Of a stretch of DNA of 64,000 bases, positions 1-64,000 are shown piece by piece. The notes beneath the pieces are model-generated. The model ran no database searches, was not told where the DNA came from, and was given only the letters and a program-made list of their open reading frames with translations. Source of the DNA: Octopus vulgaris (lineage: Eukaryota); NCBI GenBank assembly GCA_951406725.2, contig OX597837.1, forward strand, positions 21,576,001-21,640,000, given 5' to 3'. Position 1 is the first letter of the stretch. Each line of letters starts with the position of its first letter. Made by a program: the position numbers and the translations under genes.

Positions 1-78
1 AAACATCTTAACCACATAGCTGGTGGAGGTGGTTTTTTCTTCTTTTTTTTTCTCATATTTCTTTTCTTTAATCCTCAG

Positions 79-186
79 AATCTGGTGAAATTGTTGCATG
101 CCCGACAGCTGGGGCTAAAGCTGATTGCCAATGTTACCTATGGTTATACAGGGGCCAATTTCTCTGGAAGAATGCCCTGTATTGAG
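79..186 (+). CDS. REV3L: DNA polymerase zeta catalytic subunit, internal exon (polB motif B); gene starts upstream of the window
   Basis: AG/GT-bounded 108-nt exon: NLVKLLHARQLGLKLIANVTYGYTGANFSGRMPCIE, matching the REV3 KLIANVxxGYT..NFSGRMPC signature. Confidence 0.95.
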
Positions 187-786
187 GTATGTAGTTACTA
201 TTTCTTTATATTTTCTACTGTGATTATTGTAAACAAGTTTTAAGACTGTGAAATGCTGACATTCTTCATTCCATCCCATCCTCGTCTTTTTTTCTAATAG
301 CCTACAAGGTACAATGGCTGTAGAGGTAAAGTACTGGACTGCAGACCACATGGTCATAAGTTCAAATCTTACAACCATCATTGGTTTGTGTTTCTGAGTA
401 AGAGTTCTAAGAGTTTGCTTGTATTGCTCTTAACCCTTTTGATACCAATCCACCTGAGACCAAGCCAAAGCAGATTATGGAACCTGGTGCAGCCCCTGGC
501 CCTTACCAGTTCCTGTCAAGCTCTCCAACCCATTCCAGCATGAAAAATGGTTGTTAAATGATGATGATAGCACAAGGCCTAGTTGTGAGACTGTTTTAAG
601 GTTGGGTATTCATCTCCCCAGACTGGGCTACATGTATCTTTAGACTAGGTACTTCACTTCATGTTGCTCCATCTACTCAGTTGAAAACTGAGTCCCAGCA
701 TCAACTGGTAATAACATCATGACAAACTGACATCCTGGCAAAGGTAAAAGCTTCAAAGATTGGAGTAACAACTGCTATTTCATCTG

Positions 787-1170
787 GAGGCGCAATGGCC
801 CAGTGGTTAGGGCAGTGGACTCGCGGTCATAGGATCGCGGTTTCGATTCCCAGACCGGGCGTTGTGAGTGTTTATTGAGCGAAAACACCTAAAGCTCCAC
901 GAGTCTCCGGCAGGGGATGGTGGCAATCCCTGCTGTACTCTTTCACCACAACTTTCTCTCACTCTTACTTCCTGTTTCTGTTGTACCTGTATTTCAAAGG
1001 GCCGGCCTTGTCACTCTCTGTGTCATGCTGAATATCCCCGAGAACTACGTTAAGGGTACACGTGTCTGTGGAGTGCTCAGCCACTTACACATTAATTTCA
1101 CGAGCAGGCTGTTCCGTTGATTTGGATCAACCGGAACCCTCGTCGTCGTAACCGACGGAGTGCTTCCATC
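787..1170 (+). mobile_element. tRNA-derived SINE (related copies at 6229-6525 and 11587-11670)
   Basis: A box TGGCCCAGTGG and B box GGTTTCGATTCC in a tRNA-like head; the head recurs elsewhere in the window. Confidence 0.75.
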
Positions 1171-1230
1171 CATTTCATCTATATTGTAGAAAGGTTATCA
1201 TGATTGCTGAAGTTGTTCAATACCTCAGCT

Positions 1231-1394
1231 CAGGGCCATCTTAAGACATGTGCATACAGGGAAGTTGCCCAAGGACTGACTAGTCTAGGGGCTCAAATCT
1301 GATCTATGTGTATTGTGTCTTGTCAATAAAAAGTACTATAGGACCCAGTGTACTGATTTACTCCAGGGCCTATAAAGCTGTTAAGATGGCCCCA
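1231..1394. mobile_element. hAT-type MITE
   Basis: TIR gggccatcttaa/ttaagatggccc; 8-bp TSD cctcagct at 1223-1230 and 1395-1402. Confidence 0.75.
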
Positions 1395-1543
1395 CCTCAG
1401 CTGATACTGTTAGCTTGCTGTGCTTAATTCAATTTCTGTCTGAAGCCAACAAATGCTATCTTTCTTTTAGTTCTACTGCAACTACAACACACGCTTTGTG
1501 TAGTCACTCACCATTAAACCTAACCTTTCTATTTTTAACATAG

Positions 1544-1653
1544 GTGGCAGACAGCATTGTACGAAAGGCGCGAGAGACACTGGAAAGAGCAATAAAACTG
1601 ATTGAAGATACACCTGGTTGGGGAGCAAAAGTGATATATGGAGACACAGACAG
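1544..1653 (+). CDS. REV3L: REV3L exon with catalytic YGDTDS motif
   Basis: tag|VADSIVRKARETLERAIKLIEDTPGWGAKVIYGDTD(S)|gtaag; phase continues into the next exon. Confidence 0.96.
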
Positions 1654-4084
1654 GTAAGTTAATGACAGCTGATTCTGTGATCTTTCTGTCATTGTCGTCG
1701 TCTACACGGCCCGCCCCGACTCGTTCGAAGAGATCGAGACGAAAGGGATCGCTTGCATACGACCCGACTTGCCGTTCAGAGTGACGTGCTTAGTGGAGCA
1801 GCTACCACACTGCGATCTATTGAGTCTCTTCTCGCGAACAACACGATCCGCCCCTTCGAGGCGGAAGGAGGTGAGGTGCAAAAGATGGCAAACTAAAGCG
1901 CAATCAAGCGGTGGAGGTGGTGACAGCGGCGTTATCCGCCATTCGTTGATCGCGCTGGTCGGGTGGGGCAAAGAAGTGTTTGCAGCGGCGAACGACTTCG
2001 CAGACGTCGTCAACGTCGTCTTACTCCCGGAATCGAGCGCACGTCATTATGCACGCTCCGTTGCAGGTTCGTCTAAGTGAGAAGTAGAAGAAACGCCACC
2101 TCATAGCTGCGCGTGTACCCTGGGTGATCAGTTTATGTGATCTTTCTGGAAACATCTTTAACCCTTTAGCTTTCAGATTTTTCCATCAAATGTAACGATT
2201 ATTTATTCACATTGATTTGAATTAATCATGCATTATCTTGTAGCTTTGAGATTTTGATGATGTGATTGTTTATTTTTAGAATAATATTGTAGAGTAAGTG
2301 TGAGGGGCTGGATGGATCTGTCCAGTTTGAAGATAAAACAGGGCTGAATATGGTCAGTTTGAAATCTTTGAAATTTACATATAGACAGGATGTCTATAAA
2401 TTTGAAAAACATTCAGAAAAAAAAGGATAACTTAGCAGAGTTTATTGAAAATCACAGGTAGGCACAGGTGTGGCTTTGTGCTAAGAAGCTTACTTCCCAA
2501 CCACATACCTCCAGGTTCAGTCCCACTGTGTTGCTTGGACCAGTATCTTCTCCTACAGCTTCTGGCCTTGTGAGTGGATTTGGTAGATGGAGAATGAAAG
2601 AAGCCCATTGTATATATCTATATATCTATGTGTGTATGTCTTTGTTCCCCTCCCCACTGCTTGACAACTGGTGTTGGTGTGTTTATGTCCCCATAACTTA
2701 GCTGTCTGTCAAGGGAGACTGGCAGAATAAGTACCAAGTTTAAAAAGAAAATAAGTACTGGAGTTGATAAATTCAACTAAAAAAGTCGGTGCCCCAGCAG
2801 TCCAATGCCTGAAACAAGGAAAAGATAAAAGAAAGAAAGTGTAAAACAAAGTTTTCTTAGAAACATCAGAACACTTCCACACAGGCTTCATTGGTTGCAT
2901 GCAATCTGATGAGTTATCCCTAATATTTTTCAAATTGTAAAGGTAATTTATGGATACCCTGTATTTTGATCAAGGTTCATAGAAGTTTTTGAAGTTTACA
3001 GACAATTTGATCCTATATACTACCGTATAGGACAGAGAATCTTTTGAAAATTATACACAGTTTGATCTAGGATCAACCTGTAGCATATTTGCCCCATTTC
3101 CTTTCCAGAAATTTTTGATTGATGAGAATTTGTGTTAATTGAAATCTCACATTATCATTCATTTTATGAGATTTTGGTAGGAAACATATTGAGGCCCCCT
3201 TCAGTCATGACTGACCGTGGGATTGCACCTTGAAAATTACCCTCCTAGGCACAAGTCTGGGCAAGGTTGTTTATGGGAGACCAGCAGTCACCCATGCCAA
3301 CAGTGTTATCCAAAAGAAAGGTAAAGGCCGATACAGCTTGGCACCTGTGACATCGCAACTTATTTCTACAGCTGAGTGAACTGGAGTAACATGAAATAAA
3401 GTGTCTTGCTCAAGAACACAACACACAGCCCGGTCCGGGATTCGAACTCACAACCTCATGATCATATAAGCTCGATGCTCTAACCAATGAGCCATGCACC
3501 TTCTCTAGGAAACTAATGCTGAGCAATTCTAGGTGACTTGATATTCTCTTTCTTCTGTGAGTGAACTCAGACACTCCCAATTTTATCCCAGTCTTGCACA
3601 CATTGGTTGTTATACATAAAGCTTGGTTAATCTCTCCATCTAATGCTATGAATAAGCTTCCAAACTAACCGATTTACTGTCTCAGTACAAACTCATCTTT
3701 ACTCCTCGGACAGGGACCAATAATCTTAACCCTTTAGCATTTAAATTGGTCATAACCAGCCAGATCTGGCCTCTCTCACCTACGCTACAATGTTGTTCTA
3801 AAAATAAAGTCACATATTTGAAATCTCAAACTACGATTAATTCAAAACAATCTGAATAAATAAGTATTAATTTTTGACAGTTTTTATTGGAAATAAAAGA
3901 CCATAAAGTTCAGCATTGGGTTTGATCCCTTCCATAATATATTGAATGTTGTGCATAGAAATCTTCTGCGCTTTCAAGCTGATTTTGCAGAGCTTGGATA
4001 ATGACTTGGTATTAAGTAATAAATTCTTAATCTAACTAGTCTATAATTAACCAATATAGTATATGTCTTTTCCCATATTTTCAG

Positions 4085-4199
4085 TATCTTTATCCAGTTG
4101 AAAGGTTACAGTAAAGAAGGTGCCATCATACTAGGCCAACACATTGCACAAGTTGTAACAGAGACCAATCCTAAACCTATTAAACTGAAATTCGAGAAG
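4085..4199 (+). CDS. REV3L: REV3L exon
   Basis: cag|(S)IFIQLKGYSKEGAIILGQHIAQVVTETNPKPIKLKFEK|gtaag. Confidence 0.95.
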
Positions 4200-4460
4200 G
4201 TAAGTCAATGTCTGGCTGAAAAGACTGTGCTTTTTTATCACCTAGGCATTGGTGTGGCTGTGTGGTAAGAAGCTTTCTTCCCAATCACATGGCTCCAGGT
4301 TCAGTACCTGGTACCTTGGGCAAGTGTCTTCTACTATAGCCAGAGGCTGACCAAACCCTTGTGAGTGGATGTGGTAGAAAGACATTGAAAGAAGCCCATC
4401 ATATGTGTTAGTGTGTGTGTGTATATATGTTTGTGTATTTCTTGCCAATGGCAAGAAATA

Positions 4461-4839
4461 TAGGTGCGGGAGTGGCTGTGTGGTAAGTAGCTAGCTTACC
4501 AACCACATGGTTTCGGGTTCAATCCCACTGCATGGCACCTTGGGCAAATGTCTTCTACTATAGACTCAAGCTGACCAAAGCCTTGTGAGTGGATTTAGTA
4601 GACAGGAACTGAAAGAAGCTCATCATATATATGTATATGTATATATATGTGTGTTTATCCCCCCAACATCTTTTGACAACCGATGCTGGTGTGTTTATGT
4701 CCCCATCACTTAGCGGTTCGGCTAAACCAATAGAATAAGTACTAGGCTTACAAACAATAAGTCCTATGATCAATTTGCTCAACTAAAGGCGGTGCTCCAG
4801 CATGGCCGCAGTCAAATGACTGAAACAAGTAAAAGAGTA
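4461..4839 (+). mobile_element. Abundant tRNA-headed SINE with internal (TA/TG)n; other copies at about 2458, 6550, 8122(-), 12918(-), 38921, 56172(-), 57255(-), 61489(-), 63430(-)
   Basis: Recurring ~380-bp unit ggctgtgtggtaag..gggttca[ag]tcccactg..ccttgggcaa..(TA)n..ctccagcatggccgcagtcaaatgactgaaacaagtaaaagag. Confidence 0.85.
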
Positions 4840-5525
4840 ATGTATATTAATGGAAGATCTAAATACCTGTTTCTAATTTTGCCACAAGGCCAGCAACATC
4901 AGGGAGCAGAACAAATCAATTATATCAACCCCAGTGATTGACTGGTTCTTACTTTATCAACCTTGAAAGGATGAAAGGCAAAGCTCACCTCAGTGTCATT
5001 TGAACTCAGAACATAAAAATGGACAAAACGCTACAAAGCATTTTGCCTGGTGCAGTAACAATTCTGCCAGCTCACCGCCTCAGGAAGGTCTAAAATATTG
5101 GCAATAAAAACAATAATAATAATAATAATAATGAAATTATTGTATACATTGCTCAGGTGCACCACAACTTGTCAGACATTGCGTATAAAGTATATGCAGT
5201 AATGTACAACTGTCTGGAAAGCGAACAATGTATGAGTCAGATACATGTTTGTGTGTGTATGGAGGGGAGAAAATCAGGTGTAGTGTTGGCGAATCTCGGG
5301 AAGCATGGAAGTTTTGAAGAATGCAGTGCTGAATGCACCAATAAATTGGTGCATTTGAATAAAAATGCATTGTGCTATTTCTCCTCTTGCCAAGGTAACA
5401 GGTATTCTCACCATTGTAGATGCAATGAAACTAGTAAACCTATAACTGATATGTCGTTCTTGTTCACAAAATACAATTAAAAATATATAAACCCTGTTTC
5501 GTTTTTTTCTGTCTGTTTGTCTCAG

Positions 5526-5663
5526 GTGTATCTACCATGTGTACTGCAAACTAAAAAACGGTACTCAGGGTTTATGTACGAGTCCGTTAACCAGAAGGAA
5601 CCAGTGTTTGATGCCAAAGGAATTGAGACCGTGAGGCGAGATGGATGTCCTGCTACTGCTAAG
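5526..5663 (+). CDS. REV3L: REV3L exon (KKRY and KGIETVRRD motifs)
   Basis: cag|VYLPCVLQTKKRYSGFMYESVNQKEPVFDAKGIETVRRDGCPATAK|gtaat. Confidence 0.96.
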
Positions 5664-5668
5664 GTAAT

Positions 5669-5896
5669 TTAACCCTTTAGTGTTTAAACCGGCCATATCC
5701 GGCCAAAATATTCTACCTGTTTTATGTTCAGACTAGTCAGATATGGTCATTCATAGCTACCTTATTGTGTCATTTTAAAAATAAACAATCACATCATTGA
5801 AATCTCAAAGCCATGAAATGATGCAAGATTAATTTTACATGGTGTGAATACATAAGCTTTACATTTGACAGAATAATCTGAATGCTAAAGGGTTAA
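5669..5896. mobile_element. piggyBac-type MITE (same family at 11159-11388, 30390-30878, 60347-60562, with partial copies; another TTAA element at 8707-9232)
   Basis: TTAA-CCCTTTAG...CTAAAGGG-TTAA termini. Confidence 0.8.
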
Positions 5897-7763
5897 ACTC
5901 TTGCGTTTCATTGTTCATCATCGTCATTATTTAATGTCCACTTTTCGGTGTTCGCCATGGGCAGACGGAATTTGTTGAGGTGAATCTTCTATGGCTGAAT
6001 GCACTTTCTGTCAGCAACCCTCATTTCCCATGACCAGACATGTCTCCACAGATTATTGGAAATGAAGGATACTGCTTGAATGACAGTGACACTTGCTTAC
6101 AGCTATCGCATGATGTCAAGGGAAAGAGACAGTAACACACACACACATGTATGTATATAAATTAAAACAGAAATGAAAAGGCAAACCATTTGGCAAGGAC
6201 ATTTCATTTAGATATATAAGAAAAAGGGTGGAGGCGCAATGGCCCAGTGGTTAGGGCAGCGGACTCACGGTCAGGGGATTGTGGTTTTGATTCCCAGACC
6301 GGGCACTGTGTGTGTTTATTGAGCGATAACACCTAAAGCTCAGGCAGGGGGGGGAGCGACCCCTGTTGTACTCTTTCGCCCCTAACTTTCTCTTACTCTC
6401 TCTTCCTGTTTCTTGAGTAACACTGCGATGGACTGGCATCCCGTCCAGCTAAGGGCAACACATACGCCACAGAAACCGGGCCCATGGGCCTGGCTAGGCT
6501 TGAAAAGGGTGCATAAATAAAAAAAATATAAGAAAAAGGCATACATAGATACAGGTGTGACTATGTAGCAATAAGCAAGCTTGCTTCCCAACCACATGGT
6601 TCTGGGTTCAGTCCCACTGCATGGCACCTTGGGTAAGTGTCTTCTGTTATAGCCTCAGGCCAACCAAAGCCTTGTGGGTGGATTTTGTAGATGGAAACTG
6701 AAAGAAGCCTGTTGTCTATATATATATATATGCATATATTTATGTGTGTCTGTATTTGTCCCCACGACCATCACTTGACAACTGATGTTGGTGTTTACAT
6801 CCCTGTAACTTAGCAGTTCAGCACAAGAAACCGATAGAGTAAGCAGTAGGCTTATAAAGAATAAGTTCAGGGGTCAATTTTTTTGACTGAAAGGTGGTGC
6901 TCCATCATGGCCACAGTTAAATGACTGAAACAAGAATAGTCTCTAACAGCTGTTTCTAGAATATCCAAGTTATTGGAACTTTGTGCTGAGTGAGCATTCC
7001 ATAGGCCAAGTATAGTTATCAGAGAGGAAGAGGTTAAGCAGATGTAACAGTGAAGGAATATTACTCGCACAAACACATGGTTAAGTGGTTGAGATGCTAA
7101 CTTTACAATTACATGGTTTCAGGTTCAGTCCCACTGCATGATGGCATGTTGGTTAAGTGATTTCTACAATTGTCCCAGGTCAACCAAGAGTGAATTTGGC
7201 AGATGGAAAGTGTGTAAAAGATTGTCATAGTGTGTGCACACGTGTGTGTGTGTTCTGAAAAATGTGGTTCAGACAAACAAAGAAATTTACAAGAACAAAA
7301 GGACAACTCAAACGGATGTGCACAAGTCGGGTCCTTTCATCAGTTGTGAAATGGAAAGCACCACAATTCCAGTACCAAAGACATTATTGTTTTCTTCCAC
7401 TGAGGGTATATGGCCCTGTGCTGGCATCACATAAAAGTACTCATGCTGGTGCCAGGTTAAAGGCACCCAGCACACACTGTAAAGTGGTTGGGGGGTTAGG
7501 AAGGGCTTCCAGCCATAGAAACCATAACAAAATCAGACTGGAACTTGGTACAGCTCTCCAGCTTACCAGCTCTTGTCAAATTGTCTAACCCATGCCAGCA
7601 TGGAAAACAGACGTTAAAGGAGGAAGATGGCAGGGTTACTAATGGGAAAAAATGCAAAACGAAATGAACAGCAGGTACAAAAGGTCTTTCAACTGAAATG
7701 AAAAAAAAAATTGATAGAAGATTTTGTATTTTAAAAATAAAATACTTGTTTTCCTACTTTCAG

Positions 7764-7954
7764 ATTTTGGAACGCACTCTCAAGATTTTATTCAGCACAC
7801 GTGATGTGTCTCGAGTGAAAAACTATGTACAGACACAATGTCGCAAAATGCTGGAAGGCAAAGTCAATCTACAGGATTTTGTGTTTGCTAAAGAATATCG
7901 TGGTATGAACACTTATCGCCCTGGCGCCTGTGTTCCAGCCTTGGAAATTGCAAA
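7764..7954 (+). CDS. REV3L: REV3L exon
   Basis: cag|ILERTLKILFSTRDVSRVKNYVQTQCRKMLEGKVNLQDFVFAKEYRGMNTYRPGACVPALEIA(K)|gtaag. Confidence 0.95.
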
Positions 7955-10270
7955 GTAAGTGAAAGTTTATGCATATATGCTTCTTTTACCATTTTTTTAT
8001 ATGCAACTAGGTCTACATTAAAAGATTTTGGTGCCCCCATATACATGTAATTCAAAAATTAAACAATAATAAGCTGTAAAATAAATTATTTTTCAAAATG
8101 AAACATAACTAAGATGGAAAACTCTCTTTACTCTTTTACTTGTTTCAGTCATATGACTGTGGCCATGTTGGAGCACTGCCTTTAGTCGAGCAAATCGACC
8201 CCAGGACTTATTCTTTGTAAGCCTAGTACTTATTCTATCGGTCTCTTTTGCTGAACCGCTAAGTTACGGGGACGTAAACACACCAGCATCGGTTGTCAAG
8301 CAATGTTGGGTGGACAAACACAGACACACACATATATATATATATGTAAATACACATATACGACGGGCTTCTTTCAGTTTCCGTCTACCAAATCCACTCA
8401 TAAGGCTTTGGTCAGCCCAAGGCTATAGTAGAAGACACTTGCCCAAGATGCCATGCAGTGGGACTGAACCCGGAACCATGTGGTTCATAAGCAAGCTCTT
8501 ACCACACAGCCACTCCTACACCTACTAATGTTTATTTTTGTTTACTTCCACTTTATATTTGAAAAGCTTTCTACTTTTTCTAATTGCAAAGTCTTTGATC
8601 AAATCTTTTTTAAGACGGATGTAACTTGAGATTAGCTGCTATTTTTAGCAGAGTGAATGACTGTGTATAGACAACCCTTTTCAGGAAGCAAACCCAAGAA
8701 CTATGTTAACCCTTTTGTTACCAACCTGGCTGAAACCGGCTCTGGCTCTCAATACAAATGTCTTGTTTTCATAAGTTTTGAATTAAAATCTTCCACCAAA
8801 CCTTAGTCACAATTTATGTTCCTAACACTAGCTGAATGATAACTAAGTTTCGTTTTTGGATTTGGTTTGCAAGATTCTTTATATGAGTTTGTGTGTTGAA
8901 GCATATTCTGTTGTGTCTGGGGAGAGTCATTTTCTTTTTGTGCCTTATAATGTAACACACTCACTGGTAAAATTTCCACATTTTTCTTATTTTTATTTTC
9001 CTAAAATTCCTGCGTGTAAATAACGGACAGAATCAAAACTATTGAAAAGGTTGCAAGACGCAACGAAAATTTTAGGAAAATAAAAATAAGAAAAAAGTGG
9101 AAATTTTACCAGTGAGTGTTCTCCCCAGACGCAACAGGATAACTAAGTTATTTTACTAAATTCTTTGTTATATTTAAAGTAATTGAAAGAAACAGAGAGC
9201 ATCTCAAGATAAATACAGTAACGAAAGGGTTAAGGCTACACATGTTTGTAGAGTGCTCAGCCACTTGCATGTTGATTTCACAAGCAGGCTGCTCATTGAT
9301 CAGATCAACTGGAACCCTCGTCATCGTAACCAATGGAATGCCAGTTTAGTTCTCACTCCCAGATGTTTTGAGGCACTTGCTCTGACTCTGTGCACTTTGA
9401 GTTCAAGTCTTACCAAGGTCAACTTTACCATTCGACCTTTCTCATTTGATAAATAAGGTATTATCCCATCTGATGGATTAATGGGGTTTGTCATAGCAGC
9501 AGACAAGATGCTTCATGATACCTATTCTGAAGGCAATGTATGTGATGACACTGATGATACATGCTTCTTATAATCACAAAATTAGACTCAAAGAGGAAAT
9601 TAAAGAACTGTGGAGGAAGAGACCAAAAGGTAGAGAGTTACTTTAATAGATTAAAGAGTGATAGGAAGGAGGATATGAGGAGTATTTATAAAGGGACAGG
9701 TGGGGTAATACTTCTGTGTAGTGATGTTCTGACCATTTCATCATCATCATCTTTTAATGTCTGTTTTCCATGCTGGCATGGGTTGGACAATTTGTCCAAA
9801 GCTGGATGTTCTTCCTGATGCCATCTACTTTACAGTGTGTGCTGGGTGCTTTTAATGTGGCACTAGCACGAGCACTTTTACATGGTGCCAGCATGTGCTT
9901 CTTACGTGGCACCAGCACAGGACTCCAACAGGCCAATCCTCTTCACCAAGAAATGCAATCTTAATACTTTTGCCATGGAGGACAGGTCTTCTTCAATTGT
10001 CAACAAATTGGTTACTGGCTTTGTGCCTCTGAAGATGAGTAAAATAAGAGATCCCTTACATGAAAAGCAGATAAGGGTTAGCAACAAGAAAGGCATCCAT
10101 CTGTAAAATAATTTTTTTAAGACTGCAATATTACATTCATCCCATCCGTTGTAGCATGGAAAAAAAAAAGGCAAAAACAAATTATATTTGAAAAATATAT
10201 TTTAAAATATTTTTTGTTTACTGTCATACTTTAAAAAAAATTTTGATTTTTATTTTAAAAAAAACAATAG

Positions 10271-10562
10271 GAAACTGATCCAACATGATCGTCGAGCAGA
10301 ACCCCAATCTGGAGAACGAGTTCCCTATATAATTGTGTGTGGAGAACCAGGCTTACCCTTGATTCAACTTGTTCGTCAACCACTGGAAGTACTTGGTGAT
10401 TCCAGCTTACGTTTAAATACCAACTACTACATCACTAAGGCAATTTTACCACCTTTGCAACGAATCTTCTCTCTGCTTGGAATCAATGTTTTTAACTGGT
10501 ATTCTGATTTACCCAGAGTAGTCAGATATACCCACCATTCTGTACCTGAAGAAAAGAAAAAG
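10271..10562 (+). CDS. REV3L: REV3L exon
   Basis: tag|KLIQHDRRAEPQSGERVPYIIVCGEPGLPLIQLVRQP...YYITKAILPPLQRIFSLLGINVFNWYSDLPR...EKKK|gtatt; phase consistent. Confidence 0.95.
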
Positions 10563-12329
10563 GTATTGTTCTTATATACGGTCTTTGATTTTTAAAAATC
10601 CTCACACATTCATAAGAAAAATGTTAATAATTCTCATTCATTTTTTACCTTTTATTTGTTTTATTGTTTAGCTAGGGGAAGAAACAGCAATATCCATGAC
10701 CCTTTCCAGGGCCTCTGAGACTAGTGGGAAAGTAGGAGAAAGAACAGGGGGTATCCCCAATCCAGAGAACTAACCCAAATGCTTGCAATAGGTAGATTCC
10801 ACTAACGATCATCATCACCACCATCTGGTCTGGTGACTTGCCTGAATCAATTCAACTCTTCTACGCCAGATATTCTTATTGAATAATGTGGCATGAATGT
10901 CTGGTTTAGATTTTAGTCACATTGGTCTTTCACTAACTGAAATATCTTGTCTGCCCACACCATGATTAAAGATGGTAACAACAGTTTGTTAACTGGACTT
11001 GTTGATCCTGGCCACTGACAGCTTGTTATCTGTTCACCTGCACAGCATCGATGTGATATCTGCCATTGACTCAATAAGTTCATCTGCTGAAACAGTTCGT
11101 CCCACATGTTGCATCCCACAATTTTAATGTGTCCTGGCTCAGGTGGTTACATGTTATTTTAACCCTTTAGTATTTGCATTATTCTATCAAAAGTAATGCT
11201 TATTTATTCACATTGTTTTCAATTAATCCTGCATTTATCTTGTAGCTTTGAGATTTTGATGAAGTAACTATTCGTTTTTAGAATTATATTGTAGGGCTGG
11301 TGTGAGAGGCCAGATCTGGCCAATTTGAACATAAAACAGGGGAGAATATTTTGGCTGGATATGGCCAGTTTAAATGCTAAAGGGTTAACTCATTGTTGTG
11401 ACCCTGACAGGTGCTACTACTCTGGATCAGAGTAGACCTGAGAACAATAGTTGCTAAAGAGGTAGTCCTACACACCTTAAAACCCTGGAAAATTCAAACC
11501 AAAGCCCCATGACTGGATGTGGTTTAAAGTCCTACTCAGGACATTAAAGATACACACTAAATATAGCCAATGGTTAGGTAGTTTGTGGAGGCACATGGCC
11601 TAGTGGTTAGAGCAGCGGACTTGCAGTCGAGGGATCGCGGGTTCGAATCTCAGACCGGGCGATGTGTGTATGAGCCAGGCATGGTTTGAGAAGGAACAAA
11701 CAAAACAACAATGGTTAGGTAGTGTTTTTAAACTGTGAGAGGGATCAGTCTGCCACCAGGATGGATCAAATACTGCAGGGCATCTCATCTGATGCATTAG
11801 CAAGTCAGCCAATCCACTGCCTGTCATCTAAGCATGAGAAAACTAAAGTTGGGGGATGGATTTGTTGGATCAACAAACAAGAAGTGATGTGAGAGGGCGA
11901 GAAGCCAAAGATGTGGAAGTGGATGAATGATAAAGCATCAAAAAGTTTGACAGAATGGTGGGTAGATACATGCTTCTTAGAATCACAAAATTAGTCAAAG
12001 AGGAAGATTAAAGCACATACACACACACAAATGATAGGTTTCTTTCAGGTTCCATCTACCAAATCTACTCACTAGGCTTTGGTCGGCTTGGGACACTTGC
12101 CTAAAGTGCCACACAGTGAGACTGAACCCAGAACCATGTGGTTGGAAAGCACATGTATACAGAACATGAAGGGTAAATTCTTATTTTCTTTAGTAAGTAC
12201 GCAAGTGTCCATACACCCTGTTAGTGCACAGGTATACTATCCCCGACTCTATCTTGTTACCTCTATTATTAAAATACATTGATTTGATTGAGCCTAAAAA
12301 TGTTATCATACATACATACATGGTGATCA

Positions 12330-12676
12330 TACGTGGTGATCTCATTCTTGTTCACAACATCATAAGCGGAAAGTGTAACCTCTCGAAAGAGCTGTTCTTC
12401 ACTCCTGCTCCAGAGCGTTGGCTGCAGGGTCACTTCGAAAAGCTCTATCTGCGACGATTTCATCTCAATCGAAGGAGAGGGGCTTTCTCTGTACGGGTTG
12501 CAGATGCGTGGAATAAGCTGTCAGACGCGATAGTGAAGATGCCGACGACCACTCAGTTCAAAGTCTCTCTTGACCAGAAATGGCCTGAACTCTTTGTATG
12601 AACACCCTCCCTGTACATAACTTCATGTCCCCCTACATGGCCTTGCTTTTTGAGCCAAAAAATTAACTTAACTTAC
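12330..12676 (+). mobile_element. 3' fragment of a CR1-group LINE
   Basis: RGDLILVHNIISG...FF...GHFEKL...RRGAFSVRVADAWNKL..IV....FKVSLD (CR1 ORF2 C-terminus), followed by a short UTR and a TTAAC-repeat tail. Confidence 0.82.
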
Positions 12677-12704
12677 ATGTATGTTCGTTTTTTTCTTGTA
12701 CCAG

Positions 12705-12866
12705 GGAACCATCTCTCAGTATTTCAATTCAAGCAATTGTCCTGTCTGCCACAGTCAAACCAAACAGAACTTATGTCCTCAGTGTGCCGCCGACCCACAA
12801 TTAGTTGCAGTCTCCCTCAACTCTCAACTTCACAAATTACAGCAGACACATCACCGTCTCTCTCAA
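12705..12866 (+). CDS. REV3L: REV3L exon, C-terminal CysA metal-binding motif
   Basis: cag|GTISQYFNSSNCPVCHSQTKQNLCPQCAADPQ...HRLSQ|gtaag. Confidence 0.94.
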
Positions 12867-14477
12867 GTAAGTCGCACGATTTAATTACCTGTCTCCTTTC
12901 TTTCTTGCCCTTTTTTTGTTTCTTTTACTTGTTTCAGTCCTTAGACTGTGGCCATGCTGGGGCACCCCCTTGAATTTCTAGTCGAATGTATCAACTCCAG
13001 TACTTATCTTTTTTTAAAGCCTTGTATTTATTCTATTGGTCTCTTTTGCCAAACCACTAAGTAATAGGGATGTAAACACACCAACACCAGTTGTCTGGTG
13101 GTAGTGGAGGGACAAATACAGACACACACACACACATATATCATAGGCTTCTTTCAGTTTCCATCTACAAAATCCACTCACAAGGCTTTGGTCAGCCCAA
13201 AGACACTTTCCCAAGGTGCCACACAGTGGGACTGGACCCTGAACCATGTTTTAGGGATGCAAGCTTCTTACCAGGGATTGAACCTTGAACCATGTGGTTA
13301 GAAAGCAAGTATCTTAACCATAAACCACACCTGTGTCTGCATAAAGATTTAAGCAAAATTTATTTAAGGGAGGTGTATTACAATAGGTTAGTCCTAAACT
13401 TTTCACTACCAAGCCACCCCTTATATTTAAATGAATAGTCCATCAGTTCAAAAGGTTGATTTATTAATTAACTCTATTGACTTGATTATATAATAGAATA
13501 TATTAAAACAAGGCAGTTATCATCATCACCATTTAATATCCACTCTCTAAGCTTGTGTAGATCAGGCAAAATTTCTATGGTTGGATGCCCTTCCTCTTAC
13601 CAACCTTCTCTTTGTTTCCCTTGCAAGATCATATTTCCCCCATGGGCAGACATGTTTTTCACAGAAGACTGAAAACAAGCAACCTTGCTTGTATGGTGAT
13701 GATGCTTACTTATAACTATTATGTGAGCCCTAGACAAAGGTACACACACACATACACAATGACTCCTTTCAGTTTCTGTCTACCAAATACACTCACCAGT
13801 GCTATGTAGTGGGACAGAACCCAAGACAACTTGTTTCCAAGCAAGATATTATTTCCCCCATGGCCAGACATGTTTTCACGGAAGATTGGAAATGAAGGAC
13901 GGTGACACTTGCTTACACCAGCCCATCATAGGATAATTCATTTTTGCCAGCTGAGTGAAGTGGAGCAATGTGAAATGAAGTGTCTTGCTCAAGAACACAA
14001 TGCATTGCCCAGCCCAGGAATCGAAACCACAATCTTACAATCATGAGCCCAACACCCTAACCACTAAGCTACACACCTCCACTATTACTATTATGGGGGA
14101 CATAAACAAACCAACATTGGTTGTCAAACATAAAGACACACACATATATATATATATGCATACACACACACACACATACAACAGGCTTCTTTTAGTTCCC
14201 ATCTACCAAATTACGTGATGTCAAGGATGCAATAACACACACACATACATGGGCTTCTTTTCAGTTTCCATGTACCAAATCTACTTACAAGGCTTTGAGT
14301 GAGCCCAAGGCTTATGGTAAGTCGAAAACACTTACCCAAAGTACCAAGCAGTGGGATTGAACCCTGAAACCACACAGCTACACTTGCACTGCTAACAATA
14401 TCATTTATTTATCTTTATCTGAGTACATGTATCTAAGAATACTAAAAGAGATTTTTTTTATTTTCTTTTATTTCCAG

Positions 14478-14618
14478 ATATGCCAGTCTTGTCAAGGACT
14501 CTCAGATTCTACATTTTCTTGCATCTCCCTCGATTGTCCCATCATGTATCGAGTCCACTCTGCCCAAAACAACCTCCACAAACTCGACAACATTCAAGAA
14601 ATATTGAACAACCTATAG
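14478..14618 (+). CDS. REV3L: REV3L terminal exon, CysB (Fe-S) motif and stop
   Basis: cag|ICQSCQGLSDSTFSCISLDCPIMYRVHSAQNNLHKLDNIQEILNNL*. Confidence 0.94.
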   Translation: MCQSCQGLSDSTFSCISLDCPIMYRVHSAQNNLHKLDNIQEILNNL

Positions 14619-14921
14619 CACATTCTATTTCACTGCTAGTTTTATTTTGCATTGCAATGTCCATCTAATAACCACATCAGATCCACAACAAACTGAACAA
14701 AACATTAACTCATTTCAGTGGAATTCTTGTTATTTAGCTTTTGCTTATTCCCTGTTCATAACTTTATTATAAACTACACCATTTATGTGTTTACAACATA
14801 TCTTTTTGTTTATCATCATCAGCCATTCGATATATATATATATATATATAAATATATATAATAGAATATTTTTAATATGTTTTCTATAGCTGTTGAAGCA
14901 ATTCGCAATCTTAAATCTTCC

Positions 14922-14927
14922 AATAAA
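14922..14927 (+). promoter_or_regulatory. Probable REV3L polyadenylation signal
   Basis: AATAAA about 300 nt after the stop, followed by T-rich sequence. Confidence 0.5.
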
Positions 14928-15048
14928 TGTTTATACACTTTTTAAAATTTACTTCAGTCAACAGTCTATATGTTCAAATATCTCTTTCAGATAGTATATA
15001 TCTATGTGTGTATATATATGTGTAGTATATATCTATGTGTGTATGTAA

Positions 15049-15275
15049 GGCGGCGAGCTGGCAGAAACGTTAGCATGCCGGGCGACCTGCGTAGCCGTAT
15101 TTCGTCTGTCGTTACGTTCCGAGTTCAAATTCCGCCGAGGTCGACTTTGCCTTTCATCCTTTCGGGGTCGATAAATTAAGTACCAGTTACGCACTGGGGT
15201 CAATGTAGTCGACTTAATCCCTTTGTCTGTCCTTGTTTGTCCCCTCTGTGTCTAGCCCCTTGTGGGTAGTAAAGA

Positions 15276-15277
<2 letters not shown>
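15049..15277 (+). mobile_element. SINE with Nin-like domain (copies at about 27659-27892, 35024-35237(-), 4905-5082(-), 41415-41600, 59040-59440)
   Basis: gagctggcagaa..gagttcaaattccgccgaggtcgactttgcctttcatcctttcggggtcgataaattaagtacc recurs. Confidence 0.75.
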
Positions 15278-15307
<30 letters not shown>

Positions 15308-15892
15308 TGACATATATTAAAACCCTTACAATGTTCATGTGCTTTCTGAAACTAATGTTAATGTATACATTTGTAATATATGTCATCAGACTTGCTTTAA
15401 ACATTTGCTTTGTTATTAATTAAATTTTGAATAAAATGGATTTGAATATAGAAGGAAAGTAAAAAAAAAAAAGCACAGCAAATTTTTTTCTTTTTTTTTT
15501 GGTAACTTTTACCTTAGGTGGCATTGTGATTGTTAATCAGGTAATTATTAAATGGTTTAGCAACAAATCAAGTCTTGCTTATTTTAATTACTTTTTACTT
15601 GTTTCAGTCATTACACTACAGCCATGCTGGGGCACCACCTTGAAGGGTTTACTCTTTTAGTTGTTTCAGTCGTTTGACTGCAGCCATGCTGGAGCACCGC
15701 CTTTATTCGAGAAAATCGACCCCAGGACTTATTCTTTGTAAGCCTATTACTAATTCTATCAGTCTCTTTTGCCAAACCGCTAAGTTACGGGGGACGTAAA
15801 CACACCAGCATCGGTTGTCAAGCAATGGTGGGAGGGAGACAAACACAGACACACAAACATATATATATATATATATATTATTTTATAGAAGG

Positions 15893-15943
15893 AGCTTCTA
15901 CAGGACTAGAACTGTTTCATTCAAAAGAAATCATCAGGAAGCT
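15893..15943 (-). ncRNA. Minimal type I hammerhead ribozyme (PLE family A, left arm)
   Basis: Sense strand: agcttc-CTGATGA-tttcttttgaat-GAAA-cagttctagtcct-GTA^gaagct. Confidence 0.85.
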
Positions 15944-16435
15944 AGGTGACAAGAATAGTTTTGGCATTTATACATTTAGGCAGGTTTAAAGGGGTGAAGG
16001 TGGGGGACTTTTTGGGGTAGGCATGGCGCAAACTATCATTCTTAGGGGAGTGGTCAAAGGAATCAGTGATAAAGTAGATAAAAGAATAAATAGAATAATA
16101 GAGTTTAGGTAAATAAGGAGACTCTCACTTATACATATATATATATACATACATATACATACAACACACAATATATATATACACATATATATATACAAGA
16201 CCCCAGTTGAACCGTCCAACCCATGCTAGCATGGAAAACGGACGCTAAATGATGATGATGATGATGATGATGATACATACACATACACACATACATCCAT
16301 ATGCACCCATTTACATACATCTACGTACACACCCATACTCATACATACACACATATATCTACACATATATATAAAAATAAATATAAAAACAAATATAAAA
16401 GGATATACACCCCCATACACACACGCTCATATATC

Positions 16436-16467
<32 letters not shown>

Positions 16468-17146
16468 TATATATATATACACACATATATATATATATAT
16501 ATATACATACATATATACATACACATACATATGCATATACATGCACACACATACACACACATTTCTTCCCTTATTTTAATTTTATTTTTATTTTGACCTC
16601 CACCAACCAGGCCGGCACTGAAGTAGGGTCCTCCCAAAGGATCTAGCCTAGCTGGCCTAAAGAAACCATTTATTGCCCCTCTCCCTTCCTTTCTATCTTT
16701 CTTCCCACTGATACGAACACAAACACTCACACTCATACACAGATGCACGTGTTATATTCATACATACATAAGTGTACCGACTTTCACATAAACGTACACA
16801 CAAAACCACATATATAAATGTACTTCAGTACACATAAACACACACGAACATCTGCCCGCATATATAGACGCATATGCCTATATACAGACATTTGTGCATA
16901 TAAACATACATACGCATCCATATGCCTTTAAGTACATATTAGCACACATGCACGCATACACGTGTACATAAAAGCATACCTACATATATCTACCTACACA
17001 CATACATATACATACATGCACGTATATACACATACGTACACGTACCTACAAATTCATATCTACACGCATACACATACATACATCTACACACACACAGAAG
17101 ACTAGTCCATATATATACACAAATATATATATATACACATATATAC

Positions 17147-17177
<31 letters not shown>

Positions 17178-17447
17178 CACGCACGCATATACCTACATAT
17201 ACATACACATATATACTTACACCAGTCATATACATACCTACATACACATACATCCATATATCTATACATATACATACACATGCACATACTAATACACATA
17301 CGCATATCTACGCACACACATCTATCTACATATATAAAAAAAGAAACCCAACAAGTCCATACATATACACATATATACCCATACATATATACATATATAT
17401 ACACATACACATATATACACACATGTATATATATATATATATATATA

Positions 17448-19233
17448 TGAAAAAACAAGTCAAAAATAGAAAATGCTAAGATAATTTTATAGTGAATCTT
17501 TCAGTACCGGTTTCGGTCATTTTGAGACCTTTTCAACTGTAACGATTAAATAATTAAATTTAGAAAAATTAGAAGAAAAGTTTTTTTAAAGGAATATTTC
17601 TATAGTAGTGTTCAGATATGAGTGGCATTCTGCCTTTCTCTGACTCCCTTGTTTGCACTTGTGTGTTCGGGGTCGTTGTGAGTTCTTGGTAGGGTAGGAG
17701 AAGAAGAAGGAGGCTGATGTGGAGAGGGGGTGGGAGTGGGAAAATCTGGGGGAGCCCTGTTGGTCGTATTTTGCATGGTATTTTGCATGTAGGTATTAGG
17801 GACTTTAATTATTTTGTCTGTAGCTATCTTGCATGCGTTGCTTATTTTTTCACTTTTGTGGATCTTATGTATACCGTAGAATTGGCTAGTTTTACTTGTG
17901 AAATTGGTCATATAATCATATTCTTTGTCAGTGAGCCCTGCTTTGTATGGGTTTAATATGGATTTTAGTTCCCTCATTATTTTTTGTTGACTGTAGTTTT
18001 GTGTCTTCCAGCATAGAAAGTACCAAAGTTATGTAAAATGTCGTATCCATTAAGACAACAGCACTCCCTTTATCGGCCTCTTTGATTGTTATTGTTTTAT
18101 CTTGTTTTAATTTGTTCAACTCAGCCCATTCTTTTTTGCTGAAGTTTGGTTTGTGTTTTTGTTTGTGCATATGTTGATATGGGTAATTAGATATGTGGTC
18201 ACAGAAATCATCAAGTGTTTTGTTCTTACCTTTCGAGGGGGTGTAGTTACTCCTATTTCTGGCTAACGATTCGTCCTCGTTGTATTTATCGTATAGCTCC
18301 TCAGTAAGTCTTAATTTTCTGCAGAATTCTGCGATGTCTTCTTTCATTTCGTTGTAGTTGAGGAGCTGTGGGGTGGGTGTAAACTTGAGTCCTTTGGAAA
18401 GTATGTTTATTTGGTTTGCTGTTAATTCCTTGTGAGTTAGATTGATAATTTTTATTACTTTTGGTTCCTCCTGCTTGTTTGGTGCTATCTTGTGTCTCTG
18501 TGTTTGCGTATTGGGTCTAAAAAATGAATGCGGTGGTTGGGACGGTAGCTATTATATAGTTGTTCTTTGTTGATGTGGGGTCTCCTGTTGTGATTTATGG
18601 TGTGTGTTCTTGGAACAGTATTGAGGAGAGCATCCCGATATCCCATATTCGGGTGTGGTGTTCTAGGAGGCCTTCGTTGGTAATCATTGTAAGTGGTGTG
18701 GGTTTGTTGTGCATGGTTGTTTAACCGGTTGATGGGACGGAGATTTCGTTGGTAACTCTTTTGGGTGGGGATAAGGTTGCAGTATCTATGCTGTGGGTGT
18801 TGATTTATCCTTTCTCTGCTTGAAGTGGGGGTATTCCTGATATTGTAACGCTGGCTGCTTACAGAGTTAGGGTTAGGTCCTGTATTCTTTTTTTGAAAGT
18901 AGTGAAGGTTCCGATTTTTAGACAGGTGTGTATCGGTGTTTGGGTGTTGTTTTGGTTTTCTTATTTTCTGGAAAGGGTTGTTGGAGGCGTGCTCTGTTTG
19001 AAAGACGGCTTCATAGTCTGAGAACCAAATGGCGCTTTTCTCCCAGCGTTGGAGAGATTTTAGTTCTTCTTTTTCACAGTCCTCTTTCCATAGTTTGGAG
19101 AACTTCTCTTGATCTGAGCCTTGAGTCATTTTGCGAATTTCTTCGTTGATATCTTCATCGGTGGATTTTATTTTGTCCTCATTCGTTTGGGCCCTCAATT
19201 TCAGAAGTTCTATTGGGCCCTCAATTTCAGAAG

Positions 19234-19238
<5 letters not shown>
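17448..19238 (-). mobile_element. Internally deleted PLE B (upstream ORF, RT N-terminus, 3' end with ribozyme) between (TA)n runs
   Basis: RT frame reads INLTHKEL..ILSKGLKFTPTP...NFSKKEWAELNKLKQDKTITIKEADKGSAVVLMD, then a frameshifted YGIHKIHKS; about 26-bp tandem duplication at the 5' junction (19186-19238). Confidence 0.85.
17502..17540 (-). ncRNA. Minimal hammerhead ribozyme with U3-A8 variant core (PLE B)
   Basis: Sense strand: acag-TTGAAAA-ggtc tcaaaat gacc-GAAA-ccg-GTA^ctg. Confidence 0.7.
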
Positions 19239-19270
<32 letters not shown>

Positions 19271-19497
19271 CATATACATACACATACATCCGTACGCACA
19301 CCCATATACATACATACATCCACACAGAGGTATACAGGCATATACACACATATATATATACACACAGATATATATATATAGTTGAGTACAGAAATTCGGG
19401 GTGAGTACTTGATAATTATAAGCACCTGTGTATACCGTTAGGTGGTGTAGGTGGTGGAGTAAATTGATCAAAATAAAAACATGATGCCAAGGATTCA

Positions 19498-19575
19498 GCG
19501 GTACATATGTTTCGGGCCTTTATTAGACAGATTTATAACAATGCATAATGTATGTCTGTGGCCTTCTTCAGCCGC
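19498..19575 (-). ncRNA. Type I hammerhead ribozyme with extended stem II (PLE C)
   Basis: Sense strand: gcgg-CTGAAGA-aggccacaga...tctgtctaataaaggccc-GAAA-catat-GTA^ccgc. Confidence 0.8.
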
Positions 19576-21271
19576 GCACAACAACTTCCACAAGGACATG
19601 TGTTACATCAAAAATTCTTGGTTGGGGATGCAAATCCTTTCATTCGCGTACGACATAATGCGGCAACAGCATAGAATTGAAGCGTCCATCTCTTTCTTCT
19701 CTCAATGTAGAATGAGGAAATTTGGATGTTGAAGTAATGTAAATAAATTAATAAATAAATACATATATAGACGTGAAGGGACCTGGTAATAAGAGTAAAT
19801 AGGGGTAAAGATGGAGGGGCGAGAATTCAGGATGAAGGATAAAAAATATATAAAAAGTGTAAGTATAGAAAAATATAAAAATGTAGAGTATAAAGATATA
19901 AAGAGATATAAAGGGGATATAAAGAATATAAAAAATATAAATGAATATAAAGTTATAAAGTAAAAATAGAAATAAAAGTAAAAATAGAAATAAAAATAAA
20001 AATAGGAATAAAAATGATAAAAAATGTAAAAAATATAAGGATAAGGGATGTATAGTGGTTACAGACCAAACATGGTGGTCAGGAAAATGACAAAATTTAG
20101 TTGTAGAAGTTTTGGGTGTCAATAAATCAACAGGGGCGTCTGGGGACCTAGTGTATTGTAAATCAGAGCTGTTGAGCAGCTAATCTAGTTCCTTGAATTA
20201 AGTGGTCATCTTGTACATACATACCAGCATGGATACATACACCCATATACACGCGCACATACACAGCTCCAAGCATATAAGCATACATACGTACTCACGT
20301 GTAAACATATACAGAAACACATATACACCCACACACATGTGCATATATACATACATACAACGGAATATGCGTATATATACACGGACATTATACATGTACA
20401 TATATATATATACATATATACACACACACACACATATACACATACACACATGCATACATATATGCACATGTATACCTATACATACATACGCATATACACA
20501 CACCCATATATACATACGTATGTCCATCCTTACATACACAGATGCCCACACATACAGGTTTAGATATAAGATATTAAAAGATGTATATAAGAACGCATGT
20601 AAAGAATCACGCACTCACGTCTACACGTACGCGCACACACGGCTGTGTGTCCATATGTGCGTGTACATATACACTTACATACACACACACAGAGACATAC
20701 GCGCGTATAGGTATAGCTATAAGATATTAAAAGATGTATACAAATATGTGTAAACATATGCATATAAGAAATCTGCGAAAACATGTAAGAAATTTTAAAA
20801 AAAGTTATTAAAGAAAATTATTAAGGAAGAGTAACGGGGTATGCACATCCAGACGTAGATGTTTACTCGTACATATGTACACATATGTATACGTATACAT
20901 ACGTACACGGACGCTCGTATAATCATAAAGCGGATCCATAGGTAAGTAAATAAGGGATAAGCAAAAAAAAATAGACATATATAGAGATATAAAGCGATAA
21001 GTTAGGGGTAAGAATGAGGGTAAGAATAAAAATTAGAAATAAAAGTAAGAAATGCAATATAAAATAAGAAATACAATATAAAAGTTAGAAATAAAATATA
21101 AAAATTATAAGAACTATAAGAATTAAAATAAGGAATGAAAATAAAAATAAGAATAAAGGTAAAGCGAAATAGAATAGGATAAAGTAAAATAAAAATATAA
21201 TCGGGTAAAGCTTAACATGAGACGAAGGAAAAAATAAAAGGTGGTTGAAAGTGTAAAGTTAAAGGTGTGTG

Positions 21272-24072
21272 CTAAAGGTGACCACGTAGGGGTGGGCGGG
21301 GGGAACTGAAAATTGGAAGGGTGGGAAGTGGAGTTTGGCGGTGTGCGCTCAACATCCGAGTTAGAAATGTGAAAAGGTATAGATATAGGGAAATAAAGAG
21401 TCTAGATAGGAAGAATGTAGGTGTAGGAGAAGAAATATATAGGGAAAAAAAACATATATGGGAGACAAAATGTGTATATATAGGAGGAAGATGCAGGAAA
21501 ATATATATGCACATACACACACACATATATATATATACACATATACATACACATATATGTATATACATATACACGCACATATAGGAAAGCGGGATGCGCT
21601 GGAGCCGACAGGTTGCACCGGGTGGGAGGAAATTGCCTAAGTATTTGAAAGTATTAATAAGTTTGTGTATACAGGATGGTTTGAACTCTGACCTTTTGTT
21701 AATAAGATTGTGTTTGTCTTTGAATTTCAAGATATTCAGGAGTTCTACACAACATAGTTGGCATCCTGCTCTATTATTTAAATAAGGTGCAGCTGATCCG
21801 ATGATGGACCACCTGAGTTTGAAACTTATGCATTTGTCTTTTAATTCCCAAATTTTTTTAGAAAGAGAGGTGCTGTTAGCTTTATGTCTGTGTTTCAGCA
21901 AGGACCGGTGGTTGTAGTATCTGGATTTCCAGGAGGTTGAGCAACCTATGTAGGTGAGTGTGTTAAACTGGGTACTCACCTCACATGAATATATTACGTT
22001 TTTCGCCCTACACTCGGATGCACATATGCAGTTGCAGTGCATTGTATTACTTGGTCGCGTGCTGTTAATCCCAGGCGGAGGTGTTGCATTACGTGTGGGG
22101 GCGTTGATATCCTCCTGGTTGTTGATGGGTGTGGTATTGCCTCTGTTGTGTTGGCGGGTGTTATTACTAACTGTTTGGGTAATATGGCTGCCAGTCTGAT
22201 TATATTGTCTACTATCTGGATGAGGGGGGTTCTGTTGGTCGCTATAGCTTGCTCTTGATCTAGCTGTTCTAATATTAATATAGTTATGTTTAGCTATGAG
22301 GCAGCTCATGTTGGGCAGGGTAGAGTAGGAAATCCTAATGGTTTTGTTGGAGAAGATACTTCTATACTTATGGGTGGGTGGGAAGTTGTTGGAAATGATA
22401 GAGAATATTCTCTTACATAATTTACCCCTAACTGCTAAGTTGTATGGTATGTTGAACCATATATATTTGCGTAATCTACTATTATCGCTTCTATTTCTCC
22501 TAATAGGATCTATATTGCTCTCGTCGGGAGGGTTACTATTGTTTGCTATTCTATTAGTTCGCCTATTTCCTATACGTTGTTTAGAATTTAAATTAGAATT
22601 ATTGTTAGCATGAGTTGAGTGCGGAGTTCGATTATAATTGGGAGTTTTACGGCCGACGGACGTTCCTGGGTGGTCTACATATGATATTCTCTGGTTATAC
22701 CCTGCACTATAGAGAGCCTGGTTGTAGTGTTGTGCGTGATTATTGAAAATTTCTCTGTTAGAGGATAGTTTTGTAAGTCTGTCTGAGATGGCTTGGACCG
22801 TGGTGCTAATTATACAGGGTGGATGGTTGGAAGAGGTGTGGATGTATTTGGTTGTTTCTTCGGGTTTCCTATACGGGTGGTGAAGGTGCTTATTCAAGTC
22901 TAACGTAACATCTAAGAAGTTTACTATTTTAGTATTGGTCATAAATTCTAGTTTAAGATTGAAGGATTTGAAAAAAAGCCTGATCTTTTTCCTAATTCTT
23001 TCTAGTTTACTCCTATTGTTGGTGGGGTATATGAAGAGAGCGTCATCCCTGTATAGACCCCCCTGAAGATCCAGTACCTCGGAGAAAAGCTTCTTGAGCA
23101 GGTAGGCCCTGACCAAGTCAGTCACCTGAGCTGAATCGCTCGAGCCCATAGCCACATCAAAATTTTCGGGGGTATCGGATCTGGTCCAAAGCCTACCGTC
23201 GAATTCTATTATGGTTTTTCTAGCTAATAGTATTATGTCAATTTTTTCTCTGTCTATGAGCGAAAGGCTGCGAGCATATATAAGGGATTTGTTAAGTAAG
23301 ATGGGGGATATACTGGCGTAGTAGTTAGCTATGTCGAACTGGATGAATGAGTAGTTGGGTCTGTTGGTGATTGTGTTAAACCATTCTAGCACATCGTCGG
23401 TGTCAATCCATAGTTGGAGTGGGATGTGGGGTTTGATGCGTGGGATCACCATGTCCAGGATAGTCTTACTAAGTCTGCCGATATCCGATTTAGTCGGACA
23501 GATTAATCGTACTCCTACATTATCCGGGAAGTCTTTCTTATGGTCCTTACTAGTAATTTTGGGTACCTGTGGTTTGATCGGTTCCGTTCTGTCCAGGAGG
23601 TCTAATTTGGTCATAACTTCCTTGATTTAGTAGTTAATTTCCTTAAGGTTATCCGTAGAAGTAGTTTTATATTTTTTGCTAAGTTCCCTCATGATGAGCG
23701 ATTTGTAGGTTTGGTAGTCCAACCTATACCAGTTCCCAGTCTTGTCGGCGGGTATGATAAGACTATCATCGTTCCTAAGTGAATGCAGGAAATCTTTAAG
23801 GCTCCTTAAGTGGGTGTTGGAAATGGTCTTATGCTTACTAATGTTGATGTTGGTAATGAGGTCGATTAAGGCTTTTTCAAAATTTTCCAGTGCGTAGTTA
23901 GAGGGTGGGTTTCTTCTGCTTTTAAATATTTTCCTGTGTGCTATTTCTTCTTGGTTAGAGTTGGGGTTGCTTTTCCCTGGGTTATCGAAATGGTAGGCTG
24001 CCCACCTAATTCTTCTAATAAAGTCTGTGGTCCGGTGGATGAGGGTCGTCGTGTAAGTTTTGTCGGAGTGGT
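21272..24072 (-). pseudogene. PLE C RT+GIY-YIG ORF, slightly 5'-truncated, one in-frame stop
   Basis: DFIRRIRW..IFKSRRNPP..PADKTGNWY upstream of a TAA at 23627-23629, in frame with FDIANYYASI, FDVAMGSSDSAQ, GLYRDD, NFLDVTL, CNC..C..VIY..YIG..CQLC..E..LINKRSE..CIH; the frame runs on into microsatellite. Confidence 0.9.
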
Positions 24073-24795
24073 GTGCGTGTATTTACATGCATGTATATAT
24101 ATGTATATATATGTGTATATATATGTATGTGGATATATATATATATATATACGCTTGTGTGTTTATGTATATGTAGGTATGTAGATGTATGTGTATGTAT
24201 GTAGGTATATATACATATGTGTAAATAGGTATACATGTATATGTTTATATGTATGTATCCGTCTGTATGATGGGTAATTGCACGTATATATATTTATTAT
24301 TTATTATTTGAGTATGCATGTATGTATATATGTATATGTTTGTATGCATGTATACATATGTATATGCATACACATACACATCTATATATACATACATGCA
24401 TACAAACATATACATATATACATACATGCATACTCAAATAATAAATAATAAATATATATACGTGCAATTACCCATCATACAGACGGATACATACATATAA
24501 ACATACACATGTATACCTATTTACACATATGTATATATACCTACATACATACACATACATACCTACATATACATAAACACACAAGCGTATATATATATAT
24601 ATATCCACATACATATATATACACATATATATACATATATATACACGCACACACATACATATGTATATTCATACCTACACCCATACATATCTATACATGT
24701 GTACATATACAATATGTGAATAGTCTTAGGAGAGAAGGTAATTGGGGGTGCTGAGGGAACGGTGGGGGTGGGGGGGTGTTGTGGATGGGGTGTCG

Positions 24796-25242
24796 TCAAT
24801 CGGGTTGCCGGGTGGGTCTGTAGTTTTTGTAGTTTGCATAAATTTTGTGCATACAATTTGGGGAGTGTTCCGAGATCTTGTTGAGGAGAGGGCTTTTGGC
24901 GAACAAGATCTCCAGGCTCTCAGAAATGCAAAGGTCACAGCAGGTATGGCCTCCTGTGTACGAACGCGCCCTCTGTAGTAGTCTCCACTTGAAGGGAATG
25001 GAGTTCCTTTTAAGGTACCAGATGTGGGCGGCGAGAGTAGTTTGGTTAGATTTGTCAGGTCGCCGGAACGAATGTGTGTGGGCGTACCAACGGGTCTTAA
25101 AGCTGTTTGACGTCATTCCGATGTACGATTTTCTTTTATCATCGGGGCCTGATCGTACCTCGCATGTGTAGACGAGGTCCTTCTGTAGGCAGTTGTTGTT
25201 GAGGGGGCAAGTGGTTTTATCAGGGCAGTTGCAATTGCTTTC
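24796..25242 (-). pseudogene. 5'-truncated PLE: Cys-rich linker plus GIY-YIG endonuclease only (probably family A)
   Basis: ESNCNCPDKTTCPLNNNCLQKDLVYTCEV...SYIGMTSNSFKTRWYAHTHSF...LAAHIWYLK...CDLCISE...LLNKISE..CMH. Confidence 0.88.
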
Positions 25243-25372
25243 GGCCAGCTAGGCTAGATCCCTTGGGAGGACCCTACTTCAGCGCCGGCCTGGTTGGTGG
25301 AGGTCAAAATAAAAATAAAAATAAATATAAAAATAAAATTAAAATAAGGGAAGAAATGTGTGTGTATGTATA

Positions 25373-25410
<38 letters not shown>

Positions 25411-25860
25411 TGTGTGCATGAATGTGTGTATATATATAGATATGTGAGCGTGTGTGTATGGGGGTGTGTATCCTCTTTTATATTTGTTTTTATATTTATT
25501 TATTTTTATGTGTGTAGATGTGTATGTATGGGTATGGGTGTGTACGTAGATGTATGTAAATGGGTGCATATGTACATGTGTATATGTATATATATATATA
25601 TGTATATATATATGTATGTATATATATATGTGTGTGTGTGTATATGTATATGTATGTATATATATATATGTATAAGTGAGAGTCTCCTTATTTACCTAAA
25701 CTCTATTATTCTATTTATTCTTTTATCTACTTTATCACTGATTCCTTTGACCACTCCCCTAAGAATGATAGTTTGCGCCATGCCTACCCCAAAAAGTCCC
25801 CCACCACCACCCCTTTAAACCTACCTAAATGTATAAATGCCAAAACTATTATTGTCACCT

Positions 25861-25911
25861 AGCTTCCTGATGATTTCTTTTGAATGAAACAGTTCTAGTC
25901 CTGTAGAAGCT
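25861..25911 (+). ncRNA. Minimal type I hammerhead ribozyme (PLE family A, right arm)
   Basis: agcttc CTGATGA tttcttttgaat GAAA cag ttctagtc ct GTA gaagct; perfect 6-bp stem I; AATAAA just downstream. Confidence 0.87.
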
Positions 25912-25990
25912 CCTTCTATAAAATAAATTAATTTACTCTATGTATTGAGTACCTTATTTACTGTGGTTAACCCCGACTCAACCCGGGACC

Positions 25991-26045
<55 letters not shown>

Positions 26046-26221
26046 GATGGGCTTCTTTCAGCTTCCGTCTACCAAATCCACTCACAAGGCTTTGGTCAGC
26101 CCGAGGCTATAGTAGAAGACACTTGCCCAAGTTGCCACGCAGTGGGACTGAACCCATGACCATATGGTTGGTAAGCTAGCTACTTACCACACAGCCACTC
26201 CTGCACCTATTTATAGAAAGA

Positions 26222-26340
26222 TGTTTACAGCACCTAGATTTCTCAAATGGTCACCCATCTAAGTACTAACTAGGCTCGACATTGCTTAACTTCAGTGATC
26301 AGACGAGAACAGGTGTTTCCAAAGTGATATGGCTGTAGAC
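26222..26340 (-). pseudogene. Solitary, diverged 5S rRNA copy
   Basis: Reverse complement GTCTACAGCCATATCAC...TCTCGTCTGATCACTGAAGTTAAGCAATGTCGAGCCTAGTTAGTACTTAGATGGGTGACC...GTGCTGTAAAC: full-length 5S layout with many transition-type changes. Confidence 0.85.
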
Positions 26341-27163
26341 TTGTCAAACAAATCAACCCGAGTCCCCACTTTTTTTTTTTTAAAGCCTGGTACTTATTAG
26401 TCTCTTTTACTAAACTGCTAAGTTACAGTAAAGGTAAAGAAACCAGCACTTATGAGTCAGTATAAGGGCTGGTTTCCATGGTGTATAAATTTCCCACCTG
26501 GACAAGGCACCAGCCCATCATAGGATAACTCATCTTTGCCAGCTGAGTGAAGTGGAGCAATGTGAGATAAGTGTCTTGCTCAAGAACACAATGCATTGCC
26601 CAGATCAGGAATTGAAACCACAATCTTACAATCATGAGCCCAACATCCTAACCACTAAGCTACACACCTCCACTATTACTATTATGGGGACATAAACAAA
26701 CCAACATTGGTTGTCAAACAATGTTGGAGGACAAACATAAAGACACACACACACGCACATACAACAGGCTTCTTTCAGTTTCCATCTACCAAATTCACTC
26801 ACTAGGCTTTGGTCAGCCTGGGGCTCTAGAAGACACTGACCGAAGGTGCCATTCAGTAGAACTGAAACCAGGACCACATGGTTGAGAAGCAAACGTAATA
26901 CCCCCCACACACACACACTCCTGGTTGAGATAAATAATAAAAAAAATTTTTTTCAGTCTTCAAGTTCTAATGTCAGAAAAGGCATGGCCGGGAGGAATAA
27001 TTAATGAATTGTGTCTCCAGTAGGGATTGATAAGCCTCATGCTTCTGAACAAATAGAAAAATAAGAATAAAATTAAGTGAAAACCAACAATTATAGATTT
27101 GTAAACTAACCTCTGGCACAAGAAATGTTGGATGTCCAAGAATTTTCAAAAGATTGCTTCAAG

Positions 27164-27268
27164 TCACAGATTTAAAGCCTTTTCAGAGTTCAACTCCTTC
27201 ATCATTTTGTTCAGAATGTTCACTTCTTCTTGCCAGAGTCTTCTCACTTGTTCCCCATATTTTAGCTT
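27164..27268 (-). CDS. SETD4: SETD4 last coding exon
   Basis: cag|KLKYGEQVRRLWQEEVNILNKMMKELNSEKALNL*; the eight exons total 1278 nt (425 aa plus stop). Confidence 0.8.
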   Translation of the reverse strand, partial: KLKYGEQVRRLWQEEVNILNKMMKELNSEKALNL

Positions 27269-29394
27269 CTGCAAAAAGGAAACAGAAAAATTGGTCATTA
27301 ACCCTTTCACATTTAAACCAGCCATATCTAACGCAAACATTCTACCTTATACATTATGTTCAAACTGACCAGATTTGGCCTCTCACACCTACCTTATATA
27401 GTCATTCTAAAAATAAAACAATCACGTCATTGAAATCGCAAAGGTGTGAGATAATGTAGAGTTAATTGAAAATAACGTGAATAAATAGGTATTACATTTG
27501 TCAGAGTAATCATCATCATCATTTAACGCCTGCCTTCCATGCTGGCATACGTTCGACAGTTTGACTGGAACTGGTAAGCCAGAGAGCTGCACCAGGTTCC
27601 AGCCTGGTTTGGCTTGGTTTCTGCAGCTAGATGCTCTTCCTAATGCCAACCACTGAGAAGGCAGTGAGCTGGCAGAATCGTTAGCATGCCAGGCGAAATG
27701 CTTAGCGGTATTTCATCTGCCATTACATTCTGAGTTCAAATTCCGCCGAGGTTGATTTTGCCTTTCATCTTTTTAGGGTCAATAAATTAAGTACCAGTTA
27801 TACACTGGGGTCGATGTAATTGACTTAATACCTTTGTCTGTCCTTGTTTGTCCCCTCTATGTTTAGCCCCTTGTGGGCAACTAAGAAATAAGAACCACTG
27901 ATAGTATAATGAGTGCTTTTTACATGCCACCAGCATGGGTGCCATTCATGTGACACCAATAACTACGATTTCACAGGTGCTGTCTACATGACACTGAAAT
28001 CGTAGACATGAATGCTAATGGATTAATGTTAACTTGCTAAGAGAATCTAACAAGGGATCTTTTAAAGAATCACTTCACCTGCTACGAATAGAAATTTTTT
28101 AAATTTGACAATTAATGTACCTTTCCAAGTTAAATTGTTGGAGTTATTCAACTTTTTCTAGAAAAATGTTTTTAAAAAGTTATAGAGGTTTAAAGTTCGA
28201 TCATTTTCACCCAATCAAGAAACACAATTTCAAAGCTGTCATTTTGTGCATGACTGCACATTTTGTCAACATCCTGAAAATAGCACTTGTGTTTTGATAT
28301 GAAACCACAGAATTATGCACAACATATAACCACTCATAACTTTTTTTATTTCTTGGAATTTTCAGAAAATTTTTGTGAATTTGAATTCTATATGCAGGAC
28401 TTCGTATGATTATACCAAAATAAAAATTGTGGTGGAGTGTGATTTAAGGCTTAGGCCTATTTGGCTGCTATTTTTAGCACACATGACAACTATCTCAATG
28501 ATTGTGACAAAAATATTTGATTGATAAACAAGTCCGTTTTTTAATACAAAGGGACGTCTCATGTGAGTAGTCAAATCAATAAAAGTGTATTCTTATTCTA
28601 GGCATGTCTAGATATCAGTAAATGAAGACTTAATCTCTAAAATTCATTGTCACCCACAAAATGTTCATATCACCCACCAAAATCTCAAATTGCCCATTGT
28701 TTTCTAGAAATTCGCCCATCGCCCACCTGTAAGTTGAAATCGCCCTCTTTGGGAAGCTATGCTTTAATCACTAAGCTATACACCTTTAACTATCAACTTT
28801 CCCCCTCACCCCAATGTAGTAGAAAAAATTATTAAATTATTAAATTGTGTAACATGATTTTTGTCCATAGGTAGAATCTGTTATTTTCTATTTGCTTACA
28901 CTTAGTCAGTATGGAAAATAGCTAATATTTCCTCTAGACTTTGCTTTCGTTACAATAGTTATTCAAACCCTAAAAATCCCTCTCAACACAAGGCTATGAT
29001 GCTCACTACACTACTGCTGCTCATGGTCAGAGATGCACATATTGTCAGCCACTGAAGGACATGCTCAAGTGGTTAAGGTCAAGCAACTGACAATATTTGC
29101 TATAATGATATTTCTGCTTCAGCAACTCAGTGCTGAATCTGTCTGAAATGTAATGGAAAATAACTCAAGTTTCAAAACATTGATGTCCAAGTCACCAAAG
29201 CAAAGTTAGAATGGAATAGTAGTGATTTCCTTTGATTTCTAGGTAGGAGCAAATAGGATATAACACTTACTGACCAAAGAAAAAAGAAAATTAAAATTTC
29301 GTTGTCCAGTGTAATTAAAATAACAATAAAAGTAGAACAGAGAATAAACTAAGCTGTGGTTTCACTAATGCAATTCAAAATGTGATCCACTGAC

Positions 29395-29524
29395 CTGTAT
29401 CCTTGGTTCCAACAGTTGCAGTTCTGATGAATGTTTGTCCATGATAAACTTGACAAGATTTATGGTAAACTCCAAAACCTCAGGTGGCCATTCTTTCTTA
29501 GACAAACAGGACTCCCAGCAATTC
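29395..29524 (-). CDS. SETD4: SETD4 exon 7
   Basis: cag|NCWESCLSKKEWPPEVLEFTINLVKFIMDKHSSELQLLEPRIQ|gtcag; phase consistent. Confidence 0.8.
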
Positions 29525-29804
29525 CTGAAAATGTGAGAAGAGATATTTTAGAAAATATCACTTCATGTCACAAGGAGTGCATAAAAGGGTTGGCTTCAGA
29601 AGGGGCATCTGGCAGCATTTGAACTAAACTCTTCATGGTGGTGCTCTAGCATGGATTCAGCAATAAATAAGAGAAAAGAAACTTCTGTTTGTTTTCACTT
29701 GAAAACTTGAGAATAAAACTCAGTCAAATATTTCAGTCTCGTAACTCAGAATGAGAATATCGCATTAAAATTAGTACAACTTTTATGCATTTATATAGAC
29801 TTAC

Positions 29805-29888
29805 AGTTCTTGCCAAGACATATTAAGAATGTGTAAGACCGACTGTAGGTTCCAGGAAATTCCTGCATCTCCAAGATAGTGTAATTGC
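29805..29888 (-). CDS. SETD4: SETD4 exon 6
   Basis: cag|QLHYLGDAGISWNLQSVLHILNMSWQE(L)|gtaag; GxSWxL motif of the substrate-binding domain. Confidence 0.86.
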
Positions 29889-30460
29889 CTGGAAGAAGAC
29901 GAAAAAAGGGGGACAATAATTTATGAAATTACTTAACAAGTCCTTTTATTTTAGACAGGGGTGGAAAACAAAGGGAAGGTCTATGATTTTTGCAAATCAT
30001 TCTTTCATAGACTGGTGAGGTTAACAAAATTGATGATGAGCCTGAATGTGGGCAAGGGAGTCTTCATATGGTTGCTCTACGTACCAGAAAAAGCAGCCAA
30101 ATACCTTTCAAACCACAGCCATCCAGCTTAAAAAAAAAGGTAAGATACCAAATGACAGGATGGTCATGGGTAGAACGCCTTAAAGTACCAAAAGTTTTGA
30201 TAGTGTCTAATCAGAGCTCACAACTATCTTATGAGGAAGAAAAGACACACTAAACTATTTAGTCTAGTTCCCAATATATAAAAACATAAAATGGTCACAG
30301 CTGGAATATCTTTGACTATAGGATTCTTTCAATCAGGGATCATCTTTTACTGTCTTCAAAATAAAAAAAAGGACACATTGGATGATGTACCCTTAGCGCT
30401 TTAGCATTTAAACCTGCCATATTCAGCCCAAATATTTTACCTGTTTTATGTTCAAACTGG

Positions 30461-30713
30461 TGTGGGGCCTACCACAAGGTCTCTTTCAGCCCACAGCTGC
30501 AGCACTGAATGAAAGTAAAGCCCTAGCTGGACATGGTTGGGGAAGATCTCCACAGGCTTGACATCACCTTGGAGAATACAGAGAGGCTGGCACAGGGCCA
30601 CCAGGAATGGAGAGCACTAGTGGACATGGTTGGTTCTACACCTGATAACGTCTCTGGGACCACTAACCTGGGAAGCCCCCAGCTTCATCAAGCAAAACCA
30701 TGAAGCAAGCATA
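30461..30713 (+). mobile_element. 3' fragment of an RTE-like LINE inserted into a MITE
   Basis: Remnant reading DLHRLDITLENTERLAQGHQEWRALV; ttcaaactgg duplicated on both sides. Confidence 0.55.
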
Positions 30714-31131
30714 TTCAAACTGGCCAAATCCAACCTCTCACTATTACTCTACAATGTCGTTCTAAAAGTAAACAAAAACATCATTGAAATCTCTCAGCTA
30801 CAAGATATTGCATGATTAATTCAAAACATAATGAAACAAGCATGACATTTGACAGAGCAGTTTGAATGCTAAGGGACTAGATACACTTCAGGATGGTTCT
30901 AGTTGAAACACCGCTGATCATAGGCAAGCTTGATCATGTTTGAATAATGGTTAAACAGCCAACAACATCTGCAACGAGCAAACTAATGGTATCTGTTCAG
31001 AATGACTGCCATAAAGTAAACTCTGCTAAGACGTCCAAGGAACAGAAGCTGGTGCTAGGACAACCGATGGAGACCAAGGAGGGAGGAGAGAGCGATCAAT
31101 CCTTTATATAGAAATAATTAGGACAACTTAC

Positions 31132-31216
31132 TTTTTCAGGTTATATTTCTCAAGTATTTCTTCCTTTTGCCGAAGGCAAGCAATATTGAGGCAGGTTGAA
31201 AAGTCTCTGATGGTGT
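31132..31216 (-). CDS. SETD4: SETD4 exon 5
   Basis: tag|(D)TIRDFSTCLNIACLRQKEEILEKYNLK(K)|gtaag; phases match both neighbours. Confidence 0.82.
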
Positions 31217-31261
31217 CTAGAAAGAAGGAAATGTTAAATGTTAGTGCAAAACAGTTGAAAA

Positions 31262-32010
31262 TACAAGGTACATTCCAGAAGTTTTGAGACTGTTTTAGGA
31301 GAAGCAGTTATAATTACCCTAGACTGTTGTAACTTTAGTACATCATTACTATACATCTAATAATTCTGGTCTTTGGTATTCCAAATTGAAGGAGACAGCT
31401 GTAACAGCACTTTGAACACACCTTACTACACATTGCTTTCACAGCTGACTACTTTGCAAGATGCAGCTGAGACATGAAGACAATTTAGAAGCTCAATATG
31501 CAATAAAGCTTTTGAGTTAAACTGGGTGAAAACACTACAGAAACTTATGGAATGCTCCAGAGAGATCATGGATTGACTTTTTTACTGGCACAAGAATGAG
31601 GGTCAATGAGAAGTGTGGGAGGGAGAGGGACATCAGAACATGAAAGCTGGTTGACAAAAATTTACAATTTTCAGGAGAATGACCATTGTGTGTCTATAAA
31701 GACAATAAGCACGCAGTTTGGAATTGGTATGGCAACTGTACATAGAATTATTCATGAAGATCTGAACATGTGCAAAATTAGTGCAAAGTTTGTTCCCAGG
31801 CTGCTCAGTGACGAGTATCCTGGTAACCAACTACTTAACAGACATGGGCATCAAAACTGTCCCTTAGCCTCCCTGCAGTCCAGATCTTGCTCCCTGTGAC
31901 TTTTAGTTGTTCCCCAAGCTGAAGGAGAACCTCAGGGGCAATTGTTTTGAAGATGAAGGAGGCTGTGACAAGGGTCCTGGACACCTTCGCTTTGGAAGAC
32001 TTTGTGGTTT
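31262..32010 (+). mobile_element. Decayed, internally deleted mariner transposon in a SETD4 intron
   Basis: TVHRIIHEDLNMCKISAKFVPRLL (WVPxxL-like) and TDMGIKTVP*PPCSPDLAPCDF*LFPKLKENLRG (YSPDLAPxD motif), with stops. Confidence 0.85.
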
Positions 32011-32765
32011 GGCAAATCATCATCATCATCACCATCATTTAACATCTGTTTTACCATGCTGGCATGGGTTGGATGGCTTGACCAGAATTGACAAGACCAG
32101 GAGCTGCACCAGGTTCAATAGTCTGTTTCTACAGTTGGATGCCCTTCCTAATGCCAACCACTTTACAGAGTGTACTGGGTGCTTTTTACATGGTACCAGT
32201 ACCAGTGCTTTTTTGTGTGGCACCAGCACCCACACCAATATGAGTACAATTTAGTAAATGGAAACTGAACTGAAGCTTGCATGTGTGTGCGTGTGTGATT
32301 CTGTGTTTATGTTTACCTTGTTAACCAGTGTTGTGTTTATTAAGTGACCTTTTATGTCTTGTAACTTTGTGGTTTGGCAAATCATCATCATCATTATTTA
32401 ATGTCCATTTCCCATACTAGCACGAGCTGGATGGTTTGACAGGAACTGGCGAGGCCAGGGGCCACACCAGGTACCACAGTCTGTTTTGGCTTGCTTTCTA
32501 CAGCTGGATGCCCTTCCTAATGCCAGCCACTCCACAGAGAGTACTGGGTACTTTTTACATGGCACCAACACCCACACCAATGCTTTTTACATGGCATCTT
32601 GGTTTTAGGATATCAAATAAAGAAATAAATAAAACCAAGTACCAGACTGGAATAAGTACTGGGGTTAATAGATATGATAGGCTAAGACCCCAAAAAGTGC
32701 CGCCTCAGAATGTTGACAGTCCAGTGACTGAAACTACTGAAAGAATTAAAGAATATAATACTAAC

Positions 32766-32940
32766 CGAAAGAAAATTCATAAAAATTATGAGGATTATCA
32801 GGAATGATGAAACCATATTCCACAAGCAGCTCTGAATTATTATGTGGTCCATATTTGATGAAAACTTGGTCATATTTTCTATAGCTGTCCAAGGTAAGAA
32901 TCTCAAAACAATTTGTGACTTTGTTGAACTCAGTAATAAC
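32766..32940 (-). CDS. SETD4: SETD4 exon 4
   Basis: VITEFNKVTNCFEILTLDSYRKYDQVFIKYGPHNNSELLVEYGFIIPDNPHNFYEFSF|gttag. Confidence 0.94.
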
Positions 32941-33560
32941 CTGAGAAAAATGACAGGTGAAAAAATTCAGTTTGGTGAATCTGCATTTGCAAGACAAAAA
33001 AGGAAAAACAAAAATTCAGTCCCTAACTTGTCAGCAGGCATGGCTGTTTTCCCAATAAAACTCTGCTAAGTTATGCTTGTTTTTCATTTTTCTTCTGAAT
33101 TTTTCAAATTATAAAGGTAATTTCTGGACAGCCTGTATTTTGGGCAGATGTCTTCTAACAGTGCTTCAGTGGGACTATTTAATTGAGAGAGAGATGTAGA
33201 AGAAATCTGTTCCATATGTATGTGTGCACACACACACATATATACACATATATATATATATATATCAATCATCATCATCATCGTTTAACGTCCGCTTTCC
33301 ATGCTAGCATGGGTTGGACGATTTGACTGAGGTCTGGCAAACCAGACGACTGCACCAGGCTCCAATCTGATCTGGCAGTGTTTCTACAGCTGGATGCCCT
33401 TCCTAACACCAACCACTCTGAAAGTGTAGTGTTGCTCTTACGTGCTACCGGCACGAGGGCCAGTCAGGCGGTACTGGCAACGGCCACGCTCAAATGGTGC
33501 TTTTCACGTGCCACCTGCACAGAAGCCAGTCCAGCAGCACTGGCAACGACCTCACTCGAG

Positions 33561-33595
<35 letters not shown>

Positions 33596-34310
33596 TTAAA
33601 TATATAGGGATAAATTATCCAAGCAGATACTGTAAGAGCTCTCAGGTATAGTTAAGGTTCTGGCCAATCACATCAAGTAGTAAGAAGCATCAAGGATTGC
33701 TTATGGTGAGCAATCCCACTTTAATTCTTCTGATGGCTAAATTTGGGTTTGCCTCCCTAGAGTAGAAGTTCCCAAAATTACAAAGAATACAAAGACTGGT
33801 ACATCTTCAAATTTGTTTTAATTTAACAGTCAATAATATACAGTGTAATTAGTTAGCTAAACTGACCAACACGTTTCGACTACATGGAATATTGTGGGTT
33901 GCATACACGAGTGCACATACTCTATGTGTCAGTCATTTTAACTAACTAATTATGCTGGATAATTAACTGTTAAATTAAAAGAAAAAATTTGAAGATGTAC
34001 TAGTCTCCATATTCTTTGTAATTGTTTTGGATACATATATATAAATAAATAGGATGGTAGAGTATTGTCAAGGGTGCATGAATAGGGAGCTGTTAGTGCA
34101 AATGAATGCAAAGAGGGAGAGAGAATGCAGTGAGTGGTGGGACCTGCATATATAGAGGAGCAAGAGAAAACGGGATAGCAAAAATATATTAAAACAGTTT
34201 TCATGATGTGAATAATCTGAAAGATTATCAGATGTTGCAATCAACTGACCAGCAGCTGCCCAAGCCGAAAGTTCTAATAGACGAAATACTTTATAATATT
34301 TTCAACTGAC

Positions 34311-34734
34311 CTTTGCATCAGGTGAATGGTTCAACAAGTCTAGATATGGAATCAAAGCACAATTCTTTCCAGATTCTTCAATGTAAGGAGAAGTCGGAAC
34401 CTCAAAGTAAACACATCGAGTGTTGACAACATTCCATGCCCACCGGAAATTTTTCTTGCAAGTCAAAACACTGGTGAGGTAAGGATAATCAAGTGCACAG
34501 CAGCATTGAGAGATTGCTGCATAAGCATCATAAAAAGTCTTCAAACTCTTCTGTGCCAGACGTGATGTATATGGTGGTAAGGCATCTACTGCCTCAGTTT
34601 CCCAGTTAGTGATGGTGTCAAATTCCAATGGTAACATTGAAATATAACTGCTCCAAACTGAATCACTGCTTTTAGCTCTCTCAGCCAATAGGAATACAGA
34701 GAGGGCAGCCTGAGCAGTGATTGGTGGGTTGCAT
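34311..34734 (-). CDS. SETD4: SETD4 exon 3 (SET core)
   Basis: CNPPITAQAALSVFLLAE...WSSYISMLP...FRWAWNVVNTRCVY...CALIPYLDLLNHSPDAK|gtcag. Confidence 0.94.
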
Positions 34735-36154
34735 CTGAAATCACAAGACATAATTCCATTTATCAAAAGAGAGATAGAAAGAGAAGGACAGACATTAATT
34801 TAATTCTCTTCTTGTTCTCAAAGCCTTCAACAATTTAAACAAATATTTTTTACTAACTTTTACTTGTTTCAAGTGTGGAGGGAGTATGTGAATTACATTA
34901 ACCCCAGTGCTTAATTGATACTTATTTTATGAACCCTGAAAGTCAACTTTGGTGGAATTTGAACTCAGATCATAAAGATGAACGAAATGCCACCAAGCAT
35001 TTTGCACAGTATGCTAATGATTCTTATTTCTTTATTGCCCACAAGGGGCTAAACATAGAGGAGACAAACAAGGATAGACAAAGGGATTAAGTCAATTACA
35101 TCGACCCCAGTGCATAACTGGTACTTTATTTATCGACCCCGAAAGGATGTAAGGCAAAGTCGACCTTGGTGGAATTTGAACTCTGAACGTAACGGCAGAC
35201 GAAATACTGCTAAGCATTTCACCCAGCTTGCCGCCTTTATGCTATGATTCTATCTAATGCTAATGAGTCTAATACTCACTGCCTTTAGTCTTTAACATTT
35301 TACTATTCCTTGTCCCCACAAAGATCCACTTCTTTCAGCTCACCTTCAACTGTTCTACACCAAATGTTCTCTGGTTACCCAGGTTTTCATTCCCAGGCAG
35401 TGTCTATCTTAAGGCTACCCTTGGTATCCCATAATGGCTTAATCATCAGAGCTTCTGCTGCTTCATTTCATGCACCACATTATCACAACCAGTTTTCTGG
35501 TCCAGCTCTTCATTTAAAAACTTCAATGACAATGAGTGCAATTGATCAAATAATTGAATATCCAGGTAGGGGAAAAAAAAAAGCAACAGCAGTTGAATAT
35601 CATCATCATCGTTTAGCGTCCTCTTTCCATGCTAGCATGGGTTGGACAGTTCAGCTGGGGTCTGGGAAGCCAGAAGGCTGCACCAGGCCCAGTCTGATCT
35701 GGCAATGTTTCTACAGCTGGATGCCCTTCCTAACGCCAACCACTCTGTGAGTGTAGTGGGTGCTTTTTACGTGCCACCGGCACAGGTGCCAGACAAGGCT
35801 GGCAAACAGCCACGATCGGATGGTGCTTTTTACGTGCCACCGGCACGAGGCCAGGTTTCCATATTCTCAACATGTGATATAATCTCTTATTGTTAACATC
35901 CACACAACTTGGCCACTAATAACTCTAAACTGATCAGATTTAACCCATTATTTTCCTTTATGTCCAAAGGTTCAGACATAGCAGTCTGTTTAAGAAGTTC
36001 ACTTTACAGCTGATGATTCTGGGTTTGATTCCACTGTGTACCAAATTTTAATCAAGCAAGTGTCTCCTACAGTTACCAAGGGTTTTTCAGAGCTTTGTGA
36101 GTAAAATTCAGAAGACAAAAACTTACAGAAACTGGTCATATAAATAGCCTCGCC

Positions 36155-36380
36155 TGCAAGGTGGCACGCAAAAAGCACCATCCGATCCTGGCCGTTTGCC
36201 AGCTTCGTCTGGCACGTAAAAAGCACCCACTACACTCATGGAGTGGTTGGCGTTAGGAAGGGCATCCAGCTGTAGAAACACTGTCAGATCAGACTGGGCC
36301 TGGTGCAGCCTTCTGGCTTCCCAGACCCCAGTTGAACCGTCCAACCCATGCCAGCATGGAAAGCGGACGCTAAACGATGA
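36155..36380 (+). repeat. Dispersed repeat ending in a (GAT)n tail, probably a SINE; copies at about 7430-7620, 32017-32240(-), 33268-33560(-), 35600-35850(-), 62070-62403
   Basis: gagtggttggcgttaggaagggcatccagctgtagaaac...ccatgccagcatggaaagcggacgctaaacgatga recurs many times. Confidence 0.75.
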
Positions 36381-37956
36381 CGTGCGTGTCAGTATGTGCA
36401 TGTGTTCACGTCTACAGACGTTAAACTGCCTCGTAAGAGTTGCGTCCCTTCTTTCAAACATAACTTTATGATTCATCATCAATTTTGCACTTTAATGCTG
36501 GTATGAATTGGATGTGTCATCACGGTCCAAGCCATTTATTTCCAACTGAGAGCTACTGCTCCTAAAGACTGCTACTCGTATGTGTCATTTCACTTGGTTC
36601 CTAGAGTTGGTTGTCTTCCCTATTGCCAACCACTTTATAGAATGTAATGGATGCATTTTTTGTGGCACCAACTTTGGAGAAGAGTACCCAGTAATGTAAG
36701 GCTTGAAGACCAAGGAAAGGAACAGGGGAAGGAATGAACAAAGGCCAGGAGGAATGGAAATGTAAGTGCGAAGACTACGAAATAACCTTGAAGTGCACAT
36801 TTGCTTAGAGTTGATAAATGGTGCCATTTTAGTGTACACTCTACCTGGCCATTTACACTTGAGCGTGCAGACTAACCCTTACCCTAACTTTAACCTTAAA
36901 CCCTATTCCTAACCCAGATCATGTTATTTCATAACATACACTATGGATGCTGCAGTAGACTACACACTAAAGCAGCACCAAATAAAATAAATACCAGATT
37001 GAAATACATAATTCGACAATGAAGTGCCAATTTCTAATTGTGGAGGGAACATGTGGAAGGGAGAGAGTGTGAGTGAGAGAGAGAGAGGTCAAGAATGAGA
37101 GTGAGAGTGCAAGAGAGAGAGAGCAGTAAGAGACAGCGAAAAAGAGATGATGGTAATGTGCAAGCCTCTTACCCAGGAAGATATGTGACAAAGTGGTAAG
37201 AAAGGGTCTTCAGACGGGCCCCACAGAGGAGATGACAAGGGACCAGGACATGATTTGCTATGCTTGAGAAGACATGTCAAGCTAAGTAAAATCTTGGCTG
37301 TCCATGCATCCAGGTAAGTCCTCTACAACCCCCTCTCGGCTAAGAGGTCCTAGTCTTGAGGCTTGTGGGTGCTGGTGCCATGTAAAAGCACCTGTACTAG
37401 TGTCATGTAAAAGCACCTGTGCCAGTCCCACATAAAAGCATCCATGCTGGTGTCACATATATGCACCTGTGATGGTATTATGGAAATGTACCCATGCCAG
37501 TGCCACGTAAAAAGCACCCAGCACAGTCTGTAAAGTGGTTGGCATTAGAAAGGGCATCCAGCCATAGAAACCATGCCAAAATAGAAAAAAAAAATGGAGC
37601 CTCGATAGCTCACCAGCATGGAGAACAGACATTAACAGATAATGATAATAATGAAATTATTGTATAGTGCTCAGGTGCACAACTTGCCAAAAGTGCATAT
37701 AAAGCATATGCAGTAATGTACAAATGTCTGGGAAGTGAACAGTGTATGAGTCAGATACATGCTTGCATGTGTATGGAGGGGAGAAAATCAGGTGTAGTGT
37801 TGGTGAATCTCAGAAAGCATGGAAGTTTTGAAGGGTGCAGTGCTCCAACAACTAACAAGTGATGCCGGCAGATGATGATAACTGATTAAAACACCACAAA
37901 TTTGGCCCTCAGAATGGCTGCAATCCAAGGAATTTAAATCAGTAAAAGAGTAATAC

Positions 37957-38083
37957 CTTTTGATTAAGGATGAGACATCACTGTCAAGGACAACAGTTGT
38001 AGTGATGATTAGTCCTGCTGGTACAGATATCAGAACATCCCCTGGTTGTAAAGGTTTTACTGTCATTAAACCACGACCAGTAT
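37957..38083 (-). CDS. SETD4: SETD4 exon 2 (SET motif GRGL)
   Basis: cag|(N)TGRGLMTVKPLQPGDVLISVPAGLIITTTVVLDSDVSSLIK(R)|gtatt. Confidence 0.92.
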
Positions 38084-38408
38084 CTGGAAAAGAAAAACGA
38101 AAAAGCTCATAATCATTATCATTTTAATCTTTTATCTTTTATTTGTTTCAGTCATTAGTCTGCTGCCATGCTGGGGCACTGCCTTGAAGAATTTTTAGTC
38201 AAATAAATCGACCGCCACAACTTATTTTTCTACGAAGCCTGGTATTTATTCTATTCTATTGCTATCTCTCTCTCACTCCCATACAGCATTGCAGCTCTCA
38301 TGCAAATCCTATAGACCCTTCCTTCCATCTTTAATGATAACCTTTTCCCACAAATAAAACAAATAAAAGGAAAGATTTGAACCAAATAACATTACATTTT
38401 TTACTTAC

Positions 38409-38556
38409 TGGGAAAAACCCGAGGAGATAAGGATGGTGGCTTGAAATTGTCAGTTGCCCTCATCCATTTGAGTAGATGGACATATTTAGAGTCAAACAGG
38501 CTGGGGTCAGCTTTGACTTTCCTCTTTCTTTGCCTCCATGTACGTCCTTTGGCCAT
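38409..38556 (-). CDS. SETD4: SET-domain lysine methyltransferase SETD4-like, first coding exon
   Basis: MAKGRTWRQRKRKVKADPSLFDSKYVHLLKWMRATDNFKPPSLSPRVFP|gtaag; the basic GRTxRxRxRK N-terminus is typical of SETD4. A splice acceptor 13 nt before the ATG implies an upstream UTR exon. Confidence 0.88.
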
Positions 38557-39996
38557 GACATTGTAACAACTGAAACAGAAAAAGAGAGCAAGAATGAGAA
38601 AGGGAAAGAGAGAGAGAGAGAAAGGGGAAGGGAGAGAGAGGGACAGAGAGAGAATGAGTGACTGTTACAAATCAGTAAACTTAGTTTTCTTCAGTTTTCG
38701 ATTTAACTCAGTTTACATAGGCTTGCAACTTAAGATGACACTCTCTGCAATGGGTGTGAAAGCTAATCGTTATAACTGGCTGAAGTCCTTTATTCTCAGT
38801 CAAAAAGAGGTAGCCAGTAGCATGGTACTAGGACAACATTCTGCACTTTATATGATGACATTTAGAGTCTCGCATCAAGAGTTCTTAATCTCCTGATATT
38901 TGATGTGTACATTAATGTATAGGCGTAGAAGTGGCTGTGTGGTAAGTAGCTTGCTTACGAACCACATGGTTCTGGGTTCAGTCCCACTGTGTGGCACCTT
39001 GGGTAAGTGTCTTCTACTACAGCCTCGGGCCAACCAAAGCCTTGTGAGTGGATTTGGTAAACGGAGACTGAAATAAGCCTGTCGTATATATGTATATATA
39101 TGTATGTGTGTCTGTCCCCCCAACATCGCTTGACAACTGATGCTGGTGTGTTTACATCCCCGTAACTTAGCGGTTCAGTCATACTGAGTAGTCCTTGGGC
39201 AAGTGTCTTTTACTATATAGCTTTGGGTCAACCAAAGCTTTAATGGATTGACGATGTACCCAAGGGTGATCTATTGCAGGAATTTAAGCAAAAACTTCGG
39301 GCTGTCTGTATTTTAAACTCTGATTTTTTTTTTAAATTCGAAAAAGCGAAGCGCTTTTAGGAATTATGGGGGAGTTAAGGATTTAAAGAAAAATTTTTTT
39401 TTTTTTCGTAATGGTATGAATCCCCATGTGTAGAACATAAAATTTATTGTGCAACTCAATCAGATACGTGTCTCTAGTCTATATATCCGTTATTTCAAAA
39501 AGGCGTTGAAAAAATGCCATGCGGGATAACGAAGAATCACCGATTTGCTAAAGTGGGTAGCAGTAGTAAAAGGTTGAGGAACCGTTGGAATTGAGTTGTA
39601 GTTTGATTGTTTATCCAACACGTGTGAGTTCTACACAGCACACCTAGCACCTCTTTCTGAAAGTGACGAAACGAACCACAAACTAAGCTCTGGAAGCGGT
39701 ATAACTTGACAAAATAAATAAATGAAGGTTATGCTCAGCATGGCTGCGGGCCAATGACAAAAACCAATAATTTGTGATTCCAAATTTTGGCACAAGGCCA
39801 GCAATTCTGAAGTAGGTCGATTATATTGACACCACTCCACACACATTTCATCGACCCCGAGGTTTCGGCGATATTTAAACTCAGAACGTAAAGACGAACG
39901 AAACGGGGCTAAGCATCTTACCAGACGTGCTAACGATTCTGTGAGATGGCAGCCTTACAAAAATAAGTATTAAAGTTTTCCAAAAACCGCAATACA

Positions 39997-40359
39997 TTAT
40001 TCTGTTGTGTCTGGGGAAAGTCATTTTCTTTTTGTGCCTTATAATGTAACACACTCACCGGTAAAATTTCCACTTATTTCTTATTTTTCCAAAAATTTTC
40101 GTTGCGTCTTGTAACCTTTTCAATAGTCTTGACTATTGAAAGGGTTGCAAGACGCAACGAAAATTTTAGGAGAATAAAATTGAAAAGGTTGCAAGACGCG
40201 AAGAAAATTTTAGGGAAAGAAAAATAAGTGGAAATTTTACCGGTGAGTGTGTTGCATTATAAGGCACAAAAAGAAAATGATTCTCCCCAGACACAACAGA
40301 ATATGCTTCAACACACAAACTCATATAAAGAATCTTGCAAACCAAATCCAAAAACGAAA
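39997..40359. mobile_element. Fold-back (palindromic) element; related copy at 8850-9137
   Basis: Long inverted arms tattctgttgtgtctgggga...aatagtc|tt|gactatt...tccccagacacaacagaata, centred near 40130. Confidence 0.7.
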
Positions 40360-40836
40360 TGCAATACATTAATATTTGACATTTTTCTGGTGTGAATATA
40401 CCTGTTGATGTTTACTGTATATACCTTATCGTTTCCTGTTTGATATATTCATGAAATTTAATCAGCTATTTCAAAAAGCATTTGATATTTTTGACTTTTG
40501 AGCTGTTAAAACTCTTTAATGGTTAGCAAAGACTAGCACTAATTTCTTAGGCCTGTTTACAGTATCTTTCCTTAATCAATATAAAGTAGAAAGAAAAGCA
40601 CGTGTTTAACTCACCCACAACTCTTAACGTAACTGTAGGTTTGGCTGCAAAGCGGTGTCGAATATAAATTGTCACTATCAAATATTTTTCCGAGTTCATT
40701 CTCCTCTATAGTAGAGCAGTAAAGTTGGTAGAATGAGCAGTGAAACGGATTGAATGTGTTGCAGTATTTAGGATCCGTTTTCTTATAGTTCATTTCCAAT
40801 AGTGCCTAAGGTGTCGAACTGACAGAATCATTACTG

Positions 40837-41408
40837 GGATCTTTTCAGTTTGAACAGCAGTTTTTAAGAATAATTTCCACGTAACTAAACACTTTTGAAC
40901 TTCGTATACTGGTAGAATGTGTTTATAAAACATCTTTTTCTCTTGGCTTTATTGAGAAAATTCTATAGTTTGTAAGATATTTGGGATCTTTTCGGTTTGA
41001 CCGGCAGTTTTTAAGAATAATTTCCACGTAACTAAACACTTTTGAACTTCGTATACTGGTAGAATGTGTTTATAAAACATCTTTTTCTCTTGGCTTTATT
41101 GAGAAAATTCTATAGTTTGTAAGATATTTGTTGTTGTTTTTTCTTCAATTTCTGCAATTTCAACCAATCACTGACGTCTATTGAGGTAAAAAAAAAAACA
41201 TTCTGTGCCGAATGAATATGTCCCTCGTTTAAGAAACAGATTGGGTTTATTTACATTTGTGAAGAAAAAAAGATACCCTTCCCCCCACCCCTAACCCTAA
41301 CCCTAAAACAGATTGAAATGCAATAGATCGATACTAGGGTCATAATTATGGGTGACAATTTCATATGACACCGCCAGAAAAACTGCCGTTCAAACCGAAA
41401 AGTTCCCG
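40837..41408. mobile_element. MITE with a 146-bp tandem duplication of its left end and an internal (CCCTAA)3; relative at 42137-42518
   Basis: TIR ggatcttttcggtttga.cggcagttttt / aaaaactgccgttcaaaccgaaaagttcc. Confidence 0.65.
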
Positions 41409-42573
41409 TTACTGCGCCGGGGAAAAGGCTTAGCGGAATTTCGTTCATCTTTACGCTCTGAATTCAAATTCCACCGAAGTCGACTTTGCCTTTCTTCCTT
41501 TAGGGGTCAATAAAATAAGTACCAGTTGAATACTGGAGTGATGCAATCGACTTACTTCTTCCTCTGAAATTTCTGGCCTTATCCCAAAATTTGAAACCAA
41601 ATTGCAATAGAACCCGAAAAGAATCTTTTCTGTTGCTGCCACTGTTTTTGAAATTTTAAAATTAAGTGAACATTTCCAAATTTGCTATATAGATGTAATT
41701 TTTGCCGTTGAATCAGATTTTGTGATTCACTTGTTGCAGAAAAACAGAAAAATTTTAGAAAAATGTTACGGAGATTTAATGTTTGATCATTTTTACCCAA
41801 GCAGAATTTGGAAGCTGGCATTTTATGCGTGATAGCTGTCTATGACAACATTACGACGACAAACTTGTAAGAAGTTTCGAAGTTTCAATATGTTTTATTG
41901 ATAAAAGTCATATGAAATGTTGGAACATGCATGTAAACAATATAAAAAAGAAAAGATTTTCTTGAAATTAATAATGATTAAACCAAATCCAAAAACGAAA
42001 TAAAAATTATTAATTATTTTAAAAATCTTAAAAACAAGAGCAGAATCACACAAACTTTATGGAAGGATGTTTTCATGATGTGTTAAGTGCTTTTTGCTGT
42101 TTACAGCTCTTCAAACACACGAGTTATAAGGAAGCTCGGATCTTTTCCTTTTGAACGGCAGTTTTCAACACAATTTCTAGTTAACTAAACACTTTTAAAC
42201 TTCGTATACTGGTAGAATGTGTCATAATAAAACATTTTTTTCTCTTGGCTTTCTTGAGAAAATTGTACTTTGTAAGTTTAACGTAGTTTAATTTTTCGAA
42301 TTTTAACCAATCGATGGCCTCTATTTAGCTAAAATCATTTGCTGCGTCTAAAACTGAGACAACATCCTGTCACTGTTATGTTTACGTTCGGAAATTACAA
42401 TTTTCTCAAGAAAGCCAAGAGAAAAAATGTTTTATTTTGACACATTCTACCAGTATACGAAGTTTAAAAGTGTTTAGTTAACAAGAAATTGTGTTGAAAA
42501 CTGCCATTCAGAAGATCCAGAAGCTCTATAATTGTACAACACCAACTGTCCAGATATTGATTGTCTGGAGCCT

Positions 42574-42889
42574 CGGTGTCCCTTCGTTTTAACTCGACAA
42601 AATTATAACAAGACCTTGGTTGTTTCTGTGACAACTCGACAATTCACTTCAGATATCTTCATGACCTCTGTAACAGAGTGCCTGATCTGTTTTTGTGTTG
42701 TGGAATAGAGATATAACGAAATTATGCCAGCAAAAAGCCTTGCATATTTGTTCTTACCTGTTTCATGTGTGTATGTAAAATCCGCAAATTGTTGGAGGTC
42801 ACAAAGATATCCGAAGTGAATTGTCGAGTTGTCACGGAAACAACCGAGATTTTGTTATGGTTTTGTCGAGTTAAAACGAAGGGACACTG
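42574..42889. mobile_element. MITE with ~100-bp TIRs and 6-bp TSD
   Basis: cggtgtcccttcgttttaactcgacaaaa.../...ttttgtcgagttaaaacgaagggacactg, flanked by gagcct on both sides. Confidence 0.7.
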
Positions 42890-43185
42890 GAGCCTCTTAT
42901 AATCTGCCTAATTTATGAGCAGGAACTTCAAATTCCCATTGCTGCCAACCTAAGTTTACCGAGTGGTTCTGTTTCACAGTATCTTGCACAGTACACCATC
43001 ATCATTACCATTTAGAGTCCATTTTCTATGTTTGCATAGATTAGATGGTTTGACTGGAATTGGTAAGCCAGAGAGCTACATTAAGCAGCAATCATTTGTT
43101 TTGATTTTGGTTTCTACAGATGGATGCTTTTTCTAATGCCAACCACTTTACAGAGTGTATTGGATATCTTTTACAATGTGTCACT

Positions 43186-43400
43186 GGTATGGGTGTCTTT
43201 AACACGTCACCAGCACAGGTGCTGTTAATGTGTCACTAGCATGGGTGCCCTTCACATGTCACTGGCATGGGTGCCTTTAATGTGTCATTAGCAGGGATGC
43301 CTTCATGTATTACTGGCACGGGTGCCTTTAATGTGTCACTGGCTTGGGTGCCTTTAACGTGTCACTGGCTTGGGTGCCTTTAACGTGTCACTAGCACTGG
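43186..43400. repeat. Tandem ~29-bp repeat, about 7 units
   Basis: gtgtcactggc.tgggtgcctttaa repeated. Confidence 0.65.
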
Positions 43401-43817
43401 CCACAACTATGACTGCACTTGATTATGAGGAGGACTTAGAGTGGTGGGTCAAGAAAATAGACATCAGCGCAATACCAGAATGGGTAAGCTCTTTACTCTT
43501 TTACTTGTTTCAGTCATTTGACTGCGGCCATGCTGGAGCACCGCCTTTAATCGAGCAACTTGACCCCGGGACTTATTCTTTGTAAGCCCAGTACTTATTC
43601 TATCGGTCTCTTTTTGCTGAACCGCTAAGTGACGGGGACATAAACACACCAGCATCGGTTGTCAAGGGATGTTGGGGGGACAAACACAGACACACAAACA
43701 CACATATATATATATATATACATATGTAGTTCCCGGGTTGATACGGGGTTAACCACAGTAAGTAAGGTACTCAATACATATACATAGCAGAGTAAAATTA
43801 ATTTATTATATAGAAGG

Positions 43818-43868
43818 AGCTTCTACAGGACTAGTACTGTTTCATTCAAGAGAAATCTTCAGGAAGCT
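43818..43868 (-). ncRNA. Minimal type I hammerhead ribozyme (element D, left)
   Basis: Sense strand: agcttc-CTGAAGA-tttctcttgaat-GAAA-cagtactagtcct-GTA^gaagct. Confidence 0.85.
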
Positions 43869-44272
43869 ATTTAACAAGAATTGTATTAGCATTTATACAT
43901 TTAGAGGAGTGGTGGTGGGGGACTTTTTGGGGGTAGGCATAGCGCAAAATATCATACTTGGGGGAGTGGTCAAGGTAATAAAAAAAAAAATAAAAAAAAA
44001 AAAAAAAAAAATAAAAAAATAAAAAGATAAAATAAAAGAATAAAAATAAAAATAAAAAATATAAAAAATATAAAAAATATAAAAAATATAAAAAAATATA
44101 AAAAATATATATAAAAAAATATATAAAAAAAATATATATATAAAATATATATATAAAATATATATATAAAAAAAGGGGGGATAGAGTTATAGGTAAATAA
44201 GGAGATTCTCACTTATACCTATACACACATGTATACGTATCTACACACACATACGCACATACACATATATCT

Positions 44273-44325
<53 letters not shown>

Positions 44326-44788
44326 CCTACACATACACACATACATACATACAAATATACATATACATACATATATATACAATCCAATACAGGCCCATTC
44401 CCTAATTTTAATTTTATTATCTTCATTTATTACTTTTGTTATCTTTGATCGCTAGGGCTAAGAATCCTGGCAATAGCTGCTTGTCCGTTTGTCTGTCTAC
44501 TAGAAGGCAAGTACTCATTCCCGCACGCACACTCATTAGCACGTACATTCACCCATTCGTACACTCATACACATACACGTACGCACGCGTTATATTCATA
44601 CATACAAACATCTACATACGTTCACGTATATACACATACGTACTCGTACCTACAGATTCGTGTCTACACTTTAGGAGGCTAGTCTATACATATACACCAA
44701 TAAATATACATATATATATATATATATATATACACCCGCATATACATACACACACACACATATATACTCCTACATACAGATACATACC

Positions 44789-44842
<54 letters not shown>

Positions 44843-45350
44843 CATACATACACATACCTACACATACACACATACACATACACACACATACATACACATA
44901 TATATACATACACAAACATATATACACACACATATATATACATACACACATACACACATACATACGTATACATACATACATACATCTATACATCCATACT
45001 TACATGCATTTATACGCATACACACACCCATCTATATATATGTATATATATATATATATATATATACACACTCACACATACATATACAAATCTACGCACA
45101 CACATACATACATACACGTATACGCATACACGCACATACACATATACATGCGTACCCATACACGTGCACACACGCACGCGCATCCATATAAATACACACA
45201 CACACATATATATATACACGTGTGCAAGCATACATACATACTCATACGCGCACACATACTTACAAATACATATATGCACACACTTACACACATATATATA
45301 CATACACATATACATGCATACATACATATATGCATACATACACACACGCA

Positions 45351-45402
<52 letters not shown>

Positions 45403-46026
45403 TATACATACATAGACATACATACACATACATACACATACACATACGTACACACACATATACACATATATATATATACATATATATATATATACACATA
45501 CACGCATACATATATACACATATACATACATATACATACACACACACATACATATATACATATACACTGATACACATACCCATACATACACATGCATATA
45601 CTTATATTACTACATACTCACATATATAGACATATATACATATACACACATACATATATACATGTACATACACATACGCATGCATATATATATATATATA
45701 CACACACATATATACACATACATATATATATATATATATATACATACGTACACACACACACACACATACATATACACATATACATGTATACATACGCAAA
45801 AATGATACGCATATATACACATACACACACACAGACAGATGCATATACATACATATATATATATATAAACTACATATCTATATAAATACAAACATAATAC
45901 ACATATACACACACATATATATACATTCATGCATATACATATACAAGTATACATACACAAACATACACACACACGCGCACACATACATATACACACACAC
46001 ATATACAAATACATACATACACACAT

Positions 46027-46073
<47 letters not shown>

Positions 46074-46582
46074 CATGTACACATATACATATGTATATAT
46101 ATATCAACAAGGGAGGGTAAAGTTAATTAGTTATTAATCAATTTCATCAAGTGTTCAGTATGTAAAGGGACCATTATTATTTTGAGTAAACAATGTTAGA
46201 GGGAAAAAAATTCTCTAAGTAGTGGAAGAGGCTAAAAAACTTTATTGGCTGCTATTTCTAGAAAGTTTAGTATGTGGCAAAGTAATTTATTTTATTTTCC
46301 TAAGCCCTAATTATATAATATTTTATACATACATACACATACATAAGCACATACATTTACACATACATATGCATATACATATATACACATATACATACAA
46401 ACACATATACACATATACACACACACACACATACAAGCACATACATATATATATACATATATATACACATATATACCTTGACCACTCCCCCAAGTATGAT
46501 ATTTTGCGCTATGCCTACCCCCAAAAAGTCCCCCACCACCACTCCTCTAAATGTATAAATGCTAATACAATTCTTGTTAAAT

Positions 46583-46633
46583 AGCTTCCTGAAGATTTCT
46601 CTTGAATGAAACAGTACTAGTCCTGTAGAAGCT
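46583..46633 (+). ncRNA. Minimal type I hammerhead ribozyme (element D, right)
   Basis: agcttc CTGAAGA tttctcttgaat GAAA cagtactagtcct GTA gaagct. Confidence 0.85.
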
Positions 46634-47708
46634 CCTTCTATATAATAAATATATATATATACATATATACGACAGGCTTCTTTCAGTTTCCGTCTACCAA
46701 ATCCACTCACAAGGCTTTGGTCGGCCTGAGGCTATAGTAGAAGATACTTGCCCAAGGTGCCACGCAGTGGGACTGAACCTGGAACCATGTGGTTGGTAAA
46801 CAAGCTACTTACCACACAGCCACCCTGCGCCTATCTTGAACATTTAAAGAAATTTAACATAGACATTCTTCAGAAGTATGAAAGTTAGCCGTTTGCAAAT
46901 AGCATTTTCAACTGTTACAAGTAGTGTTTTAAAAAGAAGTTGTATTAACAGGTTCAATGAAGTCGCTTGGGGGTGGGCCAAATGGCTTCATTTCATTTAT
47001 CATTTTATCTGATTCACCCTTTCCATCCATTTTTTTTTTTTGCTTTCTGTACCCACCATGTGCTGTCCCCTCTGGGTTAGGTCCCATGTGGTTAATAAAG
47101 AAAGAGAGTTCCTTGTCTTGTTTCTCTAAAGGACTCCCAGCATGCAGTTTTGCTCTATCGTGTTAACGCTGGCCTTTCTTCAAGGTGCTTCTTACTGTCT
47201 GCTGGTGCCAAATACTCAGGTAACTGGATTGATGCATCCCTGTGGTTAATATTGGTGGTCTACTTCGTGTCTCTATTGCCCTCCGAGTGATTGCTGATGT
47301 ATGCATGGGTTTGATTTGTCATTGTGTCAGGCTCCTCGACTCCACAGGCCTCCATGGCTTTTCTTGCCACCTGAATGCTGGTCACTTCACACGTCATTTG
47401 AACTCAGAATGAAATGGCAGACGAAATACCACTAAGCAATTCGCCCTGCATGCTAACGTTTATGCCAGCCTGCCTTATATATATATATATATATATATCA
47501 TGTGAAATAGAAAGATGAATAATCTTGTAGTAGATTAATCAAAAGTTTAACCGATACCTTAGTAGCAAAAATCACAGCAGTAAAACAGCACGGTTGGAGG
47601 TACAACCATATGGTGTTGCAACCGTGCGTTGGTGCGGATAATTGAAATTAGAACATTATTGGTGAATTGAAGAAATGGAGCTGAACGCAGATTGAACAGA
47701 AATCGTTT

Positions 47709-47802
47709 TATTTCATTCTACACGTGTTTCGAAAGGCACAAATTACCAAAATCCGATGGAATAATGGGACCATATTGTGTCTTTCTCTTCAGGAAGAAAA
47801 TA
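47709..47802 (-). ncRNA. Type I hammerhead ribozyme (PLE E, copy 1)
   Basis: Sense strand: tattttcttc-CTGAAGA-gaaagacac...tgtgcctttc-GAAA-cacgt-GTA^gaatgaaata. Confidence 0.85.
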
Positions 47803-48385
47803 GGAAATCCGTTGGAAAAACAAAAACAGAACAGAGGCGGAGCAAAAACAAATCGAACTATGCTCCTAAGAGCCCATGGCGAAACTGTTTATCAGTGTAT
47901 GTTGAGAACCGGTGGCTGAAGAATTCAACGGGTCAGGCATCGGTCAATCATGTGGATGAGGGGGCGTAGATGTTCTTTGTGACCGAGAATAAAGTTCTAA
48001 CTATTTAAGGAATATTGGATGTTTTATAAGGGGCGAGAAAAAATCTACTTAGAGACGTGTGTGTGTGTATACTGTTCTATATACGTGTGTGTTGGCGTAG
48101 GGGTAGAAAACATTTTTTGTGTACGTGTGTGCGTTTGATCGTTCGGCTGTCAGTGGCTACTGCCGTGATGACCGTTGGGTGGCAGAAAAAAATATATATC
48201 ATGTTTTATGTGTGTGTGTGTTCTCATTTAAGCCTGCCTTGTCAAGGAAACCCCCGCTGTGAAAAAACCAAGCCCCGTTTGTCTTACAGGAGTAATTCCC
48301 CTTGCAGTGGTTAATCGTAGATATCTTAAAGGCTATTTCAGAATTTGTTACCAAGGGCTATGGGTGCCGGTATTATTTATAAACG

Positions 48386-51073
48386 CTATTTAAAAGCCAG
48401 ATAAGTGTAACGCCGCCAATGGGGGCATCGAAAAGCCGACTGTAAAAGCCCGTTTACCATCCGGCCTCTAGCAAACAAAATATGGAAGAGTTCGGAGACA
48501 CAAAGGTTGCACTGCCTTCTGCCCCTATCAAATGGGAGGGCCACCGACAAAATTGACCATTCCAGCCTGTAGCTTAAGTTCGTATCCTTCAGTCGCCATA
48601 TTAGCTTACTGAGTCCCGTGGTCTGGCGCTTGTTCATGTCCCGAAAAGTTGCGTAATGGTTGGAGACACGCAAAGACAATCTTGAGGATGAGGCCCCTAC
48701 ATAAGTGAAGACATCTGAGTCCGTGTAAACCTTGCATTGGTAGACGGCGTTTTTGATCTTGGAGTTCGCCGACGTGAATCTAATTCTGCTAGGATTAGTT
48801 TCTGAAATTAGAACTGCGTTCCTGTCACTATATTCGTTCCGAGACCTGCAGCCGCTTACTACTCTATTTTCCACTACGTCACTATTAACTATAGGAATAA
48901 CCCCTGATTCTCCACTATCTATCAAAGTGCTGTCATTGCTACTGCCCGTGGTGCTGCTATTGCGGGAAATGATGCTGGGGATGCTATTGGGGCTCTCTAC
49001 CCTACTCCCATTGTTACCGTCAACCACAACACCCCTATTTATAACTATACCCCTAGTGGGTACTCCCTGGCTGGAGCTGAGATTATGTGTCACTGTACTG
49101 GCTCTCATATCATTATTACTACTATAATTATTCCTACTGAGCATTAAACCGGGAGCGGAAGAGGCTGTGCCTCCGGAAAAAGGTGATAGGGTCTTAGTAA
49201 GTAGCCTATTATTATGGGAGGCGATTATCTGGGCGAGGTTTTTAGTGTTGGAGAAAGCTATCCTAACTTTATGCGAGTTAACCGTGGAGTAATATTTGGA
49301 ATTTCTGGGGAAGTTATTGGCGATGGCTTGTCTAAACATGAGGGGGAGGTTAGTTCTAATCTGCTTACCAAAGGGGATTACAAACCATATATGCTTATTC
49401 CTATCAGTGTGGTGGATCGGGACGCCAGCTCTCGCATTCGGGTGGGTGATTCTCGGATGAATGACGGGTCTTGGGTTAGTGTAAGACCTCCCGGACCGAT
49501 AATTATCCTTGTTCGCTAAATTAAATGCGGGAGCGACTACCCCGGCATCCACCGCGCTCCCGTCCTTACTTAAAATGTTAATGTTATTATATACGGCCCT
49601 ATCCTGATGACCGAATGATGGCATCGGAAGGGCCGGATCAATATAAATTACCTTCTGCCTATAACCGGCCTTGGATAGTGCGGCGTTATAAAATTCCGCC
49701 TTCTGCATAAAAATATCGGCACTGGCGGACAAGCCAGACAATCTTAGAGAGATGTTTTTAACCAAATTGTCTGTTACGGTTTTGGCATGATTTGAGAAGA
49801 CACTGACATACTTCAAATTAGTGGAAGGCTTATGGTAAGGGCAGTATGAGTCGCTATTAAGGTTAAGTGTAACGTCTAGGAAATTGGCCTTGGTGAGTTC
49901 ATTATCAAAAACTATACTCATGCCCATTCTATTAAAAAACCTAGCTAACCTGCTCTTAGTTTTCTGCACTATTCTGTTCGTGGTGTTTTGCAGGTAAAAC
50001 AGACAATCGTCACGATACAGGCCGCCCGCGATCTCCGGGAATTGGTCGGACAATTCGTAGAGAATATATATTCCGACCAAATCGGCTATCTGCGCACTAT
50101 CCGAACTACCCATAGGCACATCAAATTCATTGGGAGTATCTTTACGGATCCACAACTTATTATCAAACTTAATAAACGATTTCCTGGCAACTAAAATGAT
50201 ATCTATCTCTTCTCTGGTGAGGCCAGCCTTGTTGTGAGCATGCCAGAGGGCCTTATTTAGCACACTAGGGTTAATCGAGGGGTAGAAGCTGGCGATATCA
50301 AACTGAATGAACCTAGTACGGTTCTTATTGGGGATGGAAGAGAACCACTTCACTACCTGCGAGGAGTTGGCCCAGAGGCTGAGCTTCAGCTTGTTTACTA
50401 AACTAGGGATATATTTATCTAAAATGTACTTACTGATTATCCCGATATCAGATCTAGCAGGGCATATGAGTCTTAGCGCTGGGTTGGTGTGGAAGTTCGG
50501 TTTATGGTCCTTCACTATAAATCTGGGTTGCTTAGGGCTAAGCGGCTGAGTTCTCATTTGAATTCGGTGTTTAAATATTATTTCCTTAATTTCCAAGTTT
50601 ACCTTCCTCAGGGTACTCCAATTGGTTTTTCTATAATTTTTCTTGATCTCTTTACCGAGTAAATCTAGGTACTGCTTAATGGGCATCTTGTATGTGTTCC
50701 TGGTCTTGTCGGACTGGACCAGGACTCCGTCCGTTCTATTAATGTCCTTGGTAATTTTATCTAGGTATCTGAGGTGGGCATTTCTCCTGGGTGACTTCCT
50801 GAACTTAATCTTTCTAACTATGTCCCACAAGTCGTCCTCAAACTTCTTCAGTCTTGGGTTAGGTGGCGGCGTATCCAATGTTTTAAAAAGCCGGCCGTAT
50901 TCGGACGATGCTGTTGTCCGGTTCGATTTTAGATCTTCGTTCTCGTGGAAGAAAATGAGCCATCTTATCCGGTTTATGAATGCGTTGGTTTTACAAACCA
51001 ACTCCTTAAGGAAGGCATCCTTTGGTGGTATAGGAATATCCTTAAGGGACGCATCAATCTCGAACAACTCCAT
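48386..51073 (-). CDS. Intact PLE polyprotein (reverse transcriptase + C-terminal GIY-YIG endonuclease), 895 aa
   Basis: SDKT, FDIASFYPSI, FDVPMGSSDSAQIADLVG, GLYRDD, NFLDVTL, YHKP..Y..SNH; endonuclease AVY..YVG..R..H..W..CNLC.SE..CPH. Confidence 0.95.
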   Translation of the reverse strand: MELFEIDASLKDIPIPPKDAFLKELVCKTNAFINRIRWLIFFHENEDLKSNRTTASSEYGRLFKTLDTPPPNPRLKKFEDDLWDIVRKIKFRKSPRRNAHLRYLDKITKDINRTDGVLVQSDKTRNTYKMPIKQYLDLLGKEIKKNYRKTNWSTLRKVNLEIKEIIFKHRIQMRTQPLSPKQPRFIVKDHKPNFHTNPALRLICPARSDIGIISKYILDKYIPSLVNKLKLSLWANSSQVVKWFSSIPNKNRTRFIQFDIASFYPSINPSVLNKALWHAHNKAGLTREEIDIILVARKSFIKFDNKLWIRKDTPNEFDVPMGSSDSAQIADLVGIYILYELSDQFPEIAGGLYRDDCLFYLQNTTNRIVQKTKSRLARFFNRMGMSIVFDNELTKANFLDVTLNLNSDSYCPYHKPSTNLKYVSVFSNHAKTVTDNLVKNISLRLSGLSASADIFMQKAEFYNAALSKAGYRQKVIYIDPALPMPSFGHQDRAVYNNINILSKDGSAVDAGVVAPAFNLANKDNYRSGRSYTNPRPVIHPRITHPNARAGVPIHHTDRNKHIWFVIPFGKQIRTNLPLMFRQAIANNFPRNSKYYSTVNSHKVRIAFSNTKNLAQIIASHNNRLLTKTLSPFSGGTASSAPGLMLSRNNYSSNNDMRASTVTHNLSSSQGVPTRGIVINRGVVVDGNNGSRVESPNSIPSIISRNSSTTGSSNDSTLIDSGESGVIPIVNSDVVENRVVSGCRSRNEYSDRNAVLISETNPSRIRFTSANSKIKNAVYQCKVYTDSDVFTYVGASSSRLSLRVSNHYATFRDMNKRQTTGLSKLIWRLKDTNLSYRLEWSILSVALPFDRGRRQCNLCVSELFHILFARGRMVNGLLQSAFRCPHWRRYTYLAFK

Positions 51074-51330
51074 TATTGGTATCGGTTAAAGTAGCAGTTT
51101 CTTGACGAAGCGGTATGTATCATGTGAAATAGAAAGATGAATAATCTTGTAGTAGATTAATCAAAAGTTTAACCGATACCTTAGTAGCAAAAATCACAGC
51201 AGTAAAACAGCACGGTTGGAGGTACAACCATATGGTGTTGCAACCGTGCGTTGGTGCGGATAATTGAAATTAGAACATTATTGGTGAATTGAAGAAATGG
51301 AGCTGAACGCAGATTGAACAGAAATCGTTT

Positions 51331-51424
51331 TATTTCATTCTACACGTGTTTCGAAAGGCACAAATTACCAAAATCCGATGGAATAATGGGACCATATTGT
51401 GTCTTTCTCTTCAGGAAGAAAATA
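51331..51424 (-). ncRNA. Type I hammerhead ribozyme (PLE E, copy 2)
   Basis: Identical motif 3622 bp from copy 1. Confidence 0.85.
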
Positions 51425-52007
51425 GGAAATCCGTTGGAAAAACAAAAACAGAACAGAGGCGGAGCAAAAACAAATCGAACTATGCTCCTAAGAGCCCATG
51501 GCGAAACTGTTTATCAGTGTATGTTGAGAACCGGTGGCTGAAGAATTCAACGGGTCAGGCATCGGTCAATCATGTGGGTGAGGGGGCGTAGATGTTCTTT
51601 GTGACCGAGAATAAAGTTCTAACTATTTAAGGAATATTGGATGTTTTATAAGGGGCGAGAAAAAATCTACTTAGAGACGTGTGTGTGTGTATACTGTTCT
51701 ATATACGTGTGTGTTGGCGTAGGGGTAGAAAACATTTTTTGTGTACGTGTGTGCGTTTGATCGTTCGGCTGTCAGTGGCTACTGCCGTGATGACCGTTGG
51801 GTGGCAGAAAAAAATATATATCATGTTTTATGTGTGTGTGTGTTCTCATTTAAGCCTGCCTTGTCAAGGAAACCCCCGCTGTGAAAAAACCAAGCCCCGT
51901 TTGTCTTACAGGAGTAATTCCCCTTGCAGTGGTTAATCGTAGATATCTTAAAGGCTATTTCAGAATTTGTTACCAAGGGCTATGGGTGCCGGTATTATTT
52001 ATAAACG

Positions 52008-54509
52008 CTATTTAAAAGCCAGATAAGTGTAACGCCGCCAATGGGGGCATCGAAAAGCCGACTGTAAAAGCCCGTTTACCATCCGGCCTCTAGCAAACAA
52101 AATATGGAAGAGTTCGGAGACACAAAGGTTGCACTGCCTTCTGCCCCTATCAAATGGGAGGGCCACCGACAAAATTGACCATTCCAGCCTGTAGCTTAAG
52201 TTCGTATCCTTCAGTCGCCATATTAGCTTACTGAGTCCCGTGGTCTGGCGCTTGTTCATGTCCCGAAAAGTTGCGTAATGGTTGGAGACACGCAAAGACA
52301 ATCTTGAGGATGAGGCCCCTACATAAGTGAAGACATCTGAGTCCGTGTAAACCTTGCATTGGTAGACGGCGTTTTTGATCTTGGAGTTCGCCGACGTGAA
52401 TCTAATTCTGCTAGGATTAGTTTCTGAAATTAGAACTGCGTTCCTGTCACTATATTCGTTCCGAGACCTGCAGCCGCTTACTACTCTATTTTCCACTACG
52501 TCACTATTAACTATAGGAATAACCCCTGATTCTCCACTATCTATCAAAGTGCTGTCATTGCTACTGCCCGTGGTGCTGCTATTGCGGGAAATGATGCTGG
52601 GGATGCTATTGGGGCTCTCTACCCTACTCCCATTGTTACCGTCAACCACAACACCCCTATTTATAACTATACCCCTAGTGGGTACTCCCTGGCTGGAGCT
52701 GAGATTATGTGTCACTGTACTGGCTCTCATATCATTATTACTACTATAATTATTCCTACTGAGCATTAAACCGGGAGCGGAAGAGGCTGTGCCTCCGGAA
52801 AAAGGTGATAGGGTCTTAGTAAGTAGCCTATTATTATGGGAGGCGATTATCTGGGCGAGGTTTTTAGTGTTGGAGAAAGCTATCCTAACTTTATGCGAGT
52901 TAACCGTGGAGTAATATTTGGAATTTCTGGGGAAGTTATTGGCGATGGCTTGTCTAAACATGAGGGGGAGGTTAGTTCTAATCTGCTTACCAAAGGGGAT
53001 TACAAACCATATATGCTTATTCCTATCAGTGTGGTGGATCGGGACGCCAGCTCTCGCATTCGGGTGGGTGATTCTCGGATGAATGACGGGTCTTGGGTTA
53101 GTGTAAGACCTCCCGGACCGATAATTATCCTTGTTCGCTAAATTAAATGCGGGAGCGACTACCCCGGCATCCACCGCGCTCCCGTCCTTACTTAAAATGT
53201 TAATGTTATTATATACGGCCCTATCCTGATGACCGAATGATGGCATCGGAAGGGCCGGATCAATATAAATTACCTTCTGCCTATAACCGGCCTTGGATAG
53301 TGCGGCGTTATAAAATTCCGCCTTCTGCATAAAAATATCGGCACTGGCGGACAAGCCAGACAATCTTAGAGAGATGTTTTTAACCAAATTGTCTGTTACG
53401 GTTTTGGCATGATTTGAGAAGACACTGACATACTTCAAATTAGTGGAAGGCTTATGGTAAGGGCAGTATGAGTCGCTATTAAGGTTAAGTGTAACGTCTA
53501 GGAAATTGGCCTTGGTGAGTTCATTATCAAAAACTATACTCATGCCCATTCTATTAAAAAACCTAGCTAACCTGCTCTTAGTTTTCTGCACTATTCTGTT
53601 CGTGGTGTTTTGCAGGTAAAACAGACAATCGTCACGATACAGGCCGCCCGCGATCTCCGGGAATTGGTCGGACAATTCGTAGAGAATATATATTCCGACC
53701 AAATCGGCTATCTGCGCACTATCCGAACTACCCATAGGCACATCAAATTCATTGGGAGTATCTTTACGGATCCACAACTTATTATCAAACTTAATAAACG
53801 ATTTCCTGGCAACTAAAATGATATCTATCTCTTCTCTGGTGAGGCCAGCCTTGTTGTGAGCATGCCAGAGGGCCTTATTTAGCACACTAGGGTTAATCGA
53901 GGGGTAGAAGCTGGCGATATCAAACTGAATGAACCTAGTACGGTTCTTATTGGGGATGGAAGAGAACCACTTCACTACCTGCGAGGAGTTGGCCCAGAGG
54001 CTGAGCTTCAGCTTGTTTACTAAACTAGGGATATATTTATCTAAAATGTACTTACTGATTATCCCGATATCAGATCTAGCAGGGCATATGAGTCTTAGCG
54101 CTGGGTTGGTGTGGAAGTTCGGTTTATGGTCCTTCACTATAAATCTGGGTTGCTTAGGGCTAAGCGGCTGAGTTCTCATTTGAATTCGGTGTTTAAATAT
54201 TATTTCCTTAATTTCCAAGTTTACCTTCCTCAGGGTACTCCAATTGGTTTTTCTATAATTTTTCTTGATCTCTTTACCGAGTAAATCTAGGTACTGCTTA
54301 ATGGGCATCTTGTATGTGTTCCTGGTCTTGTCGGACTGGACCAGGACTCCGTCCGTTCTATTAATGTCCTTGGTAATTTTATCTAGGTATCTGAGGTGGG
54401 CATTTCTCCTGGGTGACTTCCTGAACTTAATCTTTCTAACTATGTCCCACAAGTCGTCCTCAAACTTCTTCAGTCTTGGGTTAGGTGGCGGCGTATCCAA
54501 TGTTTTAAA
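52008..54509 (-). CDS. 5'-truncated second copy of the PLE E ORF
   Basis: Same protein as 48386-51073 from about residue 64 onward; cut off by the inverted pseudo-LTR. Confidence 0.88.
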   Translation of the reverse strand, partial: FKTLDTPPPNPRLKKFEDDLWDIVRKIKFRKSPRRNAHLRYLDKITKDINRTDGVLVQSDKTRNTYKMPIKQYLDLLGKEIKKNYRKTNWSTLRKVNLEIKEIIFKHRIQMRTQPLSPKQPRFIVKDHKPNFHTNPALRLICPARSDIGIISKYILDKYIPSLVNKLKLSLWANSSQVVKWFSSIPNKNRTRFIQFDIASFYPSINPSVLNKALWHAHNKAGLTREEIDIILVARKSFIKFDNKLWIRKDTPNEFDVPMGSSDSAQIADLVGIYILYELSDQFPEIAGGLYRDDCLFYLQNTTNRIVQKTKSRLARFFNRMGMSIVFDNELTKANFLDVTLNLNSDSYCPYHKPSTNLKYVSVFSNHAKTVTDNLVKNISLRLSGLSASADIFMQKAEFYNAALSKAGYRQKVIYIDPALPMPSFGHQDRAVYNNINILSKDGSAVDAGVVAPAFNLANKDNYRSGRSYTNPRPVIHPRITHPNARAGVPIHHTDRNKHIWFVIPFGKQIRTNLPLMFRQAIANNFPRNSKYYSTVNSHKVRIAFSNTKNLAQIIASHNNRLLTKTLSPFSGGTASSAPGLMLSRNNYSSNNDMRASTVTHNLSSSQGVPTRGIVINRGVVVDGNNGSRVESPNSIPSIISRNSSTTGSSNDSTLIDSGESGVIPIVNSDVVENRVVSGCRSRNEYSDRNAVLISETNPSRIRFTSANSKIKNAVYQCKVYTDSDVFTYVGASSSRLSLRVSNHYATFRDMNKRQTTGLSKLIWRLKDTNLSYRLEWSILSVALPFDRGRRQCNLCVSELFHILFARGRMVNGLLQSAFRCPHWRRYTYLAFK

Positions 54510-54978
54510 ATGTTTTTTTCACAGCGGGGGGTTTCCTTGACAAGGCAGGCTTAAATGAGAACACACACACACATAAAACATGATATATATTTTTTTCTGC
54601 CACCCAACGGTCATCACGGCAGTAGCCACTGACAGCCGAACGATCAAACGCACACACGTACACAAAAATGTTTTCTACCCCTACGCCAACACACACGTAT
54701 ATAGAACAGTATACACACACACACGTCTCTAAGTAGATTTTTTCTCGCCCCTTATAAAACATCCAATATTCCTTAAATAGTTAGAACTTTATTCTCGGTC
54801 ACAAAGAACATCTACGCCCCCTCATCCACATGATTGACCGATGCCTGACCCGTTGAATTCTTCAGCCACCGGTTCTCAACATACACTGATAAACAGTTTC
54901 GCCATGGGCTCTTAGGAGCATAGTTCGATTTGTTTTTGCTCCGCCTCTGTTCTGTTTTTGTTTTTCCAACGGATTTCC

Positions 54979-55072
54979 TATTTTCTTCCTGAAGAGAAAG
55001 ACACAATATGGTCCCATTATTCCATCGGATTTTGGTAATTTGTGCCTTTCGAAACACGTGTAGAATGAAATA
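54979..55072 (+). ncRNA. Type I hammerhead ribozyme (PLE E, inverted pseudo-LTR)
   Basis: CTGAAGA 54989-54995, GAAA 55051-55054, cleavage triplet GTA 55060-55062. Confidence 0.85.
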
Positions 55073-55127
55073 AAACGATTTCTGTTCAATCTGCGTTCAG
55101 CTCCATTTCTTCAATTCACCAATAATG

Positions 55128-55161
<34 letters not shown>

Positions 55162-57687
55162 CTCAAAATTTGGGGGGAGGGGAACAGTCGATTAGATCAA
55201 CCCCAGTATGCAACTGATACTTAATTTTATCAACCCTTAAAGGATGAAAGGCAAAGTTGACGTCAGCGGAACGTAACAGAATACCGCTAAGCATTTCGCC
55301 TGGCGTGCTAACATTTCTGCCAGCTCACCATATATATATAAATTTAATTAGAGTTTGTGTTAACCTCATGAAAAGATGGTTTCACCCAAGGAAATATTGG
55401 TTTAATATCTAGTATTTTGTGGGAAAGAATTTCCTTCAAATAATAGGTATATATAAAAACATATAGTTTATATTCATTTAAAAGAAGAAAATGGAGATTG
55501 GGATTCGAAACCTAGGTCCTAGATTGTTTATTTTTCATTCCAGTAGGTCACATGACCTTGTGATTAGCCAAACTTGTTGTTTGTATTGGTCAGTTTCCAG
55601 CTCTCCAATGGTGTTGGCGCAACAGTTTGTTTCTCCTTACGCAGAAAATTAATCACCAGCTCTGGAGAGCCTACTATTCTCTATAAGAACGGTAGTTCTC
55701 GACTGCTCAGGGTCTTTGGCATACGCAACTCGTCTCCAGCAACATTGTATCTGACACCAGCCAGTCTCCGCTTTCATCTTCTACACCAGACACATGCCTA
55801 CATTGTTGCTGAATGAAGACCACACGACCAACAGAGCAACGGCTGCCTCAACACACTACCAAGCAGTAGGTCAACTTTGTCTACAACATCAACAGTCCAG
55901 CCTAGCCACGAAGTTCTCTCACACATCTTTGTAATAACCTGTTATGTTAATTCCTGTATGGCAATCATTGTATTTTATAACGGAGAATAAATCATCACTT
56001 ACCAGTTATTTTCATCTTACGTTGTATATCATTTTTACATTCTCATTTACCATCTTCGTTATAACAGAAATGGTTGTAAGTGAAAATGACCAATTTGCAG
56101 GTTGATATGATAGGGTAGAACCAGACATATTTGTCTCTGTGAGCATTGGTCATTCAGTGGTGTCTCTCTCTCTCTTTTACTGGTTTCAGTCATTTTGACT
56201 CCGGCCATGCTGGAGCACCGCCTTTAGTCGAGCAAATCGACCCCGGGACTTATTCTTTGTAAGCCCAGTACTTATTCTTTTGCCGAACCGCTAAGTGACG
56301 GGGATGTAAACACACCAGCATCGGTTGTCAAGTGATGGCGGGGGAACAAACACAGACACACAAACATATACACACACATACATATATATATACATATATA
56401 CGACGGGTTTCTTTCAGTTTCCGTCTACCAAATCCACTCACAAGGCTTTGGTCGGCCCGAGGTTATAGTAGAAGACACTTGCCCAAGGTGCCACGCAGTG
56501 GGACTGAACCCAGAACGATGTGGTTGGTTAGCAAGCTACTTACCACACAGCCACTCCTGCGCCTGTTTATGTTCTGTGATAGCGACTGTCGTTCATGTTG
56601 AATACCAGAATCTCTGTTGTCAGTTTAACTGGCGAAGTTATGGGCTGGCTGTCTCTCTCTCTCTCTCACTGATCGTCTGTCTCTGAATCTGTCCCTTCAC
56701 GGATTGCTGTATTTATAATAGTTGTAACAGCTAGAAGGACAAACATACCACAGGAGAAATTCCTACCTATGTAGGTCACCTCCTGCCCACTTGAACCTTA
56801 AATGACATGGCCGAGGTCGAAGGGAAATAATCCATAATTTTTTTGACAGGACAAAAAAAATTCTTTAATGTCTGTTTGGTCAGTGGTGGATCAGACGAGC
56901 AAGAATCCTTAGATTTGGTTTCAAATCTCAGCTCGGAAAAAGGAAGAGTTAGTTTTTACACACCGAACTGACTTTCTTATTGGGGTGGCAAGTGTCATGT
57001 ATTGAACTCCTAGTCAATATACAACAAATACTGTTCATTTGTTTAAATAAAAAACGTCAGTCACATGACATGCACGAGTTTTGTGAACTTGTCAGGTTTT
57101 TTCTTCTTGTATTTATTGCAATTAAAATAAATGGACACACACAGTTGATTCCATCTATACTGGATTACAGTTGATATTGTTACCCTTTCTCATATGTTCT
57201 GCTGTTGGTTATGCTTCTGCTACGGCAAGATAGAAATTTGCAGTTTACGGCTATTTACTCTTTTACTTGTTTCAGTCATGTGACTGTGGCCATGCTGCAG
57301 CACCGCCTTTAGTCGAGCAAATCGACCCTGGGACTTATTCTTTGTAAGCTTAGTACTTATTCTATCGATATCTTTTACCGAACTGCTAAGTGACGGTTGT
57401 CAAACGATATTGGTGGGGACAAATACAGACACACAAACACATATATTATACATATATATGAGGGCTTCTTTTCAGTTTCCATCTACCAAATCCATTCACA
57501 AGGCTTTGGTCAGCCCGAGGCTATAGTAGAAGACACTTGCCCAAGGTGCCACACAGTGGGACTGAACCCGGAACCATGTGGTTCATAAGCAAGCTACTTA
57601 CCACACAGCCACTCCTATGCCTACTATTTGAGTTTCCTACCCTTTCACTCTTGTTAAACAGTTTGGCACCCAACTCATGGTGGATCA

Positions 57688-57925
57688 CAGCCTTCAAGCA
57701 AGACAGGTGACAGCAGACCACAGTTAGCCTTCGAGCAAGACAGGCTGCAAGAGACTGCAGTTAACCTTCAAGTAAGGCAGGTTGTAGTTGACTACAGCTA
57801 GTCTTCAAGCAAGATAGTTCACAGCAGATCTCAATTAGCTTTCAATTAAGAAATATCACAGCAGACTACAGCTAGCCTTCAAGCAAGACAGTTTACAGCA
57901 GATCAATGCAAGCTTTCAACTGAGA
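57688..57925. repeat. Degenerate minisatellite, about 6 units of ~38-39 bp
   Basis: agccttcaagcaagacag..acagcagac.acag.t repeated. Confidence 0.65.
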
Positions 57926-60294
57926 TATGGTTCCCTCCTTCAACCTTCAACAATGTGTGGTGGTATTAGTTTCTGTATTTTTCTCTTCCAGATAGCTAAT
58001 GTTTAAGCCGGTGGTCTGCAAAAGGTAGTACTGGGAGACCGTGAACTAAATTCAAAATTTCATATATATATATATATATATATATTTATAAAGATAAGAA
58101 TATCTTGGGGTCCATGGGAAAACTCATTTACATAAAAGGGTCCTTGATAGTAAAAAGTTTGGGAACCACTGGTCTAAGCCAATGCAGTAAATCTATTCCT
58201 ACTTACTGTTCTGATGAGAAAATCTATGGTAATTTGCATATTTATATGTGCAGTTTTCTATCAATAAAATATGATTGAATGTTCGTTAGTTTGCTTATTC
58301 GTAATACATGCAATCAGCCTGAATTTTCGTTCAGTTTATGAATACAGCATCCTTCTCTCTAGTTGTCAACCAACAACGTGGTGATGATCGTCAGCACACA
58401 TGTGCAAGCCCCCAACAAAGTCTATGAACAGGAGGCAAATCATTCAAGGGACGTAACTCAGGTCAACTAGCCAATCAATTAAAAATGAGTACCAGTCTGT
58501 GGTTGAGATAACTGGTTAAAATGCTTAAAGGCTGTACCCTAGCATGGCTGTAGGCCAATGACGGACACCAGTAAAAGAATATATATAATAAAATGAAGCA
58601 GATAAAGAGAGCTGACCCTTGGTCTGTACAGGGAACTTATTTTAGATATTTTATTTCCTACTATAGAGATAAGAGAATTGGAAGGTGAGATGCTGATGTC
58701 CTCTTCAGAGATATTAGCATACATAAGTGATTAAAAATGGCCTAAACAAGGAATCAAAGGCCGTTTGCAAAATCATTTCACGTATGTAAGCTACAAAAGA
58801 GAAGTAGAATAGATCTTTGGTCCTTGAACAAGACCAGTTTTTGCTGATGGCTGCATATACAGCAAAAGTCCCTTATAAACTATCCAACCATGCTTTATGC
58901 ATGTCTTGATTGCGGGATGGGCTAAATTGTCTTAAAACCTTATATACCAAGGATGATACCAGTATTGCTCAACTGGTACAAGAGTAGATAATCTACTAAA
59001 ACTCAATATAATTATTTTTCATATTTCATTTTCTATAAAGCAGTGAACTGGCAGAACCGTTAGCAGGCCGGACAAAATGCTTAACCATATTTCTCCCTGT
59101 CAAGTTTTGTAATTTGCTTGGCACAGGTATAGGAACAATGATCAATCATCAACTCATTATTCTGAAGTTACATTTTGAGTTCAAATTCCACAAAAGGTTG
59201 ACTTTGCTTTCCATCCTTTCAGAGTCAATAAAATAAGTACCAGTTTAGTACTGGAATTGTTGTAATTGACTTACCTCCCTCCTCCAAACTTGCTGGCCTT
59301 GTGTCAAAATTTGAAGCCAAAGGCGTTGAGCTGGTACAACTGTTAGCATGCGGAGCAAAACACTTAATGGAATTTCATCTGTCTTTACATTCTCAGTTCA
59401 AATTCTGCCAAGGTCAACCTTACCTTTCACCCTTCTTGACTAAATTCAAAAGTCAGTTTCTATTGTTGGTTCTGTTTTGACTGTTAAACTTCAACCCAGT
59501 CTTTCATTGCAGAAACATGGCTTCTTCATCTTTGTTCTATAAATATTTCTATAGAGCCATTGTTCCACTGAACTTCCTTGTCTTTGAGTAACTAAACTTT
59601 TTACTAATTCTTGTCCTTTTATTGTTGTTTTTCTCTGCTTGTAAGAAACATTTCCACTCTCATATTTTCTTTCCTCAAATACCTATCTTATGGAACTCTC
59701 TTCTTTCTGGTTTCCCTGATAGATATAATATTGATTGTTTTAAATATTGTTAATTGTTTAATTGTTTTTAGAGCAGCATCTCATTGGATTCTATCACCAC
59801 AACCACTCCTGACTTTTTTTTTTTTTTTGTAGTTTCCAACAATCTAAGTAGTTGGACAAGGTTTATTTTATTGCTACTACTTATCACTTTATTGGGAGTG
59901 ATTTCTAATTAAAAGAACATTTTTGAAAAGTCAATAATTCTTCCTTTTTAACAGGGTGCTGAGAATGGAGATTTAGTTGTTATTTCTAGCAGATCAATCA
60001 ATCACATAAAGCTCCCTCATTGGATCACTAATATAATAAGTAAATGAGAACAGTGAATTAATTGAACAAAATATTTTGTGGCATTATTTAATTTACAATC
60101 TGAGTTAAATCCTAATCATGTTCAACTTTGATTTTTTTATCCTTCAAGGTGTAGGCAAGAGAGAGATTGATAATATTTACCTCTGCATCTCCTCCAAAAG
60201 GCATAACCTTGTGCCAATTTTAAAAATATCTGTGTTTCCCGAGGGAGACAAAGATTCTTAATTCTTGAAAATTATTTGAAAAATAGTCTCTAAA

Positions 60295-60724
60295 TACAGG
60301 ATCGTTCATAAATTATCTTTACAATTTCTACAATTTATCGTAACTATTAACCATTTAGATTAACTCTGTTAAATATGCTTCTTTATTCAAATTGTTTTGA
60401 AATTAACCATGCATTATTTATAGCTTTTAGGTTCTGATGATGTAATTGTTTATTTTTAGAATGTTAGTGTAGGTTAGGTGTGAAAGGCTGGATATGGTGA
60501 GTTTAAACATGAAACGTAGAATATTTGGGCCAGATATGGCCAATTTAAATGCTAAAGGGTTATCAACGTTGCAACCAATGGAACCCATGTGTGGAAGTGT
60601 CCTGATGTTTCTAAAACTTTATTTGCCTATGTTTTCCAATAAACTCTGCTAGGTTATCCTTATTTTTAATTTTTTTTCTTCTGAATTTTTCAAATTGTAA
60701 ACATAATTTATGGACACCCTGTAT
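60295..60724. mobile_element. Tc1/mariner-type MITE interrupted by a piggyBac-type MITE; relative at about 2385-2963
   Basis: TA-cagg..cataaattatctttacaattt ... aaattgtaaacataatttatggacaccctg-TA. Confidence 0.55.
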
Positions 60725-63700
60725 TTTTTGAGAAGAAAAATGACAGGAAAACTCTAAGATAATTTCAGTCATTGGAGTAGGATTTAAAAGCTTAATCATC
60801 TTCTTTTCAGTAATTCTAGAGAAAGAGCACATTCAGGAATAGCACCCCACCACATCCTGCTCCCCCATTGGTTTACAAAAGAACTTCAATAAAACCCTGC
60901 AACCCAAAAAAACATTTATCAAGTTCAGTGTTGCTGCTCTTTGCGATTACAAATCTATACCACAATACAGTTCTAACTTAGAGTTTAAAAAATTTTTCAT
61001 TTATTTTTTTCTGTCATGCACTTTATAAACAATAGCATCATTGTTCATTTTTGGTTGTTTCCTTTTGGTTTGTTTGTGGGTTGTTTTTTTTCTTAATTAG
61101 GCCAATTACAGGTTCACTGCATTTCCAATGGCAAGAATAACAATGGAGTGTTTGTGTGAAACTTAGGCAGAAACAAATACCACAAGGTATTTCTATTTGA
61201 TCCGCTGGTCTATAGGCAATTTTTTCACCAATGTACTTATGCCAACATATTAAGGGTAGCATTGAGAAAGCTGTAGAAACACTTTAATAAATTTCTTCAC
61301 ATTACAGAGACAACACTGTGTAGCATGATTTTTATCCTTGGGTAGCAACTGTTATTTCCTATTTGCTTATCCCTAGAAAGCATGGAAAATGGTTAATGTT
61401 TCCTTCAAACTTTACTTTTCTTACATTTATTCATAGAAGAAATAGCTAACTCTTGTATATAAATACTGATGTCAGTTGATGATATATACTCTCTCTTTTA
61501 CTCTTTTACTTGTTTCAGTCATTTGACTGCGGCCATGCTGGAGCACCGCCTTTTAGTCGAGCAACTTGACCCCGGGACTTATTCTTTGTAAGCCCAGTAC
61601 TTATTCTATCGGTCTCTTTTTGCCGAACCGCTAAGTGACGGGGACGTAAACACACCAGCATCGGTTGTCAAGCAATGCTAGGGGGACAAACACACTTATA
61701 TATATATATATACACATATATACGACTAAAGGTGGTGCTCCAGCATGGCCACAGTCAAATGACTGAAACGAGTAAAAGAGTAAATAGCACAGAAATTCCT
61801 TTGTTGTGTTCACCACCAGAAATTCAGTAGCCCTTTGGAAACCCTTAACCAACAGGTGTCTGTTATTGTTCACAAAATGCATGGTCATCATCATCATCAT
61901 CACTGTTTTAACATCCACATTTCCATGCTTGCATGGATCAGATGAAATTTGATGAGGCAGATTTTCTATAACTGGATGCCTTTCCTGCTGCCAATCCTCA
62001 CCTATTTCCAAATTGAGTAATATAATCAAAATCGAAATCGATCAACATCAATGGAAATTGTAGCTGTGATACCAGTGCCGGTAGCACGTAAGAGAACCAT
62101 CCGAACATGGCCGTTGCCAGCACCGCCCCGACTGGCCTCCGTGCTGGTGGTACGTAAAAAGCACCATCCGATTGTAGCCGTTTGCCAAGCACCATCCGAT
62201 CGTAGCTGTTTGCCAGCCTCCCCTGGCACGTAAAAAGCACCCACTACACTCTCAGAGTGGTTGGCATTAGGAAGGGCATCCAGCTGTAGAAACACTGCCA
62301 GATCAGACTGGGCCTGGTGCAGCCTTCTGGCTTCCCAGACCCCAGTTGAACCGTCCAACCCATGCTAGTATGGAAAACGGGCATTAAATGATGATGATGA
62401 TGATATTCCCATAGCCAGACATGGTTTTCACAGAGGACTGGAAACAAGAACTTCATTTGTATGATGATCATCATCATTTTACAACCATCCTGTAATGTCT
62501 AAACAAGATTACACACATACAAACATATACGATCATCATCATCATCATCATCATCACCATTTTCAATGCTGGCATGGGTTGCATGGTTCGACAAGAATTG
62601 GTAAGCTAGAAGACAGCACCAGGCTCTGTCTGCTTTGGCATGGTTTCTAGGGTTGGATGCCCTTCCAAATACCCATCATTTTACAGAGTGTACAGGTTGC
62701 TTTTAACATGGCCCACAGCACTGGTGGAGTTATCAAGTAAGTTGCAAGACAAAAGACCCTCAACTGGGAGGGGGTGTAGTATCAAGGGGAAGTGGCTTTG
62801 TGCCAGTTGACAGAGGTTAAAGTACGATAAAGGGTCAGAGACAGGGGGCTTGCTGTTGAGGAAATACAGAGGTAGTCTTGTTAAAAATGGAAGGAGAGAT
62901 TTAGAGAGAAAAATAGGACAGAGAGAGAGAGAGAGAGTTGGTAATGGGTATGAGGGGGTGGGAGCACACACAGACCCTCAAGGTAAAGTGGGGGTGGGCA
63001 GGGTGAGAGAGCAGAGGTGATTGAGGGGAAAGTTTCATAAGATGGTGAGGAGAGCTGGTGGTAGAGGTGTCTGTAGCAAGTGATGGTGAGAGATACAGGA
63101 GTGGCCGGGGGGGGGGGCTATGGTAGATATGGGAGAGCATAGAGAGTGACAGCAGATAAGGGAGGTGTGAAAGATGGAGTATGGCAGAGAGGAGAGGAAG
63201 CAATAGCTGAAGGAACAGAAAGGAGGTGATTGGTGGATATAGAGGGCAGGGGAGATAATGAGAAATGGAAGTGGTTCCATTGGGGAAGAGGAAAGTTACC
63301 AAAAAGGGAGGGGGTGTAGCATTTGCCTATTCTGCTCTCAGGTGATTACAGCAGCCCAGTAGTACCATAGATTGAAAAGTGATGAGAGAGAGAGAGAGAG
63401 AGAGTGTGTGTGTGTGTGTGTGTCTGTTATCTTCTACTTGTTCCAGTAATTTTACTGCAGCCATGCTGGAGCACTGCTTTGAAGGGTTTTAATCAAACAA
63501 ATCAACCCCAGGATATATTTTTTACGCCTGGTATTTATTCTATCAGTTTTTTTTTTGTTGAACTGCTAAGTTGCAAGGATGTAAGAACACCAACACCGGA
63601 TGTCAAGCAGTGGAGGGGGACAAACACAGACATACACATACATACATACAGATATATACACACACACACACACGATGGGCTTCTATCAGTTTCCATTGAC

Positions 63701-64000
63701 CAAAACCACTCACAAGGTCAGCCCGAGGTTATAGTAGATAACACTTGCCCAAGGTGCCACAATGGGACTGAACCTGGAACCTTGTGTTGGGAAGTAAGCC
63801 TGTGTCTATGTATGTATGATGGGCTTCTTTCAGTTTCCATCTACCAAATCCATTTACAAGGCTTTTTCAGTTGGCCCAAGGCTATAGAAGACCCTTCTCC
63901 GAGGTGCCATACAGCAGGATTGAACCCAATACCACTTAGGAATCAAGCTTCTTAACCACACAGCCAAGTCTGTACGTAGCCATGCTAGATATGAAAATAA

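What the first reader, a model, noticed from the sequence alone, without database searches (positions are those of the whole stretch)
15893..55072. Nine hammerhead ribozymes in four structural families mark a microsatellite-targeted Penelope-like retroelement system
Seen: nine complete type-I hammerhead folds (stem I / CUGANGA-type core / stem II / GAAA / stem III / GUA) at 15893(-), 17502(-), 19498(-), 25861(+), 43818(-), 46583(+), 47709(-), 51331(-) and 54979(+). Each lies in the terminal repeat of a PLE or PLE derivative bordered by (TA)n or mixed TA/CA microsatellite. All cleave at GUA and have a very short stem III with a palindromic centre (acacgtgt, acatatgt, accggt, actagt/ctag). Known: PLE pseudo-LTRs carry minimal hammerheads, and palindromic stem III allows cleavage as dimers. 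Inference: four co-occurring lineages keep the same ribozyme logic with unrelated stems, while stem II ranges from 3-4 bp to ~55-nt extensions. I do not know whether these particular families have been described.
Basis: partly seen in the sequence, partly recalled or inferred. Interest (0 to 1): 0.85.

Follow-up and report, generated by a model that had tools for sequence, protein, structure and literature searches.

The report
Hammerhead-bearing Penelope transposons targeting TA repeats
The nine hammerhead-ribozyme folds are real and sit in the ends of four separate, recently copied Penelope-like jumping genes that insert into TATATA repeats, a known kind of element; the one new twist is that one very active lineage has lost the zinc-finger linker proposed to aim it at those repeats yet its copies still end in them.

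Summary
All nine type-I hammerhead folds are present (9 strict hits; 0 in 200 shuffles). They are not one system but the pLTRs of four independent Penelope-like families: three Hydra-clade (A, C, D) and one Neptune-type (B). They cluster because each inserts into (TA)n; B and C sit inside the microsatellite-rich 3' UTR of an A copy. Hydra elements with hammerheads and (TA)n targets, one of them from an octopus, are described (Craig 2021); these four families were not found there. In the D lineage the core is conserved (1/583 differences against 798/4293 in flanks) and the long stem II covaries. Copy ends lie downstream of the predicted cut and none at it, so inserted cDNA likely came from uncut or re-ligated RNA; cleavage is untested. 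New variant: D and its relatives lack the CxCx5C zinc linker carried by other Hydra proteins and proposed to direct microsatellite targeting, yet 27 of 28 terminal D copies end in (TA)n, 118 of 150 scored copies are identical at that segment, and the protein is under purifying selection. Known kind, modest new twist.

The parts
15878..26015 (-). Family A (Hydra) insertion: inverted pLTR with tail, 5'-truncated EN, long microsatellite-rich 3' UTR carrying nested C/E and B elements, sense pLTR; sits in the TA/CA tract of a two-part repeat (SINE-like, label inferred)
15893..15943 (-). Hammerhead A1 (CUGAUGA; U.U at the base of stem II; 4-bp stem III, loop with CUAG); predicted cut 15899
25861..25911 (+). 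Hammerhead A1 in the inverted pLTR; predicted cut 25905
24796..25248 (-). Family A linker (CNCPDKTTC = CxCx5C) plus GIY-YIG-type EN fragment
19375..24082 (-). Family C/E (Hydra) copy: ORF 21630-24082 broken by a stop and small lesions (an uninterrupted frame is in L175), 2-kb 3' UTR, pLTR ending at (TA)n
19498..19575 (-). Hammerhead C (CUGAAGA; about 51-nt stem II region; stem III ACAUAUGU); predicted cut 19502
17445..19236 (-). Family B (Neptune-type) internally deleted copy: end of ORF1, start of ORF2 (GLKF, DKG), joined to the pLTR
17502..17539 (-). Hammerhead B (UUGAAAA core, U3/A8; 4-bp stem II; stem III ACCGGU); predicted cut 17505
43704..46650 (-). Family A, second subfamily: ORF-less 5'-truncated copy (3' UTR and pLTR with tail) plus a 177-bp inverted pLTR, 100% identical
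43818..43868 (-). Hammerhead A2 (CUGAAGA; loop with ACUAGU); predicted cut 43824
46583..46633 (+). Hammerhead A2 in the inverted pLTR; predicted cut 46627
47492..55132 (-). Family D (Hydra, linker-less) insertion: partial tandem of period 3622 bp (2 differences in 3397 bp) plus a 622-bp inverted pLTR; (TA)n on both sides
48386..51073 (-). Intact 895-aa D ORF: RIRW(35), DKT(122), YRDD(353), Cys-free replacement motif NAVLISE..RIRF..NSKIKN (752-776), EN VYQC(777)/YVG(791), CxxC-E-N-CxH
52008..54510 (-). 5'-truncated upstream D ORF
47709..47800 (-). Hammerhead D (CUGAAGA; 55-nt extended stem II; stem III ACACGUGU); predicted cut 47719
51331..51422 (-). Hammerhead D of the internal pLTR; predicted cut 51341, 268 nt before the ATG
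54979..55072 (+). Hammerhead D in the inverted pLTR; predicted cut 55062

Best explanation
The nine folds are type-I hammerhead motifs in the pseudo-LTRs of four independent Penelope-like families (three Hydra-clade, one Neptune-type) whose copies end in (TA)n and nest in one another, and each family likely spreads by nicking (TA)n with its own GIY-YIG nuclease and starting reverse transcription at two fixed sites downstream of the ribozyme on RNA that is likely uncut or re-ligated. The ribozymes are likely weak and conditional (dimer- or protein-assisted for B, C, D; possibly monomeric for A) and would process a minority of tandem read-through transcripts rather than set the ends of inserted copies. 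In the D lineage the four-cysteine linker is absent and replaced by a conserved cysteine-free motif, so (TA)n choice there would come from the nuclease, its C-terminal CxxC/CxH site, the replacement motif or AT microhomology. Shown: folds, family membership by motifs, pLTR position, (TA)n junctions, two discrete 3' ends, core conservation, linker absence. Inferred: cleavage, dimers, priming mechanism, action in cis.
For: Hydra motifs (RW, DKT/DKS, CxxC-E-N-CxH) in A, C/E and D; Neptune-type GLKF, DKG and CX4CxxC in B, with RVT_1 and GIY-YIG Pfam hits. The D model's best folds are telomerase RTs. A (TA)4+ run follows within 330 nt of the cut in A 34/35, B 30/30, C 36/36, D 40/40, D2 27/28. Of 30 D loci picked by protein, not by ends, 2 run into the next unit and 27 of 28 end in (TA)n, 14 at +61..+67 and 13 at +219..+227, none at the cut; background 20/1478 windows. 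5' ends of 30 long D copies: 19 extend upstream across the cut, 11 start downstream, none at it. Core 1/583 against flank 798/4293 differences in 53 of 65 flank-retrieved rows; 4 stem II pairs change on both sides among 11 variants. Stem III self-duplexes of -7.0 to -15.2 kcal/mol for the window's five variants; B, C, D form no hairpin alone. D1 against D2: dN/dS 0.08 over 434 RT codons; EN dN 0.18 with dS saturated. An Anolis PLE behaves alike in vitro: two internal start sites, hammerhead cleavage not needed and protein-assisted (PMC11167929).
Against: No cleavage data. Copies are not independent events, and most were chosen as best matches (40 scored of 1178-1934 first-look candidates per search), which favours young, intact copies. 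Only 4 of 19 pairs covary, which is not above the shuffle for that measure (130/500). B's 30/30 is inflated because its own tail holds ATATATAT. The descriptor was tuned on the nine. Stem I is only 3-4 bp in B, C and D and the ribozyme fold is not the minimum-energy fold (gap 0.3-6.4 kcal/mol). D RNA could be inserted by linker-bearing A or E proteins. Clade assignment rests on motifs and on a tree without the published reference proteins.
Confidence: 0.8

Rival explanations
1. Rolling circle: hammerheads cut tandem transcripts efficiently to unit length, the units circularise, and the RT starts inside the circle and runs more than once round, giving tails and tandems.
For: Tandems of period about 3.62 kb: the window and an array of more than three units on C1. 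All 3' ends lie past the cut, as a circle would allow. Proposed in PMC4209133.
Against: Uncut read-through RNA explains the same ends. 17 of 22 non-tandem 5' ends fall within about 280 nt around the ribozyme and thin out about 100 nt upstream of the cut, more like a linear RNA starting there. In PMC11167929 unprocessed RNA was the main substrate.
Confidence: 0.2
2. D-lineage RNAs are inserted in trans by linker-bearing Hydra proteins (A, E or others), so the linker loss says nothing about targeting.
For: Linker-bearing Hydra families were recently copied in the same genome. Several D copies share an open frame that stops 231 codons from the end, so defective D templates may get copied.
Against: D RT and EN are under strong purifying selection; 16 of 150 scored copies keep the whole 899-codon frame and 118 are identical over the replacement motif and EN start; the EN region models with pLDDT near 90; pLTRs of A, C and D share no sequence outside the core.
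Confidence: 0.12
3. One cooperative system: four lineages share ribozyme logic and travel or act together.
For: A, C, B and D pieces often lie in the same 3-10 kb locus.
Against: Each has its own ORF, pLTR and 3' ends; in other loci the A distance from EN to the next unique UTR block is 1.5-2.3 kb (L123, L125, L140), and the window's 8 kb is that plus 6.5 kb of nested C/E and B. Palindromes differ, so cross-family stem III dimers are not expected.
Confidence: 0.04
4. The folds are relics or structural protein-binding signals that no longer cleave.
For: No copy end at the cut; weak stems; min-HHRs cleaved poorly in vitro (PMC4209133).
Against: Catalytic core letters stay fixed while synonymous sites diverge by dS 0.8; B keeps the compensated U3/A8 pair; D3/D4 change only N7 and the cut letter (GUC) in the core.
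Confidence: 0.08

Closest known systems
Hydra clade of Penelope-like elements (Craig et al. 2021, PMC8557442), including Hydra-1_Obim
   Same: A, C/E, D: single RT + C-terminal EN ORF, RW and DKT motifs, CxxC/CxH around E and N, hammerhead in the pLTR with stem III of the AC..GU type, U.U at the base of stem II (A, as in many Penelope_HM), (TA)n insertion, tandem and inverted ends with a tail.
   Different: None of the three matches Hydra-1_Obim by eye (N-terminus, hammerhead). Units exceed the usual <3 kb (D 3.6 kb; A and C/E with 2-3 kb microsatellite-rich 3' UTRs). C and D have 51-55 nt stem II regions against short loops in the published table. D lacks the CxCX5C linker present in all 9 Hydra proteins of supplementary fig. 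S7.
Neptune clade PLEs
   Same: B: GxKF, DKG, CX4CxxC linker with a long spacer before the EN, hammerhead in the pLTR, (TA)n ends.
   Different: U3/A8 core (reported for Schistosoma PLEs, PMC4209133); an upstream 437-codon ORF1 overlaps the RT frame at a U UUU UUA heptamer. ORF1 with a frameshift is noted for some PLE types in the fig. 1 legend of PMC8557442; I could not see for which.
Minimal / palindromic type-I hammerheads of metazoan PLEs (Cervera and De la Pena 2014, PMC4209133)
   Same: Short stem I, palindromic stem III predicted to need a dimer, extra base at the foot of stem II, family-specific stems.
   Different: Family A has a 4-bp stem III able to close in a monomer; C and D have long stem II extensions.
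Poseidon element PAc of Anolis (Frangieh et al. 2024, PMC11167929)
   Same: Two discrete 3' ends (tail / no tail) downstream of the hammerhead; no ends at the cut; AT-rich target.
   Different: PAc prefers ATT sites and its hammerhead overlaps the ORF start; here the targets are (TA)n arrays and the D cut is 268 nt before the ATG.
Non-LTR retrozymes (PMC7229834; bioRxiv 10.64898/2026.07.22.740005)
   Same: Type-I hammerheads in animal repeats, linked to PLEs.
   Different: Retrozymes are short non-coding tandem units; all four families here trace to coding elements.

Membership tests
Type-I hammerhead ribozyme | Core C3UGANGA9 / GAAA / UH, or the U3-A8 variant, with three helices and helix I open | tested here: met
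   variant described in PMC4209133
Type-I hammerhead ribozyme | Core conserved and stems covarying among diverged copies | tested here: met
   D lineage. A, B, C copies are too alike for covariation; A1/A2 differ only at N7 and in loops
Type-I hammerhead ribozyme | Rfam gathering score | tested here: not met
   best 22.9 bits against 52; these models are not built on minimal PLE variants (my knowledge)
Type-I hammerhead ribozyme | Mg2+-dependent self-cleavage | not testable with these tools
   needs in vitro assay
Penelope-like element | Telomerase-like RT with GIY-YIG-type EN | tested here: met
   (top Foldseek hits are TERTs, E 4.5e-9)
Penelope-like element | Partial tandem pLTRs, inverted 5'-truncated copy, optional tail | tested here: met
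Hydra clade (A, C/E, D) | RWK-type motif in place of GxKF; DKT in place of DKG | tested here: met
   RIRW in all three; DKT
Hydra clade (A, C/E, D) | No CCHH; CxxC and CxH either side of E and N | tested here: met
Hydra clade (A, C/E) | CxCX5C linker | tested here: met
   A CNCPDKTTC, E CNCICASEC
Hydra clade (D lineage) | CxCX5C linker | tested here: not met
   D, D2, the L098 relative, P0109 and P0110 carry a Cys-free motif instead; so D is filed as a Hydra-derived variant
Hydra clade (A, C/E, D) | (TA)n insertion and hammerhead in pLTR | tested here: met
Hydra clade (A, C/E, D) | Placement in an RT tree with the published Hydra references | tested here: inconclusive
   quick tree of 50 rows without named references; D and D2 group with E, P0001, P0002, P0010 (SH-aLRT 97); B on a very long branch
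Neptune clade (B) | GxKF, DKG, CX2-5CxxC linker, C-terminal GIY-YIG with CCHH-type Cys/His | tested here: met
   pattern like the Neptune rows of fig. S7
Neptune clade (B) | Placement in an RT tree with Neptune and Nematis references | not tested
   no reference sequences held
Non-LTR retrozyme | Short non-coding tandem unit with a hammerhead in each | tested here: not met
   all four pLTRs join coding ORFs

The most novel reading that the evidence does not exclude
An octopus-associated Hydra sublineage (D, D2 and older relatives) has replaced the four-cysteine zinc linker by a conserved 25-residue cysteine-free motif, is among the most recently active PLEs of this genome, and targets (TA)n with its own protein. 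It would be a natural knockout showing that the linker is not what directs microsatellite targeting, with a near-identical intact 895-aa protein and linker-bearing sister families in one genome for direct comparison.
Probability: 0.6. Interest if true: 0.5.

Novelty: new variant of a known kind. Interest (0 to 1): 0.36.

Why it matters
The ribozymes themselves extend a known pattern. The value lies in two open questions named in PMC8557442 (section 15): what PLE hammerheads do, and what causes microsatellite insertion bias. This genome offers young, intact families of two clades with discrete ends that map relative to the cut, and a linker-less lineage next to linker-bearing relatives, which makes both questions testable in the in vitro system of PMC11167929. 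It also shows that these elements escape Pfam and Rfam thresholds and that relatives are misnamed as host genes (P0109 as a dyrk1 kinase).

Tried and rejected
First descriptor too strict, no hits. Rfam whole-window scan showed microsatellite-driven miRNA hits and a 5S rRNA, no hammerhead in the rows shown. Pfam finds nothing meaningful on the Hydra ORFs or on B ORF1. Test for 5' ends at the cut site: negative. Idea that A is a non-autonomous derivative: rejected. Idea that B is the 3' end of C's element or that A+C+B travel together: rejected. Sequencing runs: no RNA holder on record; 19 runs hold the D unit, 14 guessed RNA. Contigs of four such runs cover D and four cover B ORF1/ORF2 without a joint at the TTTTTTAG site; they cannot show expression, ends or cleavage and are not used as evidence. 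Word-seeded protein searches with the D C-terminus found nothing; the profile search did. The AlphaFold model gives pLDDT only 50-61 for the replacement motif, so its fold is unknown. The careful tree did not finish; the quick tree is reported. The weak descriptor hit at 60434 is treated as chance. Look-ups of earlier scan findings were empty. Two papers were not held.


Full report
Observation. The nine folds are in the sequence at the stated places. A stem I / core / stem II / GAAA / stem III / UH descriptor gave 10 hits in 64 kb, nine of them GUA sites with at least 9 bp; 200 local dinucleotide shuffles gave a mean of 0.095 relaxed and no strict hit. The descriptor was loosened after the first version found none, so the control shows only that such folds are rare by chance. 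Rfam scores are below gathering. There are four sequence families: A (15893, 25861, 43818, 46583), B (17502), C (19498), D (47709, 51331, 54979). B has the U3/A8 core. A has a 4-bp stem III with a palindromic loop centre; B, C and D have palindromes that form no hairpin alone but pair with a second copy at -7.0 to -10.3 kcal/mol (A: -12.8 and -15.2).

Host. The window is G000:C24:21576001-21640000 of a 2.8-Gb genome. Close protein relatives carry Octopus and Argonauta source names, so the host is likely an octopus (inference).

What carries the ribozymes. D is a partial tandem of period 3622 bp, with 2 differences in 3397 bp, plus a 622-bp inverted pLTR, flanked by (TA)n; its 895-aa ORF is intact, has RIRW, DKT, YRDD and an EN with CxxC-E-N-CxH, and its model (mean pLDDT 79) matches telomerase RTs best. 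C is the pLTR of the RT-EN element at 21630-24082: the same 3' UTR precedes C in most of 30 loci and L175 holds an uninterrupted frame. A is the pLTR of a third family: in L195, L197, L204, L207, L209 and L210 hammerhead and tail run directly into an ORF with RWR and DKT, and the EN fragment at 24796-25248 belongs to it. These motifs define the Hydra clade (PMC8557442 section 11). B precedes and follows a canonical ORF with GLKF, DKG, a CX4CxxC linker and RVT_1 / GIY-YIG hits (L171, L172), which reads as Neptune-type by motifs only. First-look candidates in G000 were 1605 (D), 1178 (A), 1793 (B), 1934 (C) and 1446 (D2); only 40 were scored per search and these are not copy numbers.

Why they cluster. 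15878-26015 is one A insertion whose microsatellite-rich 3' UTR took up C/E (4.7 kb) and a deleted B copy (1.8 kb); without them the spacing matches other A loci. Both A insertions of the window split a two-part repeat that is intact at 56172-56570. None of 20 long A loci repeats the window's composite.

Targets and ends. A (TA)4+ run follows the cut within 330 nt in 34/35 A, 30/30 B, 36/36 C, 40/40 D and 27/28 D2 contexts, at two distances for A, C, D and D2 (B's own tail holds a TA run, so its figure is inflated). In 30 D loci chosen by protein, 2 run on into the next unit, 27 end in (TA)n (14 at +61 to +67, 13 at +219 to +227) and 1 breaks off at +5 in AT-rich DNA; the background is 20 of 1478 windows. 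Of 30 long D copies, 8 run through as tandems, 11 begin upstream of the cut, 11 downstream, none at it. Inserted cDNA therefore spans the cut site, which needs uncut or re-ligated RNA (inference). This fits PMC11167929, where RT starts at two internal sites and hammerhead mutants insert normally.

Are the folds under selection? For the D lineage, copies retrieved by the downstream flank alone (53 of 65 rows kept; 12 dropped as 5'-truncated or unrelated over the ribozyme) differ from the window at 1 of 583 core positions and 798 of 4293 flank positions; rows are not independent. Among 11 variants 90% of cells pair and 4 stem II pairs change on both sides; the number of such pairs is not above the shuffle (130/500), the other covariation measures are (0/500), and slid controls pair at 37-51%. 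A, B and C copies in hand are too alike for this test.

The new twist. Other Hydra-type proteins carry a four-cysteine linker before the EN: 69 of 71 long homologues by a loose pattern, 80 of 83 with an EN by a stricter one, the three misses showing three or four of the cysteines by eye, and all 9 Hydra rows of supplementary fig. S7. D has none of it; a motif NAVLISE.NP.RIRF.S.NSKI[KR]N stands in its place and is kept in D2, in an older relative at 50% identity (L098) and in P0109, P0110 (named Octopus sinensis) and, more loosely, P0108, P0111, P0112, P0120. In a quick tree D and D2 fall with linker-bearing E, P0001 and P0002 (support 97), so the loss is likely derived. D1 against D2 gives dN/dS 0.08 in the RT (434 codons) and dN 0.18 with saturated dS in the EN; 118 of 150 scored copies are identical over the motif and EN start and 16 keep the whole 899-codon frame. 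PMC8557442 links the linker to (TA)n insertion but also notes that Chlamys elements target microsatellites without it, so the idea was already in doubt; a loss within the Hydra clade was not found in my searches. Trans-mobilisation by A or E proteins is not excluded.

What is known. PMC8557442: read abstract, sections 11, 12, 15, passages, and supplement parts 2, 7, 58 of 59 plus search rows; it lists 27 Hydra families, 26 with (TA)n, their hammerheads and Hydra-1_Obim; figures not seen, and unread supplement parts may bear on the linker claim. PMC4209133 and PMC11167929: parts 1-2 of 4. bioRxiv 10.64898/2026.07.22.740005: part 1 of 5. PMC7229834, PMC6962438, PMC12602865: passages. Work on PLE hammerheads cleaving as dimers (Lunse et al.) and on Terminons is recalled only; neither was held. 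Dfam and Repbase could not be searched, so these families may be deposited there.

Verdict. Observation confirmed; interpretation partly right. These are new families of known PLE clades with known kinds of hammerhead. The linker-less, recently active D lineage is a new variant worth a specialist's look. Interest 0.36.

Noticed in passing
window 18485-18548 (-); L266-L295: Family B has two overlapping frames: a 437-codon ORF1 and the RT-EN frame at -1, with no ATG before the GLKF motif. 28 of 30 loci could be read; all 28 have T TTT TTA in the ORF1 frame and 27 keep the offset (one fused by a 1-base insertion). Suggests -1 ribosomal frameshifting; no stable hairpin follows (-0.7 kcal/mol), and TTTTTTAG could also be a splice acceptor.
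   Followed up: partly
L070, L165, L090, L128, L139, L054, L103, L116, L120, L123, L134, L135, L150, L167: More than ten further hammerhead families in flanking DNA of fetched loci, most with palindromic stem III (CGAUCG, UGGCCA, CAAUUG, AUCGAU) and cut triplets GUA, GUC, GUU, AUA or AUC; the genome holds many more PLE families than the four here.
   Followed up: no
window 16720-17440, 44200-46470, 20200-21600: Kilobase-long mixed TA/CA/TG tracts are part of the 3' UTRs of families A and C/E and recur in other copies; they act as landing sites for other PLEs.
   Followed up: partly
G000 copies (e.g. C1:145186726, C2:146016653, C8:12918358, C9:43273329): Several D copies share an open frame of exactly 231 codons, which may mark a defective sublineage that is still being copied.
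   Followed up: no
L182-L183 (G000:C1:119516000-119531000): Head-to-tail D array with at least two complete 899-codon frames, period 3624-3625 bp.
   Followed up: partly
window 24088-24649: A 560-bp near-perfect palindrome (93.7%) between the A EN fragment and the C/E ORF start; probably an inversion made during insertion.
   Followed up: no
window 26222-26340 (-): Single 5S rRNA-like copy, 103.6 bits, with pairing kept; gene, pseudogene or head of a 5S-derived repeat.
   Followed up: no
window 34302-34799 (-): Exon of a SET-domain methyltransferase related to SETD3 / Rubisco LSMT (E 9e-6); likely the host gene of this region.
   Followed up: partly
window 12921-13273, 56172-56570, 57254-57623, 63418-63966: A two-part dispersed repeat joined by a TA/CA tract, many copies; both A insertions split such a copy. 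SINE label is recalled, not tested.
   Followed up: partly
window 19187-19239: A 26-bp direct duplication at the 5' end of the B copy; the same insertion appears in one contig of run X5.
   Followed up: no
P0109, P0110, P0010: PLE fragments annotated as host proteins (dyrk1 kinase, GATA zinc-finger protein 14-like) in public sets.
   Followed up: partly
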